Shown one piece after another: positions 1-64,000 of a stretch of DNA of 64,000 nucleotides. Where the stretch lies: assembly GCA_051750645.1 (NCBI GenBank), contig JBNJJW010000023.1:7921-71920 (forward strand), written 5' to 3'. Origin of the DNA: Bacillota bacterium (lineage in GTDB: Bacteria; Bacillota; Bacilli; Paenibacillales; Paenibacillaceae). Below the pieces are notes generated by a model. The model did no database searches. It worked only from the letters and a program-made list of their open reading frames with translations, and was not told the origin of the DNA. A program made the position numbers and the translations under genes. Position 1 is the first letter of the stretch; each line of letters begins with the position of its first letter.

Positions 1-390
1 CCCAGGACAAGAAATAAGGCAGGTATACGCTCGTTTGAATCATCTTCACCAAGTACTTTTGCCTTAGCTCATTCAGCAGCAGCGCGAATACTAACGGAAC
101 GAGCAAATTGCCGGTGATTTTGCCAATAGCAATGATCACTGTATTCTTCAAGGCAACTCGAGAATCACTCAACTCGAACATGTATTGGAAATGCTCAAGA
201 CCGACAAATTCCGAACGCAGAAACCCGGCCCCCGGGTTGAAATCCTGAAATGCGATCACAATTCCAAACATCGGAACGATTTGAAATAAAATCAACCAAA
301 TGAAAGCCGGTACAAGCATAATCAAGTAATGCTTTACATCGGGATTCTTAAAACCCCTGCGCTTTACCCCCACATTTTCATTCTTCAAAT
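1..390 (-). CDS. Sugar ABC transporter permease (LplB-like), runs off the window edge
   Basis: Manual translation from GTG at 390 (GGAGG RBS): ...HYLIMLVPAFIWLILFQIVPMFGIVIAFQDFNPG...FVGLEHF...LLLNELRQK...YLPYFLSW, a typical carbohydrate ABC permease N-terminus. Confidence 0.9.
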
Positions 391-503
391 TAGTACTCAC
401 TAGCGGGAATCCCTCCACATTCTAAAATTCACAAAGTATTGCCTCGCTCCCGATAAAACTATTTTATATTTCATTTGTCGCCCCCTAGAGTATAATTCCG
501 CTC

Positions 504-532
504 GTATTCATGAATACTTGTGAATACGTATT
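504..532. promoter_or_regulatory. Candidate operator palindromes between the divergent permease and LacI genes
   Basis: Perfect palindromes GTATTCATGAATAC (504-517) and AATACGTATT (523-532); further GAATAC/GTATTC half-sites near 655-695. Confidence 0.45.
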
Positions 533-766
533 ATAATAATGGAAGCACTTACAACGAAAGCATAACACTTTGATTTACCAGCTGTCAATACTAATCTAAA
601 GGTTTGAGTTTGAATATCACTGGCAATAACAGGATTGATTTATTCACGATTCAGGAATACGATTTCTAAATTTAAAAAAGGTATTCTTGAATATTAAAAT
701 TTTTATTCAGAATATATTATTGCACTTGGTTTTATGATATAGTAACTCTGAAAGGAGTTCATCCCG

Positions 767-1762
767 ATGGCAAAGATGACAATGAAGGAAATAGCCAAAA
801 AGGCGAAAGTGTCCCAACCTACCGTATCCCGGGTCCTTAATGGCCATAAAGGAGTCAGCGAAGAAATCGTCAATACCGTTATGAAAGTGGTTGAAGAGGT
901 TGGTTATGTTCCCAATAAAGCGGCTCAAACGTTGAAAAGAAGCAGCACGAACATTATTGGCATAAGCACAAGGGAGATCGACAATCCTTATTTTGTGGAT
1001 ATCATTGATTCGCTTGAGCTTGAAGCGAGGAAGAGCGGGTACAATATTTTGTTTCACAACTCTAAATACAATCCGGTGACGGAATGGGAGAATATACAAA
1101 ACTTTGTTTCCCGGCAGGTGGATGGCATCATCATCGTGCCTTCAAGCGATTTTAACCTTGAGCGGATTTCAAAACTGGATATCCCCACCGTTGTGATAAC
1201 CAATAATAAAAAAATGCTCGACAGTGTCGGAATCAATCATCTTCAAGCAGGCAAATTGGCCGGCGAAAGCTTCATTCATTCAGGACACAAGACATTTGGA
1301 TACATTGGATCGATACGAGACGACGAAAAATTTTACGGTTTAGAAAGTGTTTTGCAAGAAAACGGCTTTACGTTTGACCCAAATAACTTCCTTCTTGTTG
1401 AATCTTCTAATGACAGCTTTATGATTCGCAGATATATCGAAAAATATTTGGATGAGTCGGAAAAGCTTGAATTTACATGTCTTTTCGCAGAAAATGACAT
1501 CATGGCCCTTGAGTTCATGAAAGCCGCGGAGAAAAGACAAATTCGAGTTCCCGAAGACGTTAGCATCATTGGTTTTGACGATACGTATCTGGCGAAAATC
1601 ATGGAGATTTCAAGCATTCATCAACCGATTGGGGAAATGGTAAAGACTAGTTTTGAAATACTCCTGAACCGTATCAATCAAGAGGTGCCCTCCAGTTTGG
1701 TAAATATTATGATGGAACCCTCCTTGATCGTAAGAAAAAGCTCCAAGTTTAGACGAAGATAA
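767..1762 (+). CDS. LacI-family transcriptional regulator
   Basis: N-terminal MKEIAKKAKVSQPTVSRVLN HTH, YVPNKAAQTL hinge, C-terminal VPEDVSIIGFDD sugar-binding fold. Confidence 0.95.
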   Translation: MAKMTMKEIAKKAKVSQPTVSRVLNGHKGVSEEIVNTVMKVVEEVGYVPNKAAQTLKRSSTNIIGISTREIDNPYFVDIIDSLELEARKSGYNILFHNSKYNPVTEWENIQNFVSRQVDGIIIVPSSDFNLERISKLDIPTVVITNNKKMLDSVGINHLQAGKLAGESFIHSGHKTFGYIGSIRDDEKFYGLESVLQENGFTFDPNNFLLVESSNDSFMIRRYIEKYLDESEKLEFTCLFAENDIMALEFMKAAEKRQIRVPEDVSIIGFDDTYLAKIMEISSIHQPIGEMVKTSFEILLNRINQEVPSSLVNIMMEPSLIVRKSSKFRRR

Positions 1763-2093
1763 TTTACCATGGGATTCTCAGAGTTTAAGAAGCGGTTGTA
1801 CCGGAAGTTATACCGGGACAACCGCTTTGTTTTTTTTGATCTATTGCCTGCACTGCATGGGACGCTCGAACCCATCACAAACCGAAAAATTGAAAAGGAA
1901 ATATTGAACAGCGTAAAATACTACAGTCAGGGGCTATAAGCTGTATTGAAAAAGGTTGCCCTGAGTATCAGGACAACCTTTGAAGTAAATTACAGTTACA
2001 CACTTTATTATTCAGTTACAAACTTCATTTATCAGTTACAATCAATATTTAACGCATTCACAAACCATGAAGACTTTAAAATAAGGCAGTACT

Positions 2094-2249
2094 TAATGTT
2101 GGATCGGCTATGGTTACATGTTCTTGTCCTAATACGGCTAAGGATATATGTTCTTGTCCTTGACTTTGGACAAGAACATATATCCTTAAAATAAAAAAGC
2201 CGCAATTTATGCGGATTCTTATGCATATATGTTCTTGTCCCCCGACAGT
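2094..2249. repeat. REP/REPIN-like element, copy A
   Basis: Several ATGTTCTTGTCC units; perfect 21-bp inverted repeat at 2139-2188; near-identical copy at 5263-5407, related copies at 2728-2880 and 33723-33795. Confidence 0.85.
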
Positions 2250-2264
2250 TATCGCCTCGCAGCT

Positions 2265-2560
2265 CGCCATTTCACCTTTAGGGTTTATAGGTCTGCTGGT
2301 TACGAAAAAAAACTTCGTGCGGGGGAGGGTCTCCCTAGTTCCAGACACAACTGTCTCTGCATGCCGTTCCCTATACACCGGAGGATTCTTCCGCGCTGCG
2401 GTTCCAAGTTCTTCGCGCGTTCCATGGCCTTCGCCGGGGCAGACGGGGCTCGGCTTCCTCTTGTCCCTTTCGGGTTTAGTTTCACGATGCGGTAGGATTC
2501 ATTTTCATTACGGCCTGCAGATTTGCTTCATCGCACAAGGTGCGACTTTTCACAGGGCTG
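2265..2560 (-). mobile_element. Group II intron RNA remnant (internal domain I to domain II/III), no ORF
   Basis: Homologous to 33025-33240 (shared AGCCCTGTGAAAAGTCG, GAATCCTACCGCATCGTGAAA, GCCGAGCC...GGCGAAG.CCATGGAAC); contains GGAACTAGGGAGACCC, typical of the domain I/II junction. Confidence 0.7.
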
Positions 2561-2727
2561 TGTATCGAAATGTGAACCTTCACAAAGCTAGAGAGTTATT
2601 GACTCTAAAGGATCTATCCGTTTGCGGACCATCGTCAGTCTAATACATTATTTTTTCTAGACACTACTTACTCATGAATATTACGGCAGCACGTTTGTTT
2701 TTGAAAGGATGACATTGTGCATCATTT

Positions 2728-2880
2728 CCCCGTCGGGAATGGGACTATGTTCTTGTCACTAGTCGGGAATGGGATCAAGTTCTTGACTTCCGACATTCTT
2801 AGAATTTACTGTCGGATGATTAAAATAAAAAAGCGCAATTTACGCGGATACTTACATATATTGTTCTTGTCCTCCGACAC
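2728..2880. repeat. REP/REPIN-like element, divergent copy B
   Basis: GTCGGGAATGGGA..GTTCTTG units, the same TAAAATAAAAAAGCGCAATTTA.GCGGAT spacer and terminal GTTCTTGTCCTCCGAC. Confidence 0.7.
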
Positions 2881-2906
2881 ATCACCCCTGTATATGAAAA
2901 AACAGC

Positions 2907-3138
2907 TCAAGCTATTGCTTGAAGCTGTTTAAGACGAAGACAGACCTTAATCACACTTGCAATCGACGATATTGCCTCGCAGACCGAGGCAGCGCGTATT
3001 GATCCATAAGCGACAAGATCGCTGCCCTTGTTCGCGAAACGGTTCCAAACGGTCGTCGATCTGCCGTCCTTCAGGAAAGCGCGTGCGAGTGTGCGAACCC
3101 AACATACCAAGTCCGATGACTGTCACCGAGTTATTCAT
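2907..3138 (-). pseudogene. NAD(P)-dependent oxidoreductase (6PGDH/imine-reductase-like) N-terminal fragment, frameshifted
   Basis: MNNSVTVIGLGMLG, then a frame change to LARAFLKDGRSTTVWNR; ends after about 75 codons. Confidence 0.8.
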
Positions 3139-3251
3139 ACCGCATTCTCCCCTCTTCTGATCTCTATCGGAAGTATGCGACATATTACGGCACATTGGAA
3201 GTACGCACTTTTTTGTGATATAGTCACTAAAAGTTCCTGAAAATGTCTCTC

Positions 3252-4130
3252 CTATTTTGTGTCTCCTGCGTAAAAGAGCAAATAATTTTCCGCCTGCCCG
3301 GACCAATATGCCGCGTCGTGTTCGCCGCCCGGGATATAATGGAATTGGTAATTTTTTAAATTCTGATTCTGCATGATTTCATTAAACCGCAACGCGCCGT
3401 CTTTCAACCAATCCGCATCCCCGATATCCACGTAAATATCCAACATATTCTGCCGCTCATGCATCGCAAGCCATGTCGGGTTATTTTGCCGCCTTTCCTC
3501 CTCCGTATCCCCCGCCATCTGCTTCAGCGGCTCCCACAAATTCTCGAACAATGCCGGAGCGTGCCCGCCAGCCTTGCTGTACAAGTGATGGTGCTTGAAC
3601 GCCGCAAGCAGCGCCGCATAACCGCCCATAGACGTTCCTCCGATGTACCGGCCGTTTCTCGATTTGTCGGTGGAATACTTGGAATCGATAAATTCGATCA
3701 AATCTTTAGTAATATAATCTTCATACCTGCCTACGTGCCAATAGTTGTCGACCATTCCGGCTTGATCCCCCGAATTCAACCCCCAACTGCGGTCATACTG
3801 AGGCGAAACGATAATCAAAGGCCGGATTTTCCCCAGACCGATCAACCGGTCGGCTTGTTCATCCAGCATGACTTGATCAAACCAGAAGTCTTCATCCTCA
3901 TTCAGCTTGTGCAAGACATAAAGTACCGGATATTTTTCGTTTTCGTTATATCCGGGCGGTAAAAATACGTTCACATTCATTTCTTTTTGCAAAGATTCGC
4001 TGAACAGGCTCGTCTTTACGATGACGGACGACGCCGGCGCATCTTCGCCGGAATCGGCGAAGACATTAACGCATATCATCGTCACTGCGAGCATTAAACC
4101 TAAAACCAAGAGCATGGACTTCCTTCTCAT
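3252..4130 (-). CDS. Secreted alpha/beta-hydrolase esterase (Fes/CE1-like)
   Basis: Signal peptide, VFLPPGY...KYPVLYVLH, GTSMGG nucleophile motif, GGEHD catalytic His. Confidence 0.9.
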   Translation of the reverse strand: MRRKSMLLVLGLMLAVTMICVNVFADSGEDAPASSVIVKTSLFSESLQKEMNVNVFLPPGYNENEKYPVLYVLHKLNEDEDFWFDQVMLDEQADRLIGLGKIRPLIIVSPQYDRSWGLNSGDQAGMVDNYWHVGRYEDYITKDLIEFIDSKYSTDKSRNGRYIGGTSMGGYAALLAAFKHHHLYSKAGGHAPALFENLWEPLKQMAGDTEEERRQNNPTWLAMHERQNMLDIYVDIGDADWLKDGALRFNEIMQNQNLKNYQFHYIPGGEHDAAYWSGQAENYLLFYAGDTK

Positions 4131-4301
4131 CTTTGTTCCTCCTTAACGAAATCTTGAATTCAGTGAGGTTCTCCCTCGTTTCATCCCAATTCTAGCTAAA
4201 TGCCGGCTCGCTAATAATAGACGATCTGCAACGATCAACTGACAATTGGAAATGCTTATCAAATTTGATAATATAGTTATTGATAATGGGAGAGGTGACA
4301 A

Positions 4302-5219
4302 GTGATGGAGGAGCTGGCCTTGGACTTGGCAACCGTCGGAGCGGTGGATTGGGGACAATTTTTTCATGAAATGAAATGTTTTCCGAATGAAGATTTCGCG
4401 GCCGATCGGGGGCTTCATACCCGCTACCGGTTATTACTTGTGACGGAAGGAACCGGCATACTGCAAATCGGGGCGACGCGGCATTCTATTATCACGCCGG
4501 CTTTTTATTGTATAAATGAACGGGATCCGTTGCAGCTGACTGCACACTCGGGAGTGAAAGCAAGTTCGATCTATTTCCACCCGAAGGTGATTAACTATAA
4601 GCTTTCATTACGGGAAAATTTGTTCGAAAACGAAGGACTTGCCGCTTCCGACATTCAGGATGCGTGGTTTCTTGAACCGTTCTTCAACCGGTCGGACGGA
4701 TATTACGGCTGTGTCCCTATCGATATTGCTTATGTTCACCATGTGCAGCGAACAATGGAAGAAATTCATCATATTCTCTCTACATGCTCCCCTAATTGGC
4801 CTTGCCAAAGCCGGTCCTATCTGCAGGAGCTGCTTTTCCTGATCCGAAGATTGTACCGGAGAAGCCGGGAAACGGCGCACCGCATTCCTCAAGCTCCTCC
4901 GGATATTGATGAAGTCATTCAATATTTGCACGTACACTACCGCAACAAAATCGGATTAGACGAGTTGGCCAAAAGGTTCCACACCAATCGCACAACGTTG
5001 AACCGCAAAGTAAGCTCCGTCACAGGCATGCCGGTCGTCGCCTATGTCAACAGTCTGCGAATCCAACTAGCCTCTTCCCTACTGCGCAACACCACTCTTA
5101 AGGTGACGGAAATTATGGACCGGGTCGGGTTTGCCGACGACGCTTATTTTATCCGGTTATTCCGAAAGCAAACCGGTTACACTCCGGCAGAGTATCGCAA
5201 ACAATTCAGTTGGCTGTAG
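4302..5219 (+). CDS. AraC-family transcriptional regulator
   Basis: C-terminal double HTH (LDELAKRFHTNRTTL...VGFADDAYFIRLFRKQTGYTPAEYR). Confidence 0.95.
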   Translation: MMEELALDLATVGAVDWGQFFHEMKCFPNEDFAADRGLHTRYRLLLVTEGTGILQIGATRHSIITPAFYCINERDPLQLTAHSGVKASSIYFHPKVINYKLSLRENLFENEGLAASDIQDAWFLEPFFNRSDGYYGCVPIDIAYVHHVQRTMEEIHHILSTCSPNWPCQSRSYLQELLFLIRRLYRRSRETAHRIPQAPPDIDEVIQYLHVHYRNKIGLDELAKRFHTNRTTLNRKVSSVTGMPVVAYVNSLRIQLASSLLRNTTLKVTEIMDRVGFADDAYFIRLFRKQTGYTPAEYRKQFSWL

Positions 5220-5262
5220 TTAGGGCCGGACGGCAGCGTCATCGTGAACCAGGCACGTAACT

Positions 5263-5407
5263 TCGGCTATGGGTATATGTTCTTGTCCTAATACGGCTAA
5301 GGATATAAGTTCTTGTCCTTGACTTTGGGCAAGAACTTATATCCTTAAATAAAAAATCCGCGATTTACGCGGATTCTTAAGCATATATGTTCTTGTCCCC
5401 CGACAGT
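5263..5407. repeat. REP/REPIN-like element, copy C
   Basis: Near-identical to 2104-2249 and in the same orientation. Confidence 0.85.
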
Positions 5408-5945
5408 ATGTTAACAGTCATATGTAGTCCATATCTCCTTTTAGATTAATGATAAACACTTGATCTGGTTATTCTTAACAAGAATATACCAAAACATGTG
5501 TTCTTATTCAATCATTATACAAAACGGACATTTTGTTGAAAGTTTTAAACCGAATGCCCTTTACCTTCAAATAAAAACGGCAGCTGTTCCTCTGATGATC
5601 TGCTGCCGTTTTATTGTGTTTCGTTTTACGCACTGATAGGAAGGCTTTATTCTTCATAGCACCTGATAATGCGGTGACAGCAGTAATCTGTTAATCTCAC
5701 TTCCTGCAGCTCTACGAAGTATTGGAGCAGGGAAGCGACAGATTCCGAAAGCGATATATCGCAATCAAAGGTCGTGATGGGGTAACTAGTTAATTGGTCA
5801 GTCGTAGAAAAAAAACCGTCCTCGCGGACGGTCATTTTAACGTAATCGTATGGCTGCTGTACGAATCGTGTGACTTGAACTTATTTTCAGATGAGGCCAC
5901 ACAATTATATTGGCCTACTGTAACCATCCGTTTGTTTTGTTACGA

Positions 5946-7589
5946 TTAGGGATTAACAAACTGCCACTGCAGATTGGTACTGGAATTGCTGCTCCACAAT
6001 TTCAAGTCGGAGCCATTTGTAGCATTGCCGCCGCCATCCAAATAAAGTCCGGTAGCAACATTTTTTATCCTGTAATTACTTCCGTAGGCTTCCAATACCC
6101 ACCGCTGGTTGTTGCTGGTACTGTTGCTCCACTGCCCGCAAATGGAGCCGTTTGTGGTAAGGCCCATACCGTCAAGATACAAACCTGTAGCGACATTCTT
6201 GATTTTATAGTAGCTTCCGTAAAATTCCATTACCCATTTCTGGTTGTCGCTGGTGCCGGCGCTCCATTGGCCTGCGTTGGAGCCGTTGGTCGTACGGCCT
6301 ATGCCGTCAATATACAGCCCTGTCGTCACGTTTTTCATTTTAGAAGTGTTCATGACACTCATGATCGCATCAATAATACCCTGCTGCGTTACGGCATAGG
6401 TAGAACGGTTAAACAATCCGAAACCATACTGGCCGTTGCCTCCGTTATCCCAAATAACCGGTACGGAACTGTATTTTCTGGCCGTCGAGGCTACTGCTTT
6501 CGCAAATGCCGCACGGTACGTATTATTCGCGGAATCAAAGGCCGTTTTATCGATGGAACCATATTCACCGATGACCACGGGATATCCTTGCGTTACGAAT
6601 TTATCGTACGTGGACTTCAACTGCGCATCCAAATAATCTTCCTGTCCCCAGGTTGATTTCTTCGAAGCGTTGGTAGCCGTTGCTCCCCATTGAGTGATGT
6701 TGCCGGATTCTTCGCCGGCGAAGTCCCAGGGCGAGTAATAATGAACGGAGATCATGATTCTCTTCTCGGAACTTGGAATCGTTGAGGATCTGTAATTGTC
6801 CGTAGGAAGCGCAAAACCAGTATAACCATTGTTGCCTGCCGTGTAATCAATGTTCGTATTCCAACCTGGAATCAACAGCCATCTTGCCGCATTGTTTCCG
6901 CCGGTTTGTCTCACGGTGTCCACAAAGATTTGATTCAACGTATTAATGTTTGAATAAATAGTGAGGTCAGGCTGTGCCCCACTATATGTCTTCCCATCGA
7001 ATACTTCGTTCATTGATTCGAAGATCAAATGCTCGTTATAATCGACGAATGTATTGGCAATCTGCTGCCAAACCTTTTTAAATTTGTCTCGAATCGTATT
7101 TTGATCGCTTGCATTCGGCAACAACCAATTATCTGACGGGGTATTGGGGGTTGTAGAGTGATAGCCATCATGGTGAATATTGATAATGACAAACAAGCCC
7201 TCGCTGTAAGCATAATCGACAACTTCTTTCACTCTGGCCAGATACGCAGAATCAATGGTATAATTCGGAGCAGAACCGATTTTTTTCATATACGTAACCG
7301 GGATCCGAATGGATTTAAACCCTGTTGCTTTTACCTTTTGAATTAACGCTTTTGTGATAACTGGATTACCCCAGGCTGTTTCGCTAGGAACACCATTAAC
7401 ATTAGCATCTAATGCGTTTCCTAAATTCCATCCTGCACCCATTTCAAAAACAACTTGTGAAGAATTCAATTGTGTAAAATCAGCTGTTTCTGCTGCTGAG
7501 ACTTCCGGACTCCAACAGGAAATGACAGTTGCAAAAACCAATACCATGGCTAACAAATAGACCGTGAATGACTTAAATTTTGACAGCAT
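5946..7589 (-). CDS. Secreted GH5 endoglucanase-like glycoside hydrolase with C-terminal ricin-type (CBM13-like) lectin domain
   Basis: Signal peptide, GWNLGNALD, FESMNE acid/base, VVIGEYG nucleophile, QxW ricin repeats (NQKW, NQRW, LQW). Confidence 0.92.
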   Translation of the reverse strand: MLSKFKSFTVYLLAMVLVFATVISCWSPEVSAAETADFTQLNSSQVVFEMGAGWNLGNALDANVNGVPSETAWGNPVITKALIQKVKATGFKSIRIPVTYMKKIGSAPNYTIDSAYLARVKEVVDYAYSEGLFVIINIHHDGYHSTTPNTPSDNWLLPNASDQNTIRDKFKKVWQQIANTFVDYNEHLIFESMNEVFDGKTYSGAQPDLTIYSNINTLNQIFVDTVRQTGGNNAARWLLIPGWNTNIDYTAGNNGYTGFALPTDNYRSSTIPSSEKRIMISVHYYSPWDFAGEESGNITQWGATATNASKKSTWGQEDYLDAQLKSTYDKFVTQGYPVVIGEYGSIDKTAFDSANNTYRAAFAKAVASTARKYSSVPVIWDNGGNGQYGFGLFNRSTYAVTQQGIIDAIMSVMNTSKMKNVTTGLYIDGIGRTTNGSNAGQWSAGTSDNQKWVMEFYGSYYKIKNVATGLYLDGMGLTTNGSICGQWSNSTSNNQRWVLEAYGSNYRIKNVATGLYLDGGGNATNGSDLKLWSSNSSTNLQWQFVNP

Positions 7590-7812
7590 GCCAAAAACCT
7601 CCGTCTCTTATTTTGCTTCATTATGAAATGAATTCAACGAAAGAACTTCCATCCGATAGCGACTCTATTAATTCCCCCCTTTCTATTTATATAGTCTCTT
7701 GGAATTTCCTCTAGAGACTGGAGTATGAATATCTACGGTGCATTTTGATTATATAAGAATAAATGCATATAATATCACCCCATAAATTGTTACAAAAATC
7801 ATATAAAAACCT

Positions 7813-7826
7813 TGAAAGCGCTTTCA
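7813..7826. promoter_or_regulatory. CcpA cre site upstream of the GH5 gene
   Basis: Perfect palindrome TGAAAGCGCTTTCA matching the cre consensus. Confidence 0.85.
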
Positions 7827-8211
7827 TAAAGAAGCTCCCTCTCTAAAAAGTTAAGGTTTCAAGATGCATATCGCCATGTACACCAAGGGTGAGAATCACA
7901 CTATAAACCATCCCACTCCACCGGTTACTTCAATGGCCATTAACTGGTCGCCGCGGCATCTGCCATATATATACGAACTAATATCATAGATTCGTCAACG
8001 AAACTTGTAAATTGATATTATATAGTATTTTGTACAGATGTCTATAGATCGGCTTAAGCCCTTGTTACACGTGCATTTTTTTATGGATTGACCTGCATTT
8101 CTACTCCCAGCGGGCGATGTTGTTCATAACGACCTGAATGGCAACACTATTCCTCACTGCCTAAGTAAATCACGCATACAATGATGATTATTATCGAGGA
8201 AGGAAAATACC

Positions 8212-8454
8212 ATGAATAACGATAAAAAGATTTTAAAGGAAATTGAAATCGCTAGGTTGGAGTTCATCGGACTATCCCTTGCCACTCTAGGAGATGGGAT
8301 AACAGCTCTTGCTGCTGGGCTTACTTTAGAATCATTAGAAAATGAATACAGAGCCCAATACCAAGGGCGACAATCAGTGCAGGTAGAAACTACACAAAAA
8401 CAACTTGATTATTTCATCAATGAATTAATTCAAATTAAAAAATATATTAGATGA
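8212..8454 (+). CDS. Small hypothetical protein
   Basis: GAGGAAGG RBS; 80-aa ORF with a short hydrophobic helix. Confidence 0.7.
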   Translation: MNNDKKILKEIEIARLEFIGLSLATLGDGITALAAGLTLESLENEYRAQYQGRQSVQVETTQKQLDYFINELIQIKKYIR

Positions 8455-9002
8455 TCGCGGACCACTTTTTGACCACCTCTTTTTCTTCAATTATTGTCGT
8501 GAATTGAGGCTGCGAAGAACATGCGTTCAGAAAAAACAAACCAAAAAGTAACAAGAAAATTATTTTTTTTCATTTCATAACTGCTCCCTTCGTTTATTTT
8601 ACGCATGTCGTGATTATTGATGAACAAATCTTACTCAATCAGAATGGTTTCAAGTGACTTTGTAGACGTGCTTTGAAAAGTAAAAGTTACAATGAAGGTA
8701 ATGTAATTAAAGAAAAAACAAACGAAGCTGCAACCCGCCGGCATTTCGTTAGTTTTGGCTTGCCCTTCTTTCTTTGCGCCCGAGTCTGACGACCCTCGGC
8801 CATTTCCCTACAAAGTTCATTCGAGCAATTGAGCTTTAGAGATCTTCGGTTTCAAGGAGGCCAGAAACGTTAAAGCGGCGATGCCAGGACCACCACCGCC
8901 GCTTCGAAACGTTTCTGATTGCACTTCTCGGGCTTATCGTGCAAATCATTCAAATTGGACGAGCAAGAATCACGGGCATATGCTTGTTGAAATAATGGAG
9001 GT

Positions 9003-9209
9003 ATGATGACGATACGTTCAAGCTTATTACAGGCCAAGCTTTCTTGGCATCTCGTCACGATCCAAACGGACGACGGGGATCAGTTGACGGGGATGGTCGA
9101 GGATATTACGCAGTGGACGGTCAAACTGCGGCAGATAGACAGGATCATGTTTGTGCCGGTCTTCGTTATCGTGAGTGCATCCATGTTGCCGCAGCTGGGC
9201 GATGGTTGA
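9003..9209 (+). CDS. Small hypothetical protein (possibly sporulation-related)
   Basis: GGAGG RBS; 68 aa; function is a guess. Confidence 0.5.
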   Translation: MMTIRSSLLQAKLSWHLVTIQTDDGDQLTGMVEDITQWTVKLRQIDRIMFVPVFVIVSASMLPQLGDG

Positions 9210-9384
9210 ATGATATGCCACCATCATCCTTCTACCGACCGTGGAGATCTAACCTTAGAGTGGCGGGGCTGAAATGAACTTGGCTGTTAACTGACTACCG
9301 GCATGCAGGAGTCTGTTCCCTTCCCTTAATGCTCCAAGAAATACATGTATATTTCTTTATCAAGAAACCGTTTGAAAGAAACGC

Positions 9385-9960
9385 TCAGTCATGCCGGAGG
9401 AATTCGAGTACACGTTGTAACAGCAACGCCGTCGCGTCAGCGTCATACGACGGCAAACTGCTGTCTGCGAAGTAGTGTTGATCGCCTGGGTACAAAAAGA
9501 GATCAGCATGATTGGCCGACGCAACGAGCTCACGTGCCGCCTCAATGTCGCCCTCTTCAACGAAATAGGGATCAGCGTCCATGCCGTGAATCTGCACCGG
9601 CAGATCCGCTGGCCAGGGAGATCCAAACATCGAGGTCAGAACGCAGGAGTAAAAGAACAACGCGCCACGGGCACCTTCACGGGTCTGGGCGAGCTTCTGG
9701 GCTGCCGGTACACCTAGCGAAAACCCCGCATAGACGATCTCACGTGGAAGCTCACTCGCCACACGTGTACCGCGCTCCATTATCTCTTCGAACCCAATTT
9801 CCTTGACATAGGCCATGCCGTCCTCAATAGTGGTAAACAAGTGACCGTCGAAAAGGTCAGGAACGTGTACAGTATGACCCGCTCCTCTAAGCTCGTCGGC
9901 GAATGTGTAAATACCTTTTGTCAGTCCCAGTGCGTGGTGGAATAAAAGAACCTCGGCCAT
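9385..9960 (-). CDS. Dienelactone hydrolase family protein
   Basis: MAEVLLFHHALG start after a GGGAGG RBS; GFSLG nucleophile; YPGDQHYF. Confidence 0.9.
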   Translation of the reverse strand: MAEVLLFHHALGLTKGIYTFADELRGAGHTVHVPDLFDGHLFTTIEDGMAYVKEIGFEEIMERGTRVASELPREIVYAGFSLGVPAAQKLAQTREGARGALFFYSCVLTSMFGSPWPADLPVQIHGMDADPYFVEEGDIEAARELVASANHADLFLYPGDQHYFADSSLPSYDADATALLLQRVLEFLRHD

Positions 9961-10032
9961 TTCTCTTCTCCTCCCATGTGCAACATTATGAAAATTGCGT
10001 CTCTTACTCATCATAGATTTCGCCCAATTACT

Positions 10033-10123
10033 GTCGTTATCCTGCCCGTTAGCGTGGAAAAGGCAGCCGTTCGGGTCGGCTGCCTCAGTGTCTTTATTAA
10101 GCTATCATACCTGGTTAATTGAA
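10033..10123. repeat. Paired recombination-like sites flanking a terminator-like hairpin
   Basis: GTTATCCTGCCCGTTAGCG - AGGCAGCCG..CGGCTGCCT - TTAAGCTATCATACCTGGTTAATTGAA; 28 bp identical to the 60943 element. Confidence 0.8.
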
Positions 10124-10132
10124 TAATGCAGC

Positions 10133-10606
10133 TTACAACTTAAATGTCCAAAACTCACGGTCTTCCAGTACTAGGTCATAAGGTGTTTTTATGTCCATCC
10201 AGCGAATGTTTCGTTTTTTTGAAATTGCTAACTCTTCTTCACCACTTAAACATGTAAGATACTCTACAATACCACTAGTTTGAATGGCTTCTTCAAGATA
10301 AGTGTACAGTATATTTAAACACTTCTCTTCTGTCGCATTTCCCTTTATTCGATATTTCAATGGGATAGCATTCGAATACGCTGCAACTTGATATTGTAAT
10401 GTGAAGTGTGGACTATACGAAGACTTTCTTTTCAATTTGTTATCATAATTATTTTCAAAATATAATTCTGTAGCATCCAGTTCAGTTTTAAAAACATTTG
10501 GTTTCTCAGGAGACAAGGGATTTAACCCGAACGAACCTTTAGGCAATTTTACTGGTGAAGCAATATAAATATATTGAGTCAAGAAAATCCCCCCTCTGTA
10601 ATGCAC
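10133..10606 (-). CDS. Hypothetical protein bracketed by paired-site elements
   Basis: AT-rich 157-aa ORF with GGGGGA RBS; repeat elements at 10033-10123 and 10630-10720. Confidence 0.75.
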   Translation of the reverse strand: MHYRGGIFLTQYIYIASPVKLPKGSFGLNPLSPEKPNVFKTELDATELYFENNYDNKLKRKSSYSPHFTLQYQVAAYSNAIPLKYRIKGNATEEKCLNILYTYLEEAIQTSGIVEYLTCLSGEEELAISKKRNIRWMDIKTPYDLVLEDREFWTFKL

Positions 10607-10629
10607 GCCTTACTTCCCATTAACCTTTG

Positions 10630-10720
10630 GCAACTATCCTGCCATTCGTAACGAGGCCGCCATTCAATCCGCAGTGGCTTCGTTGTTTATTTTATCGCAC
10701 TATCGTACCCGTTAAAATAA
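10630..10720. repeat. Paired recombination-like sites with central hairpin (degenerate)
   Basis: CAACTATCCTGCCATTCG - GCC.C..GTGGC hairpin - CACTATCGTACCCGTTAAAATAA. Confidence 0.7.
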
Positions 10721-10803
10721 CATGGTTTGTCAAACGAAAGCAATTTCCTAATTATGAATAATAATAAATTTCCATGGAAATTATATCTGCGAGGTGATTT
10801 CAG

Positions 10804-11235
10804 TTGAAAAAGCTTGTAAAGTATTCACTCCCCATTGCATTTCTTGTTCTGGCTTCGGTAACTCAAGCTTTACCAACCCATGCCGAACCAAAAGAAAACA
10901 TAGTTTATAAAACAACATATGCAACAACCGAAAACATTTTTTTAGATACCATACATCCTGAGTTAAATAAATTCGTTCTGAACAAGTATGGTTCTCTAGT
11001 GCCTTGGGCTGATTCCAACATTGTAGAAATAAAACGTCTTGTAAGTCCCACTAAATTTACTTATCAAGTAAAAATAATGTTTAAGGTCTTCGGAGAAGGG
11101 GGAAAAGATTGGGGTATTGACCAGATCACTCTAAATTATGATTCCCATTATCATAATAAAGAATTAAAGGACCCTTCATTAAAACCTGAAATTGAATTGG
11201 TTGAATACCAGCATGTTATACCAATTCCAAAATAA
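10804..11235 (+). CDS. Exported hypothetical protein (DUF3888-like)
   Basis: Signal peptide ending HA|EP; resemblance to DUF3888 is from memory only. Confidence 0.7.
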   Translation: MKKLVKYSLPIAFLVLASVTQALPTHAEPKENIVYKTTYATTENIFLDTIHPELNKFVLNKYGSLVPWADSNIVEIKRLVSPTKFTYQVKIMFKVFGEGGKDWGIDQITLNYDSHYHNKELKDPSLKPEIELVEYQHVIPIPK

Positions 11236-11547
11236 TCAGTAAAGGATACGTTTAAAAACGTGTCCTTTTATTTTGTTATTTCCCTACTTCCCTACTATCT
11301 TTCATTGCTGTTAATGTTGTTTATTGAGTTATGACTTGATACCACCACCATAATAAAAAAAATGGAATACAACAGGCAATCAATATTAATATAACAAGAG
11401 CCTTATTTTTTACTTGTTTCATGTATATCCTCCGTTAAACAATTTGGCCTTCTTATTAGACGAATCACTAAACTTTTTTCCATTTAGTTGAACGCAAAAA
11501 AAGTTCCCTCTCTACATACGGTTAGAAGCCTGATTAAGTTATTTAAG

Positions 11548-11997
11548 TTATAACTTTTGTAATGCTTGATCGATTAAATTGCCAAACCTACTCTGTCGGT
11601 TATCAATATCATCTGAATGAGTCCAATAAATAACCATCACATTCTTTCGCTCATAAATGTCGGCCACCGCCATTTTGTATTTTTCCTTCTGTTTAATAAA
11701 TTCCAAATGTCCATCTTTACGTGCATCAACTGAATCAAAGATGTAAATAAAAATTTGCTCTAACGGACGAATTTCGTGGTTTACTACCACATAGCGGTTT
11801 GCTTTAGTTTTTTTTAGAATCCAATCATCTGTAATTTGCTTCGGATTCATTTCCATGCCTGTGGATCGAAAAGAATCTTCAACTTGACCTATATTTAACA
11901 AAAAAGGATCAACTGGCTTGTCAGTTTTTGTACACCCTGCAAGAAGTAAAAGTATAATAACTAATAACAACTCGAATTTTATTTTCATATTAACCAT
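11548..11997 (-). CDS. Lipoprotein of unknown function
   Basis: Lipobox LLAGC. Confidence 0.8.
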   Translation of the reverse strand: MVNMKIKFELLLVIILLLLAGCTKTDKPVDPFLLNIGQVEDSFRSTGMEMNPKQITDDWILKKTKANRYVVVNHEIRPLEQIFIYIFDSVDARKDGHLEFIKQKEKYKMAVADIYERKNVMVIYWTHSDDIDNRQSRFGNLIDQALQKL

Positions 11998-12070
11998 ATC
12001 CTATATGTTATTTTATTTGACATTGATTTTAACATCCCCTTTCCCTTAATACTAATTCCACATTTTGTTA

Positions 12071-12104
12071 TTAAGTTATTCTGCTAGTTAGCTGAACGGG
12101 CAGG
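12071..12104. repeat. Solo recombination-like site
   Basis: TTAAGTTA-TTCTGCTAGT-TAGCTGAA followed by CGGGCAGG. Confidence 0.5.
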
Positions 12105-12438
12105 CTTTAGTATGGTAACATCCGTTATCAAAATGTGCGTGTTTCCGGTCGAATTGATCCCCATAAAATACCTGAACCATCGTTCTACCGTTCAAAGTCA
12201 AAACATCCTCTTGATACAAACCGGTATGATTATTTGTGATCATCATCATCACGGAATTATTACGAGCTTAAGCTTTATAAATACCTTTAAATTCTTTTCC
12301 ACAATAAACAAAACCGATTAAACCGAATGAAATATTGAAATACGAAAAAGAACCAACAGAGTAATCTGGAGGCTCTTTTATTTGTCTACTTTGCTGCGCC
12401 TTTTCGTCCTTACTCCTGAAATAAAAAACCTTACTATT

Positions 12439-12849
12439 TTATTGAAGAGGATTGTTTTGATATGTCATTGCGGCAGCCTGCGCCTGTTGAATTTTTTGTT
12501 GTGCCTCTTGAACGTCTTGTTGTTCTTGCTTTACCTGTTGTTGTGCCTGTAATACTTGTTGAATTTCCGTTTGCAGCTGTTGTTTTGCTTGCAATAATTG
12601 TTGATTTTCTAATTGTAACTGTTGATGTGCCTTTTGAACCTCTTGTTGTGCTTGTAGTAATTGTTGATTTTCCTGAGAATTAGCAGCTTGGATATTTTGT
12701 AACAGTTGCTGTGCTTGTTGCAAAGTTTGTTGAGCCTGTTGCATTTGCTGTTGATTTCCGCTATTTTGCACTTGCTGCACAGCTTGTTGAGCCTGTTGGA
12801 CAGACTGAAAAGCTTCTTGTAATAACTGCTGTTGATCTTGTTTTACCAT
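12439..12849 (-). CDS. Glutamine-rich low-complexity/coiled-coil protein
   Basis: Start MVKQDQQQ after a GGAGG RBS; heptad-like QQAQQ/QLQ repeats. Confidence 0.75.
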   Translation of the reverse strand: MVKQDQQQLLQEAFQSVQQAQQAVQQVQNSGNQQQMQQAQQTLQQAQQLLQNIQAANSQENQQLLQAQQEVQKAHQQLQLENQQLLQAKQQLQTEIQQVLQAQQQVKQEQQDVQEAQQKIQQAQAAAMTYQNNPLQ

Positions 12850-13259
12850 ACAAAAGCCTCCAATAATTATTATTTTCGCACTTAAATGCACCAATAATTA
12901 TCGTGCTCATAATAATATTTTTTATGCTTTTGATTAATTGAATTTGGGCAAACTACGAACTCTTAGTATATTAGCGATCAATCTACACCCAAGTGAGATG
13001 TTTCGTGCAGGGGCTAAGTTATGAACATTTTTATGGGCTACGCGGGCGCTGCCATAAGGGTAGTTCCTGCAGACAACACTCCAGCTGCTATTAACGCGGC
13101 TGCCGCCGCTTTCTTCCACTTTTTCAATAGAATTGCCTCCCTAGCACTGATCGGGTACTATAACTTTTCAACATTCATGAAGGCTGTGCATGATTGGACT
13201 TGAACCCGCACCTTCTTCCGCTATAGGCATATATCTATAAGATCAGGTGATGATCATGA

Positions 13260-14567
13260 TTGTTAACCAACAGTGGGAGGCTATATATGATACAGAACCA
13301 TAATGGGCAGATTCTCCGTCAGCAGTCCTCTTATCGACAACCGTTTCACAATCTGCAGAATCCCGTTTCAAAAGAAGTTAATCCAATAGGACGCTATCAA
13401 ATGATCTTCCATTGGAACCGATTAGATTGGAATTTTCCTGACCTAAGGATGAAGCAGGAATTTGAAGCCAATCAATATTGGAAAAAGGCGATGCCTGCCG
13501 GAGTAAAAGTAGACCAACAAGGCAATTATTACGTTTCAGTGCCCCGCTGGGCTTATGGCATCCCTTCCACTATGAATCGGATCATTATCAAAGACGGAAA
13601 ACCGCTCTTGGAGGCTTTCCCGAGTTGGGAATGGAATCAAGCGGGGAATGTCAATGTCCTTCAATCCGTTCTTGGTTATGAAATCGATGAATGTAACCGG
13701 ATGTGGCTGCTGGATCAAGGGAAGATCGCCTACACACCTTCTCCGGTAGGGTCGCAGAAGCTGGTCGTCTGGGATTTGAATACCAATCGGATGATCGACT
13801 CTATAATCATCCCAAATGAGATTGCGCCGTACGGGACATCTTTTTTAAATGATGTGGTCGTGGACAATAAGAACGGTTTTGTCTATATTACCGATTCCGG
13901 TTCCGGTTGGCCGGATCACCCGCTTAACGGCGGAATCATTGTGTACAACATGAGGACGAGAACGCTCAGACGGGTGCTCGATCGCCATTACAGTACACAG
14001 GATTTTCCCGATTTTCATTTTCAAATTGACTATAAGCCGGTATTCAAGGATAAACCTCTTCGAATCGGAGCTGACGGCATCGCCTTATCCGCGGATCGTT
14101 CCACTTTGTATTACTGTCAGGTCACAGGGCGAAATCTATATGCACTTGATACTTCGCTGCTACGAAACTTTAATACACCCTTAGAAGAAATCCGAAAGGC
14201 AGTAAGGGCCATTGGCAGCAAGCGCACGACCACCGATGGGATGCACGCGGATAATAAAGGAAATGTCTTCTACACCATGCTGGAAGGAAAGGGAATAGGC
14301 ATCTATACACCTTCCAGCCATACATTCCATGATTTTGTGTCTGACGATCGAATGCTATGGGTCGACGGGGTCGCTTTTGATCAAAAGGGCTCCATCCTTT
14401 TTAACAGCAACCGGCTTCACGAGATGTTTGGGGGCTACGAGATCGATTGGAGCTATCCCTATAACCTCATCATTTGGAAAGCATTTGTTGGTCATGATGT
14501 AAAGTCGTATTTGTATACGATTGAAAAAAGTGAGCCAGACTTTTACCCTGCACAGACAACTGTATGA
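13260..14567 (+). CDS. Major royal jelly/Yellow-family (L-dopachrome tautomerase-related) beta-propeller protein
   Basis: YVSVPRW, SVLGYEID..NRMWLLDQG, FLNDVVVD, ADGIALS, LYY motifs. Confidence 0.88.
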   Translation: MLTNSGRLYMIQNHNGQILRQQSSYRQPFHNLQNPVSKEVNPIGRYQMIFHWNRLDWNFPDLRMKQEFEANQYWKKAMPAGVKVDQQGNYYVSVPRWAYGIPSTMNRIIIKDGKPLLEAFPSWEWNQAGNVNVLQSVLGYEIDECNRMWLLDQGKIAYTPSPVGSQKLVVWDLNTNRMIDSIIIPNEIAPYGTSFLNDVVVDNKNGFVYITDSGSGWPDHPLNGGIIVYNMRTRTLRRVLDRHYSTQDFPDFHFQIDYKPVFKDKPLRIGADGIALSADRSTLYYCQVTGRNLYALDTSLLRNFNTPLEEIRKAVRAIGSKRTTTDGMHADNKGNVFYTMLEGKGIGIYTPSSHTFHDFVSDDRMLWVDGVAFDQKGSILFNSNRLHEMFGGYEIDWSYPYNLIIWKAFVGHDVKSYLYTIEKSEPDFYPAQTTV

Positions 14568-14620
14568 ATCACCATTATTTGTAGTGCGGTTCACCGCGCT
14601 GTCTGTAACGTAAAGTTTTG

Positions 14621-14658
14621 AAGAAAGACCATCCTGTGCAAAGGATGGTCTTTTCTTT
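14621..14658 (+). terminator. Rho-independent terminator
   Basis: AAGACCATCCT-gtgca-AAGGATGGTCTT followed by a T-run. Confidence 0.75.
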
Positions 14659-14678
14659 GAAGCAAAATGTAAATAACT

Positions 14679-14723
14679 CTAAACTATCGTACCCGTTAAC
14701 ATCCATGCCGCACAAAGCGCGGC
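14679..14723. repeat. Recombination-like site plus small hairpin
   Basis: CTAAACTA-TCGTACCCGT-TAAC; core identical to 10700-10714; GCCGC..GCGGC hairpin follows. Confidence 0.7.
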
Positions 14724-14796
14724 ACCACAGAGAATGAAAGTTAATCCGTTCTTTCATAGTAGTTTAGTGCATACATTAAGTTTTACTTTGACTTTC

Positions 14797-15681
14797 TTAT
14801 TGAATTTCGAAATCTGCAGCCAACTTCACACTTATATCCGTCATGAATCCATTGAAACTCTTCACCAGTCGGTACCTTCCTGGTTCAAGCTTTTGTGGTA
14901 AAACAACCTTTTCCACGTAAGACTCACTAGGTCTTGCCTGCATTGCGATGGTAACTACAGATCTGTCATCAGGAACTAGGGTCCATCCCTCAGGTTCTTC
15001 TCGGTAGATCGCATATCCATATCCAAAATACAGGTTGGTCGGACCTGCATTATACAGGGTCAATTCGGTTTGATCAGATCCTACTACCGGCGGTTTAACG
15101 GAAAGGCGCGCGTTAAGTTCATGTGCTGGCACAAAAAGTGGAGCAAGAAACGTGTCCTCTACAACGTTCTCAGCTGATAGAATTTCTATGCTGAACAGAT
15201 AATTTGTATCGGGTTGTTCGGGCATCTGGTAAGTGAAATCTAGTTGTCTTTTATCGTTTTTACGATTGTCCACTATATACTCCTTCAAAAGCTCCACCCG
15301 ATTCCCCTCCTTGTCTCGACTTGTGATTTGAAAACGGACAGAGCGCCTTTCTGGAACCTTACTGAATCCGGTTCCTACATCAGTTCCTGCCTGTCTTACT
15401 GGGGATGGGGTGGAAGTCAGGATGTTGAAGCCATTTTCTCCCTCGAACCATTTTCCAGTCCTGGGACCGTACTCCTTAGCAGATGCAAGTGCGCGATCTT
15501 GCGAGAGCATTGAAGAGACTTTTAACGTGTTTGGGTCGCCTACAGTATCTGTTAATAGAACAACAGTTGGATCGATCGCTTGTGAGGAGGTGTTCTCTAA
15601 ATCTGAACTTGTTTTATTTCCGCATGCAGATAAAATAAAACCGAATATGATAATCAAAAGGATTCTTCGCAAAACAATCAC
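14797..15681 (-). CDS. Lipoprotein with C-terminal immunoglobulin-like domain
   Basis: Lipobox LSAC; C-terminal LYNAGPTNLYFG...LEPGRYRLVK Ig-like pattern. Confidence 0.75.
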   Translation of the reverse strand: MIVLRRILLIIIFGFILSACGNKTSSDLENTSSQAIDPTVVLLTDTVGDPNTLKVSSMLSQDRALASAKEYGPRTGKWFEGENGFNILTSTPSPVRQAGTDVGTGFSKVPERRSVRFQITSRDKEGNRVELLKEYIVDNRKNDKRQLDFTYQMPEQPDTNYLFSIEILSAENVVEDTFLAPLFVPAHELNARLSVKPPVVGSDQTELTLYNAGPTNLYFGYGYAIYREEPEGWTLVPDDRSVVTIAMQARPSESYVEKVVLPQKLEPGRYRLVKSFNGFMTDISVKLAADFEIQ

Positions 15682-16096
15682 CTCCTGTGGACAAGAATGT
15701 ATATCCTTTGATGGGGGTGCTATTATTAATGAGATAATAATCGTCTTCTCCTGACAAGTTAGCCGGAAGCTGCAATTTGATTTGATGTTTATTGTCTAAT
15801 GACATAAATCTTATCTCAATCATGACAAAAATCAGTTATCATTCGCGAATTTGACAAAAAAGTGTTGTCATTAAAATTAACTTATGATAACACTTTTCGT
15901 CATTTTTCTTCTGATATGACAACTGAAATTGAATTCGTGTTGTTTACCAGGCAGATCCCAACCAATGGAATTCAAGCGCTTACGGCCTATTCGGATAACA
16001 TCAGCCAATTTTTCAGATGGTTCATGACTAAATGAGCCGGCCACATCGCTGATTCTCGCTCTCACCGGCTCGCCAAGCTCGCCTGCGCATCTCACT

Positions 16097-17278
16097 TCAA
16101 TCACCTTTCGTCTCCTCCTTCATTGGGATATCTGTCAGAACGAACACGGGGGTCTGGCGGTCAGTCGCCGGATCGGCGGCCGCTTCCTTCGGCAAGCGCA
16201 CCTCGAACACCGTACGGACCGCATCGCTGGAAGCGGAGATGGCGCCTTGATGCTGTTCGACGATGTTCTTCGCGATGAACAGGCCCAGACCGGTGCTGCC
16301 TTCCCGATGGGTCCGCGCCCGGTCGCCGGTGTAGAACATATCGAATATATATGGCAGCTCCTCCGCGGGAATGCTGTTCCCGTAATTCACCACTTGAATG
16401 ACAACCTCTTCTCCTTCCGGATGAGCGTTGATTTCGACATACAGGCCGTCTTGTCCATACCGGATGGCGTTGGACAGCAAATTCTCGAATACCCGCGCCA
16501 GCAGTTCTCCGTCGCCCCGGATCATCAAATGGGCGGCCACATTGATCCTGGACGTCAGATTGTTTTTCTCCAGAGCAGGATATAATTCTTCGTTCAGCTG
16601 GATGAGAAGCTCGCTCAGATCGACGGGCTTGCGGTCAATCGTCAGCTTGCCGTAATTCAGACGGGTGATCTCGAACAGTTCGTCGATCAACCGTTCCAGG
16701 CGCTGCGACTTGGTGTAGGCGATGCTCGTATAGTGCTTCATCTGTTCAAGGGTCAATTGGTCGTCCCGGAGGATGAAATCCAAATAGCCCAGGACGGAGG
16801 TCAGCGGCGTGCGCAAGTCATGGGCCAGATTAAGGACGAGCTGCTGCTTGCTGTTCTCCGCGAAGTCTCCCCGCTCCAGGGCATGATGCAGCTTCTCCCC
16901 GGCCAGATTGATGTCTCTCGCGATATCCCCGAATTCATCCTGGGACTGAATGACGACGCGGATGTCGAACTTCCCGTTGGCCAAATGGTGGATCCCGTTC
17001 GAGATCTCGCGGAAATAGGCCACGTACGGTTTGGTCAGCAGCAGGAAAAACAGGATGGACAGCGGAATGAATATCAGCAGGAAGAAATTGATGTCCCCGA
17101 TTTCCCGAATGAGGTCGCGGACCTGCCTCAACGGATTTTCCCGGAGAATCGTATGGTAATAAAGCTGCAAGGCCTTGTAGCAGGAATAGGTTATGATGCC
17201 GGAGAGCAGCATGCTCAGCCCGAACAGCATGATCATCCGAAACCGGAAGCTTCGCAGCAAGTCAGCCATTGAATGCAT
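16097..17278 (-). CDS. Sensor histidine kinase, VanS-like
   Basis: TM-HAMP, H-box LAHDLRTPLTS, N-box NLLSNAIRY, G-boxes STGLGL. Confidence 0.95.
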   Translation of the reverse strand: MHSMADLLRSFRFRMIMLFGLSMLLSGIITYSCYKALQLYYHTILRENPLRQVRDLIREIGDINFFLLIFIPLSILFFLLLTKPYVAYFREISNGIHHLANGKFDIRVVIQSQDEFGDIARDINLAGEKLHHALERGDFAENSKQQLVLNLAHDLRTPLTSVLGYLDFILRDDQLTLEQMKHYTSIAYTKSQRLERLIDELFEITRLNYGKLTIDRKPVDLSELLIQLNEELYPALEKNNLTSRINVAAHLMIRGDGELLARVFENLLSNAIRYGQDGLYVEINAHPEGEEVVIQVVNYGNSIPAEELPYIFDMFYTGDRARTHREGSTGLGLFIAKNIVEQHQGAISASSDAVRTVFEVRLPKEAAADPATDRQTPVFVLTDIPMKEETKGD

Positions 17279-17966
17279 ACCCCACTCCCCAAACGGTTTT
17301 GATCAGCTTGTTCTTGTTCACGTCCTCCCCGAGCTTCTTCCGCAGGGTGCGAATGTGAACCATGACCGTGTTGCTGCCCTCATAATAAGCCTCTCCCCAC
17401 ACCTGTTCGAAAATATGCTCCGAGCTGAAAACCTTCTTCGGATGGCTGGCCAAGAGATACAAGATATCGAATTCCTTCGGCGTAAGCTCTACGGGCTTGC
17501 CATAGAGGAACACGGTCCGCTCCTCGGGATAAATGACCAATCCGCCTGCCTCCAGCGTTGGCTTGCCTGGCTGGGAGGTCGGATTGGACTGCAGGGAGCG
17601 CCTTAGCTGGGCATTGACCCGGGCCACCAGCTCCATCGGGTTGAAGGGCTTGGTGACGTAATCGTCCGCCCCTCTGACGAGCCCTGTGATCTTGTCCAGA
17701 TCGGACGCCTTGGCGCTTAGGAAGATGATGGGCATCAGATGCTGCTCCCGTATCATTCTCGTTACCTCATATCCGTCCAGCTTGGGCATCATGATATCCA
17801 GAATCGCCAGATCGATGGCGTTGGACTGTACGGCAAGGACCGCTTCCTGGCCGTCATGGACCTTGATACAGCGGTAGCCCTCCCGCTCCAGATGCAGCTC
17901 GATCAAATCGGCGATTTCCGCCTCGTCGTCCGCAATCAATATGGTGATAGACCTCATAGCTTCCAC
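17262..17966 (-). CDS. OmpR-family response regulator, VanR-like
   Basis: REC domain (ILDIMMP, GADDYVTKPF) and winged helix (IKTVWGVGY). Confidence 0.95.
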   Translation of the reverse strand: MEAMRSITILIADDEAEIADLIELHLEREGYRCIKVHDGQEAVLAVQSNAIDLAILDIMMPKLDGYEVTRMIREQHLMPIIFLSAKASDLDKITGLVRGADDYVTKPFNPMELVARVNAQLRRSLQSNPTSQPGKPTLEAGGLVIYPEERTVFLYGKPVELTPKEFDILYLLASHPKKVFSSEHIFEQVWGEAYYEGSNTVMVHIRTLRKKLGEDVNKNKLIKTVWGVGYAFNG

Positions 17967-18014
17967 TCCAGCATGTCATAGGATTCATTAGTAATATTGT
18001 AACAGATTTTCGCC

Positions 18015-18512
18015 TTATGCAGGTACGCGGGATGCGGCGCGGCGCAGCATGAGGAACGACATGAAGCCGAGCCAGCCTCCGAAAGAGTTCAGAATCAAAT
18101 CATCCACGTCGAATTGTCCGATCACATACAGCAGCTGCGCTCCTTCCAGGCTCAAACTCAGGGCGAAGGAGATGAAGAGCGCGCCTCCGGCGGATATCTT
18201 CCTTCCCGCAGACAGGAAGCCGAGCAGCAACCCGAACGGCATGAAAATCAACACATTCCCGAACAGGTTGACCAGTCCGTGAACGGATGCTTCATCCACA
18301 GACCGGGTAATTTCCGCGAAAGGAATGAGATTTCCGTTATGGAGCCGCCACAGGATCCGATCGGGGTTGTGTAAGCTTATCTTCATCTGGTCCCAGAGCA
18401 CGTTCAGCTCGACGGGACGGAATTTGAACAGGATGATCTTGATCTGCACATATCCGTACAGGATCAGCATCAATTGAAGGATCACATCATTCAACCGTCT
18501 TCTCACCGTCAT
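18015..18512 (-). CDS. vanZ: VanZ-family membrane protein
   Basis: NLIPF, NLFGNVLIFMPFG, E.AQ..G.FDVDDLILNS.GG motifs; start moved to ATG 18512 after an AAGGA RBS. Confidence 0.85.
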   Translation of the reverse strand: MTVRRRLNDVILQLMLILYGYVQIKIILFKFRPVELNVLWDQMKISLHNPDRILWRLHNGNLIPFAEITRSVDEASVHGLVNLFGNVLIFMPFGLLLGFLSAGRKISAGGALFISFALSLSLEGAQLLYVIGQFDVDDLILNSFGGWLGFMSFLMLRRAASRVPA

Positions 18513-18568
18513 GTCGGTCACATCCTTATCTCGTTGTTTGCGGTCATGCTGCCGATCAGGACTTCCGT

Positions 18569-19453
18569 TCAGGACTTCCGGTCCGGACATACGGTTACGA
18601 TGACACCGTCCACATTGTTGCCGGAGATCTCGTAACGGCCGTTCGACGGAATCTCGATCGTTGTGCTTTGGGTAACGGGATAGTAGGAGATGCTGCAGGT
18701 CGAATGATCGACCGTGACGGTTACCGACTTCCGGTCCTTCAGGTAATCCAGATATTCCTCCAGCACCCAGCCGTTCTCCTGCATGACGGCGCTGTGAGGC
18801 AGCCCGACATAGCGGAAATGCCACGGCTCGTATTGGATACCGGTAATGTCCGTCTTGTTCTTCGGATAACGGAGGATAAACCCGTATTTCCAGGCGTTTT
18901 GTTTCAGCCATTTCCCTTCGGGCGCCTTGTCCATCTCCCCCTGCTCCGAACCGATGTCGATCGAGAGTCCCAGGTTGTGTTCGCTGTATCCGGCCGGCAT
19001 GGCATAATCCGCCCCCATTTGCTTATAGAGTTGGCCTTGCTCCACATGGTTCCGGTAGCCGCTTGTGATCAGGAAGCGGTTCACCCCCTCCTGCTCCGCC
19101 GCTGCGACCATGGTGGAGAATTTCTGCACCATGTCCTTGGACAGCTGAATCGTACGGTCCAGCAAGCCGAAGCTCTTCACCAGCTCCTGATGCTTGGACA
19201 GGAAAACCGCATTCGCCTCTTCGCCTCCTGCGGGAACGGGATGATTTTTGTTGACCAGCAGCAAGTTCCCTTTGTAAATCTGATTCTTCAATACTTTGAT
19301 CCGCTGTCCGTCCTTCGGTGATGCATCAGCCATCGCCGTCTGCACCTGAACCTCTATGTTCCGCCCTCGCCCGGCCGTGTCCTCCGGAATGTTCCGAACC
19401 ACCCCATACGTCAGCAACCCTGCGACACCCAGCCAAAACAACCACTTCTTCAT
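18569..19453 (-). CDS. vanY: M15B D-alanyl-D-alanine carboxypeptidase, VanY-like
   Basis: LLVNK, TSGYR, GYSEHNLGLSID zinc motif, YEPWHFRYVG. Confidence 0.92.
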   Translation of the reverse strand: MKKWLFWLGVAGLLTYGVVRNIPEDTAGRGRNIEVQVQTAMADASPKDGQRIKVLKNQIYKGNLLLVNKNHPVPAGGEEANAVFLSKHQELVKSFGLLDRTIQLSKDMVQKFSTMVAAAEQEGVNRFLITSGYRNHVEQGQLYKQMGADYAMPAGYSEHNLGLSIDIGSEQGEMDKAPEGKWLKQNAWKYGFILRYPKNKTDITGIQYEPWHFRYVGLPHSAVMQENGWVLEEYLDYLKDRKSVTVTVDHSTCSISYYPVTQSTTIEIPSNGRYEISGNNVDGVIVTVCPDRKS

Positions 19454-19547
19454 TGGTGTTCCTCCTAACCTATGGTTCGACTCTAGGATAGGAAAAACTC
19501 TTTAAGAAAGAAGTAGCGTAAACTTAAAATATTTATTAAATTCCTGC

Positions 19548-19680
19548 CTATTCCGGCAAATCCATCTCCAGCAAGTGCTTCCAATATCTTTTCGGCATGT
19601 GGGACATTCGGGAGCCGGGGATTGATGCGCCCTTCGACGGCTATGGCATCATAGAATGTCTTCCATAACCGGCGGTACCC
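19548..19680 (-). pseudogene. C-terminal remnant of DUF4130 / TIGR03915 putative DNA-repair protein
   Basis: RLWKTFYDAIAVEGRINPRL, then a 1-nt insertion, then RMSHMPKRYWKHLLEM-stop. Confidence 0.7.
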
Positions 19681-19791
19681 AGGCGCAGACCAAGAAAGCC
19701 GCCGAACAAAAGGCGATCAAGGACCAGATGCTTGGACGCCGGGCGCAGGTTGACATTTTGATACTTCGCATTGGATAATCCTATTTAACAA

Positions 19792-19823
19792 CAAATTGGG
19801 CTGCCCTCGGGCAGCCCAATTTG
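19792..19823. terminator. Strong hairpin downstream of the 740-aa gene
   Basis: Perfect 15-bp inverted repeat CAAATTGGGCTGCCC-tc-GGGCAGCCCAATTTG. Confidence 0.75.
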
Positions 19824-19848
19824 AGTTGTTTGCATCCATTCCAAACTG

Positions 19849-31284: not shown

Positions 31285-31300
31285 TTCTGTACGTACATTT
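31285..31300. promoter_or_regulatory. AraR operator
   Basis: TTCTGTACGTACATTT matches the Bacillus AraR box (TGTACGTACA core). Confidence 0.85.
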
Positions 31301-31452
31301 GTCAATATAGTCTAATAGTTATACTAACATAAGTTGCTGTACCCTCCTTATTCGTCTGAGCATGGAGTTTTCCTAAGGACAAGCATGGAACTTGTACCAT
31401 TGGAATCGTAAATAATGTTATTGCATTTGCATTTCATGCAACTCATGCTAAA

Positions 31453-31468
31453 ATGTGTACGTACAACT
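31453..31468. promoter_or_regulatory. AraR operator (autoregulation)
   Basis: TGTACGTACA core at 31456-31465. Confidence 0.85.
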
Positions 31469-31499
31469 TTTTCGAACAACGATGAAAGAAGTGGATTGC

Positions 31500-32591
31500 A
31501 TGAAGCCAAAGTACCAGCTCATTATTGAAGATATCAAAAGTTATATCCTCTCTGGAACGTACAAAGCAGGCGAGAAAATCCCTTCGGAGCACGTTTTGGA
31601 GGAAAGCTACAACGTTAGCCGGCAGACGGTTCGAAAGGCCATTCTAGAGTTATCGAACGAGGGGTTCCTGCGAAGCGAGCGGGGATCCGGTACATACGTC
31701 AGCAACCAATATCGGTCCAGAACAGGTGCAAAAACCATGAATAAAACGATCGGCGTCATCACGACCTATATATCGGATTACATCTTCCCCTCCATTATCC
31801 GCGGCATTGAAAGCCGGCTAAATGAAGATAACTATTCATTGCTGCTAGCCAGTACAAATAATGATATCTCCCAGGAAAAAAAGGCGTTGGAAATGATGCT
31901 ATCCTACGGCGTGGATGGACTGATTGTAGAACCTACCAGAAGCAGTGTATACAACCCCAATATCGCTTACTACCTGTCTTTTAAGGAGCAGGAGGTTCCG
32001 TTCGCGATGATCAATGCCTATTATGAAGAGTTGGAAGTTCCTTTCTTCTGTCTGGATGACGTGCAGTCCAGCTATCTCGCAACCCGGGAGCTGATTACCA
32101 AAGGACATACCCAGATCGGCATCATCGCGAAAATGGATGATTTGCAAGGGAAGTATAGAATGAAGGGATTTATCAAGGCCCTTGGGGAAGCCAAATTACG
32201 GTTCCAGCAAGAGCATGTGCTTTCTTTCGATACATCGGCAAAGTCGGACCTGTCCGCTAACTTGGAAGTGTATCTGAACGACAATCGGGATGAATTGACT
32301 GCGCTTGTGTGTTACAACGACGAGGTAGGCTTGGAAGTCGTACATGTCTGCAGAAAACTGGGAATTTCCATTCCGGACGAGCTATCCATCATTGGCCAGG
32401 ACAATTCATATATCGCCAAAAACGCGAATATCAAACTAACGACGCTGACGCACCCCCAAGAACAAATGGGACGCGACGCAGCTGACTGGGTCATTAAGAA
32501 TTTACAAGGCAAAAAAGACTTGCCCACCAAAACCTACTACCAGCCCGTATTAATTGAGGGCGAAACAGTAAAAGCGATCGAAGTGGAATAG
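31500..32591 (+). CDS. araR: Arabinose repressor (GntR HTH + LacI-type sensor)
   Basis: MKPKYQ...VSRQTVRKA...GSGTYV; ISDYIFPSII; divergent from araBDA. Confidence 0.95.
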   Translation: MKPKYQLIIEDIKSYILSGTYKAGEKIPSEHVLEESYNVSRQTVRKAILELSNEGFLRSERGSGTYVSNQYRSRTGAKTMNKTIGVITTYISDYIFPSIIRGIESRLNEDNYSLLLASTNNDISQEKKALEMMLSYGVDGLIVEPTRSSVYNPNIAYYLSFKEQEVPFAMINAYYEELEVPFFCLDDVQSSYLATRELITKGHTQIGIIAKMDDLQGKYRMKGFIKALGEAKLRFQQEHVLSFDTSAKSDLSANLEVYLNDNRDELTALVCYNDEVGLEVVHVCRKLGISIPDELSIIGQDNSYIAKNANIKLTTLTHPQEQMGRDAADWVIKNLQGKKDLPTKTYYQPVLIEGETVKAIEVE

Positions 32592-32620
32592 TCATGGTCT
32601 AACAGCTAATTTTAGCGTCA

Positions 32621-33000
32621 TCAATACGGCAACTGAATAATAAACCGGGTTCCCTGATTAAGATTACTTTCAACTTCAATTGTGCCCTGGTGAGAGAGGA
32701 CATATTGTTTGGCAATCGCAAGACCTAATCCTGTCCCGCCGCTATCTCTTGTGCGTGCTTCGTCGATTGTTCTCATTCAGAATTCGAAAGGATATGATTC
32801 CTTGACTATTTGAATACTTGATTGCATTCGTAAGCAAAATAATAAGAACCTGTTTGATTCGATTAGCATCTACGCATAATGTGGTTTGTTGAGTAAGAAC
32901 CTCCAATTGAATCGAAATATCCTTTTCTTCGGCGAGGGGCTCGATGGCTAAGCGGAGCTGATAAGCTCGATCTGCAATGTCAGCAGCCGCTTTATTTAAT
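32621..33000 (-). pseudogene. Sensor histidine kinase C-terminal (HATPase) remnant
   Basis: IEPLAEEKDI...NRIKQVLIILLTNAIKYS and, in another frame, DEARTRDSGGTGLGLAIAKQYV...GTRFIIQLPY-stop. Confidence 0.8.
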
Positions 33001-33024
33001 CTTAGTTTTCCCGCTTCTGCTATA

Positions 33025-33348
33025 GACAAGGTTCCTCTACATGCCGATCCCTTTACACCTGAGGGTTCTTCTGCGCTGCACTCCAAGATCTTCGCTCGTT
33101 CCATGGTCTTCGCCGGGGCAGTCGTGGCTCGGCTCCCTCTTATCCCCTTCGGGTTCACTTTCACGATGCGGTAGGATTCATTTTCATTTACGGCTTGCAG
33201 ATTTGCTTCACCGCGCAGAGCGCGACTTTTCACAGGGCTTCAACCGCCGGATTTCGCCGACGTCTGCCTGCTAGCTACGGGGCGGCTTGGTCCCTAACCC
33301 GACTGAACTTGCATCAGTAAGTTGTGCCTAGCTTGGCTAGGCGCGCAC
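33025..33348 (-). mobile_element. Group II intron 5' portion (domain I), truncated
   Basis: Begins GTGCG at 33348 on the minus strand; homologous to 2265-2560; candidate EBS1 loop GCC-ACGACUGCCCC-GGC. Confidence 0.78.
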
Positions 33349-33395
33349 TGCCCGTTAGCGGGGAAAAGGCAGCCGATGATATTGGCTGCCTCTTG
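33349..33395. repeat. Half of a paired-site element interrupted by the intron
   Basis: TGCCCGTTAGCGGGGAAAAGGCAGCCG..GGCTGCC matches 10043 and 60943; the CTATCC part is replaced by intron sequence. Confidence 0.8.
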
Positions 33396-33480
33396 ATATT
33401 CACTTATGTCGCGTTTTATGCTTGATCAAGTACTCCCGTTGTCTCTTGAGATGCCAAATGAAAATCATCTCAGTGTGGTA

Positions 33481-33600
33481 CTAGGTACAGACTTGAGTAT
33501 CCTCGTCATCCGGGTGCGGAGTCGATTGTTCAAACTCCGGGAATTTCCTCTCCTCTATTTCAGGGATATCAGCCTGTGGAATTTCACGAATATCATCCAT
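33481..33600 (-). CDS. Candidate 39-aa acidic micropeptide
   Basis: GGAGG RBS 7 nt upstream; MDDIREIPQADIPEIERRKFPEFEQSTPHPDDEDTQVCT. Confidence 0.4.
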   Translation of the reverse strand: MDDIREIPQADIPEIEERKFPEFEQSTPHPDDEDTQVCT

Positions 33601-33722
33601 TTTCTTAATCCTCCATATATACATCTTTTATTTAACGCTCGGCCTATATATTGTTTGTGAATTTTTTCAATTATATACGTACGATCCTACTACGCATGAG
33701 TGCTGCGGCTGCCAGTCAAAAA

Positions 33723-33795
33723 TAATGTAGGATCGGCTATGATTACATGTTCTTGTCCTAATACGGCTAAGGATATATGTTCTTGTCCTCCGACA
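33723..33795. repeat. REP/REPIN-like element, short copy D
   Basis: GGATCGGCTATG.TTACATGTTCTTGTCCTAATACGGCTAAGGATATATGTTCTTGTCC, nearly identical to 2101-2159. Confidence 0.85.
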
Positions 33796-34086
33796 TCTCT
33801 GATGTCTAATAACACAAACATACCCTTAATTTTGACACAAACGTTGTCGCTCCAGCTGGTATCCACCCCGCCAACATTCGTTCTTCGGACTGGATATTTC
33901 TCATGCCATGAATTCGACTTGGGCCACGCTGGTTATGGGCTTTCCGACTTATATCAACTAAAGCAATCGAGCAACTGTTGGCCGGGATTCGAGGGAGTAC
34001 AGGCAAAAAAAGAATGACACCCTTTTCCATTTAATGTGGAAAGAATGTCACTCTTTTTGCCGTGGTGCCGTTAACACCTATTCATT

Positions 34087-35244
34087 TTAATACACATCAC
34101 GTTGATAACGTCCTTGAGCTTGTATATCATTGAGATAAGCTTCCGCTGCTTCGCGGCTCATCGCACCTTCTTTTTCAATAACTTCGATAAGCGCGTTGTG
34201 GACATCTTTCGCCATATATTGCTTATCTCCGCAAACATAGAAGCAAGCTCCGTTTTCCAGCCATTCAAACAATTCCTTGCTGTTTTCAAGCATTTTATGC
34301 TGCACATAAACTTTTTGTGCCGTATCACGGGAGAACGCAGTTTCTATTCTTGTTAAGACCCCATCTTTTTGATATTGTTCCAACTCGTTCTGATAAAGGA
34401 AATCCGATGCCGCATGCTGGTCTCCAAAAAATAGCCATGCTCTGCCCGTTGCTTTAGTTACCGCACGTTCCTGGATAAAGGAACGGAACGGTGCAATGCC
34501 TGTCCCCGGACCAACCATAATAATATCTGTATCTTGAGACGCCGGCAAATGGAAGTGTTTATTAGGTTGAATAAATACGGGAAGCGTGTCTCCTTCTTTA
34601 AGACGTTCGGCAACTAAAACCGAACAAACGCCTTTACGTTCACGTCCGTGAGCCTTGTAGCGCATAGCACCGATGGTTAGATGCACTTCCTCGGGATTAG
34701 CGGCAATGCTGCTTGCAATTGAATAGAGACGCGGCGTCAATTTTCTTAAAAGAGACACCATTTCTTGGGCAGAAGCGTTCCATGGCCCGAAATCGCGCAG
34801 CAAATCAAGCAAGTCACGCCCGTAGATATATTCTTTCAGTTGGTTTGCATTTTCATTTAATAAAAGCTTGCTCAACTCTTCATTCTCGGTAAGTTCCACC
34901 GCTTGCTGTAAAATCTTTTTCGATAGCAGTGTAATTTCAAAGTAGGTTGTCAGCGCTTCTTTTAACGGAAGTGTATCGCCTTCCTGATTAATTGTTACTA
35001 ACGTTTCTTCGTCCCATTTCATTTCCTCAAACAGAGAAGCTACCAGTTCCGGATCATTATTCGGGATAATACCAAGAGCATCTCCTGGGACGTAGGAAAG
35101 GCTTGATCCTTTTAACGATAACTCAAGATGTCTTGTTTCTTTATTGGAGTCAGCTCCATTTAAATTTACATTTTTAATAACCTTCGCGTGAAATGGATTT
35201 TTTCTTGAGAATGTTGTTGCCGACTGATTTTCTGTAACTAGCAT
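34087..35244 (-). CDS. CysJ/P450-reductase-like FAD/NADPH oxidoreductase lacking the flavodoxin domain
   Basis: RLYSIASS, MVGPGTGIAPFRSF, FYVCGD, YQRDVY; starts at SRKNPF with no FMN domain. Confidence 0.88.
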   Translation of the reverse strand: MLVTENQSATTFSRKNPFHAKVIKNVNLNGADSNKETRHLELSLKGSSLSYVPGDALGIIPNNDPELVASLFEEMKWDEETLVTINQEGDTLPLKEALTTYFEITLLSKKILQQAVELTENEELSKLLLNENANQLKEYIYGRDLLDLLRDFGPWNASAQEMVSLLRKLTPRLYSIASSIAANPEEVHLTIGAMRYKAHGRERKGVCSVLVAERLKEGDTLPVFIQPNKHFHLPASQDTDIIMVGPGTGIAPFRSFIQERAVTKATGRAWLFFGDQHAASDFLYQNELEQYQKDGVLTRIETAFSRDTAQKVYVQHKMLENSKELFEWLENGACFYVCGDKQYMAKDVHNALIEVIEKEGAMSREAAEAYLNDIQAQGRYQRDVY

Positions 35245-35292
35245 ATTTCTCCCCCCAAAATACTAGGATAAAAAGTCTGATGCCGGCGACAA

Positions 35293-35638
<346 letters not shown>

Positions 35639-35685
35639 TCTAGTTACCTGATGATGAAAGAGTTTAATACCACTGTTCCGTATAG

Positions 35686-36477
35686 TTAACTCTTGGTTTG
35701 AGCCAGCATTTTATCAACGGTTTTGCTCATCTGATTTAAAATAAACTGAGGTGCAACACGACTCATGAACTTCAGCGCACTGCTTTGGCCCGGCAGGATC
35801 TCAAAGCGATCCTTTTCCAAACCCTTGATTACGTACCTAACCATCTTACCGGCATCCATTGGCTTTACGCCTTTGATCTCGTCGCCATCAAAAGCTTCAA
35901 GTAAAGGGGTCTGAACAGCTGGAGGCGCCAATTCAAACACTTTAATATTAGTATATTTTAGCTGCATTCGCAGTGATTGTGTAAATGAATGAATACCGGC
36001 TTTCGTCGCACAATATACTGGCGATACCGGATAAGGAACAAATGCAAGTCCGGATGAGACATTCATAATCGCAGCGGACTTCTTAGCCTTTAAATGCGAT
36101 AAGAATTGTTTCACCATACGGATCGAACCGCTGAGGTTAATTTCAATCTCGCTATTGATATCCTCTAAGTCAACCTCTTTGGTATGAAGATTTAATGCAC
36201 GCATAACCCCAGCGTTATTGATCAGAAAATTCAGTTCTGGAAATTGACTGATTACTTTTTCAAAAAGGTCGGAAATGGCCTTTGGATCGCTTACATCACA
36301 CTGAAATGTGTGAACGTTTGGCAGTTTCTTTTTGGCTAGATCCAGTTTGGACTGATCCCGCCCGGTAATAATTACGGTGTTCCCAAGCTGAAGGAGCTGC
36401 GTGGCAAGCTCGAATCCAATCCCGGATGTTCCACCCGTTATAAGAATTGTGTTGGAATCCATTTTCATAAAAATCAA
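35686..36477 (-). CDS. Short-chain dehydrogenase/reductase (DltE-like)
   Basis: TGGTSGIG, NNAG, YCATK. Confidence 0.93.
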   Translation of the reverse strand: MIFMKMDSNTILITGGTSGIGFELATQLLQLGNTVIITGRDQSKLDLAKKKLPNVHTFQCDVSDPKAISDLFEKVISQFPELNFLINNAGVMRALNLHTKEVDLEDINSEIEINLSGSIRMVKQFLSHLKAKKSAAIMNVSSGLAFVPYPVSPVYCATKAGIHSFTQSLRMQLKYTNIKVFELAPPAVQTPLLEAFDGDEIKGVKPMDAGKMVRYVIKGLEKDRFEILPGQSSALKFMSRVAPQFILNQMSKTVDKMLAQTKS

Positions 36478-36531
36478 TCCTTTCTCTATAAATGATTTAT
36501 ATAGCGGCTTTGCATGCTTTACACACTCTTA

Positions 36532-37875
36532 TTAGGCAAAGCATTTCTCAAAGCTCATTAACAATTTGGGGTTCCCTTTGATCCGCAGTTTTCTTGTCAA
36601 CAATGCCGCAGCCGCATTTTTTTCCTTCGCCACGATCTTAAGCCACGTTTTGCTATCCACCGTAATCCGAATATCCGGCTTGCCGTGAAAACCGTCCCTA
36701 ATCTGGAGCTTATTGTCACGAATGTCGATTGTCGTTTGTCTCGTTTCATCTCCGGTGAATGTAAAATGATAGGTGCTGTTTAAACCCGTTGCCTGTTTCG
36801 GCTGGAATGCATGAGGCATCAGGGTGATCAAAAGGCGGATCGTATTCGGCCTGAGTCCATTCCCGACGCGTTTTACCGTTTTATGGGGAAAACGTTTCGC
36901 GACATACGCTTCCGCATCGGAGCCAGGGGTTACATACACCGTCTCCTCTTTGGCCTGCAACGGCTTTAATACATCATTCATGAACCTTTTACGGTCTTTC
37001 AGAAACGGCCCGATCACATCATCGCCCGCCGGACAAACCGATAAGCAATAAGCCGCTTTGTAGTTAGCCCCGAAACTCAAACTTTGCCACCAGGAAGTCG
37101 TTTCGGTTAGCGGTACTTCATTCCGGTACTCTTTGACGTTCTTGCTGTCCACGACCGTTTCCACAAAGTCGCTGAAACCGCCCATAAACTCACGATAATT
37201 GTGCGTAGCGCATGAAGAAAAATTAAATTGTCCGTCCGCACCGATCGCGCCCACAGGGCAGGCAGATACGCAAAGCTTGCATTCCAAACACGGGTTGTAG
37301 TCAATCGGCCGGTCTTCCTTGTTGACCCGGGCATCCATCATAACGGCGCCAAGCAGAATGAAGTTTCCGAATTTCGGATGAATCACGTTGCGATGGATGC
37401 CCATATGGCCTAACCCTGCAGCAACGGCAACAGGCTTGAGCGAAACGACCCAGGTCTTGCCGGGAAACTTATCCATCTCCATCGGGAAACCCATTGCTGC
37501 ATTTAAAGCCCGTATCCCTCGTGCTTCCAATGCAGACACGATGTGATGGGCTGTCTCCGCTACCTTATCGCCGGTATGATGAAATTCAATATTGGCAAGG
37601 GATCGCGCTGGTGTGCGGATCGGTTCTCGATTCATTCTGGCAACGAAACTGATCATCGTCTTAGCATGCGGAAATGCGGACAGAATGTCATCACGCTGAT
37701 CATCCAATTCGGAGCGTTCAATGGATATAACCCCGACATCGTCAGCTCCGGCCTCAAGACACAATTCACGTATCCACTCATAATCAACCGTCTCGTTGTT
37801 AAGAGTGGCGGATTGCGCAGAGGATTCGTAGTAACGCACAACTGTGGGATGTTTTTTCATATCGGCCACTTTCAT
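36532..37875 (-). CDS. QueG/reductive-dehalogenase-like Fe-S protein fused to an SCP2 sterol-carrier domain
   Basis: AVAAGLG..G...HPKFG, CLECKLCVSACP, YCLSVCP; C-terminal SCP2 pattern (YHFTFTG...PDIRITVD..TW...KLRIKGN). Confidence 0.8.
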   Translation of the reverse strand: MKVADMKKHPTVVRYYESSAQSATLNNETVDYEWIRELCLEAGADDVGVISIERSELDDQRDDILSAFPHAKTMISFVARMNREPIRTPARSLANIEFHHTGDKVAETAHHIVSALEARGIRALNAAMGFPMEMDKFPGKTWVVSLKPVAVAAGLGHMGIHRNVIHPKFGNFILLGAVMMDARVNKEDRPIDYNPCLECKLCVSACPVGAIGADGQFNFSSCATHNYREFMGGFSDFVETVVDSKNVKEYRNEVPLTETTSWWQSLSFGANYKAAYCLSVCPAGDDVIGPFLKDRKRFMNDVLKPLQAKEETVYVTPGSDAEAYVAKRFPHKTVKRVGNGLRPNTIRLLITLMPHAFQPKQATGLNSTYHFTFTGDETRQTTIDIRDNKLQIRDGFHGKPDIRITVDSKTWLKIVAKEKNAAAALLTRKLRIKGNPKLLMSFEKCFA

Positions 37876-37922
37876 CTATCCTTTCTCATTAAGTGTATAT
37901 ACACCTTTTCGGTGAAAAAAAA

Positions 37923-38405
37923 TTAATCTCGCTTGTTAAGCTTAACGATATCAGACAAATGACCAAGCAAACCTTTATAAGGGTCATCGCCCATATAGTC
38001 TCGAATACGGATTTGTGCCTGTTCCCATAACGGCAGCGCACGCTTAAGAAGGTCCCGGCCGTCGGGTGTCAGAGCAATAAATCGTTTCCTGCGATCCTCC
38101 CCTTCCGTGATCGACACCCATCCCTGTCTCTCAAGCGGCTTGAGATCCCGTGGCAATGTGGTCCTATCCATCAGAAGTATTTCGGAGAGAGTTGTGACGG
38201 TGACAGACCCGGCCTGTTCAAGTGCCATAAGGACAGACAATTGGGTTGCCCGAAGCCCGACTGGTCTTAAATATTCATCATATAAACTGGTAATGAACCG
38301 GGACGCTTTTCTTAAATTCAAGCAAGCGCACTCTGCTGTATAATCGGTCGCCCCTGAAAAATCTGAAGTTGAATTATTTTCTCTCATAAATATGAGTATA
38401 TACAC
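37923..38405 (-). CDS. MarR-family regulator
   Basis: CACLNLRKASR, MDRTTL.R.LKPL...GEDRR. Confidence 0.92.
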   Translation of the reverse strand: MYILIFMRENNSTSDFSGATDYTAECACLNLRKASRFITSLYDEYLRPVGLRATQLSVLMALEQAGSVTVTTLSEILLMDRTTLPRDLKPLERQGWVSITEGEDRRKRFIALTPDGRDLLKRALPLWEQAQIRIRDYMGDDPYKGLLGHLSDIVKLNKRD

Positions 38406-38437
38406 ATATTATATCGATGTCAATCTTTATAATCATC

Positions 38438-38656
38438 TTAAATATGGCTTACCTCTGCTAAAAAAACCATATCGAACTTGCCTTCTTCCGTTGCTGTTAA
38501 ACCATCTGTCCCGGATGCTCTGCCTAAGCCTAGATCAACTCTTCCGGGATGAAGAGCTTCAAGCAGGGTAAAGTTTTCTACCACTTTCAATGGACTATGA
38601 TTGGGCAGCATAATTCCTCCAGAACCAGCACGATTGGATATCAGTTGGTCAAACAA
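38438..38656 (-). pseudogene. Luciferase-like (LLM) monooxygenase internal fragment
   Basis: [36 protein letters not shown]; no N- or C-terminus. Confidence 0.75.
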
Positions 38657-38738
38657 TTAGCTTTGAAATGGACCCTTCCATATTGTTACACATTATATGA
38701 TGTGTATTTTCGATCATCAAATATAAGTGCCAATCTGG

Positions 38739-38833
38739 TTGCGTTATCCTGCCCGTTATCGTAATGAAGCAGCCGATCATTGTGTTCGGCTGCTTCCGTG
38801 TTTTTATTGGACTATCGTACCCGTTTAGCTTAA
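38739..38833. repeat. Complete paired-site element with hairpin
   Basis: GCGTTATCCTGCCCGTTATCG - GAAGCAGCCG..CGGCTGCTTC - TTGGACTATCGTACCCGTTTAGCTTAA. Confidence 0.85.
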
Positions 38834-39150
38834 CGAGCTCAAACCTGAACGGTTACACCGTATCGGGATAACGTCCGCATTTAACTCTCAGCTCAATGAT
38901 TGTCGGTAAGAATTATCTCTGTTTTCGTTCCGTACGCGGAAAAAATCCCTTCCCTTCTAACGGAAACGAAATCTTCAATTCGTAAGTGCCGGAGTGCTGG
39001 CTCAAGCCCCGATTTGCCCATTGTTTGCTTATGTCGGCGGGCAAAATGCCACATCCAACCCGGAAACCATGGATAAGCAACACAGTCCGAAGGCAATCAT
39101 AGAGAAAGCCACGTACAGAGTATAAACGCTGCTTTGTTACTGCTCACAAA

Positions 39151-40008
39151 TCAATGCGATGTAACACCGTTCAAAAAGTTCAAGGTCCGTGAAAACGCAT
39201 CGCGAGCATAATTAACCTCATACGTCGGGTTTGTATCGTTGAAGAATGCGTGTTTTGCATTTGGGTACACCACAGCTTCGAAAGATTTGCCATGCTTCTT
39301 CATTTCTTCTTCGAAACCAGGCACCAAATTGGTAATATTCAGATCTTGACCTCCATAGAAGCCGAGTATAGGGCACTGTATGTTGCCAATGTCTTGTTGC
39401 GGCGGACGGCCGTAAAATACAATGGAACCGGCGTGTTGCGGGTCCTGTATCGCTAACACAGCTGACAGAGCGCCACCCATGCAGAAGCCGACGGAAGTAA
39501 TCGGCATGCCTTTCGTTTTCTCAAATGTGTTACGTGCGTATGCAGCCGTGTCGGTCAAAATCCCGACTAAGCGTCCGAATTGCGTAGGGTTAAGCAGACC
39601 AAACAACGCATTAAGCGTCGCACGGAGAGGTTCCTGCCGTTCAGAAGGCTGGTTCAAGATCGCCGTTTCCCGCTCATGCGGATTGAACCATGCTGTATGA
39701 GGAATTGAATGAAGGAACGCTTTCGCTTCGTCCAGCCGTTCTTGTTGAATCGCCTCGGGCCGAACTCCGTTCTCGGCAAACAAATCGGGAGCGATGGCGA
39801 CATAACCGGCAGCCGCAAACCGCCGTGCGACATCTTGTATATGTTCTTCAACACCCCAAATTTCCTGAAGGATTAACACGGCTGGCCGCGGTTCATTTAC
39901 AGGCTCCATTGAAGCAAAGTAAGCGCTGCAGTTTCCTGTCTCACCGGCGAACGTTTTCCATTCTGTATGTACTGTCATAGTCACACACCTCTCCGAGTTA
40001 TTGAACAA
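39151..40008 (-). CDS. Dienelactone hydrolase family protein
   Basis: LQEIWGV, GFCMGG, YPNAKHAFFND. Confidence 0.92.
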   Translation of the reverse strand: MFNNSERCVTMTVHTEWKTFAGETGNCSAYFASMEPVNEPRPAVLILQEIWGVEEHIQDVARRFAAAGYVAIAPDLFAENGVRPEAIQQERLDEAKAFLHSIPHTAWFNPHERETAILNQPSERQEPLRATLNALFGLLNPTQFGRLVGILTDTAAYARNTFEKTKGMPITSVGFCMGGALSAVLAIQDPQHAGSIVFYGRPPQQDIGNIQCPILGFYGGQDLNITNLVPGFEEEMKKHGKSFEAVVYPNAKHAFFNDTNPTYEVNYARDAFSRTLNFLNGVTSH

Positions 40009-40300
40009 TTCAGACCTTTAGCGGAGGAAATGAATTAATAGCTAGTAGGAGCTTTACCAGTCAGCACTTGAAAAGCCAAAGAAGGGTGAGCATATTCCCC
40101 TCTAGCCGAGGCAGTATCATACTAATGCATTGAAGGCTGCATTCAAGGCTGGAATTCAGCATATTGTTTACATGTCGTTCTTTAACCCAGAGCCGGGTAC
40201 GGCCAAGTTTGGTGTCATTCTTTTCAAACTCTTGATCTAATGTTTTTTCGGACTACCAGATATTCGACTGTTTGGCGCTTATGGGATCGAGAAACTTAGT

Positions 40301-40798
40301 TCATTGGGCTTCCTCGTCGGCCGAGGGACCGTAGATGCCCGGCACCGGAATATCGAGAAGCCGCAAGTATACCCCGAGCTGCGCCCGGTGGTGGACCATG
40401 TGGCTTAATCCGAAGGTGCGGAGCGCGATCGCCCGCGGCTCGCGGAGGATGATATGGTCGCCGTGACGCAGCGTCCATTCCTCGCCGAGCGTTTTCTCAT
40501 CGCATTCGGCGAGCAACTTTTCAAACTTGCCGACGTTCGTGTCGAACTCCTCCAGAACGTCAGCGCGTTTTTCCAAAGGCGCCCGCCGCAGCGGCACGGT
40601 CGAAAGATCGAACTCCGGGTACTGAAGAATCGCAATTTGCCAGTTCAGCAGGTTGATCAGGTGCGTGGCCAGCCCGCCGAGCGTCATCGATTTCTCGTGC
40701 GGCTTCCACGACATATGCTCCTCTGGCAAGCGTTCCAGAATGCGGCGCGTAGTGGCCAGTTCATGCGTTGCGTCGCCGACGATCAGTTGTTTGACCAT
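40301..40798 (-). CDS. DinB/YfiT-family protein
   Basis: WKPHEKSMTLG.LA.H, HMVHHRAQL..YLRLL..PVP. Confidence 0.9.
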   Translation of the reverse strand: MVKQLIVGDATHELATTRRILERLPEEHMSWKPHEKSMTLGGLATHLINLLNWQIAILQYPEFDLSTVPLRRAPLEKRADVLEEFDTNVGKFEKLLAECDEKTLGEEWTLRHGDHIILREPRAIALRTFGLSHMVHHRAQLGVYLRLLDIPVPGIYGPSADEEAQ

Positions 40799-41394
40799 AA
40801 ATTCCTCTCCTCCCTTATGGTTTAGCATAAAATAAATTCCAGTCGAGTGACTCTCTGATTAACCGACTATGATAATGCGCTATTCTGCCGGAGAGCTGAA
40901 CAAGGGTATGCCTTCTCACTCCATAATTGTTCCCATCAAACGTGCCTGTAAAGTTTTCAATCGGTATCCAACGGGTAATGAACATATTGATAAATCATAT
41001 GGCCGTCTTTACGGATCCGCATATACATGTGTACGTAATCCAACCTGGCCCAATAAAGCAGTTACACTTACTACTATTACCAAAATCAATTTTAACTTCA
41101 TAATTCCCCCCTCAAAGCTATGTTTGAGACGTGGGTTAATACTACTCCGAAACTATGATACATTATGTATACTACAAAATATGTAAAAATTTGTCGTGTT
41201 AAAATAATCTCTTTTTAATGCCTCGGTTTTACTTGGCTGCTTTACAGCTGCGTGACGCGCTCACGCAAGCACCCACCGTCATCATTTAGGGATATAAAAC
41301 AAAAAAGCTTGATTTCTCAAGCTTTCGCCAATTCAATTATGTCCCCGCCTATTTGTCGTTAGACATCGATTTCATTTATTTCTAATCGAATATC

Positions 41395-41991
41395 CTAATC
41401 ATCTAATCCCTTTCCGCCCAGAATATGCGGCAAATATTTTTCAACCCTTGACTCTCGAGTTTTGGATTGTTTTGGTGCAGAAAAATGAAGAATGTACGCT
41501 CTTTGCCGTCCCGGCGTCAATGCTTCAAAAGCAGTTTTCAAGTCAGGGATTTCAACGAATTTATTTTGTAATTCTTCAGGAATTATGTATTCCGTATTCT
41601 TTTTATAGTTGACTTGCAAACCGGCTTTTTCAACTTCAATGGCTTCATCGATATAACTTTTCAAGATAAGCTGCATCTCATCTATTTCTTGAACATTGGT
41701 GAACCGAATCTGGCGCGCCGCCTGCACATTTTCCGTTTGTTGGATTAGGATACCATGGGGATCTTTTAACAAGGCACCTTTGTGAAACAGAAGCGCGCAG
41801 TATTCTTTAAATCCATGTATTAAAACAATGTTTTTATCCTGAAACGTGTAACAAGGATGCATCCACTTAAACTCTTCGGTCAACTCGCAGTCAAGAACGA
41901 TATTTCTCAACAGCTCGAATTCTTCCTTCCACTTTTTAGCCTTACTAAAAAATGGATCAATCTTAGGATTTCTTTCACCTTTTGTCATCAA
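41395..41991 (-). CDS. YdeI/OmpD-associated (DUF1801) family protein
   Basis: FKWMHPCY, FHKGALL, F.ALTPGRQRAY. Confidence 0.9.
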   Translation of the reverse strand: MMTKGERNPKIDPFFSKAKKWKEEFELLRNIVLDCELTEEFKWMHPCYTFQDKNIVLIHGFKEYCALLFHKGALLKDPHGILIQQTENVQAARQIRFTNVQEIDEMQLILKSYIDEAIEVEKAGLQVNYKKNTEYIIPEELQNKFVEIPDLKTAFEALTPGRQRAYILHFSAPKQSKTRESRVEKYLPHILGGKGLDD

Positions 41992-42081
41992 GGAACACCC
42001 CTTTTCAATTTTTCGATCCGCTCACTGTGAGGAATGGTCATCCTCAATTATATCAAGTATTTTTCAATCCAATCCGCTTGG

Positions 42082-42216
42082 CTAATCACATCGAGGTTGT
42101 GCTGCCGACTTTTCGGTCAAGTACCAGTCTTGCCTCTTAAAGGACAGCTTGCTTCCGCCGCCAAAGGCCATGGAGACAAGCAGAAAACTTTGTAAAATAA
42201 CGAAAATGATATACAT
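42082..42216 (-). pseudogene. DoxX-like N-terminus fused to a copied arsR segment
   Basis: MYIIFVILQSFLLVSMAFGGGSKL followed by a copy of 42782-42823. Confidence 0.55.
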
Positions 42217-42238
42217 AAGGCTATCCTTCCTATTACAG

Positions 42239-42658
42239 CTAGGCCAATACCTTTTCAAGCTCGCCGCACCATTTGCTCCAGCCATACTTAGCTCCACCCA
42301 GTGCTTGAGTATTAGAGAGTCCCGTTTGTTCGAGATGAAGGTTAACCTTACCGTCCCCTAAATCCTGCAGCGTCCAGGTGACCGTGTGCGTCTCCCCTCC
42401 ACTGGCCCAGGTGTAGGACACCCGGTTTGGTGCGTCCACGATAAGCACTTCGCCGTCAATAATGCCATCCCAATTTTCGGACGGCTGAGTGCGAAACTGA
42501 AAACGGTATCCTACGACGGGCTTAAAATCATTATCCATCGCCTCACCGGTGTGGATGTTGGCCACCCACTTGGCAAGCTTGCTTGAATCGGTTAAGGCGG
42601 ACCAAAGCTTCTCGATCGATGTTGTGTACTGAAAATCCAAGGATAATGTTAAACTCAT
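42239..42658 (-). CDS. SRPBCC/AHSA1-domain protein
   Basis: IEKLWSALTD..LAKW, F.PVVG..FQF, VSYTW; start overlaps the arsR stop. Confidence 0.9.
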   Translation of the reverse strand: MSLTLSLDFQYTTSIEKLWSALTDSSKLAKWVANIHTGEAMDNDFKPVVGYRFQFRTQPSENWDGIIDGEVLIVDAPNRVSYTWASGGETHTVTWTLQDLGDGKVNLHLEQTGLSNTQALGGAKYGWSKWCGELEKVLA

Positions 42659-42984
42659 TCTTCTTCCTCCTCTAATAGTTGATTCAAGCGCAATAAATTC
42701 GCATTCCAGAACTTGCTGTAGAAAGTCACCCAATCTTGAATTTCTCTGAGTGGAGAAGCGTTTAGCCTAAATCGCGTTTCTCTGCCGACTTTTCGGTCAA
42801 GTACCAGTCCGGCCTCTTTAAGGATTGTCAAATGCTTGGATACCGCTGTACGGCCCATTTGAAACTGTGCCGTTAATTCATGAAGCGGTATCTCCTCTGC
42901 CTCTGCTAACAGATGAATCAGTCGGCGCCTAGTTGGATCTGCAATCGCGTCAAACACATCCCGCAACTGGTCGTTCTCGCTCAA
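42655..42984 (-). CDS. ArsR/SmtB-family regulator
   Basis: DVFDAIADPTRR, AVSKHL.IL..AGLV. Confidence 0.93.
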   Translation of the reverse strand: MSENDQLRDVFDAIADPTRRRLIHLLAEAEEIPLHELTAQFQMGRTAVSKHLTILKEAGLVLDRKVGRETRFRLNASPLREIQDWVTFYSKFWNANLLRLNQLLEEEEE

Positions 42985-43283
42985 AACACCCTACCAGCGT
43001 GAACCCATTCTTTAAGCCGAGGAAAATCTGGCACGACGAGAGCGATGGCACCTAGCACTTTCCAAATCCCGAGAATGGTCAAGACGTATAATGGGTAACC
43101 AAGATTCGTCACTAACTCGACGTTTCCCCCAAATTGCATCAATTGCCCGATTACACTTGACGTAACAGCTGCTGCGAGTAGTAATATGACTGTCCAATAA
43201 GCAATCATTTTTCCTCGGGGCTGGGTTTCTTCTTTCTCGGTTGTTTCCGCACCGATAATCTTACTCATTTGTATCCTCCTCAT
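42981..43283 (-). CDS. DoxX-family membrane protein, probably C-terminally truncated
   Basis: LGYPLY..ILG.WKVLG.IAL.VP.FPRLKEW.AG; ends early. Confidence 0.65.
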   Translation of the reverse strand: MRRIQMSKIIGAETTEKEETQPRGKMIAYWTVILLLAAAVTSSVIGQLMQFGGNVELVTNLGYPLYVLTILGIWKVLGAIALVVPDFPRLKEWVHAGRVF

Positions 43284-43342
43284 AATTGTTTCAAGTGAAG
43301 TTATACAGGTTCCAATCTTTCCAAAAGACTAACTATTAATTA

Positions 43343-43387
43343 GACACCGCTTGGTGTCGTTTTCATTATAGGATACCATTTGGTGTC
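43343..43387. promoter_or_regulatory. Tandem operator palindromes (probably for ArsR)
   Basis: GACACCGCTTGGTGTC and GATACCATTTGGTGTC upstream of the doxX-arsR-SRPBCC operon. Confidence 0.7.
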
Positions 43388-43571
43388 TTGTCAACAATGA
43401 TTTCAAACTCATCCAAGCTTGGACACTTATCTGCATAATAGATTATCGCCGGTGATTAGGCATTGAGATTCAATACAAAACCATCGGGGTTGTTGACTCT
43501 CCAATTCATGCTACACTCTACCTAGTTGTGTTACTTCCAAAACCCAGTTTACTGGCACTGGGTCGTGGTTG

Positions 43572-43740
43572 CTACATTTGGATCGCCATCAGTCGGTTTC
43601 CATCGGGTTCTTCGAAAATGACGATGTTGTTTTCTAGCACCTCATTATGTATTACGATGCTGTTTTCCTTCAAAAACTGGAGCGTTTGCCGAATTTCGTG
43701 TGTTTTGAAAAAATTACCGTGGACAGCCTCCCCCCTGTAT
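43572..43740 (-). pseudogene. VOC/glyoxalase-like C-terminal fragment
   Basis: FFKTHEIRQTLQFLKENSI...IFEEPDGNRLMAIQM-stop. Confidence 0.5.
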
Positions 43741-43843
43741 ATCCCTAGTTAAAGTTATGTAAAGTCTTCCATTTTGTATTGTCCAGGTCTATCACTTTTT
43801 CTATAATAAGAGTGTTCTAGAGCTCTTTAAAAATCGGGAGAAG

Positions 43844-45067
43844 GTGATAGACATGAAGCTGGTAAAGTTTATATCCACAGGTGCTGTTGTCAGTCTATTG
43901 GTTGCCACTCATTTTGGTGTTGCTTCAGCCGATCAGGCGATTGTTAACGACCAGGAAAAGTCAAATTGGCATGCCGAGCATGAAAAAGAACACTCTGTAG
44001 GGCAGCTGACATTTATTGGCGAGCAAAGAATTCCGAACGATGAAGTTTATGAAGAGACGCTTGTTGGAGGACTTTCCGGCATTGATTACGATCCCAAAAC
44101 ACATAAGTGGATCATTATTAGCGATGATCGCTCAGACAAAAGCCCTGCCCGCTTTTATACCGCGAAACTGAAGTATGATACAGACAGCTTTTCATCTGTC
44201 AAGCTTACTGATATGACTGAATTTAAACAGTCGGATGGCACCACTTATCCAAACAAGACCGATTATGCTGCAAATAAAAAAGGCGTCGTCCCCGATTTAG
44301 AATCCATTCGCTTTGATCCAACAAACGATTCGATCTGGTATACAAGTGAAGGCGACCGAAGTCTTGCCGTTAATCCATTCATCTCTCAAGCTGAACGAAA
44401 CGGAGACTATCTATCTTCATTCCTAATTCCAGAGACCTTTAAAATCGATCAAAGCAATGCTGATTTACAGAAAGGCTTCCGCAATAATCTTGCCCTGGAA
44501 GGAAGCAGTTTCTCTCCTGACGGAAAATACTACTTTACTTCCATGGAAGCGTCGCTCTATCAAGACGGTGACATTTCGACAGTCGATTCCGGTTCTTATT
44601 CGCGCATCACGAAGTACGATCGAAACGGCGACATTGCTGCCGAATACGCTTATCCGATCGACGCAATCCCTGCACAACCGGGACCAGGCAAAAATGCTGA
44701 CAATGGTGTCTCGGAAATGCTTGCCGTTAACGACCATCAGTTCCTTATTATTGAACGATCTGGCGTACAAGCCGCCGACGGCAGTTATTCCAATTATATT
44801 CGGATTTATGAAGTGGATACTGAAGAGGCGACAAATGTAAAAAGCCTCGACTCTCTTAAATTAGGTCAATTTAAACCGGTCTCCAAAAAGTTAGTTCTTA
44901 ATTTAAACTCACTTAACTTACCTGAACTAGACAATATTGAAGGCATTACATGGGGACCTAAACTCAAAAATGGACACGACAGTCTTGTACTCGTTTCCGA
45001 TAACAACTTTAATTCATCACAAGTTACTCAATTTCTGGCCTTTGACGTGTCTCCCAAGTCAAAGTAA
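43844..45067 (+). CDS. Secreted esterase-like-activity-of-phytase family protein
   Basis: GGLSGIDY, ISDDRS, D.ESIR, N.ALEG, DNIEGITWGP, VSDNNF. Confidence 0.92.
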   Translation: MIDMKLVKFISTGAVVSLLVATHFGVASADQAIVNDQEKSNWHAEHEKEHSVGQLTFIGEQRIPNDEVYEETLVGGLSGIDYDPKTHKWIIISDDRSDKSPARFYTAKLKYDTDSFSSVKLTDMTEFKQSDGTTYPNKTDYAANKKGVVPDLESIRFDPTNDSIWYTSEGDRSLAVNPFISQAERNGDYLSSFLIPETFKIDQSNADLQKGFRNNLALEGSSFSPDGKYYFTSMEASLYQDGDISTVDSGSYSRITKYDRNGDIAAEYAYPIDAIPAQPGPGKNADNGVSEMLAVNDHQFLIIERSGVQAADGSYSNYIRIYEVDTEEATNVKSLDSLKLGQFKPVSKKLVLNLNSLNLPELDNIEGITWGPKLKNGHDSLVLVSDNNFNSSQVTQFLAFDVSPKSK

Positions 45068-45324
45068 AGGGTTTTCTATAATTGATTTATAAACTATTAT
45101 AAAAAAAGCCGCAGGTGACTAAGAGGCCACTGAAGAACTTGTAGTTTTTCGGATCAGCTAAGAGGTACAGATAAAAAGACGACCTTTAATCCCGGTTTTT
45201 AGGGATAATGGTCGTTTTTTCACTATCTAAGCAGGTAGGGTCACCTCCCTTCCCTATCAGGAAAAACAGATCAGCTCATTCTCTCAATATCCAGCTGCTG
45301 ACATTCGTCCGATCCAGTATGCAG

Positions 45325-46434
45325 TTACCTGCTGAAGTAATCCTCTAGCCCATTCGCAATTGCTTTGGCCGCTTTCTTCTGGTAGTCTGAACCGCGGACG
45401 ATGGATTCATCTTTTGCGTTGGACAAGAAACCGAGCTCTATGAGTGTTGATACCCTATCATTTTCCCGCAAAACGTGAAGATTGCCGAAAGAAATCCCGT
45501 TGCTATTCAAGCCGATGCCGTCCGCAAGTCTTTTTTCTATCGCGAAGGCCAATGGCCGATCTTTCGTTTCAGAATAATAGAAGGTAAGTATGCCGGACGT
45601 TTTATTCTCCGAAGAATTATAATGGATGCTGACGAAAGCGTCCGCACCGGTGGATTCGCTTATCTTCACCCTGTCGGAAAGCTCGGGCTTCTCCTCTTGC
45701 TTCGTTCTTGTCATGAGGACGCGCGCTCCTCGACTGCGAAGCTCATCCTCGAGGAAGAAGGAGGTGCTCAAATTAAGTTTTTTCTCCAACGTTTCATATT
45801 TCGTTCCGATCGCTCCGGGATCGTCTCCGCCGTGACCGGGGTCAATAACGATTACTTTCCCTTTAAGTCCCTTCGATTTTCCCGAAGAAACCGCCGCCGT
45901 TTGTATTGCGCCCTTCACGATATAACGATCTGATACCCAGCCGGTTTGCCCCTCCGGAGTCTGGATCCGAACCCATCCTTCCCGGTTTTCCATTATCGTA
46001 ACAGCCTTACCCTTTGTTAGGCCTCCCAGAACCTTATAGTTCAACCCGGCGCCGGCCCTGATCCGCAGCGAATCCGCCAGCACAGTCGCATGGGTCGCTG
46101 CAGAACTCTTTTGCACACTGCCATCTTGATCTGTCGCCGAAGCAGTTACGACACTGCCATCGACCTTCTTCAAAAAATAACCTGCCGCCCAGCCGGAGAT
46201 CCGGTCCGACTTGATGCGCAGCCAGCCGTACTCTTCTTTCGAAACGGTGACTATCTCGCCATTCTTCAATGCACCCACGATCGACGATTCAAGCGAAGGC
46301 TCGCTTCGGACATTCAATGAGTCGGTGTATACCTTGGCTGTATAACTACCGCTTGCATCCGCCCGGTTTGGTATATAACCGGAAATACTAATCAACCCAC
46401 AGATCAAAATTATCAGGTATACAATTTTTTTCAT
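45325..46434 (-). CDS. N-acetylmuramoyl-L-alanine amidase with two SH3b domains
   Basis: LNVRSEPS and LRIRAGAG SH3b motifs; IVIDPGHGG.DPGA, FVSIHYNS, LIELGFLSN. Confidence 0.95.
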   Translation of the reverse strand: MKKIVYLIILICGLISISGYIPNRADASGSYTAKVYTDSLNVRSEPSLESSIVGALKNGEIVTVSKEEYGWLRIKSDRISGWAAGYFLKKVDGSVVTASATDQDGSVQKSSAATHATVLADSLRIRAGAGLNYKVLGGLTKGKAVTIMENREGWVRIQTPEGQTGWVSDRYIVKGAIQTAAVSSGKSKGLKGKVIVIDPGHGGDDPGAIGTKYETLEKKLNLSTSFFLEDELRSRGARVLMTRTKQEEKPELSDRVKISESTGADAFVSIHYNSSENKTSGILTFYYSETKDRPLAFAIEKRLADGIGLNSNGISFGNLHVLRENDRVSTLIELGFLSNAKDESIVRGSDYQKKAAKAIANGLEDYFSR

Positions 46435-46705
46435 ACAAGTCTCCTTTAGTATTCTTAGGCTATGTAGGTCTACTATTATACCAGCAATTACTAGATTCGT
46501 GCAGACCTATATATGTAAAATTACGCCAGCAATCCATAACTTTATCCCATTCCTGACTTTTAACTTTCATTTCTCTATGTCGCCGAAAAATTGCAAATAA
46601 AAAACCACCAAGTATTATTTTGGTGGCTATCTTTAAAACCTCAGTTTCGATACAAAACGAGCTATAATAATCTGAGTTGTTTATTTTCTTCGGTCGGGTT
46701 ATTAA

Positions 46706-47506
46706 TCACTTATTAATCCGCCAATTTACCATTTTGTTAATGAGCACAATCGTCACGAGGCTGTAACCGAGCAGCATGACGCAGTCCAGCATAACGCCGC
46801 GCGACCAGCCGTTCAAGAGCACGTTTCGCATCGCATCCGCGGCATAAGTAGTGGGGAAAATATAAGACAACCACTGCAGCGGTTCGGGAAGCTGGTCAAT
46901 CTCCACCATGACGGGCGAGAGGAAGGTGACGACCATCATAAGCGCTTGAACCAGCATGTTGGTCAACTGATGGTTAGGCGACCAGAAGCCGATGTACACC
47001 CCGATCCCGACCACACTGGCGAGCGACAGAATAACTACCAGAGGAAGCCCCCACGAATAATGAAATTGAATCCCGTAGATCAGTTGTCCGATCATACCAA
47101 GGAGAACAAACGAAGGGATCGTATTGAGCAGACCCCTGAACAGATTAGCGAGCACGAAGTTGATTTTCGAAATCGGCAGTGAGGCGTAATAAGAAAAATG
47201 ACCTTCATGTTTCTGCCAGGAAATTTCCTGACCCATTCCGTTCATCCCCATCACAATGACACCGAAGATCAGATTACCCGCGATAATGCGGATCATCATC
47301 TCTTCGCTCGGATTTTCTGCGAAAAACTTCATGAACAGAACTGTCGTCAATGGAAACATCGTAGCCATCAGGATGACCCAGGCCCAGCTGTCCCTGACAA
47401 TGGCGAATTGGATGCGAAATAGAATGGAGAGCTCAGTCCACAGCCTGCCTGGTCCCTTTAACGGAACCGCAAACGCCGCCTGATTCGTTCCGGTTGAAAG
47501 CTTCAT
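46706..47506 (-). CDS. ABC-2 type exporter permease
   Basis: Six hydrophobic segments; FPTTYAADA motif; overlaps the ATPase stop. Confidence 0.9.
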   Translation of the reverse strand: MKLSTGTNQAAFAVPLKGPGRLWTELSILFRIQFAIVRDSWAWVILMATMFPLTTVLFMKFFAENPSEEMMIRIIAGNLIFGVIVMGMNGMGQEISWQKHEGHFSYYASLPISKINFVLANLFRGLLNTIPSFVLLGMIGQLIYGIQFHYSWGLPLVVILSLASVVGIGVYIGFWSPNHQLTNMLVQALMMVVTFLSPVMVEIDQLPEPLQWLSYIFPTTYAADAMRNVLLNGWSRGVMLDCVMLLGYSLVTIVLINKMVNWRINK

Positions 47507-48462
47507 ACCCCAACCATCTCCTTTCGGGCCTGCTCGTCGATATGGAAATACACGTCCTCCAGACTCGGCGGTTTCACGGCGTACTCTTCGATGGGCAGCT
47601 CCGGGTGGCGAATAATATAATCCAGCATCCGGCTTGCCTCATGCTTCTCGACGAGAAGCACCAGCCGGTTTTCCCCGTTATCCTGCATACTCCCCCAGTA
47701 GGCCAAAGCCGCCATGACTTCCTCTTTCCGCCCGAACTCGGTACTCAGTTCGAATTTCAAACGCTGGTCGACCTTCTGCTTCAGCCTCGAGACCGCATCG
47801 ATGTCAAGCAGCCGCCCGTGGTTGATGACGGCAACACGATGAACGACCTGCTCGGCTTCGAGCACGTTGTGCGTGACCAGGATGACGGTCGTCCCCTGAC
47901 GGTTGCGCTCCTTGATCAGATTCCAGACCAGGCGGCGGTTCTTCGGGTCGAGCTCATTGGTGGGCTCATCGAAAATCATCACCGGGGAGTGTCCGATCAG
48001 CGCCGTTCCGATGCCGACCATTCGCTTCTGTCCGCCAGACAAATGCTTAAGCTGCTTGTTGCGGAACTCCGTCATCCCAAACTGCTCGAGCAGCTCCTCC
48101 GCTTCCCGATCGGCGGCGGATTTCGTCATGCCTCTCAGCCTCCCGGTAAACGCAAGCGCTTCATAGGCTTTCAGTGCCGACAGAACATGGGGCTCCTGCG
48201 AAAAATACGCGACAAGGCTCGCCACTTTCCTCGTCTGCTTGGACACGTCCTCCCCGGAGAACAGAATGCGTCCTTCCGTCGGCTTCAGATGACCGACCAT
48301 CTGCTTGATCAATGTAGATTTTCCCGCGCCGTTCGGGCCGAGCACCCCAAGAATTTCCCCTTCCGGAATTTCGAAGGTGATGTCTTCGTTTGCCTTGACC
48401 TTGCCTTTCTTATACAACTTGCTGACATCCCGGATCTCATAAACCATCCGTTCCATGAACAA
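47503..48462 (-). CDS. ABC exporter ATP-binding subunit
   Basis: GPNGAGKST, LSGGQKR, FDEPT. Confidence 0.95.
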   Translation of the reverse strand: MFMERMVYEIRDVSKLYKKGKVKANEDITFEIPEGEILGVLGPNGAGKSTLIKQMVGHLKPTEGRILFSGEDVSKQTRKVASLVAYFSQEPHVLSALKAYEALAFTGRLRGMTKSAADREAEELLEQFGMTEFRNKQLKHLSGGQKRMVGIGTALIGHSPVMIFDEPTNELDPKNRRLVWNLIKERNRQGTTVILVTHNVLEAEQVVHRVAVINHGRLLDIDAVSRLKQKVDQRLKFELSTEFGRKEEVMAALAYWGSMQDNGENRLVLLVEKHEASRMLDYIIRHPELPIEEYAVKPPSLEDVYFHIDEQARKEMVGV

Positions 48463-48644
48463 CGCCTCCCGTACGTTATCATCTTCATTCGAAACCGCAT
48501 ACAGTTAAGGATATATGGAATCGTCAGTCCGTTGGAGCGTCTGCAGACCAAATACCCCCACCTCCTCGAGCCGTATTTTCCTCTCTGTCTGGAGACCGAT
48601 CGCTCTCCGCCTCCGGTTAAGTAGGATATCGGGCCAAGGTCAGT

Positions 48645-48971
48645 TTATCTCAATGTGTTATCGTCCGATGGATGTTCAACTTGTTTTAAAATCCAAGGTT
48701 TTTCTCCCTTTTTATGATAAGACGCAAAATACTCCTGTTCTTTTTCGATTAAATTCCAAACCATAGGTTCTTCAACCACAATTTTGATTGCTTTGTCTCT
48801 CGCGGAATTATTCGGGTCGTAAGCCATAATCCACGCTTCTTTGTAGTCCTCGGAATAGTTCTTTTCAATAACGATTATAGTCGAAGTTGCTGACTTGTAA
48901 GGTCCCCCTTGTTGCGAGCAACCAACGAAAAAAATCCCAATCGTAATAATTAAAAAAAAGATTTTTTTCAT
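48645..48971 (-). CDS. Lipoprotein of unknown function
   Basis: MKKIFF...FVGC lipobox; GGAGGGG RBS. Confidence 0.75.
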   Translation of the reverse strand: MKKIFFLIITIGIFFVGCSQQGGPYKSATSTIIVIEKNYSEDYKEAWIMAYDPNNSARDKAIKIVVEEPMVWNLIEKEQEYFASYHKKGEKPWILKQVEHPSDDNTLR

Positions 48972-49056
48972 AATGCCCCTCCTCCCTCCCATTTTGACAC
49001 GATAGTTGCGTGAATCTGCCCTACTCTCTTTCTCGTTCTCCGATAGCAACAAGAAA

Positions 49057-49497
49057 TTATTTTATTTCTTTTATATCAATACCGCTGGCTGGACTATTAG
49101 TAAAAGCAAACCAAACTTTATTTTTTGGATTAATTTGTACTAGTTTTGCATATTCCCCTTGAACAGTTATGCCTTGGACTTTCTCATTAGGGTCAACAAC
49201 AGCAGTTATGTAAAATGGAAGCCCCACTTCTGCTGTTGCTATATAACCACCTTCTTGAAGGTCAATAGAACCACTGCCTGTTATCCATTCCCACTTACTT
49301 TGATTATTTTTTATAAATCCTAAGTTTAATGATTGCTCTTTTTCATAAAAAATGATTACTACATTATCTTTAACTTCAAAATGCCATACAGAGTCAAATT
49401 TATTTTTATTTTCAACCATAATATTCTTAAATTGTTCTTCTAATGTTGGCGTTTCCTTCGGTGAACAGGCTGTTGAAATACTTACTAATAAAAACAT
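49057..49497 (-). CDS. Lipoprotein of unknown function (true start probably about 30 nt upstream)
   Basis: Lipobox STAC. Confidence 0.75.
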   Translation of the reverse strand: MFLLVSISTACSPKETPTLEEQFKNIMVENKNKFDSVWHFEVKDNVVIIFYEKEQSLNLGFIKNNQSKWEWITGSGSIDLQEGGYIATAEVGLPFYITAVVDPNEKVQGITVQGEYAKLVQINPKNKVWFAFTNSPASGIDIKEIK

Positions 49498-49935
49498 TGC
49501 AAAAAATAATATTTTTATCTTGGTCAGAATACTTCCCCCTTATTTTCAAGAGCAAATTTTCTTTCAAATATAGCATAAATACCAAGAACATTCGTGATGT
49601 TTATTTTTAAATAAACTGCCAGTTAACTGCCTGGAGTCTCTGCAAGTTGCTCTGACAATCTAGACCGCACATTTATAGACGTCGCCGCGAAACGCGGTGG
49701 CGTCTTTGCTATGTACAACTTCCAAGGACCATTCTGATTGAAAACAAGCCATTCCACGCGCAAAAACGCAGCCTTATCCGGCTGCGTAATGTTTTTCATA
49801 CGATAGAGATGAGGTTATCTAGCTTTTTATTAAAAAAATCATTAGGCAGGACTAATTTTTTATTGTCTTTTTGGGGTTTTTAGCGGATTTAATTTTCATG
49901 GGAGCTTAACAAATGAAATGCCATTTTCTCCATTT

Positions 49936-50742
49936 TCAATCCTTTCGACGGGCGACATGGAGAACAGCGCCCCAGTGGCGGTGAACCGACTTTTCTGGAC
50001 GGCTATTAAGGCAAACTCGGATTTCGTTGAAGAGCTTGTTGCGTTTCCATTCCTCCATAAGTATGTGTCCGGAGAAAGTTTCGAGTAGTTTAATGTACTC
50101 GTCAACATGATAAATGCGCTCCCAATCGAAGTGTCGAACGTGAACAACCTCAAACAGCCCGCTTTTCTCAATCTCATCTCTTTGCTCGTGTAGTTCCCCT
50201 GGTCGCGGCCATTCGTTGTTGTCTACCGATTTACCCTCGCCGATCTCATAGTAAACAGCTTGAATTTCACGGAAGAATGGGTCCCCACCATCAGGAAAAA
50301 CGTGATCTGCGTTCCAAAATGCCAGATGTCCGCCTGGACGAAGGACTTGCCATGCCTTGATGTATCGAACTTCGGGATCAACCCATTTCCAAGCGGTTGC
50401 AGCGAATACCAAATCAAACCATTTCTCCGTCTCTGGTTGCCAGTCTTCAAAACTTCCCGTGATTATGTCGACGTCCATTCCGACAAGGTTTTGATGGGCA
50501 ACTGCAGCAAGCTCAGCGCCAAGTTCTACGCACGTGATTTTAAATCCACGCTTGGCTAACGGAAGAGTAGCCTTTCCTGTAGCACAACCCACTTCCAACA
50601 AACGATCACCTGGATGCAAATTTGTCGCATGAATTAAATCATCGAATAATTCTTCCGGGTAATCCGGACGCGCCTGCTGATAAAGGCTCGCGGATTGTTC
50701 AAATGACTTACGCAATATCTTATAGTCATTCTTCAAGTTCAT
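49936..50742 (-). CDS. Class I SAM-dependent methyltransferase
   Basis: RPDYP, LLEVGCATGKAT, FDLVFAATAWKW. Confidence 0.92.
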   Translation of the reverse strand: MNLKNDYKILRKSFEQSASLYQQARPDYPEELFDDLIHATNLHPGDRLLEVGCATGKATLPLAKRGFKITCVELGAELAAVAHQNLVGMDVDIITGSFEDWQPETEKWFDLVFAATAWKWVDPEVRYIKAWQVLRPGGHLAFWNADHVFPDGGDPFFREIQAVYYEIGEGKSVDNNEWPRPGELHEQRDEIEKSGLFEVVHVRHFDWERIYHVDEYIKLLETFSGHILMEEWKRNKLFNEIRVCLNSRPEKSVHRHWGAVLHVARRKD

Positions 50743-50937
50743 TATATTCCTCCTTGTACGTTTATCGGTTGTATTGCGGATATATATGTTTTTTCTGGTC
50801 TGATCAATTAGCAGAAAATAGGTTTCATCTTTTTTTACATATTCAACGTAGACACCAGTGCCACTTTCATTCAGATAACTTCTGATCCATTTGTCCGGTT
50901 TTGAGTTAAATACTTTAATGCTATCGTCTTTGCATTT

Positions 50938-51240
50938 TTATATTACAAATACCCCGACTATTAAAGCGATTACAATCATAATTAGTCCGAATACTAACAG
51001 AGCCTTTCCTAAATCTTGTTTATTAGGATCATCACTAAATGCAAAGATCCCCCCCACAATCAAACCAACTATCGGCAAAAATAATGTTGCTAAGAAAAGT
51101 AAAATTGTAGCGCATCCGTTATTCGAAGTATTATCATTATAATAACGAGGACCTTCTACTTTTTTAGTGACTACGGTCCCACAATATTTACACTTTAATG
51201 AACCTTGCTCTAAACTTTCATTACAATGTTGGCATATTGT
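50938..51240 (-). pseudogene. Zinc-ribbon membrane protein lacking a start
   Basis: Manual frame: CQHC..CKYCG...LATLFLPIVGLIVGG...LIVGVFVI-stop; 5' end overwritten by the purH-like fragment. Confidence 0.55.
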
Positions 51241-51281
51241 CGAATCTGAGTTGAATATTCCTGAAAATTCTTTAGCAGAGT

Positions 51282-52340
51282 ATGATGAAATAAACGGATA
51301 TTCGAATAGGCCATTACAATTCCATATTCGTTTGCTGCTTCTATAACTTGCTCATCACGCAACGAATTACCTGTTTGAACCAAGTATTTAACCCCACTTT
51401 GAGCAGCCCGGTCAATATTATCACGGAAAGGCAGAAAAGCGTCGGAAGTATAAGAAACTTCTTTTAAGCCTGTTATCCAATTTTGTTTCTCAGCCTTCGT
51501 AAGTCGTTCAGGTACCACATTAAAATATTGTCTCCATTGCTTTTCTTCGGCAGGTGTAAAGTCCTCGTTCGTCCAACCATCAATGGCATTATTTACTTCA
51601 GTACGGGATATTCCAGCACGGAAAACCATTTGTTGTGCGATTGGATGTTGTCTTAACCACCAATTATCAGCTTTTTCAGCTGCAAGTCGAGTACAATGAA
51701 TCCGTGATTGCTGCCCTGCACCAATTCAAATCGTTTGGCCGTCAAGCGCAAAACAAATGGAGTTTGATTGTGTGTATTTGAGGGTGATCATAGCAACGAG
51801 AAGATCCCTTTTAGAGTTATCGGGAATTTTTCGTTGTTTGGTGACAATGTTCTTAAAGATGTCATCCGAAATCTCTGCATCATTTCTTTCTTGTTCCATT
51901 GTGATACCGTACACGGATCTTTGTTCGATTGGGTTTGGTTCATAATCAGGATCGATCTCTAAGATGAGATAATTTCCGTTCTTTTTCTTTTTTAAAAGTA
52001 TCAGAGCATCCTCGTCATATCCTGGTGCAACAATGATATCTGAGACCTCTTTTTTAAGTACATTTGCTACAGTTACATCAACTCTGTCACTAAATGCCGC
52101 ACAGTCACCAAACGAAGATATCCGATCCGCCCCTCTGGCTCTTGCGTAAGCGGTAGCCAATGGAGACAGCTCTAAGCCTTCAACAAAATAAGAATTGACC
52201 AGCGAGTCACACAACGGGGAATATACAGTCTGCACCAGCTGGACTTACATGCTTAAAGGAGGCTGCTGCCGGTTGACCGATACTTTGTCTAAGTTCTCGA
52301 AAGCATTTAATGCATCTAAAAAGTTAATGTAACTTGCCTC
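51282..52340 (-). pseudogene. purH: AICAR transformylase (PurH C-domain-like) pseudogene in three pieces
   Basis: FLDALNA, AAASFKHVSPAG, SSFGD, IVAPGY, LKYTQSNS, SDAF.PFRDN, RLFHH; frameshifts; N-terminus lost. Confidence 0.85.
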
Positions 52341-52351
52341 AGGCGGCTAAT

Positions 52352-52870
52352 TCATATCGGCTGCCTCTTTGGGAGTTTCACTACGCTATAGTTTTTAATC
52401 GAACCAGCACTGTCGTAAAAGGCTTGGTAAGTATCCTCGTACTCTTTAACTGACCAATCACCAAAACCCATACCTTCAAATAAACTAAGCCTGTTATCTC
52501 GGATTATGCAAATACTATTATGATATGTAAGGGATAACCCATTTACGGTATTGCTTAATAAAAGCATAACCTTTGTTCCTTGTTTGGGAAAATCATAAGA
52601 TACTGTTCCTGGATGAAAACGAACATCCCGCTTTAAAACAATTTCCCTTTGCGTAATTCCGCCTTTTAGAACGGCTTCGACTGACAAAGTTATTTCCTTG
52701 TGTACAACTCGATTGTTATTTGCAGTAATTTGTTTTCTTACCTGTCCAAAAATGATGTAATCTGAACGATTTAACATATCCTGCGGTGGAATAATTGACA
52801 TTTTCGCACATACTGTTTGAGTTGAAAAGAATACACTTATCAATAAAAACATAATAAATACTTTCTTCAT
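52352..52870 (-). CDS. Exported hypothetical protein
   Basis: Signal peptide; 172-aa ORF. Confidence 0.75.
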   Translation of the reverse strand: MKKVFIMFLLISVFFSTQTVCAKMSIIPPQDMLNRSDYIIFGQVRKQITANNNRVVHKEITLSVEAVLKGGITQREIVLKRDVRFHPGTVSYDFPKQGTKVMLLLSNTVNGLSLTYHNSICIIRDNRLSLFEGMGFGDWSVKEYEDTYQAFYDSAGSIKNYSVVKLPKRQPI

Positions 52871-53053
52871 ATTTTTCCCCCAACCAACGTTTTCCTTATG
52901 ATTACCAATATCCGATTGTATCGCAAAACGATTATACGCAATGTTTTTATGTCATACCATCACGACACAAAAATAATGAGTTTTAAAAAATCCCCAATAA
53001 ATTGTCGGGATCTGTTCCGTTTATTTTTATGTCGCCTGACAACTAACCTCACA

Positions 53054-54298
53054 TTAAAGCTTCGGTGAATAAATTACCGGTGAATCGGCATTTTTCAGCC
53101 ATAGGCTTGCTTCACTTCCGTCAGGATTGGCAATCCAGATACTAGCGTCTTTATAATAATATTTTCGTCGTATCCAAATCATTTTATCGGCGGAACGGAT
53201 GTAATTGGGACTGTAATCAGCATATCCTTCCGGAGGGCCCGTAATTTGGCTTTGCTTACCCGAGACTGTGTCTATAACAAATAAAGTCGGAAGAGGATGC
53301 TTAGAAAAATCATTCGACCACTCCGATTCTTTAATACGGGAGACAAAGATCGTATTGTCATCCTTCCATGCGAAATCCAAGTCGGCATAGTTCTCGGGCG
53401 TGTAGGTTGTGAATGCAGGGAATTCCTTCGTTTTTAAATCTTTATCCTTAAATCCGAACACAAGTCTTCCTCCACCTGCAATATACGCTAAAATATCTTT
53501 CGACGGCGCCCATTTCGGAAGTCCGACGTCCAGAATGATCTCATCCAATACTTCAAACTGAAGGCCGTCCGCTGAGATCGCGCAAACCATATTGCTGTCC
53601 ATAGACCAAGATGCGGTCGGTGATACAACAAAAGAAAGCCAGCGGCCGCTCGGTGAGAAAGAAAAATTACTGGGATCGACTGCAATAATCTTTGAACGGT
53701 TACTTGATATCTCATTCGGAAGCCTAAAGAATTTGTCGACATTCTCCAAATACCCCGCCTCCGCCCAATTCTGTGGTAGAACCTTCCTATAAAGTGTCCC
53801 TCCCGTCCAACCTTCCGGCGTGAGATCGCCACTTTTTGATAAAATAAATCCGCTGCCGTCGGGAATCCAGATATATTCACCTACTCCAATTGCAGCGTTA
53901 TTGAATTGCTTGAAGTCGGAAATGTTGAGAACGGTACCGTCTTTATAGGCGAGAATTTCACCGCGGGGAGACCATTTCGGCAAATACCCTCCTTTATAGA
54001 TTTTTATCGTTTTCTTGGCGCTGACATCATAGATCTGAACGCTCTGCTGAGGCGGGTCCCCTCCCTCTTCTTCAACATAGGATAGTAACGTTCCATCAAC
54101 GGACCATTCCGGGCCCATCGCCTTCCCCGATTTCGACACCTGAATCTCCGTACCATTCACATATACCCACACGTTGCCGTCTCGCATAAAAGCAATTTTC
54201 GCTTGTACATTCCTCAAGCCATGTATTGAATTAACCGGATGAAATACCATGATAAAGATGGCAATCGCTATGACAAGTTTTCGAATAAACATAAGCAC
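53054..54298 (-). CDS. Secreted TolB-like (WD40/PD40) beta-propeller protein
   Basis: P.WS.DG, PKWSP.G, FSFSPSGRW, PKWAP repeats. Confidence 0.85.
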   Translation of the reverse strand: MLMFIRKLVIAIAIFIMVFHPVNSIHGLRNVQAKIAFMRDGNVWVYVNGTEIQVSKSGKAMGPEWSVDGTLLSYVEEEGGDPPQQSVQIYDVSAKKTIKIYKGGYLPKWSPRGEILAYKDGTVLNISDFKQFNNAAIGVGEYIWIPDGSGFILSKSGDLTPEGWTGGTLYRKVLPQNWAEAGYLENVDKFFRLPNEISSNRSKIIAVDPSNFSFSPSGRWLSFVVSPTASWSMDSNMVCAISADGLQFEVLDEIILDVGLPKWAPSKDILAYIAGGGRLVFGFKDKDLKTKEFPAFTTYTPENYADLDFAWKDDNTIFVSRIKESEWSNDFSKHPLPTLFVIDTVSGKQSQITGPPEGYADYSPNYIRSADKMIWIRRKYYYKDASIWIANPDGSEASLWLKNADSPVIYSPKL

Positions 54299-54630
54299 TC
54301 ACCTACTGGATATTTAGTTTCCATTATGAATGCCCTTAATTATGGAAAATTACTCTGTTTAATATACTCACATTTCCAATTGATGCAAGCAAAAAGAGGA
54401 GCTGCCGAAGCGTGCTCCTCCACTATCGTATCCATTTGCGTTCAATTCGGAGTTAAGCTAATCCAGAACGGCATAGTCAAAACTTTAATTACAATTATTA
54501 ATCGATTTCGTATTAGCTTACAAATCACTCCGTAACGGGCATCCGCATACAATACACCAGCAACGCAGATAGACGTTCGCCCTCATTATCATGTGTACAT
54601 GGTTACAACCAGTATAAGGAGTGAATCGAT

Positions 54631-55065
54631 ATGTCATTATTGCCTCCGTTTGGACCGCCGGGATCGCAGGGCGGCGGACTTCCGCCGTTTGGACCGCCGG
54701 GATCGCAGGGCGGCGGACTTCCGCCGTTCGGACCGCCTGGACCTCCTCCGCCTCCATTCGGACCACAACCGGGACCGCCCGGCCCGCCAATGCCGCCAGG
54801 ACCTTCCGGCTTTCAAGCGCCTACCGCGGCGCCACCGCAGTTCGTTCCCCCGCGGCCGCAGTTTACCGCATTCGCCGTCGATCCAGGGGGCATCCGAAGA
54901 TGCTTGTTCCGCAATACGTACATTTGGCTTAGCAATGGTAATCAGTTCTGGTATTTCCCTATCTTCGTAGGCAGAACTTCCATCGCCGGCTTTCAATGGA
55001 ACGGCTTTTTCTGGATGTATGCAGGGTACGACCTGAATCTCGTCGAATCGTTTACTTGCTTCTAA
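54631..55065 (+). CDS. Pro/Gly-rich protein with conserved aromatic C-terminal domain (probably spore-associated)
   Basis: AAGGAG RBS; PPFGPPG repeats; VDPGGIRRCLFRNTYIWL..G..FW; terminator at about 55131-55160. Confidence 0.8.
   Translation: MSLLPPFGPPGSQGGGLPPFGPPGSQGGGLPPFGPPGPPPPPFGPQPGPPGPPMPPGPSGFQAPTAAPPQFVPPRPQFTAFAVDPGGIRRCLFRNTYIWLSNGNQFWYFPIFVGRTSIAGFQWNGFFWMYAGYDLNLVESFTCF
54643..54738 (+). repeat. 39-bp coding tandem repeat (about 2.5 copies)
   Basis: CCTCCGTTTGGACCGCCGGGATCGCAGGGCGGCGGACTT (PPFGPPGSQGGGL). Confidence 0.9.
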
Positions 55066-55202
55066 CGGCTTCGCTTCATAACGGAAATAAACAAGACCAG
55101 CTCATTTATCAAGCTCGATAAACCGCTCCACAAAGGCCATCCATTGTTGGATGGCCTTTTTGAAGATATAGAATTTACATCCTGAAAATTCGTTTAGCAA
55201 AA

Positions 55203-55592
55203 TCATGCATGATCAATAAAAAACAATACGTTTCCATAGTGTTTTATAATCCTTTTATAATCCGTAGTTTTCTTCAAGACAATTACAGTTGGATAAGCAT
55301 TTACTTTGCGTTGTTTAAGTGCAGCTAATATTTCTTTCTGTTCGATGTAATAAAATTTGCCTTCTTCATACTGAATAAGAAGCGGTGGAAAAGCAACTGC
55401 CTGGTCATCTGCTTCATCTGCACAGTCTTCCGCTAGCTCTATTCCATCAAGTTTGATGAGACGCAAAGGAAACTTAACGACGCCAAAATATAGATGCTCT
55501 TCTTTCATAAAATCATGTAAAACTAGGAGCAACTTTTCGGGTAAGGAGCAGATAGAATTGAATCCATTCTTCGAGCATCCCGATATTCGCAT
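55203..55592 (-). CDS. Hypothetical protein or fragment
   Basis: AT-rich 129-aa ORF; no family recognised. Confidence 0.4.
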   Translation of the reverse strand: MRISGCSKNGFNSICSLPEKLLLVLHDFMKEEHLYFGVVKFPLRLIKLDGIELAEDCADEADDQAVAFPPLLIQYEEGKFYYIEQKEILAALKQRKVNAYPTVIVLKKTTDYKRIIKHYGNVLFFIDHA

Positions 55593-56100
55593 ATTTTACA
55601 GCTGATCGTACAGTTGGAACATAAGTGAATTCTCTGTTCCTTAATACGATACGGCGATAAAAATTACTTTATGGTGTCATGTTCATATATTTTGGTAGGC
55701 CGTCCCCGTTCGAAGTTATCCAAACCTATTTCCCTGAATCCATATTTCTCATTTGATATTTAACGCCTCCATATCAATTCATTTCTTCGTAAGCCTTTGG
55801 TTTTTATTCCAAAGGTTTTAACGATCAGCTTTTGAAAATAAGAATTAGACTAAGACTGTAGTTCCAATATCCTCAGGCGGTAACGCATTCATTCATTCCA
55901 AAGTTATTACTCAGCTTGATTACATACACTAGGTCCCCAATTGTCTCCTTAGTCTGTTTCGTTAGAACATGAGGAAAAGTTGTATCGTCGATAGAGGAAA
56001 TTACCGGAACTAACCTGCCAACATCCATTCCAAGATTTTATTCGTTATTCCGTATCTTTTTTAATTAATTATGTGTTTATATAGTGTTAGATTAAGCTAA

Positions 56101-57069
56101 ATGAGGGGAGTGTTTTTTTTGGATGAAGATATTTTAGAATCATTAGGAAGTCCATTGCGTGATTTACAAAAAAAATTTGGTTTATTGATCGAACCTCATC
56201 GTCCGGCACTATGGCGTTATTGCAGGATGGTGACCGGTTCTCCATGGGACGCTGAGGATCTTGTTCAAGAAACACTTATGAGAGCATATGCTACACTACC
56301 GAAACTCTGGCAGCCAGTAATCCCGAAAGCATTCTTATTTCGTATTGCCACTAATATATGGTTAAATCAGTGCCGGGGAGCAAGGCATGTATTGGATTAT
56401 TCCTTCGAGGAACATGATTTAAGAGAATTCGATCAGGATCCTTTTGAAGTCAGAGAAGCTATCGAAACCCTAGTCAGGTTCCTGCCGCCCCGGCAGATGG
56501 TTGTCGTATTACTTTGCGAAGTATTCGATTTTAAAGCCCATGAAACAGCGGATATGGTAGGAACTACGGAGGGAGCGATTAAAGCACTTTTGCACAGAGC
56601 ACGAAAAAAGCTTTATACGTTAAACCCCCGGATTGATTATAATGAGCCAGTAAAACTACCGCCGTTCGATAAAACCCAAGCAGCTTTAGTTGAAGCCTTT
56701 TTGGAGGCATTTAATCGACGAGATCCGGATGCAATCGCGAGGTTAATGGATAACCATGTAGTGAATGATATTGTCCATATTTCCGAGGAGCAGGGTAAAG
56801 AAATTGTGCGTAAGCATTCGCTTGAAGGTTGGGCAAAAGATCCAATGCCTATGTATGCTTACCTTAAAGTCATATGGAATAAACCGATTGTCGTGGTTAT
56901 GGCCAAGACCGAAACTGGAGAGGCGCTTTATAATCTAATCGGTCTTGAAATCGAAGAAGGCACCATTATTAAAGAGAAGAACTATTATTTCTGCCAAGAC
57001 TTGTTGATGACGGTAGCAAAAGAACTAAACGTAGCGGTCCATCTTAACGGGTATATGTATGAGGATTGA
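56101..57069 (+). CDS. ECF sigma factor with C-terminal SnoaL-like extension
   Basis: DAEDLVQET, AFLFRIATN, LPPRQ..V.LL, F..AFNRRD extension. Confidence 0.9.
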   Translation: MRGVFFLDEDILESLGSPLRDLQKKFGLLIEPHRPALWRYCRMVTGSPWDAEDLVQETLMRAYATLPKLWQPVIPKAFLFRIATNIWLNQCRGARHVLDYSFEEHDLREFDQDPFEVREAIETLVRFLPPRQMVVVLLCEVFDFKAHETADMVGTTEGAIKALLHRARKKLYTLNPRIDYNEPVKLPPFDKTQAALVEAFLEAFNRRDPDAIARLMDNHVVNDIVHISEEQGKEIVRKHSLEGWAKDPMPMYAYLKVIWNKPIVVVMAKTETGEALYNLIGLEIEEGTIIKEKNYYFCQDLLMTVAKELNVAVHLNGYMYED

Positions 57070-57155
57070 GTAGGGAGAGAACTATCTAGGAGTCGGCATG
57101 CTTGTAAAAACAGGTCACTTTATGGAAGCATCACTAGGTGACCTGTTTTCCACGT

Positions 57156-58883
57156 TCAGAGGACTGACAATAATTCTTTAAAAGAGCCATTGGCATTACG
57201 AAGTTGGGTTGCATTTCCTTCTTCAACGATCCGTCCGTTTTCCACGACGAGAATCTGATCTGCGTCCAAAATCCTTTCCAGTTTATGCGTGATCACAACC
57301 ACTTTCCGTGTTTTCGAAACTTCTGCGATGGCCTTATGAATTAGCCCTTCCGATGTCGAATCCAGAGCGGATGTCGCTTCATCTAGTACTAGTATCTTTG
57401 AATCACGGACTAAGGCCCGCGCTAACGCAATTCTCTGCTTTTGTCCGCCTGATAAATTGCCTCCGCCGTCAACTATCTTTGTGGAATAACCGTCTTTCAG
57501 TTCGGTGATGAACGGGTGCGCGTTAGCCTCAATCGCCGCCCGTATAATGTCCTCTCGACTGGCATGCAAATTGCCCAACCGAATATTTTCTTCGATTGTC
57601 CCTTCAAAGAGAAAAACCTTTTGCGGTACGTAAGATATCAACTCAAGCCATTGATATCCGTAATAATGTTCCCCATTGATCAGGATTTGTCCATCTGTTG
57701 GAACGTGTACGCCCATTATCAATTTTGCAATCGTTGATTTTCCACTGCCGCTCTTGCCAACAATTGCAGTGAAGCCGGTCCCTTCTAGATGGAAATTAAG
57801 CTTTTCAAGCACTAATCGATCTTCATCAGGAAATTGAAAACTAACATGCTCGAAAGAGAGAGCGAACGGCGCCTGCTTCCCGTGTGACGGCAGGCCTGGC
57901 TCATTGCCTTGCTTCTCGGATTGACCGAACAATTCAGACAATCTCCTGAAGCCAGCCAAAGAGGCTTGTAGTTGTGCTATCGTTCCGCCAATCTGCGAGA
58001 AAGACGACGAAACACTTATGCTTAATTGTACCAATGCCGTCAAAGTCCCGAGGCCAATCATGCCGTTTGATAGCATAAACGCTCCTACGGCAAATGCCCC
58101 GCCGAAGTTAAAGAAGGCAATCAGGTAGTTTACACTTTCCAACTTGGCTACCCTGTCGCCACGCGTGTTCTCCAGTTGCACTAATCCATCATTTACACGA
58201 TTGAATCTCTTAGTAATGACGGCATGGATATTCAGCATTTTAATCACCGTAATACCAGCGAGCACGTCCAACAGTCGGGCCGTTCTAACTCCTAGTCTTC
58301 TTTGAATGATATCGCTGACGGAGCGAAGTGGTTTAGAAAATAGGCTGACCAAGATAGCGGAGAAAAACCCTACACCTACTAAAAACAAGCCGATTTTCCA
58401 ATCGAGATACATCATGGAAAATATTGAACCAAGACTAATGATAATGTGGAACAGAATATTTTTAATTTGTGAATCGAATATCGACTTAATCGTACGAACG
58501 TCATTATTAAAGAGGGAGACCAGATACCCGCTATGATTGCTCTCAAAAAAGCTCAGCGGCAAACGATTAATCTTTTTAAATACAGCCAGCATAATAGCGT
58601 TCATTATTTTTTTCACAGCCATTTGATACACATAGTAGAAAATCGGTGAAGCGGTCACCAATAGAACGATTGGTATCAGAAAGAATAGAGCGCTTTTAAT
58701 CAACAAATCACCATTCAGCTTAGTGGACGCATCGAATAAATATTTCCAAGCGAAAGCTTGCATTACGATCAAGCTTGCGTGCACAGCACAATCACCGACC
58801 ACCCCGATACCATAAGCGAATAGTTGAGGTCTGATGAACTTCCATAGATGATTTTTCGGTTTAATAAATACCACCTCTTCCAT
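57156..58883 (-). CDS. ABC exporter, fused permease/ATPase (subunit 2)
   Basis: GKSGSGKST, LSGGQKQRIALAR, LDEATSALD. Confidence 0.95.
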   Translation of the reverse strand: MEEVVFIKPKNHLWKFIRPQLFAYGIGVVGDCAVHASLIVMQAFAWKYLFDASTKLNGDLLIKSALFFLIPIVLLVTASPIFYYVYQMAVKKIMNAIMLAVFKKINRLPLSFFESNHSGYLVSLFNNDVRTIKSIFDSQIKNILFHIIISLGSIFSMMYLDWKIGLFLVGVGFFSAILVSLFSKPLRSVSDIIQRRLGVRTARLLDVLAGITVIKMLNIHAVITKRFNRVNDGLVQLENTRGDRVAKLESVNYLIAFFNFGGAFAVGAFMLSNGMIGLGTLTALVQLSISVSSSFSQIGGTIAQLQASLAGFRRLSELFGQSEKQGNEPGLPSHGKQAPFALSFEHVSFQFPDEDRLVLEKLNFHLEGTGFTAIVGKSGSGKSTIAKLIMGVHVPTDGQILINGEHYYGYQWLELISYVPQKVFLFEGTIEENIRLGNLHASREDIIRAAIEANAHPFITELKDGYSTKIVDGGGNLSGGQKQRIALARALVRDSKILVLDEATSALDSTSEGLIHKAIAEVSKTRKVVVITHKLERILDADQILVVENGRIVEEGNATQLRNANGSFKELLSVL

Positions 58884-60602
58884 TCAGGTGAAGGAACCAT
58901 ATAACTGGCTGTACAATCCGCAGTTATTTAGTAATTGTTCATGTGTCCCTCGCGATACAATGGTGCCTTTATCCATAACCACAATTTCGTCCGCCTTAGT
59001 GATTGTAGGCAGTCTGTGGGCCACGACTATGATCGTACGATGCCCCTTCAACTCAGCGATAGAATTTTGAAAATACTCTTCAGAAATCTTATCCAGCGCC
59101 GAAGTAGGTTCATCCATGATTACGATTTGTGAATCCTTTATCAGCGCCCGGGCCAAGCCTAATCGTTGCTTTTGCCCGCCGGACAGGTTTCCGCCATTCT
59201 CAGATACCTTTGTGTCAAACCCGGATTTGAGTTCTCTGATAAATTCGGTGGCATATGCAGCCTCAGCCGCAGCCGCAATGTCCGTTTTGCCTGAACGCAT
59301 TTGGCCATATTGAATATTTTTGGAAATCGTTACAGGAAATAAATGCGTATCCTGCGATACGTACGAGATCTGCTCCCTGATCAATGGATAGCTTTCGCGG
59401 TTGAATTCCCGACCAAGAACACTCACCGTCCCTTCAATAGGTTCGTAAAGACCGCACATCAATTTGGCAAGAGTACTTTTTCCGCAGCCGCTCGGCCCTA
59501 CTATTGCAACCATTTTGTTCTTCTCGATTTGTAACTGAAAATCTTGAAGCACCGGCTTCCCGTCATCATACTGAAACGTCACGCGCTCTAAAGCAACGGC
59601 GCAGGAATCAGGTAGGTCGTAAGTGCCTGGAGACTGGTGGCTCCACTCTTCCGGAACATCGAGCAGTGCAAATACTCGGCCGAATGCCGCTGATGCCTGT
59701 CTTAGGCTAGAAAGCAGCCACGGTATCGTTACAGGGGGACGGACCAAGTATTTCAGTAAATAAATGAAGACCAGCAGCTGACCCGGGGTTAGTTCTTGAC
59801 GAAGGGTTAAATACCCGCCGTACAAAATGGTTATGGCATAGGGAACAGCTTGTAAAACCATTCCTATACCCGGTAAAATGGAGCGGCGCCTTTCAATTTT
59901 TAGGTATAAATCGAGCGATTCCGTTAAACGCTCTCGAAACGCTTCGGTCATATGACTATTGAGGTTGTAGGCATGGATAACCTCGATCCCGTCAACCGTT
60001 TGCTTGACCGATGCGCTAATCTCACCCATATTCTGTTGGTATCTCTCCGTTGTAGTGCCGATATTTTTACTTATATAATTCGCTGCATACATGAACGTTG
60101 GAATAACGATCACGTTAACCAGGAGCATCTGCCAGTTGACGAATAACAGATAGACAAATGCCGCGACAAATACAAGTGGTTGATATAGCAAGTTGCTCAG
60201 ACCGTTTTTCATGAAGTCTTCCACTAGTCCAACGTCATTTGACAGCTTCGAAGCAATTTCCCCGGATTTTTGTTTTTCCGTATAGACTAAAGGTAGCTTT
60301 GAAATTTTTCCCACTACAACCTTCCTTATGTCTCTAATTGTGGAGGTTGTAAGACGAGTGGCCCCATAGCTGGTGATATAGGTTGTCATGCCCCCAATAA
60401 GTACTGCTCCGACAAGCGCAATAACAATACTGAAAAGCGAGCTTTTATCCAATGCTAGGGCACCATCAATCATCCGATTCGTCAATTCGCCAACTATTAT
60501 CTCAATTAGCACAGAAAGAACCAACGAAATCACAGTGAGGAGAAGCCACTTATAATTCGGTCTAATATAGACGAAAATTGCCTTCAAAAACTTTTTATTC
60601 AC
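58884..60602 (-). CDS. ABC exporter, fused permease/ATPase (subunit 1)
   Basis: GPSGCGKST, LSGGQKQR, MDEPTSALD. Confidence 0.95.
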   Translation of the reverse strand: MNKKFLKAIFVYIRPNYKWLLLTVISLVLSVLIEIIVGELTNRMIDGALALDKSSLFSIVIALVGAVLIGGMTTYITSYGATRLTTSTIRDIRKVVVGKISKLPLVYTEKQKSGEIASKLSNDVGLVEDFMKNGLSNLLYQPLVFVAAFVYLLFVNWQMLLVNVIVIPTFMYAANYISKNIGTTTERYQQNMGEISASVKQTVDGIEVIHAYNLNSHMTEAFRERLTESLDLYLKIERRRSILPGIGMVLQAVPYAITILYGGYLTLRQELTPGQLLVFIYLLKYLVRPPVTIPWLLSSLRQASAAFGRVFALLDVPEEWSHQSPGTYDLPDSCAVALERVTFQYDDGKPVLQDFQLQIEKNKMVAIVGPSGCGKSTLAKLMCGLYEPIEGTVSVLGREFNRESYPLIREQISYVSQDTHLFPVTISKNIQYGQMRSGKTDIAAAAEAAYATEFIRELKSGFDTKVSENGGNLSGGQKQRLGLARALIKDSQIVIMDEPTSALDKISEEYFQNSIAELKGHRTIIVVAHRLPTITKADEIVVMDKGTIVSRGTHEQLLNNCGLYSQLYGSFT

Positions 60603-60933
60603 CAGGATATATTCCCTCCCCTAATGTGTGAGCCCCAAAATGGTGGCTTACTCTTTTCGAGATCGCGGTCAACGGACATCCTTTTTGGCATGTGGGAGGC
60701 TAGGCTTTTTTCTTGCGTGAACTTCAATAACAGGTATAACTCCTTTTCTTATCCGTCAGTTCTAAGTTATCAACCATTTGAAACACCTCCAAATAATTTG
60801 TGAATTTCAAGATAACAGTATCATGAATTTATTATAACAGCAACAATAAAATTATATTTAATACTGTATTATAAATGTTTTTTGTCACTGTTACAGGTTA
60901 ATAAAAACAATATAACAGACTTTATAGACATAA

Positions 60934-61028
60934 TAAAACTATCTGCCCGTTAGCGTGGAAAAGGCAGCCGATTTATGCCGGCTGCCTCATTGTGGTCTGT
61001 TTTAAGTTAAAGTTTTCCGTTACTTCAA
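60934..61028. repeat. Complete paired-site element with hairpin
   Basis: AACTATCTGCCCGTTAGCGTGGAAAAGGCAGCCG..CGGCTGCCT..TTAAGTTAAAGTTTTCCGTTACTTCAA. Confidence 0.82.
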
Positions 61029-61264
61029 TAACGATGAACACTTCTTTTATAACTCTGACCTAATTAACTGAATATATCTTTCGGTATCAAAAATTCTGTG
61101 AGTTAGAAACTTTCCGTTCAGTATTATATTAAACGTACCATAAGGGGAAGGTGCTTCTTGTGCTTGTTTTGAAGTTTCAATTTTTCTGTTGATGTAATGT
61201 GGAATGTATCTATCCAATCTTTAAGTTCTCTCGATAAATCTGTTTCACCAATTTGCAAAGACTA

Positions 61265-61290
61265 CCTAACTCTCGTTCCCGTTATAAAAG
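61265..61290. repeat. Solo recombination-like site just after the oxidoreductase stop
   Basis: CCTAACTC-TCGTTCCCGT-TATAAAAG. Confidence 0.55.
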
Positions 61291-61300
61291 GCTCATAGTA

Positions 61301-62284
61301 TCAACCTTGCCGAACGGTTAAAACCACGTTGCCTTTCTTATGGCCCTGCTCTGCATAGCGGTGAGCTTCCGCGGCTTGCTCCAGCGGATAACGACGGTCG
61401 ATGACCGAACGCAGCGTGCCGGCCTCGATCAGTTCCTTCAAATAGATCAAGTCTTCAGCGTTTTCCTTCATTGTTCCGCCGACCACCTTCTTGTCGCTCG
61501 TCAAGCTGATCCATAACCCGCGAACGATTAGCGAAGGGCTCACATGGAACGCTCGCAGGTAGAAGCCGTTCGTTGTGAGACGCTTGACGCAAACCTTGAA
61601 TGGACTCTTACCCACCGTATCGAAAATGATATCGTAGGCCGGACCATCATCCGCGAACTGCTCTTTCGTATAATCGATGACTCGGTCGGCACCCAGCGAT
61701 CTCACCAACTCCACATTCGACGTGCTGCATACTCCGGTCACTTCCACACCGAAATGCTTTGCTAACTGAACTGCATAAGTCCCAACGCTGCCTGAAGCAC
61801 CATAGATGAGAACACGCATGCCGTGCTGGATGTTGCCCTTCCGGAGAAATTGCAAGGCAGTATAGGCGCCGACCGGAACCGCAGCCGCCTCCTCAAACGT
61901 CATGTTCTCCGGCTTAAGCGCAACACCGCCGGTCTCGGGCAGGCATTTGTATTCGGCATACGCACCGAAACCGGTTCCACAAGCGGCATAGATGGCATCC
62001 CCGGGCTTGAATCGAGTAACGCCGCTGCCCGTCGATTCGACCACGCCGGCCAGTTCGAATCCGAGAATCGTGACGCGTTTCGGTCTCCACAAACCGTTGA
62101 ACAGCCGCGCCAGGAAAGGATCTGCCTTCCGTAAGCGCCAATCCCCCGCTGCAGCGGTTGCAGCATAGACCTTAATCAATATCTCGTCGTCTTTAGGTAC
62201 CGGCTTGGCGACCTCCCGCAGCTGTAATACATCCGGCGGCCCGTACCGCTCGTATACGATCGCTTTCATCTCTTGCTCCTCCAT
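61301..62284 (-). CDS. NAD(P)-dependent alcohol dehydrogenase / quinone oxidoreductase-like (MDR)
   Basis: [31 protein letters not shown]. Confidence 0.93.
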
Positions 62285-62416
62285 TCACTTTCCTAATTTC
62301 ACTCCTGTGTACACTCTACAGCAAAAACATCGCTACAACCGTCGTTACCGCGAGCCCAACCATCTGCTTTAGCGGGTGAAGCGCCGCTTGTTACTTCATG
62401 CAGTTTTCAGCGAACC

Positions 62417-63184
62417 TTACTGGGCTCCGGTTTTGCGGAGCTGGGCGCTTCCTATCCCAGATAATGGTGTCAAGGCTTTCTCTTGCCGTTCAGACCAGAG
62501 TGCATATCCCAGCCAAGCCAGAGCTAACCCCATCGGCACCGCCAAAATCCGATCGAGCGGGTGCGGGAACAGCGAAGACGCGAGGGTCGACACGGCAGCA
62601 AAAGCAAGCAGAGCGGCCGCCCGGCGCGGCAGGATACCGGCGCGGAGCGTAGCGATGCCAAGTAGCAGGCCGCCAAGAATATACAGTCCCCCTGCTAGCG
62701 GCGCTGCCGCTGGAAGGGCTCCGAGGTTAACCTCGCTGGCGGACCCACTGAAGATCCCCAAGAAGCCTTCCGTAAACTTCGGTGCGTCGGTCGCCAATAT
62801 CGGCAAGATAAAAGCTTCGACGAATGTAAAAGCCGTCGTGGCTACCCAAAACAGGCTAAACATAAGAAAGCCGGCCAGACCAAGCCAACCGGCCTCTTGC
62901 ACTTGCCTGGCGTAGATCCCCGCAATACCGAGCAGGCCAAAAAGGGACATGGCGATGGTCAAGTAGTGGATGATTGCCCATGCGCCGGTGGTGACTGAAG
63001 AAAGATTTTCAGGTGGATGGATCGGCTGAATGACTATAAAAAGGATCCCTGCCAACATAGCTGCTAAACCTGCCCAACGGATGAGATTCAAGGCTGTTAT
63101 CCTCATTTTTCTCTCCTTATTGTTCCCTTTAATGACTGCGGTCTGGTGATTGGTGTTCATGTATTTGTCTCCTTTTTCGAACAA
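62417..63184 (-). CDS. Multi-pass membrane protein of unknown function
   Basis: LIRWAGLAAMLAG...IQPIHP; several TM helices; true start probably MRITA. Confidence 0.8.
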   Translation of the reverse strand: MFEKGDKYMNTNHQTAVIKGNNKERKMRITALNLIRWAGLAAMLAGILFIVIQPIHPPENLSSVTTGAWAIIHYLTIAMSLFGLLGIAGIYARQVQEAGWLGLAGFLMFSLFWVATTAFTFVEAFILPILATDAPKFTEGFLGIFSGSASEVNLGALPAAAPLAGGLYILGGLLLGIATLRAGILPRRAAALLAFAAVSTLASSLFPHPLDRILAVPMGLALAWLGYALWSERQEKALTPLSGIGSAQLRKTGAQ

Positions 63185-63468
63185 TTGTGAACAGTGTCCG
63201 CGTTGGCATCCGGCCCAATCGTCTGTTTGGGATCAACTTGAATGACTGAGATCAATGGCAGGCCGAGATCACGAACTTTCCTGAGCAAGCCATGTAATGC
63301 GGCCTGATCGACCACGGGGCCGGTGAGGATGGTTATTCCGTCGTTTTCGCAGATGAAACTCAGCCCCTCAAACCGGTCGGCCCACCGGGCATCAAGATGT
63401 CCCTTGAGGCGAATTTCATACAGTTCTTGCTCGTGATGGTCCTCCGTTGATACGTGTGTTTCACTCAT
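63157..63468 (-). CDS. Small conserved hypothetical protein
   Basis: YEIRLKGHLDARWA..FEGL...DQAALHGLL.KVRDLGLPL.SV. Confidence 0.8.
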   Translation of the reverse strand: MSETHVSTEDHHEQELYEIRLKGHLDARWADRFEGLSFICENDGITILTGPVVDQAALHGLLRKVRDLGLPLISVIQVDPKQTIGPDANADTVHNCSKKETNT

Positions 63469-63551
63469 TCTGCACCTCCTTCATGTTCCTCCTGTGGATG
63501 CATCTCCACTTCATTGTCTACGTTCCTTTCTTAATCTGAAGATACACGTTG

Positions 63552-63595
63552 ATGTGGTGAGACGGCATCACCACATATGGTGATGGATGTGGTGA
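63552..63595. promoter_or_regulatory. ATGTGGTGA direct/inverted repeat cluster (candidate activator sites)
   Basis: Four copies or variants at 63552, 63568 (inverted), 63577 and 63587. Confidence 0.55.
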
Positions 63596-63683
63596 TTTGT
63601 CAATCGGGAGGCTGTCCGGGAGAAAAAAAGCCCCGGCACTGGTTCACTAAACCTGCCAGGGCCGGGGGTTGGTGGTTGCGGGC

Positions 63684-63760
63684 TCATTGGGACAAATCGA
63701 GTTCCTCAGCCCGGCGGATTGCTACCCGATGGTTGTTCACCTCAAGCTTGTCATGTTCGT
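63684..63760 (-). pseudogene. LuxR/MalT-type regulator C-terminal remnant
   Basis: KLEVNN...RRAEELDL-stop pattern with a frame disruption. Confidence 0.5.
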
Positions 63761-63947
63761 GAAAGTAGTAATCACAGAACTAATCTGCCCGAGAGCTCCA
63801 GAGCAGCATCATATATCCAGTTTAATCCACTTTCCCCATGCCTACAATATGACATATTAGAAATGAATATTGATATGAGGATTCTTTTCACATCTGAATG
63901 TTCTTTATAGGTTGGGGTACGCTAACGATGGAGGTGTGAACAAGTAA

Positions 63948-64000
63948 ATGAGAAAAGTCTTGGTAATGCTCTTGTTGTTCTCTTTGGTATTTGGAATTTC
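63948..64000 (+). CDS. Start of an exported protein (runs off the window)
   Basis: GGAGGTG RBS; MRKVLVMLLLFSLVFGI signal-peptide-like. Confidence 0.6.
   Translation, partial: MRKVLVMLLLFSLVFGI

Follow-up and report, generated by a model that had tools for sequence, protein, structure and literature searches.

Integrons, in particular sedentary ones such as the Vibrio superintegron, keep single-gene cassettes of about 1 kb in long one-directional arrays punctuated by sites of a tyrosine recombinase. Their cargo consists of unrelated genes (GNAT, glyoxalase/bleomycin resistance and nucleotidyltransferases among them), its GC content lies below that of the genome, and the content and order of the cassettes differ between relatives. 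The integrase IntI is defined by an extra domain of ~35 residues near patch III (PMC4889954). A survey of complete genomes found no complete integrons in Firmicutes and left the reason unexplained (PMC4889954). In the pdif modules of Acinetobacter, genes lie between 28-bp sites of the 11-6-11 type and reassort between replicons. Bacteroidales carry rAID-1, in which a XerD-family recombinase accompanies co-directional low-GC genes with intergenic repeats that its authors liken to integrons (Ross et al. 2019; 10.1101/471110); membership there requires a recombinase >44% identical to B. fragilis BF9343_RS08045 (10.1101/471110).

Here we analysed a 64-kb stretch of DNA from a Bacillota draft genome, that of a soil Paenibacillus (hereafter the window), together with the whole genome and its relatives. 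We put at roughly three in four the probability that the repeated sites found there serve a gene-cassette system as its recombination sites, which a dedicated 280-aa Xer-like recombinase would most likely run. Such a system would be shared by Paenibacillaceae and, with smaller numbers of sites, by other Bacilli families. Among openly licensed papers and preprints, we found no description of such a system in Paenibacillus or Bacilli. The sequence-only reading of the window had proposed that genes are captured and shuffled as cassettes, and the present data support this proposal on a far larger scale than the window shows.

The site was originally described as inverted 8-bp arms around a core of 10-11 bp. 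The inverted arms hold, but the dimensions do not: the genome-wide logo is better read as a dif-like 11-6-11 site of 28 bp, with arms ATTGAACTATC / GTTAGTTCAAT around a 6-bp core. The core is GTACCC in type A and CTGCCC in type B (genome-wide counts: GTACCC 164, GTATCC 32, CTGCCC 94, CTGCCA 63), and since it is asymmetric the site is directional. With two 11-bp arms and a 6-bp centre, ATTGAACTATC-GTACCC-GTTAGTTCAAT has the build of a pdif site. As had been noted, it does not follow the pattern of attC, in which imperfect palindromes of 57-141 bp with R''/L''...L'/R' boxes (RYYYAAC...GTTRRRY) act as folded single strands. The Paenibacillus site is instead a 28-bp core of the double-strand type, and, judged from the logo and the sequences, its GTTAGC and GTTAGT are unlike GTTRRRY and have no inverted RYYYAAC partner. 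The proposed mismatch to the Bacillus dif was also borne out, with 7/28 positions identical to an approximate B. subtilis dif sequence; used as a query, an approximate sequence of this type had no match within 6 mismatches in the draft genome. Neither the sites nor the hairpin units nor the 62-nt element described below matched an Rfam family (window at gathering thresholds; array loci L001-L003 at E<=0.1), Rfam matches in the window and at L001-L003 being limited to group II intron models.

To count the sites we used an ungapped weight matrix of 32 columns trained on the whole genome in place of a Hamming-distance scan, which overlooked many decayed sites. It returned 437 sites in the genome and 11 in a shuffle, and 379 of the 437 sit in 47 co-oriented arrays that span ~297 kb in all. 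Strand purity per array ranges from 96 to 100% (e.g. 25/1, 22/0 and 21/0). The 16-mer CTATCGTACCCGTTAG alone occurs in 72 exact copies genome-wide and, with <=2 mismatches, in 202 copies in the genome versus 4 in the shuffle. A simpler pattern search found the site in 82/121 Paenibacillaceae genomes. In the window, TAYCBTDCCCGTTA (<=1 mismatch) has 6 matches against 0.12 expected, and the matrix has 12 matches at >=6 bits against 2.2 in shuffles over both strands. All of these matches lie on the plus strand, in keeping with the single orientation that had been claimed, and each of the eight loci first listed carries a site at, or a few bases from, the position given.

The arrays resemble those of integrons in their cargo. 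Sites are spaced at a median of 987 bp, the longest ORF is on the expected strand in 154/175 intervals between sites, and 170 cassette ORFs fall into 146 clusters, which bears out the view that the sites separate unrelated genes, mostly as single-gene units. The genes encode GNAT, glyoxalase/bleomycin-resistance, APH, methyltransferase, nucleotidyltransferase, UppP, FabK and amidase proteins, and array GC is 39.4% versus 46.8% for the genome. Read in the direction of the gene, the usual order would be B'-gene-A'-terminator and the cores would be GGGCAG and GGGTAC. A strong hairpin stands downstream of 57% of B sites and upstream of 57% of A sites genome-wide, and ~100-130 sites belong to B-hairpin-A units that are 60-90 bp long, contain T/A runs and follow stop codons. 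Terminators between most cassettes argue against one common promoter, unlike the situation in integrons. A promoter/terminator consensus scan of one array gave 41 promoter-like matches versus 51 expected.

These positions bear on whether the palindromic arms are simply operators of a transcription factor that co-regulates accessory genes without any rearrangement of DNA. Indeed, the two arms form an inverted repeat with a 6-bp gap, and cassette genes have B sites upstream of them. However, A sites lie downstream of stop codons, an operator has no role for an asymmetric core or a single orientation, and the breakpoints and cross-species shuffling at sites described below would be left unexplained, so that we regard this possibility as hardly credible.

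The window illustrates the units and their decay. At 10029..10060 (+) lies a type B site (16-mer TTATCCTGCCCGTTAG at 10037-10052; 24.6 bits in the matrix), upstream of the minus-strand DLH-family gene 9385-10014, the start of which is ~25 bp away. Between it and the next A site, a GC-rich hairpin, GGCAGCCG-TTCGGGT-CGGCTGCC (10062..10084, assigned to neither strand), is flanked by T/A runs on both sides and reads as a putative bidirectional terminator module. The A site itself, CTATCATACCTGGTTA (10102..10117, +), is degenerate (7.5 bits); it directly follows the stop codon of a cassette ORF on the minus strand (10133-10606), which encodes 157 aa with no Pfam match. The following unit (10634..10715, +) leads from a degenerate B site at 10634-10649 through an imperfect hairpin to the type A site CTATCGTACCCGTTAA (10700-10715, 32.8 bits), at which homology with the relative G133 begins exactly. 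Next comes a cassette at 10716..11437 (assigned to neither strand) that encodes a secreted DUF3888 protein (10804-11235, +), contains a membrane ORF of 33 aa (11321-11422, -) and ends with the decayed B-like site TATCCTCC-GTTAAAC. This cassette is 94.6% identical to G133:C82, where it has another context, and both of its site-bearing ends are points of divergence.

Further along, a B-like site, TTATTCTGCTAGTTAG (12076..12091, +, 20.5 bits), separates the minus-strand ORFs 11548-11997 and 12439-12894. The cassette-like block 13171..14683 (+), with an MRJP/NHL-type gene at 13260-14567, is 96.9% identical to G133:C73, and the homology stops inside the type A site CTATCGTACCCGTTAA at 14684..14699 (+, 25.1 bits). 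This site adjoins a two-hairpin element of ~62 nt (14700..14768, -) at the 3' end of a cassette gene on the minus strand (14797-15681). The B site at 33349..33390 (+; hairpin at 33368-33390) is cut off at ...CTAACGGGCA (minus strand) by a group II intron with its 5' end at 33348 (RF02003, 72 bits, 33183-33320 minus). Integron sites are invaded by group IIC-attC introns, and the Paenibacillus sites by group II introns likewise. A further parallel to the introns and the 62-nt element at Paenibacillus sites is the IS family that targets pdif sites (PMC10132070).

In the right half of the window, a complete B-hairpin-A unit occupies 38744..38827 (+), with the B site at 38744-38759 (30.2 bits), the hairpin at ~38766-38797 and the A site at 38812-38827 (25.6 bits); it recurs as a repeat in relatives. 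An A-like site, CTATCGTATCCATTTG (54423..54438, +, 18.6 bits), had not been listed before. At 60939..60986 (+) a partial unit joins a B site lacking one base (CTATC-TGCCCGTTAG, 60939-60953) to the hairpin GGCAGCCG...CGGCTGCC (60963-60986), and the degenerate A-like site CTCTCGTTCCCGTTAT (61270..61285, +, 10.1 bits) directly follows the stop codon of the ADH gene on the minus strand (61301-62284). As first described, pairs of sites thus enclose a GC-rich hairpin, namely at 10634-10715, at 38744-38827 and, with a degenerate second site, at 10037-10117; the unit at 60939-60986 is partial. The sites near 10630, 33349 and 60934 were missed by the ungapped matrix owing to indels or truncation and are evident by eye.

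Evidence for mobility comes mainly from the genome as a whole. Among paralogous cassette copies, 36/198 HSP ends lie <=5 bp from a site versus 1.2% by chance, a ~15-fold enrichment, and between species breakpoints are ~7-fold enriched at sites. Junction alignments diverge in or beside CCCGTTAG of the site; as the site itself is conserved, they do not pinpoint the crossover. One cassette is in tandem duplicate with sites at all three borders; separate contigs of G133 carry two cassettes that are adjacent on contig C48, and their ends are 0-1 bp from sites; and the same units recur in other arrays and other species. Identity to G133 is 79-81% in long backbone blocks but 94-98% in some 15 cassette-sized blocks. 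Differing hairpin (terminator) units stand beside otherwise identical gene cassettes, so the hairpin units behave as separate modules, as the sequence-only reading had suggested. Taken together, these comparisons of sequence support mobility of the cassettes between sites. Recognised sites account for only 18-36% of homology ends; the others may reflect decayed sites or other processes.

Shuffling with breakpoints at the sites, as seen genome-wide, holds in the window for some sites only. Positions 10700 and 14684 coincide with breakpoints, and 60939 and 61270 nearly do: homology with G047 (an ABC transporter block) stops at 60921, 18 bp short of the conserved 15-mer at 60939, and picks up again at 61300. 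G047 has the same ABC-transporter and ADH flanks with 6.7 kb of unrelated DNA between them, and no recognisable sites were found in it at the matching junctions. Position 38744 does not coincide, as relatives share 33867-38442 and synteny breaks ~300 bp to the left of the site rather than within it. Comparison of the window with G047 and with the relatives sharing 33867-38442 yielded no clean case of an empty and a filled site.

That solitary unit at 38744-38827, away from any synteny break, is what would be expected if the sites were intergenic repeats of the REP/BIME or MITE kind, spread by transposition or acting in termination or mRNA stability, with the variation in nearby genes merely reflecting a pile-up of the repeats in accessory islands. 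The compact B-hairpin-A units after stop codons, and the presence of the 62-nt element as another repeat beside the sites, fit this as well. However, more than half of the A sites are solitary and have no hairpin, and neither the enrichment of homology ends at sites nor the strict one-directionality of the arrays agrees with such repeats. The arm-core-arm build is moreover that of tyrosine-recombinase core sites, with a linked recombinase gene in many species. We therefore consider an origin as mere repeats highly improbable.

The prediction that a tyrosine recombinase would be found beside dense arrays was confirmed. A conserved 280-aa Xer-like enzyme is encoded inside the arrays, with one intact and four decayed or truncated copies in or near arrays of this genome. 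The intact gene (contig C57:4587-5429) is 97% identical to its counterpart in P. prosopidis CECT 7506. At 80 recombinase loci in other named records, at least one site is present at 72/80, and 344/357 sites are co-oriented and 13 opposite (shuffles gave 4). Thus Paenibacillus sites are direct repeats, in contrast to pdif sites, where neighbours alternate in orientation. Genomes with the recombinase have a median of 9 sites versus 1 without (Mann-Whitney p = 5e-8 in a comparison that ignores genome kinship). In five loci from four complete Paenibacillaceae genomes, the gene occupies the head, the middle or the tail of the array, like a cassette itself, and always points the same way as the cassette genes. 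This differs from the integron platform, a divergent intI beside attI and Pc, and from rAID-1, where the recombinase heads the cluster at its 5' end. Homologues in other Bacilli families (50-53% identity) adjoin arrays of related sites with cores GCGCCC and GCACCC. In one distant Bacilli relative, G316, the recombinase gene is transcribed away from the array and a site lies 91 bp upstream of it, a layout that resembles the integron platform.

The catalytic R, K, H-x-x-R, H and Y are invariant, and identity across genera is 78-98%, which points to selection for function. The gene has its own site ~75-90 nt upstream, and a leader stem, AAACCCTCCC...GGGAGGGTTT, pairs with its Shine-Dalgarno sequence and is kept across genera; this stem probably holds translation of the recombinase low. 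The compact protein scores far below integron-integrase cut-offs (TIGR02249, 81 bits against 265; PRK15417, 52 bits against 435), its match to IntI4 (2A3V) is limited to residues 81-181, and its best solved relatives are XerA 4A8E and XerD 1A0P. By sequence, then, the recombinase is not IntI, just as the sites are not attC.

CodV/RipX had been put forward as candidate recombinases, and the host chromosome-dimer resolvases of this XerC/XerD type could in principle act on the sites, as XerC/XerD have been proposed to do on pdif in Acinetobacter, with the array recombinase a mere passenger. The sites share the 11-6-11 build of dif, four of the five recombinase copies of this genome are decayed or truncated, and no recombinase at E <= 1e-60 was found in G073 (33 sites), G027 (31), G070 (12) or G046 (10), which implies either that arrays persist without the recombinase or that another enzyme acts. 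On the other hand, a site with so few positions in common with the approximate B. subtilis dif is not what host resolvases would lead one to expect, nor is an enzyme tied to the sites in position and orientation, equipped with a site of its own and conserved across genera, whose distant homologues adjoin sites with correspondingly different cores. Action by host resolvases thus appears improbable, and the sequence evidence supports the dedicated Xer-like enzyme, rather than CodV/RipX, as the linked recombinase.

A linked, dedicated recombinase also sets the arrays apart from pdif modules, which depend on host XerC/XerD and sit on small plasmids of a Gram-negative genus, whereas the Paenibacillus arrays are large, chromosomal and found in Bacilli. 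Judged by its description, rAID-1 is the closest published analogue that we found. Its layout of a XerD-family recombinase, at least two co-directional low-GC genes and intergenic repeats recurs in the Paenibacillus arrays. However, rAID-1 clusters as described there reach ~16 kb and 31 genes, against ~300 kb and ~430 sites in Paenibacillus, which belongs to a different phylum, and they carry immunity genes against contact-dependent toxins rather than general accessory enzymes; no immunity families were among the top Pfam/NCBIfam families of 128 Paenibacillus cassette ORFs. Neither an 11-6-11 site nor site-bounded shuffling is described in the passages on rAID-1 that we consulted.

For the cassette system we envisage that the recombinase would bind the arms as a dimer and cut at the borders of the core. 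Recombination of two direct sites would excise a circle with one site on board, which could then integrate at any site of any array, in the same or another cell. The finding of the same gene units beside different terminator units implies either recombination between A and B sites or terminator units that are small cassettes in their own right. The former might come about, for instance, through one strand exchange on the CCC/GTTAG side, which both types share, and subsequent replication. We lean towards the view that this is an integron-like mode of gene capture in Bacilli that arose independently. It would combine a cassette-borne, leader-repressed Xer-type recombinase with single-gene and terminator cassettes between direct 28-bp double-strand dif-like sites and comprise hundreds of cassettes (~5% of the genome) in some Paenibacillus, and its cassettes would move between species much more rapidly than backbones diverge.

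The arrays are probably the counterpart of integrons in a bacterial group reported to lack them (PMC4889954). If so, a Xer/dif-type cassette system of comparable size fills the integron gap in Firmicutes, Xer recombinases gave rise to gene-cassette platforms on more than one occasion, and the origin of IntI from a Xer ancestor may be seen in this light. Soil and rhizosphere Paenibacillus would hold an extensive, readily detectable stock of mobile accessory genes, which the simple site model allows to be catalogued and which includes families that modify antibiotics elsewhere (APH, GNAT, nucleotidyltransferases, bleomycin-resistance-like proteins and UppP). The recombinase and its 28-bp directional site, with at least two core variants, might also serve as an orthogonal tool for genome engineering in Gram-positive bacteria.

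It is worth noting that the two-hairpin 62-nt element, in which a small peptide (MKERINFH...) was considered and dropped because the frames differ past the second hairpin and there is no ribosome-binding site, accompanies the sites and has ~64 copies in the genome.

G000, the 6.46-Mb draft genome of 145 contigs that holds the window, carries 72 exact copies of the 16-mer CTATCGTACCCGTTAG and 202 copies at up to two mismatches, against 4 in a shuffle, and the conserved positions around it reach outwards to tt.tt.aaCTATCGTACCCGTTAGc..aa. A typical site reads ATTGAACTATC GTACCC GTTAGTTCAAT, that is, two 11-bp inverted arms around an asymmetric 6-bp core, a build shared with dif and other Xer core sites. 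The sequence-only reading had described the same object as 8-bp arms around a 10-11-bp core; the object stands, but it is better divided as 11-bp arms and a 6-bp core. Two classes of core dominate, type A (GTACCC, n = 164; GTATCC, n = 32) and type B (CTGCCC, n = 94; CTGCCA, n = 63). The genome-wide scan that had been proposed, run with a 32-column weight matrix at a threshold of 14 bits, returned 437 sites in G000 and 11 in the shuffled genome.

In the window, all eight sites listed in the earlier reading were recovered, three of which (10634, 33349 and 60939) contain an indel or truncation and are recognisable by eye only. The genome-trained matrix called 12 window sites of at least 6 bits, on the plus strand only, including an unlisted one at 54423, while shuffles gave 2.2 over both strands. 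Their common orientation was confirmed with a degenerate 14-mer (one mismatch), which matched six times, always on the plus strand, with 0.12 matches expected. The sites follow stops of minus-strand genes, as had been described, or precede their starts, and the complete element of site, GC-rich hairpin and site occurs in three or four examples. Positions 10.0-15.7 kb form a small low-GC array of about six units, decayed in part. Separately, window 33867-64000 is in large part a mosaic of 0.2-4 kb blocks that are 90-97% identical to different contigs of related species, whereas the two sampled backbone blocks are only about 80% identical; this stretch may be an accessory island reaching past the recognisable sites.

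Genome-wide, 379 sites fall into 47 clusters of at least three, spanning about 297 kb, and the strand split within clusters is nearly pure (e.g. 25/1, 23/1, 22/0 and 21/0). Because clusters often occupy entire small contigs or reach contig ends, the real number of arrays is below 47. The median spacing between sites is 987 bp, and 154 of 175 intervals have their longest ORF on the other strand from the site in the form given here. The cassette ORFs are diverse, 170 of them forming 146 sequence clusters, and their products include GNAT acetyltransferases, glyoxalase/bleomycin-resistance proteins, APH-type phosphotransferases and methyltransferases as well as nucleotidyltransferases, kinases, amidases, UppP and FabK. 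The GC content of the arrays is 39.4%, against 46.8% for the whole genome. Read in the direction of the cassette genes (sites then denoted A' and B'), the parts usually succeed one another as B' site, gene, A' site, T-run hairpin, B' site and next gene; a strong hairpin lies at one side of 57% of A sites and at the other side of 57% of B sites. The hairpin sequence varies among copies while pairing is kept; with A/T runs flanking both sides, these units look like bidirectional intrinsic terminators.

The ends of duplicated segments provide a record of movement. Among 99 paralogous matches near arrays (at least 250 bp and 85% identity), 36 of the 198 ends fall no more than 5 bp from a site and 45 no more than 20 bp, compared with 1.2% and 3.1% for displaced control positions. 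In junction alignments, copies are identical as far as the conserved CCCGTTAG and unrelated past it, at both ends. A 610-bp cassette is duplicated in tandem at 99.4% identity at C47:12617-13850 of G000, and each of the three borders has an A site, the outcome expected if a second copy had integrated site-specifically or if sites had undergone unequal exchange. Two gene units that are 98.5% identical each adjoin a different hairpin unit, so that the hairpin units behave as separate modules. If the sites were REP- or MITE-like repeats, the hairpin units would be accounted for, but the lone sites, the enrichment of breakpoints and the link to a recombinase would be left unexplained.

Shuffling of site-bounded genes, also anticipated, was seen between species. 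Window segments 10699-11437 and 13171-14684 have counterparts in the relative G133 that are 94.6% and 96.9% identical and lie on two separate contigs, with a boundary of the homology inside the sites at 10700 and 14684. Two adjacent cassettes of contig C48 also recur on separate G133 contigs, and each of their four ends is 0-1 bp from a site. Taking together all matches with 85% identity or more, 8 of 22 ends are no further than 10 bp from a site (4.9% by chance), and one G133 array is a mosaic whose cassettes occupy different contigs in G000. About 15 cassette-sized blocks are 94-98% identical between the two genomes, and the two longest non-array blocks, the only two behind the backbone estimate, are 79% and 81% identical, which points to recent exchange or a common cassette pool. 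Were the sites merely operators, their post-stop position, their directionality and this shuffling would all need another explanation.

A Pfam Phage_integrase search of G000 gave 12 matches, five of which form one family located in or beside arrays, where a search for a tyrosine recombinase had been proposed. The family consists of one intact gene of 280 aa (C57:4587-5429) and four truncated or frameshifted copies. The intact protein scores about 180 bits against XerC, XerD and archaeal XerA models, below every cut-off of these, and falls far short of the integron-integrase models; among solved structures, XerA and XerD are the closest to it. It is 97% identical to a Paenibacillus prosopidis copy, and homologues at 78-98% identity, with invariant catalytic residues, occur in many Paenibacillus, Cohnella and Brevibacillus. 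At each of five loci from four complete genomes, its gene runs in the same direction as the cassette genes and stands at the head, middle or tail of the array. A site, with inner arm GCTA instead of GATA, lies about 75-90 nt upstream of its start and is followed by a conserved leader (L010:5430-5525, on C57 of G000, with counterparts at the equivalent place in eight further genomes) whose 11-bp stem joins AAACCCTCCC to the Shine-Dalgarno region GGGAGGGTTT. Different genera retain this stem, some of the changes in it being compensatory, and it probably represses recombinase translation. As the flanks diverge upstream of this site and two genomes also have a site after the stop codon, the gene for the recombinase itself resembles a cassette.

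A set of 80 loci with the recombinase, taken from other named records and totalling 1.23 Mb, contains 344 sites that run in the sense of the recombinase and 13 opposite, against 4 in shuffles; one or more sites occur at 72 of these loci and three or more at 45. In a sample of 120 Paenibacillaceae genomes, the median is 9 sites with the recombinase and 1 without (Mann-Whitney p = 5e-8, phylogeny not corrected for), and four sampled genomes have 10-33 sites with no copy of it at E <= 1e-60. Two neighbours were noted besides. An XerS-like paralogue of 351 aa directly adjoins an array (L012:4529-5581; G000 C17:128529-129584; 269 bits, cut-off 267), and its altered C-terminal motifs (LALRS instead of LGHAS) suggest that it may be inactive. 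In Paenibacillus sp. V4I5, a Tn7-like set of TnsA-like protein, large ORF and AAA_22 ATPase, together with a reverse transcriptase, lies just downstream of the array recombinase (L020:13195-18266).

Many further families of Bacilli have recombinase homologues at about 50-55% identity, and a short right-arm pattern is enriched chiefly in genomes with such a homologue. Of three distant loci examined, two adjoin arrays of related sites with different cores, GCGCCC in genome G425 and GCACCC, plus CTGCCC and GTACCC, in G316; at the third, in G373, the weight matrix found no array. In G316 (L071; C18:771001-782103) a 53%-identical recombinase is transcribed divergently from an array of 13 related sites, the first 91 bp upstream of it, with single-gene cassettes on the minus strand, an arrangement that matches the classical integron layout.

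The directional arm-core-arm sites, the one-way arrays, the recurrent site-bounded units and the physical linkage to a conserved Xer-like recombinase support the cassette system originally proposed. It is possible that host XerC/XerD act on the sites as in pdif modules, above all in arrays without a dedicated enzyme. However, the tight linkage of a dedicated enzyme to the sites, the site of its own that this enzyme has, and cores that change in step in distant lineages lead us to favour the dedicated recombinase. From these sequence comparisons we put the probability that the array recombinase runs cassette movement between sites at about three in four. It would bind the site arms and recombine direct sites to release a circle carrying one site, which could re-enter any site, while the leader stem would hold its translation low. 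The two core types might be compatibility classes; alternatively, exchange of a single strand on the CCC/GTTAG side that they share, and then replication, might bridge them.

We rate the Paenibacillus arrays among recombinase-run gene-cassette platforms. They work like integrons, yet fall outside their definition, as neither an IntI-type integrase nor attC is present and the Paenibacillaceae loci have no fixed attI platform; Cury et al. reported Firmicutes without any complete integron (PMC4889954). pdif modules share the 11-6-11 site, but their sites are oriented differently, and they differ in replicon and in the likely enzyme as well. The nearest published counterpart that we found is rAID-1 of Bacteroidales, in which an XerD-family recombinase is associated with low-GC genes that all run one way and with integron-like repeats between them (10.1101/471110). 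It belongs to another phylum, carries immunity genes and is much smaller, and it appears to be described without site- and breakpoint-level detail. Among openly licensed papers and preprints, we found no published account of the Paenibacillus system.

Other elements abut or enter the sites. A conserved two-hairpin element, about 62 nt long, has some 64 copies in G000 (e.g. window 14700-14768, minus strand; L005:7735-7800; L001:17700-17780); its first hairpin is ATGRAAG...CTTYCAT, which includes a covarying pair, and its second is a variable stem. Located at a cassette 3' end, it invariably adjoins the right arm of an A or B site and starts with the half-arm-like ATTAAGCT or TTGAACTA. It comprises three subfamilies, has copies in several related species and matches no Rfam family. 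Its G-U pairs speak for the gene-sense strand as the one that folds, and the element could be a site-targeting mini-element, an accessory site part or a 3'-UTR RNA. Group II introns, identified with Rfam D1-D4-4 and domain V/VI models, lie inside B' sites just past the terminator hairpin (window 33183-33348 and L002:9453-11365, both minus strand), a parallel to the group IIC introns of integrons, which target attC. They enter the site at two different positions, between CTAACGGGCA and GTGCG and between ATTGAAG and TAACGGGCAG.

Follow-up and report, generated by a model that had tools for sequence, protein, structure and literature searches.

Group II introns of the IIC-attC type reportedly lie antisense to the cassettes of integrons. 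RmInt1, an endonuclease-less class D intron, homes into ISRm2011-2 of Sinorhizobium meliloti, where the target is a transposase gene and is recognized through EBS1 and EBS2. The textbook 5′ end of a group II intron is GUGYG, in which the U at position 2 is near-universal. The IIC-attC introns, exemplified by S.ma.I2 from Serratia marcescens, insert into the attC recombination sites of integron cassettes (Zimmerly and Semper 2015, PMC4424553), and class C (IIC) introns such as B.h.I1, O.i.I1, and GsI-IIC insert after intrinsic terminators (Toor 2006, PMC1702495; Waldern 2020, PMC7306698). The hallmarks of class C are an IBS1-EBS1 pairing of 3 to 4 bp and a domain V that carries CGC instead of AGC (Toor 2006, PMC1702495). 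Some types of intron-encoded protein (IEP) that are close to class C but outside it and lack an endonuclease (g6, U1, and U2) likewise occur, in many cases, directly downstream of terminators (Miura et al. 2022, PMC8919778). Here, we analyzed a truncated group II intron in a 64-kb stretch of Paenibacillaceae DNA (the window). Comparisons with its relatives indicate that its lineage was very probably retargeted from ordinary terminators to one fixed position of a short repeat, the box.

The box and the interrupted copy in the window

The box, which comes after the terminators of cassette-like genes, is a 26-bp palindrome whose core, GGGCAG, is flanked on either side by a 10-bp arm, and this genome holds more than 100 copies of it. 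Alignment of 105 genomic copies gave the consensus TTnnnCTAAC / GGG(T/C)A(C/G) / GATAGnnnAA, with the arms inverted; the core reads GGGTAC ahead of the hairpin and GGGCAG behind it. The sequence TAACGGGCA occurs 163 times genome-wide, with ~100 of the occurrences within the same hairpin/box context. Boxes form same-orientation runs, 0.6 to 5 kb apart, on many small contigs. Within the 64 kb, we found three exact copies of the 12-mer CGCTAACGGGCA and one with a single mismatch (by chance, a 12-mer would occur ~0.008 times over both strands); a shuffle control for the 12-mer, which covers only matches with at most 2 mismatches, was not significant on its own. The intact copies in the window, CGCTAACGGGCAGGATAAC (10043), CGATAACGGGCAGGATAAC (38750), and CGCTAACGGGCAGATAG (60944), continue with GGATAAC or GATAG. 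No description of the box family was found in the searchable literature.

We regard the box as a putative recombination site because it has palindromic arms and because a small Xer-like recombinase gene is present in an array contig. Its layout, with a conserved core and inverted 10-bp arms instead of the R″/L″/L′/R′ arrangement of attC, appears to be that of Xer/dif-type tyrosine-recombinase sites. The gene lies inside a box run (G000:C57:4590-5444, minus strand) and encodes a 280-aa Xer-like tyrosine recombinase with a Phage_integrase domain and an N-terminal SAM-like domain; this protein is the candidate recombinase of the box system. A truncated paralogue of it is located near another box (G000:C33:47333-48061, plus strand).

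The window contains an interrupted box on the minus strand. A terminator hairpin belonging to the upstream unit (33368..33390) reads GGCAGCC (33390-33384), aatatcatc, GGCTGCC (33374-33368) and is followed by TTTTCC(C). After TTTTCC come CCGCTAACGGGCAGT and then GCGCGCCTAGCCAAGCTAGGCAC, the 12-mer occupying 33360-33349 and GTGCG following it at 33348-33344. The left part of the junction box (33347..33363) consists of the 10-bp left arm CCCCGCTAAC (33363-33354), the 6-bp core GGGCAG (33353-33348), and T33347, which is the first base of the right arm. The insertion point is one base 3′ of the box core; a wild-type box with this point marked reads …CTAACGGGCAGT|TTAGTTGAG. With a custom stem finder, the hairpin of this copy has a stem score of 28, and the 3′ end of its stem lies 21 nt before the insertion point. 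All the letters singled out by the original prediction (hairpin, 12-mer, GTGCG, stem-loop, and intact copies) are present in the DNA where it had placed them.

The intron itself is a 312-nt 5′ remnant of domain I (33035..33346, minus strand), which begins at nucleotide 1 (GCGCG) and breaks off near nucleotide 312; of domains II to VI and the reverse-transcriptase (RT) gene, nothing is left. At 33183-33320 (minus strand), the Rfam covariance model RF02003 (group-II-D1D4-4) scores 72 bits (E value = 8.5e-14; gathering score, 49); this is the sole Rfam match within the 64 kb and independently agrees with the earlier call of a group II intron. The remnant is 95 to 97% identical to full-length or longer copies over query positions 1 to 318, and the similarity ends at 33035. 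Unrelated sequence follows the stump and then the broken C-terminal fragment of a histidine kinase (32621..32990, minus strand), which has a frameshift and no N terminus. Read-through translation of this fragment matches Pfam HATPase_c (55 bits, E value = 1.2e-14); the domain is visible only when two frames are read through, and the uninterrupted open reading frame (ORF) at 32742-33233 had no Pfam match. The kinase fragment fused to the stump marks a deletion or rearrangement scar, and the window copy is a dead, inert remnant. After insertion, a rearrangement would have removed everything beyond nucleotide 312 and joined the stump to the kinase fragment. The rest of the right arm was lost along with the 3′ part of the intron, and the split box would no longer be able to form a complete site. 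We infer that, in general, a box split by an intron is no longer a substrate for its recombinase. Beside the remnant, a 378-aa ORF (31455-32591, plus strand) encodes an ordinary sugar regulator, in which a GntR-type helix-turn-helix is fused to a LacI-like periplasmic-binding domain.

A second remnant, from a sister intron, lies elsewhere in the window (2258..2559, minus strand), flanked by copies of the GTTCTTGTCC repeat. Its 5′ end is missing; what is left covers intron positions ~110 to 413 and is 87 to 91% identical to the window type. Its EBS1, TCTGCC, would pair with GGCAGA, fitting the common box variant GGGCAGA. Full-length copies of this UCUGCC sister variant were not found in 401 genomes of the family.

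Intron boundaries and target pairing

The loop that would read the target lies in the hairpin GCC ACG-ACTGCC-CC GGC (33112..33128, minus strand), whose letters read GCC-ACGACTGCCCC-GGC from 33128 to 33112. Across 74 independent insertions, exon positions −1 to −6 paired with six bases of this loop in 82 to 95%, with all pair types represented. Paired cells amounted to 88%, versus 60% in shuffles, and the EBS1-IBS1 covariation score was 0.797, versus 0.244 in shuffles and 0.09 to 0.23 when the register was slid by 1 to 3 nt. The stem closing the loop was 99% paired, with compensatory changes. Because this 6-bp pairing holds over the 74 insertions, we place the start of the intron at GCGCG; its true 5′ end is, on this comparison, G33346, 2 nt downstream of GTGCG. 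In the window copy, EBS1 is ACUGCC (33122-33117) and IBS1 GGCAGU (GGCAGT, 33352-33347), which comprises part of the box core and one base of the right arm, with a seventh pair possible between G33353 and C33116.

The original prediction had instead taken the canonical GTGCG at 33348 as the start, with a UGCCC loop pairing with the last exon bases, GGGCA. Such a start has the textbook GUGYG end and the complementarity of GGGCA and UGCCC in its favor, but we consider it extremely improbable, given that homologs begin with GCGYGCC directly after unrelated exon bases and that sliding the pairing register by 1 to 3 nt lowers the paired cells from 88% to 30 to 50%. At one relative (L090), the exon GTCCGT stands opposite a loop with EBS1 ACGGAC, and therefore GT pairs as exon there too. 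Moreover, a box made by joining GGGCA to TTAACGC would lack 2 nt relative to the family register, GGGCA-GNN-TAAC, which only an exon ending in GGGCAGT preserves. The loop named in the original prediction was therefore the right one in the wrong register, ACUGCC(C) with (G)GGCAGU rather than UGCCC with GGGCA, and its boundary was 2 nt too far upstream, the exon ending in …GGGCAGT. Among the 74 copies, 71 begin with GCGYG; the other 3 have the canonical GUGCG without any shift of register (window 33345, column 12 of alignment A1).

At the other end, the EBS3 column forms Watson-Crick pairs with the first base of the 3′ exon in 92% of the 60 full-length introns compared, and each of the four bases occurs in it. 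In the box lineage, EBS3 is an A opposite a T. The window copy has this A at 33053 (GGTGTA-A-AGGG, minus strand), for which the T starting the 3′ exon in all full-length copies of the lineage is the expected partner. Full-length copies end …CUCUAC|TTAG/TTAA/TTGG, in longer form …CTTTACTCTAC. Their 3′ exons read TTAACGC, TTAGTTCC, TTGGAGCC, TTAGTTGAG, and TTAGCTTAG, and the introns are followed by TTAACGCAAC, TTAGTTCCAATATGTGG, TTGGAGCC, TTAGTTGAGC, or TTAGCTTAG. The flanks expected for full-length homologs by the original prediction, …AACGGGCA|GGATAG, were not found; the flanks read …ACGGGCAGT|TTAG/TTAA/TTGG.

We infer the splice junctions of the family from DNA comparisons. At that level, introns of the GCGCG clade finish with …CUAC and those of the clade of the C16 type described below with …CUAG, and the ends depart by one base each from the 5′ GUGYG and 3′ AY termini. 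A literature search on GCGUG 5′ ends and on C at intron position 2 returned nothing relevant.

Two further pairing elements were considered and rejected. A putative EBS2, GUUAG in the loop GGGUUAGGGACC, would face CUAAC of the box in the window copy only, and relatives read GUAG or GUAA there. A small in-box hairpin, CCCG-CUAA-CGGG, was not conserved at other target sites.

The box lineage and its terminator-seeking relatives

We then compared the insertion sites of the closest relatives. Thirteen independent insertions in two genera, at least 93% identical in domain I and each with a different upstream hairpin, were recovered from genomes G000, G028, G035 (4 copies), G041, G069, G162 (3 copies), G222, and G243. 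All 13 sit at the same box nucleotide, with the junction …A(A/C)(G/T)GGCAGT|GCGCGCC (in longer form, …A(A/C)(G/T)GGCAGT|GCGCGCCTAGC); at most 2 to 9 candidates were scored per genome in this search, and copies outside boxes could have escaped it. Only five of these insertions have both flanks. When the two flanks of a full-length relative were joined, a complete box in the family register was restored, and those of L141 gave CTCAACTAAC-GGGCAG-TTTAGTTGAG, a near-perfect box. At least 6 of the 13 copies are truncated or internally deleted. In G000, the genome of the window, ~22 boxes read GGGCAGT, with T as the next base in about ten, and intact introns of the box lineage were not found in that genome. 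A search of the plasmid collection returned only 50-nt domain V matches, in Leptospira.

The identity, or near identity, of …ACGGGCAGT in 13 of 13 copies could also be read as a 5′ extension of the mobile element itself rather than as its target. We give this reading hardly any credence: the sequence lies behind diverse box left arms (CGCTAAC, AAGCTAAC, GAACTAAAG, CAACTAAC, and GAAGTAAC), and its 7 nt pair with EBS1 as exons do. Furthermore, the right arm of the box follows the intron, and removing the intron therefore leaves an uninterrupted box.

The lineage is specialized on the box, because all of its close relatives in other genomes occupy the same box position. In the RT tree, the box lineage forms one clade (support 100/100) on a long stem and arises from within a set of relatives whose targets are ordinary terminators or other palindromes; it is thereby shown, as far as the tree reaches, to descend from terminator-seeking relatives. 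The specialization on this repeat family, which had been predicted from the window alone, is borne out by the shared insertion nucleotide and by the RT clade.

Besides the two remnants in the window, the same genome holds a full-length 1,921-nt intron of a different subfamily (C16 type; G000:C16:9454-11374, minus strand, locus L168) with an apparently intact 430-aa RT/maturase. Its EBS1, CUUCAA, stands opposite the exon UUGAAG; 13 nt past a terminator stem, this intron interrupts the left arm of a box, splitting CATTGAAG|TAACGGGCAG 9 to 10 nt upstream of the position used by the window copy. Its RT has 397 relatives in species genomes, of which the best 80 are 77 to 88% identical and belong to Paenibacillus, Cohnella, and neighboring genera. 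Introns of this type have constant ends (GCGTGCC…CTCTAG) and mutually unrelated flanks, and each lies a few bases past a rho-independent terminator, 11 to 15 nt from the stem (median 13, n = 49).

These insertions raise the question of whether generic terminator targeting, with the hairpin alone setting the landing place and the box hit by accident, would account for the box lineage as well. That account draws on the ~49 wider-family insertions that lie 11 to 15 nt after unrelated terminators and on four copies (the C16 copy, L046, L082, and L083) that land in boxes, or in the TAACGGGCA repeat, merely because the box follows a terminator. It appears improbable for the box lineage, however, whose 13 copies share one box nucleotide at a variable 18 to 25 nt from the hairpin, two sites having no convincing hairpin; whose EBS1 is complementary to the conserved box core; and whose RTs form one clade. 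The distances were obtained with a GC-anchored stem finder, which replaced the raw RNAfold distance as too noisy (A-U pairs lengthened the stems). We therefore retain a lineage retargeted to the box, in which the hairpin may still play a residual role, since the box is always near a terminator. More distant full-length homologs (≤81% identity) sit after unrelated terminators, and the specialization is therefore confined to one sublineage; the original prediction that full-length homologs would share the target holds for the 13 close copies and fails for these.

An A-rich tract of the intron offers a possible way of recognizing terminators. This single-stranded tract (window ~33168-33176, minus strand; GTGAAAGTG, and GTCAAAAAG in generic relatives) lies ~40 nt upstream of the EBS1 hairpin, and its A5 run GUCAAAAAG faces the terminator U-tract. 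In 4 to 5 lineages with other targets (L095, L121, L124, and L126), the tract has changed to complement the new 5′ exon; in others nothing comparable was seen, and the controls were weak. Among 17 variant loci, support for the pairing came from only these 4 to 5, and no EBS2 pairing with the box was detectable for the box lineage in the same 17-locus test. The A-rich tract may be EBS2, an element that class C introns lack.

Several individual loci add to this picture. At L106 (G035:C51:29300-31855), one box holds a 150-nt intron stump, and a second box 80 nt on is occupied by a copy that is partly duplicated internally (positions 1-368, 233-1906, and 1674-1950), a layout that suggests recombination between intron copies within the array. 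Other sublineages occur in other special places (L108, G028:C38; L146 and L144, G205 and G345; L122, G229:C135): a terminator-hairpin loop located between two boxes, a long palindrome, again in its loop (GTAAGCGTCAAATAGCCCCCA|...TGGGGGCTATTTGACGCTTAC), and a site 13 nt downstream of the box core (ACGGGCAGTTTAATGTAACA|). Finally, L027, L038, L054, and L039, from records of Halalkalibacter oceani, Paenibacillus ihumii, and P. residui, do not differ in their intron RT or their 5′ flank, with the 3′ flank also common to some, which points to either very recent transfer of a larger segment or assembly contamination.

Intron class, mechanism, and comparison with described introns

The lineage is one of mobile, ORF-containing group II introns, as seen from its conserved domain V and RT/maturase ORF. 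The full-length relative L101, 95% identical and 1,948 nt long from the corrected 5′ end, has domain I (RF02003), domain V (AAGCCGUAUGCGGGAAAACUGCACGUACGGUU), a domain VI whose bulged A lies 7 nt before the 3′ end, and a 459-aa RT/maturase ORF (TIGR04416, 426 bits). The IEPs of 430 and 459 aa lack an endonuclease domain or HNH region. Their closest solved RTs are IIC RTs (7uim, 212 bits; 6ar1, 206 bits; versus 169 for LtrA and 154 for TeI4h), which are very distant from them and on long branches in the tree. The RT phylogeny proposed in the original prediction thus resolved the box lineage as a clade and, as to class, placed it nearest to IIC RTs at a long distance.

The ribozyme appears not to be a canonical IIC ribozyme, judging by its AGC triad, its 6-bp EBS1, and its RF02003 match. 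Domain V reads AAGCCGUAUG…, with AGC, not CGC. The EBS1-IBS1 pairing is 6 bp long across the family, reaching 7 bp in the window copy, versus the 3 to 4 bp of IIC introns. The best member of the Rfam clan is RF02003 (D1D4-4; 72 bits for the window copy and 99 bits) rather than RF02001, and the Oceanobacillus iheyensis structure 4FAW is assigned to group-II-D1D4-3, in line with the earlier remark that this RNA does not resemble the O. iheyensis IIC fold. Insertion after terminators, a further IIC trait, is found in the wider family, and the box lineage departs from it.

Taken together with the target, these features suggest the following course of insertion. The intron RNA would read the box through its 6-nt EBS1 loop, ACUGCC, pairing with GGCAGU, and the single EBS3 base A would pair with the next T, giving insertion between …GGGCAGT and TTAG…. 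By the DNA comparisons, the intron starts with GCGCG, C replacing the usual U at position 2, and ends with CUCUAC, and the protein it encodes is an RT/maturase without an endonuclease domain. The excised RNA probably enters single-stranded DNA at replication forks by reverse splicing, with a nascent strand priming its copying, as in other endonuclease-less introns (Zimmerly and Semper 2015, PMC4424553). The transiently single-stranded sites postulated in the original prediction are not needed, as endonuclease-less introns use replication-fork single strands anywhere.

The comparative data support the predicted parallel with attC-targeting introns. Like the IIC-attC introns, the box lineage is an endonuclease-less sublineage of a terminator-seeking group that has specialized on, and splits, a cassette junction site. 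The site differs, however, being a sequence-conserved, 26-bp palindromic, Xer/dif-like site in Bacillota, whereas attC is structure-conserved; recognition would proceed through a 6- to 7-bp pairing of EBS1 with the core, whereas attC is recognized by a bulged stem-loop plus 3 to 4 bp; and the box intron is co-oriented with the upstream terminator and has a ribozyme that is not canonical IIC. The box intron is thus, by these traits, an analogue of the IIC-attC introns and not a member of them. With class C introns in general, the wider family (C16 type and GCGCG type) has in common its position 11 to 15 nt after terminator stems, the lack of an endonuclease domain, and IIC RTs as the nearest solved RTs; unlike them, it has a 6-bp EBS1-IBS1 pairing, a domain V with AGC, RF02003 as best model, and a GCGYG 5′ end. 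Compared by description, the post-terminator behavior of the wider family also resembles that of g6, U1, and U2; the supplement of Miura et al. 2022 (PMC8919778), which gives IEP types by accession, contains none of the loci named here. Finally, like RmInt1, the box lineage lacks an endonuclease, homes into a repeated element by way of EBS/IBS pairing, and is thereby sustained by the copy number of its target; it differs from RmInt1 in its short, non-coding target and in that no EBS2 pairing is detectable.

We also considered a broader scenario, in which box introns are entangled with an undescribed Gram-positive cassette system and stem from a non-IIC parent family that finds terminators partly by an EBS2-like tract. 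We hold this to be speculative and rather unlikely as a whole. If true, introns lodged between the core and the right arm would lock cassettes in position, and recombination between intron copies or reverse splicing into transcripts could move half-boxes and terminators beside new genes. Such a role was once proposed for IIC-attC introns in the making of integron cassettes. Pairing of the A-tract with the U-tract would, in the same case, be a second, mechanistically distinct route of terminator targeting.

The intron and its relatives provide exceptions to textbook features of group II introns, with C at intron position 2 and terminator targeting without the hallmarks of a IIC ribozyme. Their natural EBS1 variants, ACUGCC and UCUGCC, matched to the core variants GGCAGU and GGCAGA, are a ready experimental system. 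Group II introns would have specialized at least twice on cassette junctions, on attC in integrons and on an Xer-like box in Paenibacillaceae, with different ribozyme types and different recognition logic. For the Paenibacillaceae themselves, the existence of a dedicated homing intron argues that the boxes are numerous, are conserved in more than one genus, and persist for long enough to support a parasite of their own.

Follow-up and report, generated by a model that had tools for sequence, protein, structure and literature searches.

An RdhA/QueG-like iron-sulfur enzyme fused to a sterol-carrier domain, encoded with a predicted MosR-type redox-sensing repressor in a member of the Paenibacillaceae

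To our knowledge, the class III cobalamin enzymes are known for only two activities, namely reductive dehalogenation and epoxyqueuosine reduction. Their cofactor domain is of the nitroreductase type and carries no sequence motif for corrinoid binding; the authors of the QueG structure predicted further class III families, which they could not find for want of a B12 motif (PMC4646009). In QueG, Arg141 lies under the corrin and Gln220 is an active-site residue (PMC5175355). A separate point of reference is MosR (Rv1049) of Mycobacterium tuberculosis, a thiol oxidation sensor whose target, rv1050, is a short-chain dehydrogenase (PMC5823404, PMC11351531, PMC9506551) and whose operator has the consensus gTGTAnnTACAc (PMC9506551, table 2). 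Here we describe an operon that combines relatives of both, found in a window of 64,000 nucleotides from a Paenibacillaceae contig (JBNJJW010000023.1). Its central enzyme belongs to an uncharacterised family that appears to be a third branch of the vitamin-B12/iron-sulfur reductases; our literature search found no paper describing such a QueG/RdhA-like family with an SCP2 domain. Its size, its conservation across phyla and the predicted oxidation-sensing switch before it make the family a specific and testable candidate for a third class III activity.

The initial annotation had proposed an operon of marR, an Fe-S/SCP2 fusion gene and a short-chain dehydrogenase/reductase (SDR) gene, followed by redox genes. 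All three genes were recovered on the minus strand where it had placed them, and the redox genes are a single-cluster ferredoxin, a remnant of a YumC-type ferredoxin-NADP reductase and a CysJ-type module (Table 1). The SDR (adh_short, 168.6 bits) probably starts at the internal ATG, as annotated in P. harenae, and the CysJ-type module scores 444.8 bits with NF004859 against a cut-off of 432. The YumC-type gene is a dead stub, with 80% DNA identity to the 5′ end of a Priestia megaterium gene for a 330-aa NAD(P)/FAD oxidoreductase, while the ferredoxin gene lacks an obvious ribosome-binding site. The start of the enzyme gene is uncertain within 37860–37875, the P. harenae annotation beginning at Met6. 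As the listed marR start, GTG 38405, falls within the promoter, ATG 38387 is the more likely one; since it lies 7 nt past the −10 box and is not preceded by a Shine-Dalgarno sequence, the marR mRNA may be leaderless. Terminator prediction gave no terminator-like site inside the cluster or between its genes. Neither promoter prediction nor inspection by eye found a convincing sigma-70 internal promoter upstream of the enzyme gene, and this lack of a strong promoter tells against the part given to operator 2 below. In soil and rhizosphere metatranscriptomes, contigs of relatives (90–95% alike) match stretches of marR and of the genes for the enzyme, the SDR, the ferredoxin and the CysJ-type module, and one of them joins the last two. 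We rejected these as evidence of expression or co-transcription, since the Logan contigs, although derived from RNA libraries, come from other strains and do not demonstrate transcription. Short-sided contig joints that leave out either the SDR or the enzyme gene were disregarded.

Table 1. Features of the operon and the adjoining redox genes (positions in the 64,000-nucleotide window)
Feature	Positions	Strand	Details
marR, predicted MosR-type MarR repressor	37923..38387	-	154 aa; Pfam MarR/MarR_2; Cys20-x-Cys22 in helix alpha-1
Predicted marR promoter	38395..38423	-	-35 TTGACA, 17-bp spacer, -10 TATACT; 11/12 matches
Predicted operator 1, GTGTATATAC (12-mer GTGTATATACTC)	38396..38405	.	overlaps -10 box of marR promoter
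Predicted operator 2, perfect palindrome GTGTATATACAC	37893..37904	.	18 bp 5′ of enzyme start codon
Fe-S/SCP2 enzyme gene	36532..37875	-	447 aa
Enzyme residues ~28-190, nitroreductase-like domain of RdhA/QueG (corrinoid-binding) type	37306..37794	-	VIA-align and residue-level alignments
Enzyme residues 191-285, two-cluster ferredoxin module	37021..37305	-	54-residue insert; seven Cys (Ala274)
Enzyme residues 286-342, linker with helical and small alpha/beta parts	36850..37020	-	secondary structure; NpRdhA alignment
Enzyme residues 343-447, SCP2 lipid-binding domain	36535..36849	-	PF02036 51.9 bits; fold match
SDR, classical short-chain dehydrogenase/reductase	35686..36468	-	260 aa from ATG 36468; ORF opens TTG 36477
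Ferredoxin, single-cluster (Fer4_13)	35402..35638	-	Pfam
YumC-type ferredoxin-NADP reductase, 5′ remnant	35293..35427	-	44 codons, ~31 homologous
CysJ-type FAD/NADPH reductase module	34087..35244	-	385 aa; FAD_binding_1 and NAD_binding_1; flavodoxin domain absent

The AF2 model of the enzyme (pLDDT 94.5, pTM 0.89) bears out the proposal of a QueG/RdhA-like protein fused to a sterol-carrier domain. Its top Foldseek matches are all RdhA or QueG, and VIA-align superimposes it on all three solved subfamilies with Z-scores of 15.9–18.0 over 206–236 residues: PceA (236 residues, rmsd 4.0), NpRdhA, with an alignment extending to residue 342, and QueG (Z 15.9, 206 residues), with one that ends at residue 288, such that the linker of residues 286–342 is common to the enzyme and the C-terminal part of NpRdhA. 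The class III layout is present too: a nitroreductase-type cofactor domain and, after it, a ferredoxin module for two clusters whose second motif is interrupted. Sequence models match weakly and across residues 144–223 only (QueG, 53.9 bits; RdhA, TIGR02486, 34.4 bits, under its cut-off of 160.35). On the modelled fold, we place the enzyme, a cytoplasmic protein, in the class III cobalamin (RdhA/QueG) superfamily. At the C-terminus, PF02036 matches residues 360–446 well above its cut-off of 21.3 bits, PF14864 matches too, and residues 343–447 superimpose on the C-terminal domains of alkylsulfatases and human SCP-2L (Z 14–16, rmsd 1.8–2.4, ~105 residues; for SCP-2L, Z 14.4, rmsd 2.2, 104 residues).

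The iron-sulfur module departs from the class III pattern at one point. Its cysteines are arranged as C196xxC199xxC202xxxC206P, then C222 and, 54 residues on, C277xxxC281P; these are seven, as against the eight that ligate two [4Fe-4S] clusters in class III enzymes. The second motif is thus split by a long insertion, as was first noted, but it had been overlooked that one ligand is absent, position 274 being alanine. The insert bears the conserved residues H225, Y227, R228, E258, W263 and Q264, and of the Y227–R228 pair that sits on it, R228 aligns with the active-site Gln220 of QueG. The AAGLGxMG motif of the enzyme aligns with RAGIGxxxK of QueG, and K147 (at least 90% conserved) falls in three independent alignments at the position of Arg141, though as a lysine and not an arginine. 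For the D-Y-H motif and the catalytic Asp134 of QueG, the probable counterpart in the sequence alignment is E97-F98-H99, with E97 nearly invariant and phenylalanine dominant. The RdhA active-site tyrosine above the corrin (Tyr246 of PceA, which has an Arg/Lys partner; conserved in PceA, NpRdhA and QueG) aligns, by comparison with Desulfitobacterium hafniense PceA, with a variable position at about residue 102; the conserved tyrosine–arginine pair of this enzyme, Y227–R228, is found on the insert. Two cobalamin riboswitches are present in the genome, as is a canonical queG, which is B12-dependent; no cobalamin riboswitch was found within the window, and no B12 gene or riboswitch adjoins the operon. 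B12 is used in nearly all host phyla. On the modelled fold, the residues aligned with those of QueG (K147, R228 and the glycine-rich motif) and the cofactor supply, we consider the enzyme probably corrinoid-dependent; the variable tyrosine position, E-F-H in place of D-Y-H and the absence of B12 genes or riboswitches beside the operon speak against it.

The same fold might nonetheless work without a corrinoid, the B12 pocket being empty or holding a flavin and the chemistry taking place at the proximal Fe-S cluster, with an open iron binding the substrate directly as in the reductive deoxygenations of the IspH, IspG or QueH type. We judge this unlikely, though not so unlikely as to be neglected. 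It would fit the replacement of Cys274 by alanine or serine in 198 of 199 core-clade sequences, the altered cluster being the one that faces the corrin site (ferredoxin topology; PMC4646009), as well as the nitroreductase type of the cofactor domain (PMC4646009), the lack of an invariant tyrosine at the RdhA/QueG position and the frequency of the family in aerobes. However, the cysteine is kept in 24 of 62 divergent representatives and in a Paenibacillus protein of 88% identity, and as both divergent and close relatives retain it, this ligand is interchangeable and not a defining catalytic feature. A basic residue at the Arg141 position, the conserved glycine-rich motif and the presence among the fold matches of the B12 chaperones CblD/MMACHC (Z ~11), with no nitroreductase among the 50 matches listed, also favour a corrinoid. 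As an observation in its own right, the loss of a cysteine ligand beside the presumed corrin across nearly the whole core clade could mean different chemistry.

The regulator had been likened to the MarR proteins of catabolic RdhA operons, and here our results point elsewhere. Its best solved relative is MosR (E 1.1e-19, the next match being at 1e-7), with E19-C20-A21-C22 aligning with the ECAC of MosR. Of 36 regulators from the loci of relatives, 35 keep the first cysteine; CxC is present in 23 and the first cysteine alone in 11. Both operators fit the MosR consensus: operator 1 is kept in loci L008, L009 and L092–L094, and operator 2 in every Paenibacillaceae locus, L007 included, although the flanks have diverged, its position (−15 to −66) being occupied also in loci of other phyla. 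Of 80 loci from more than 10 phyla, 39 have a MarR gene immediately 5′ of the enzyme gene in the same orientation (other regulators being TetR in 11 and divergent HxlR in 10). The motif TGTANNTACA is present in 21 of these 39 but in only one of the other 41, and the two-site layout is common to 21 of the 39, across many phyla. The motif sits at two fixed positions, and its density in the 930 bp around the enzyme start (−900 to +30, marR included) is 43-fold that in the rest of the loci. Judged by sequence, the regulator is thus a candidate thiol oxidation sensor of the MosR type that has a conserved operator of its own, as opposed to a ligand-type MarR of dehalogenase operons, and would respond to oxidants. 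The likely role of the operon is thereby displaced from the catabolism of halo-organic compounds towards a response to oxidative stress.

Accordingly, a catabolic, non-respiratory reductive dehalogenase for lipophilic organohalides seems improbable to us, even with RdhAs as the best fold matches. The enzyme would share with catabolic RdhAs a cytoplasmic location, without a TAT signal or RdhB: no twin-arginine motif was seen at its N-terminus and no small membrane-protein gene adjacent to it. Another point in favour is that relatives are fused to reductases, like the self-sufficient catabolic RdhAs (PMC10463259). Yet the RDH model scores far under its cut-off, the RdhA tyrosine is not conserved, and the regulator appears to sense oxidation and not a substrate. 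Moreover, the family, with more than 7,900 close homologues and 3,775 clusters at 50% identity, holds ~60% identity over more than 10 phyla, mostly in soil and water aerobes that do not halorespire, which favours a universal endogenous substrate over variable xenobiotics.

The expectation of NADPH/ferredoxin partners is matched in these relatives: two of them, P0122 and P0123, carry fused FAD_binding_6/NAD_binding_1/Fer2 modules, and in 3 Streptomyces loci a separate NAD(P)H-FAD-[2Fe-2S] reductase gene follows the enzyme gene. Fusions to complete reductases imply sustained electron flow, and this tells against a non-catalytic protein, i.e., an Fe-S, lipid-binding redox sensor or a lipid-transfer protein, as do the existence of ~330-aa versions without SCP2 and the strong conservation of the pocket-lining residues. 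As SCP2 domains are carriers and a labile site on an Fe-S cluster could sense oxidants, such a role is conceivable, but we hold it to be highly improbable. SDR homologues of 42–46% identity adjoin the enzyme gene in 8 Acidobacteriota loci, whereas linkage to all three of the SDR, ferredoxin and CysJ-type genes is confined to the P. harenae lineage; these three are lineage-specific add-ons, and broad conservation is limited to the MarR–enzyme pair. That the enzyme is a second epoxyqueuosine reductase can be practically dismissed: QueG gives its best named sequence matches and some sources annotate relatives as QueG, but TIGR00276 aligns over model positions 131–208 of 337 only and gives 53.9 bits where the cut-off is 200, SCP2 stands in place of the HEAT-like tRNA-binding domain (PMC5175355), E-F-H replaces D-Y-H, the gene occurs in only 4 of the 151 Paenibacillaceae genomes searched, and the genome, when searched for a separate canonical queG as had been suggested, has one on another contig (415.6 bits), setting the enzyme apart from the housekeeping QueG.

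We therefore favour, with moderate confidence, an oxidant-inducible detoxification or repair module whose enzyme reduces a lipophilic oxidised substrate, probably with a corrinoid. Under reducing conditions, a dimer of the MosR-type repressor would sit on the two TGTATATACA operators, at its own −10 box and directly before the enzyme gene, and keep marR and the two genes after it, for the enzyme and the SDR, shut off; once Cys20/Cys22 were oxidised, the dimer would leave the DNA. The enzyme would comprise a corrinoid-type domain, two Fe-S clusters and a C-terminal SCP2 domain where QueG has its tRNA-binding HEAT domain. Electrons would come from NAD(P)H, here likely through the CysJ-type reductase and the ferredoxin, and in relatives through the fused or adjacent FAD/[2Fe-2S] reductase, and would pass from the distal cluster via the proximal three-cysteine cluster to the cofactor of the active site, for which a base-off corrinoid is the most likely candidate. 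With the SCP2 domain holding the lipophilic substrate, the enzyme would reductively remove oxygen or another leaving group, the SDR carrying out an adjoining alcohol/ketone step. An oxygen-sensitive cofactor set would be an odd choice for an oxidant-induced gene.

More speculatively, these enzymes might repair lipids in a wide range of bacteria: induced by oxidants, and with either a corrinoid or an open-iron Fe-S cluster, they would act as reductive de-epoxidases or deoxygenases and restore oxidised membrane lipids or isoprenoid quinones (e.g., fatty-acyl, carotenoid or quinone epoxides) by QueG-like chemistry, SCP2 lifting the substrate from the membrane. We offer this tentatively, as a rather unlikely proposal; if true, it would give the class III B12 enzymes a third functional branch and the oxidative-stress response a new arm. 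Confirmation of the corrinoid would tie B12 to the defence of common soil and water bacteria against oxidative stress, and the recognisable, presumably oxidation-sensing switch upstream provides an experimental handle.

Set beside the known systems, the regulator shares with MosR (4fx0, 4fx4) the operator core TGTAnnTACA, one copy of which lies on the regulator's own promoter, and the N-terminal Cys-x-Cys; a short-chain dehydrogenase is the target of MosR and this operon too includes an SDR, but the first regulated gene here is the Fe-S/SCP2 enzyme and the response to oxidants is a presumed one. The alkylsulfatases SdsA1 and Pisa1 (2cfz, 2yhe) likewise carry a C-terminal SCP2-fold domain on a catalytic core (Z 15–16, rmsd ~1.8, 107 residues), which in their case is a metallo-beta-lactamase core of unrelated chemistry. 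With QueG (5d08, 5d6s; TIGR00276) the enzyme shares the order of nitroreductase-type domain and ferredoxin module with an insert in the second motif, the AGxG motif, a basic residue at the Arg141 position and a cytoplasmic location; it differs in an insert of 54 as against 26 residues, in having seven cysteines and not eight, in lying under a predicted redox-sensing repressor and in occurring in a genome that has its own true queG. The RdhAs give the highest fold scores (PceA 4ur3, 8q4h, Z 18.0; NpRdhA 4ras, 6zy1, Z 16.8), the sequence alignment with D. hafniense PceA extends back to residue 68, and the fusions of the enzyme's relatives to FAD/NAD/[2Fe-2S] modules recall those of the self-sufficient catabolic RdhAs. 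Nevertheless, the enzyme adds an SCP2 domain, and its family is highly conserved across phyla, whereas the RdhAs are very diverse.

Within the 447-residue enzyme encoded directly downstream of marR, sequence models recognize two parts only: an SCP2 domain (51.9 bits) and, at residues 144–223, a short segment that scores as QueG-like (53.9 bits against a cut-off of 200) and RdhA-like (34.4 bits against a cut-off of 160). An identity as QueG is thus rejected, the canonical queG of the same genome (415.6 bits) lying on another contig, as is one as a typical RdhA, given that the protein lacks a TAT signal and its gene is not flanked by one for RdhB. An AlphaFold2 model built with 54 homologues is, as a prediction, confident (pLDDT 94.5, pTM 0.89), and its leading Foldseek matches are all reductive dehalogenases or QueG. 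VIA-align superimposes it on PceA with Z 18.0 (236 residues, rmsd 4.0), on the catabolic NpRdhA with Z 16.8, on QueG with Z 15.9, and on the B12 chaperones CblD/MMACHC with Z ~11, while residues 343–447 superimpose on human SCP-2L and on the C-terminal domains of alkylsulfatases (Z 14–16). Because of these fold and domain matches, the predicted architecture is a cofactor domain followed by a two-cluster ferredoxin module, a short linker and SCP2. In one relative (P0138, 571 aa), a C-terminal cupin domain replaces SCP2; others of ~330 aa lack SCP2 (e.g., P0143 and P0149), and therefore the catalytic core can stand alone. Most SCP2-bearing members conserve a cysteine (Cys445, codon 36541–36543) three residues from the C-terminus, in the CFP motif ending the SCP2 domain.

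The gene is single-copy in the genome and its family is rare among Paenibacillaceae (4 of 151 genomes), with homologues ~60–65% identical in Planctomycetota, Acidobacteriota, Nitrospirota, Cyanobacteriota, Actinomycetota and others. In the tree, a single clade with good support, set on a long stem, unites the Paenibacillaceae copies, and the members of most phyla group together. Close homologues number more than 7,900, falling into 3,775 clusters at 50% identity; databases name them merely "SCP2 domain protein", "ferredoxin" or similar, and a literature search found no published description of the family. In a Nitrospirota locus (L001:9428–11547), a family member lacks MarR, and next after it come genes for Caroten_synth (PF04240) and radical-SAM/DUF3463 proteins, which may connect the family to isoprenoid lipids.

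The marR promoter is near-consensus (TTGACA-17-TATACT). The listed GTG start lies inside it; translation more likely begins at the ATG at 38387, which follows the −10 box by seven bases. Among solved structures, the closest match to the regulator is by far Mycobacterium tuberculosis MosR (4fx0/4fx4; E 1.1e-19, the next being 1e-7), the ECAC of which aligns with E19-C20-A21-C22. MosR senses H2O2 through a Cys10–Cys12 disulfide and derepresses its own gene and rv1050, coding for a short-chain dehydrogenase (PMC5823404, PMC11351531); its operator consensus is gTGTAnnTACAc (PMC9506551, table 2). Two candidate operators fit this consensus: GTGTATATACAC lies 18 bp upstream of the enzyme start codon, and GTGTATATAC overlaps the marR −10 box. 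Every Paenibacillaceae locus retains both, while their flanks have diverged. Among 80 loci surveyed in genomes from many phyla, 39 have a homologous MarR gene directly upstream of, and co-oriented with, the enzyme gene; of 36 aligned regulators, 35 retain the first cysteine and 23 the entire Cys-x-Cys. The motif TGTANNTACA is present in 21 of the 39 MarR-linked loci as against 1 of the 41 others, its two fixed positions being −15 to −66 and about −520 to −640 relative to the enzyme start, and is 43 times as dense in the 930 bp around that start (−900 to +30, marR included) as in the rest of the loci. Where MarR is absent, the locus often has a TetR regulator (11 loci) or a HxlR encoded divergently (10). 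Right after the marR stop codon, a run of eight Ts (37926–37936, minus strand) lies nine bases past an AT-rich 12-bp palindrome, GTTAAGCTTAAC; although no standard terminator, the run may weaken read-through into the enzyme gene.

From marR to a CysJ-type module, six features run head to tail on the minus strand, with no terminator-like site predicted between them.

Features of the operon, in order of transcription
Feature	Coordinates	Strand	Basis or remark
marR	37923–38387	−	family search
Fe-S/SCP2 gene, 447 aa	36532–37875	−	family search
Classical SDR	35686–36468	−	family search
Fer4_13 ferredoxin	35402–35638	−	family search
YumC-type ferredoxin-NADP reductase stub, 44 codons	35293–35427	−	dead 5′ end, after ferredoxin gene
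CysJ-type FAD/NADPH module, 385 aa	34087–35244	−	family search

The stub DNA shares 80% identity with the opening 107 bases of a Priestia megaterium gene for a 330-aa oxidoreductase, with unrelated sequence beyond. In a single soil RNA-library contig from a relative, 99 other letters take the place of the 216 bases that separate the CysJ-type and ferredoxin genes. The source of the window is a close relative of Paenibacillus harenae, in whose genome the gene order is identical, and it is only in this lineage that the ferredoxin and CysJ-type reductase are linked to the enzyme gene. An SDR 42–46% identical to that of the operon adjoins the enzyme gene in eight Acidobacteriota loci among the 80 surveyed. 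The enzyme and its MosR-type switch form the conserved unit; the SDR often accompanies them, and the genes for the ferredoxin and the reductase were added locally.

Just 3′ of the CysJ-type gene lies a full-length match to RF02003 (group II intron D1-D4-4; 72 bits, 33183–33320, minus strand), and the corresponding place in P. harenae DSM 16969 holds a GH9 cellulase gene, so that the two genomes differ at this point; a mobile intron may have been involved in local rearrangement. Immediately 5′ of the marR promoter, a 72-codon ORF (38438–38656, minus strand) is probably what remains of a gene; by eye, its product resembles an inner segment of a luciferase-like (LLM-class) flavin monooxygenase. 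Further upstream on the same strand, outside the operon, are genes for a dienelactone hydrolase (39151–40008) and a DinB-family protein (40301–40828), both typical of detoxification or stress.

The family alignment shows G43, D46, G48, E97, P131, K147, an AAGLGxMG motif, R162 and H166 to be invariant or near-invariant, along with H225, Y227, R228, E258, W263 and Q264 in the ferredoxin insert. In three independent alignments, K147 aligns with QueG Arg141, which sits beneath the corrin and the loss of which lowers activity (PMC5175355). The active-site Gln220 of QueG aligns with R228, and the probable counterpart of the QueG D-Y-H motif reads E97-F98-H99. The tyrosine above the corrin, reportedly conserved in all three solved enzymes (PMC4646009), falls on a variable position of the family; the proton-donor role may have been transferred to the conserved Y227–R228 pair. 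The first Fe-S motif is complete (C196, C199, C202, C206-P), and the second comprises C222, 54 residues and C277xxxC281-P, with alanine at position 274, where a cysteine is expected. In the core clade of close relatives, 198 of 199 sequences have Ala or Ser at this position; a Cys occurs there in 24 of 62 divergent representatives and in a Paenibacillus protein with 88% identity. Given the ferredoxin topology and the account of QueG in which cobalamin shields cluster II (PMC4646009), the three-cysteine cluster is predicted to lie beside the presumed cofactor, and may be a [3Fe-4S] or a [4Fe-4S] with an open iron.

Two relatives are natural fusions with a FAD_binding_6/NAD_binding_1/[2Fe-2S] module, C-terminal in one and N-terminal in the other, and in three Streptomyces loci a reductase of this type is encoded next to the enzyme gene. 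These fusions and adjoining genes mark the family as a consumer of NAD(P)H-derived electrons; in the window, the ferredoxin and the CysJ-type module could take the part of the reductase. That the enzyme works free of a corrinoid, a reading supported mainly by its three-cysteine, perhaps open-iron cluster, strikes us as unlikely; the fold, the K147 alignment, the reductase fusions and the B12 economy of the genome (two cobalamin riboswitches and a true queG) make a corrinoid the most likely catalytic cofactor. The initial annotation had proposed a B12-dependent reductase under dehalogenase-style regulation: we retain the idea of a B12 reductase but replace the regulatory argument with a redox sensor, based on the MosR match, the ECAC motif and the operators. 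We posit that the enzyme is most likely an oxidant-induced reductase of a lipophilic, probably oxidized, substrate. QueG carries a HEAT-like tRNA-binding domain at the position held here by SCP2 (PMC5175355), and the reductase fusions of the relatives recall the self-sufficient catabolic dehalogenases (PMC10463259).
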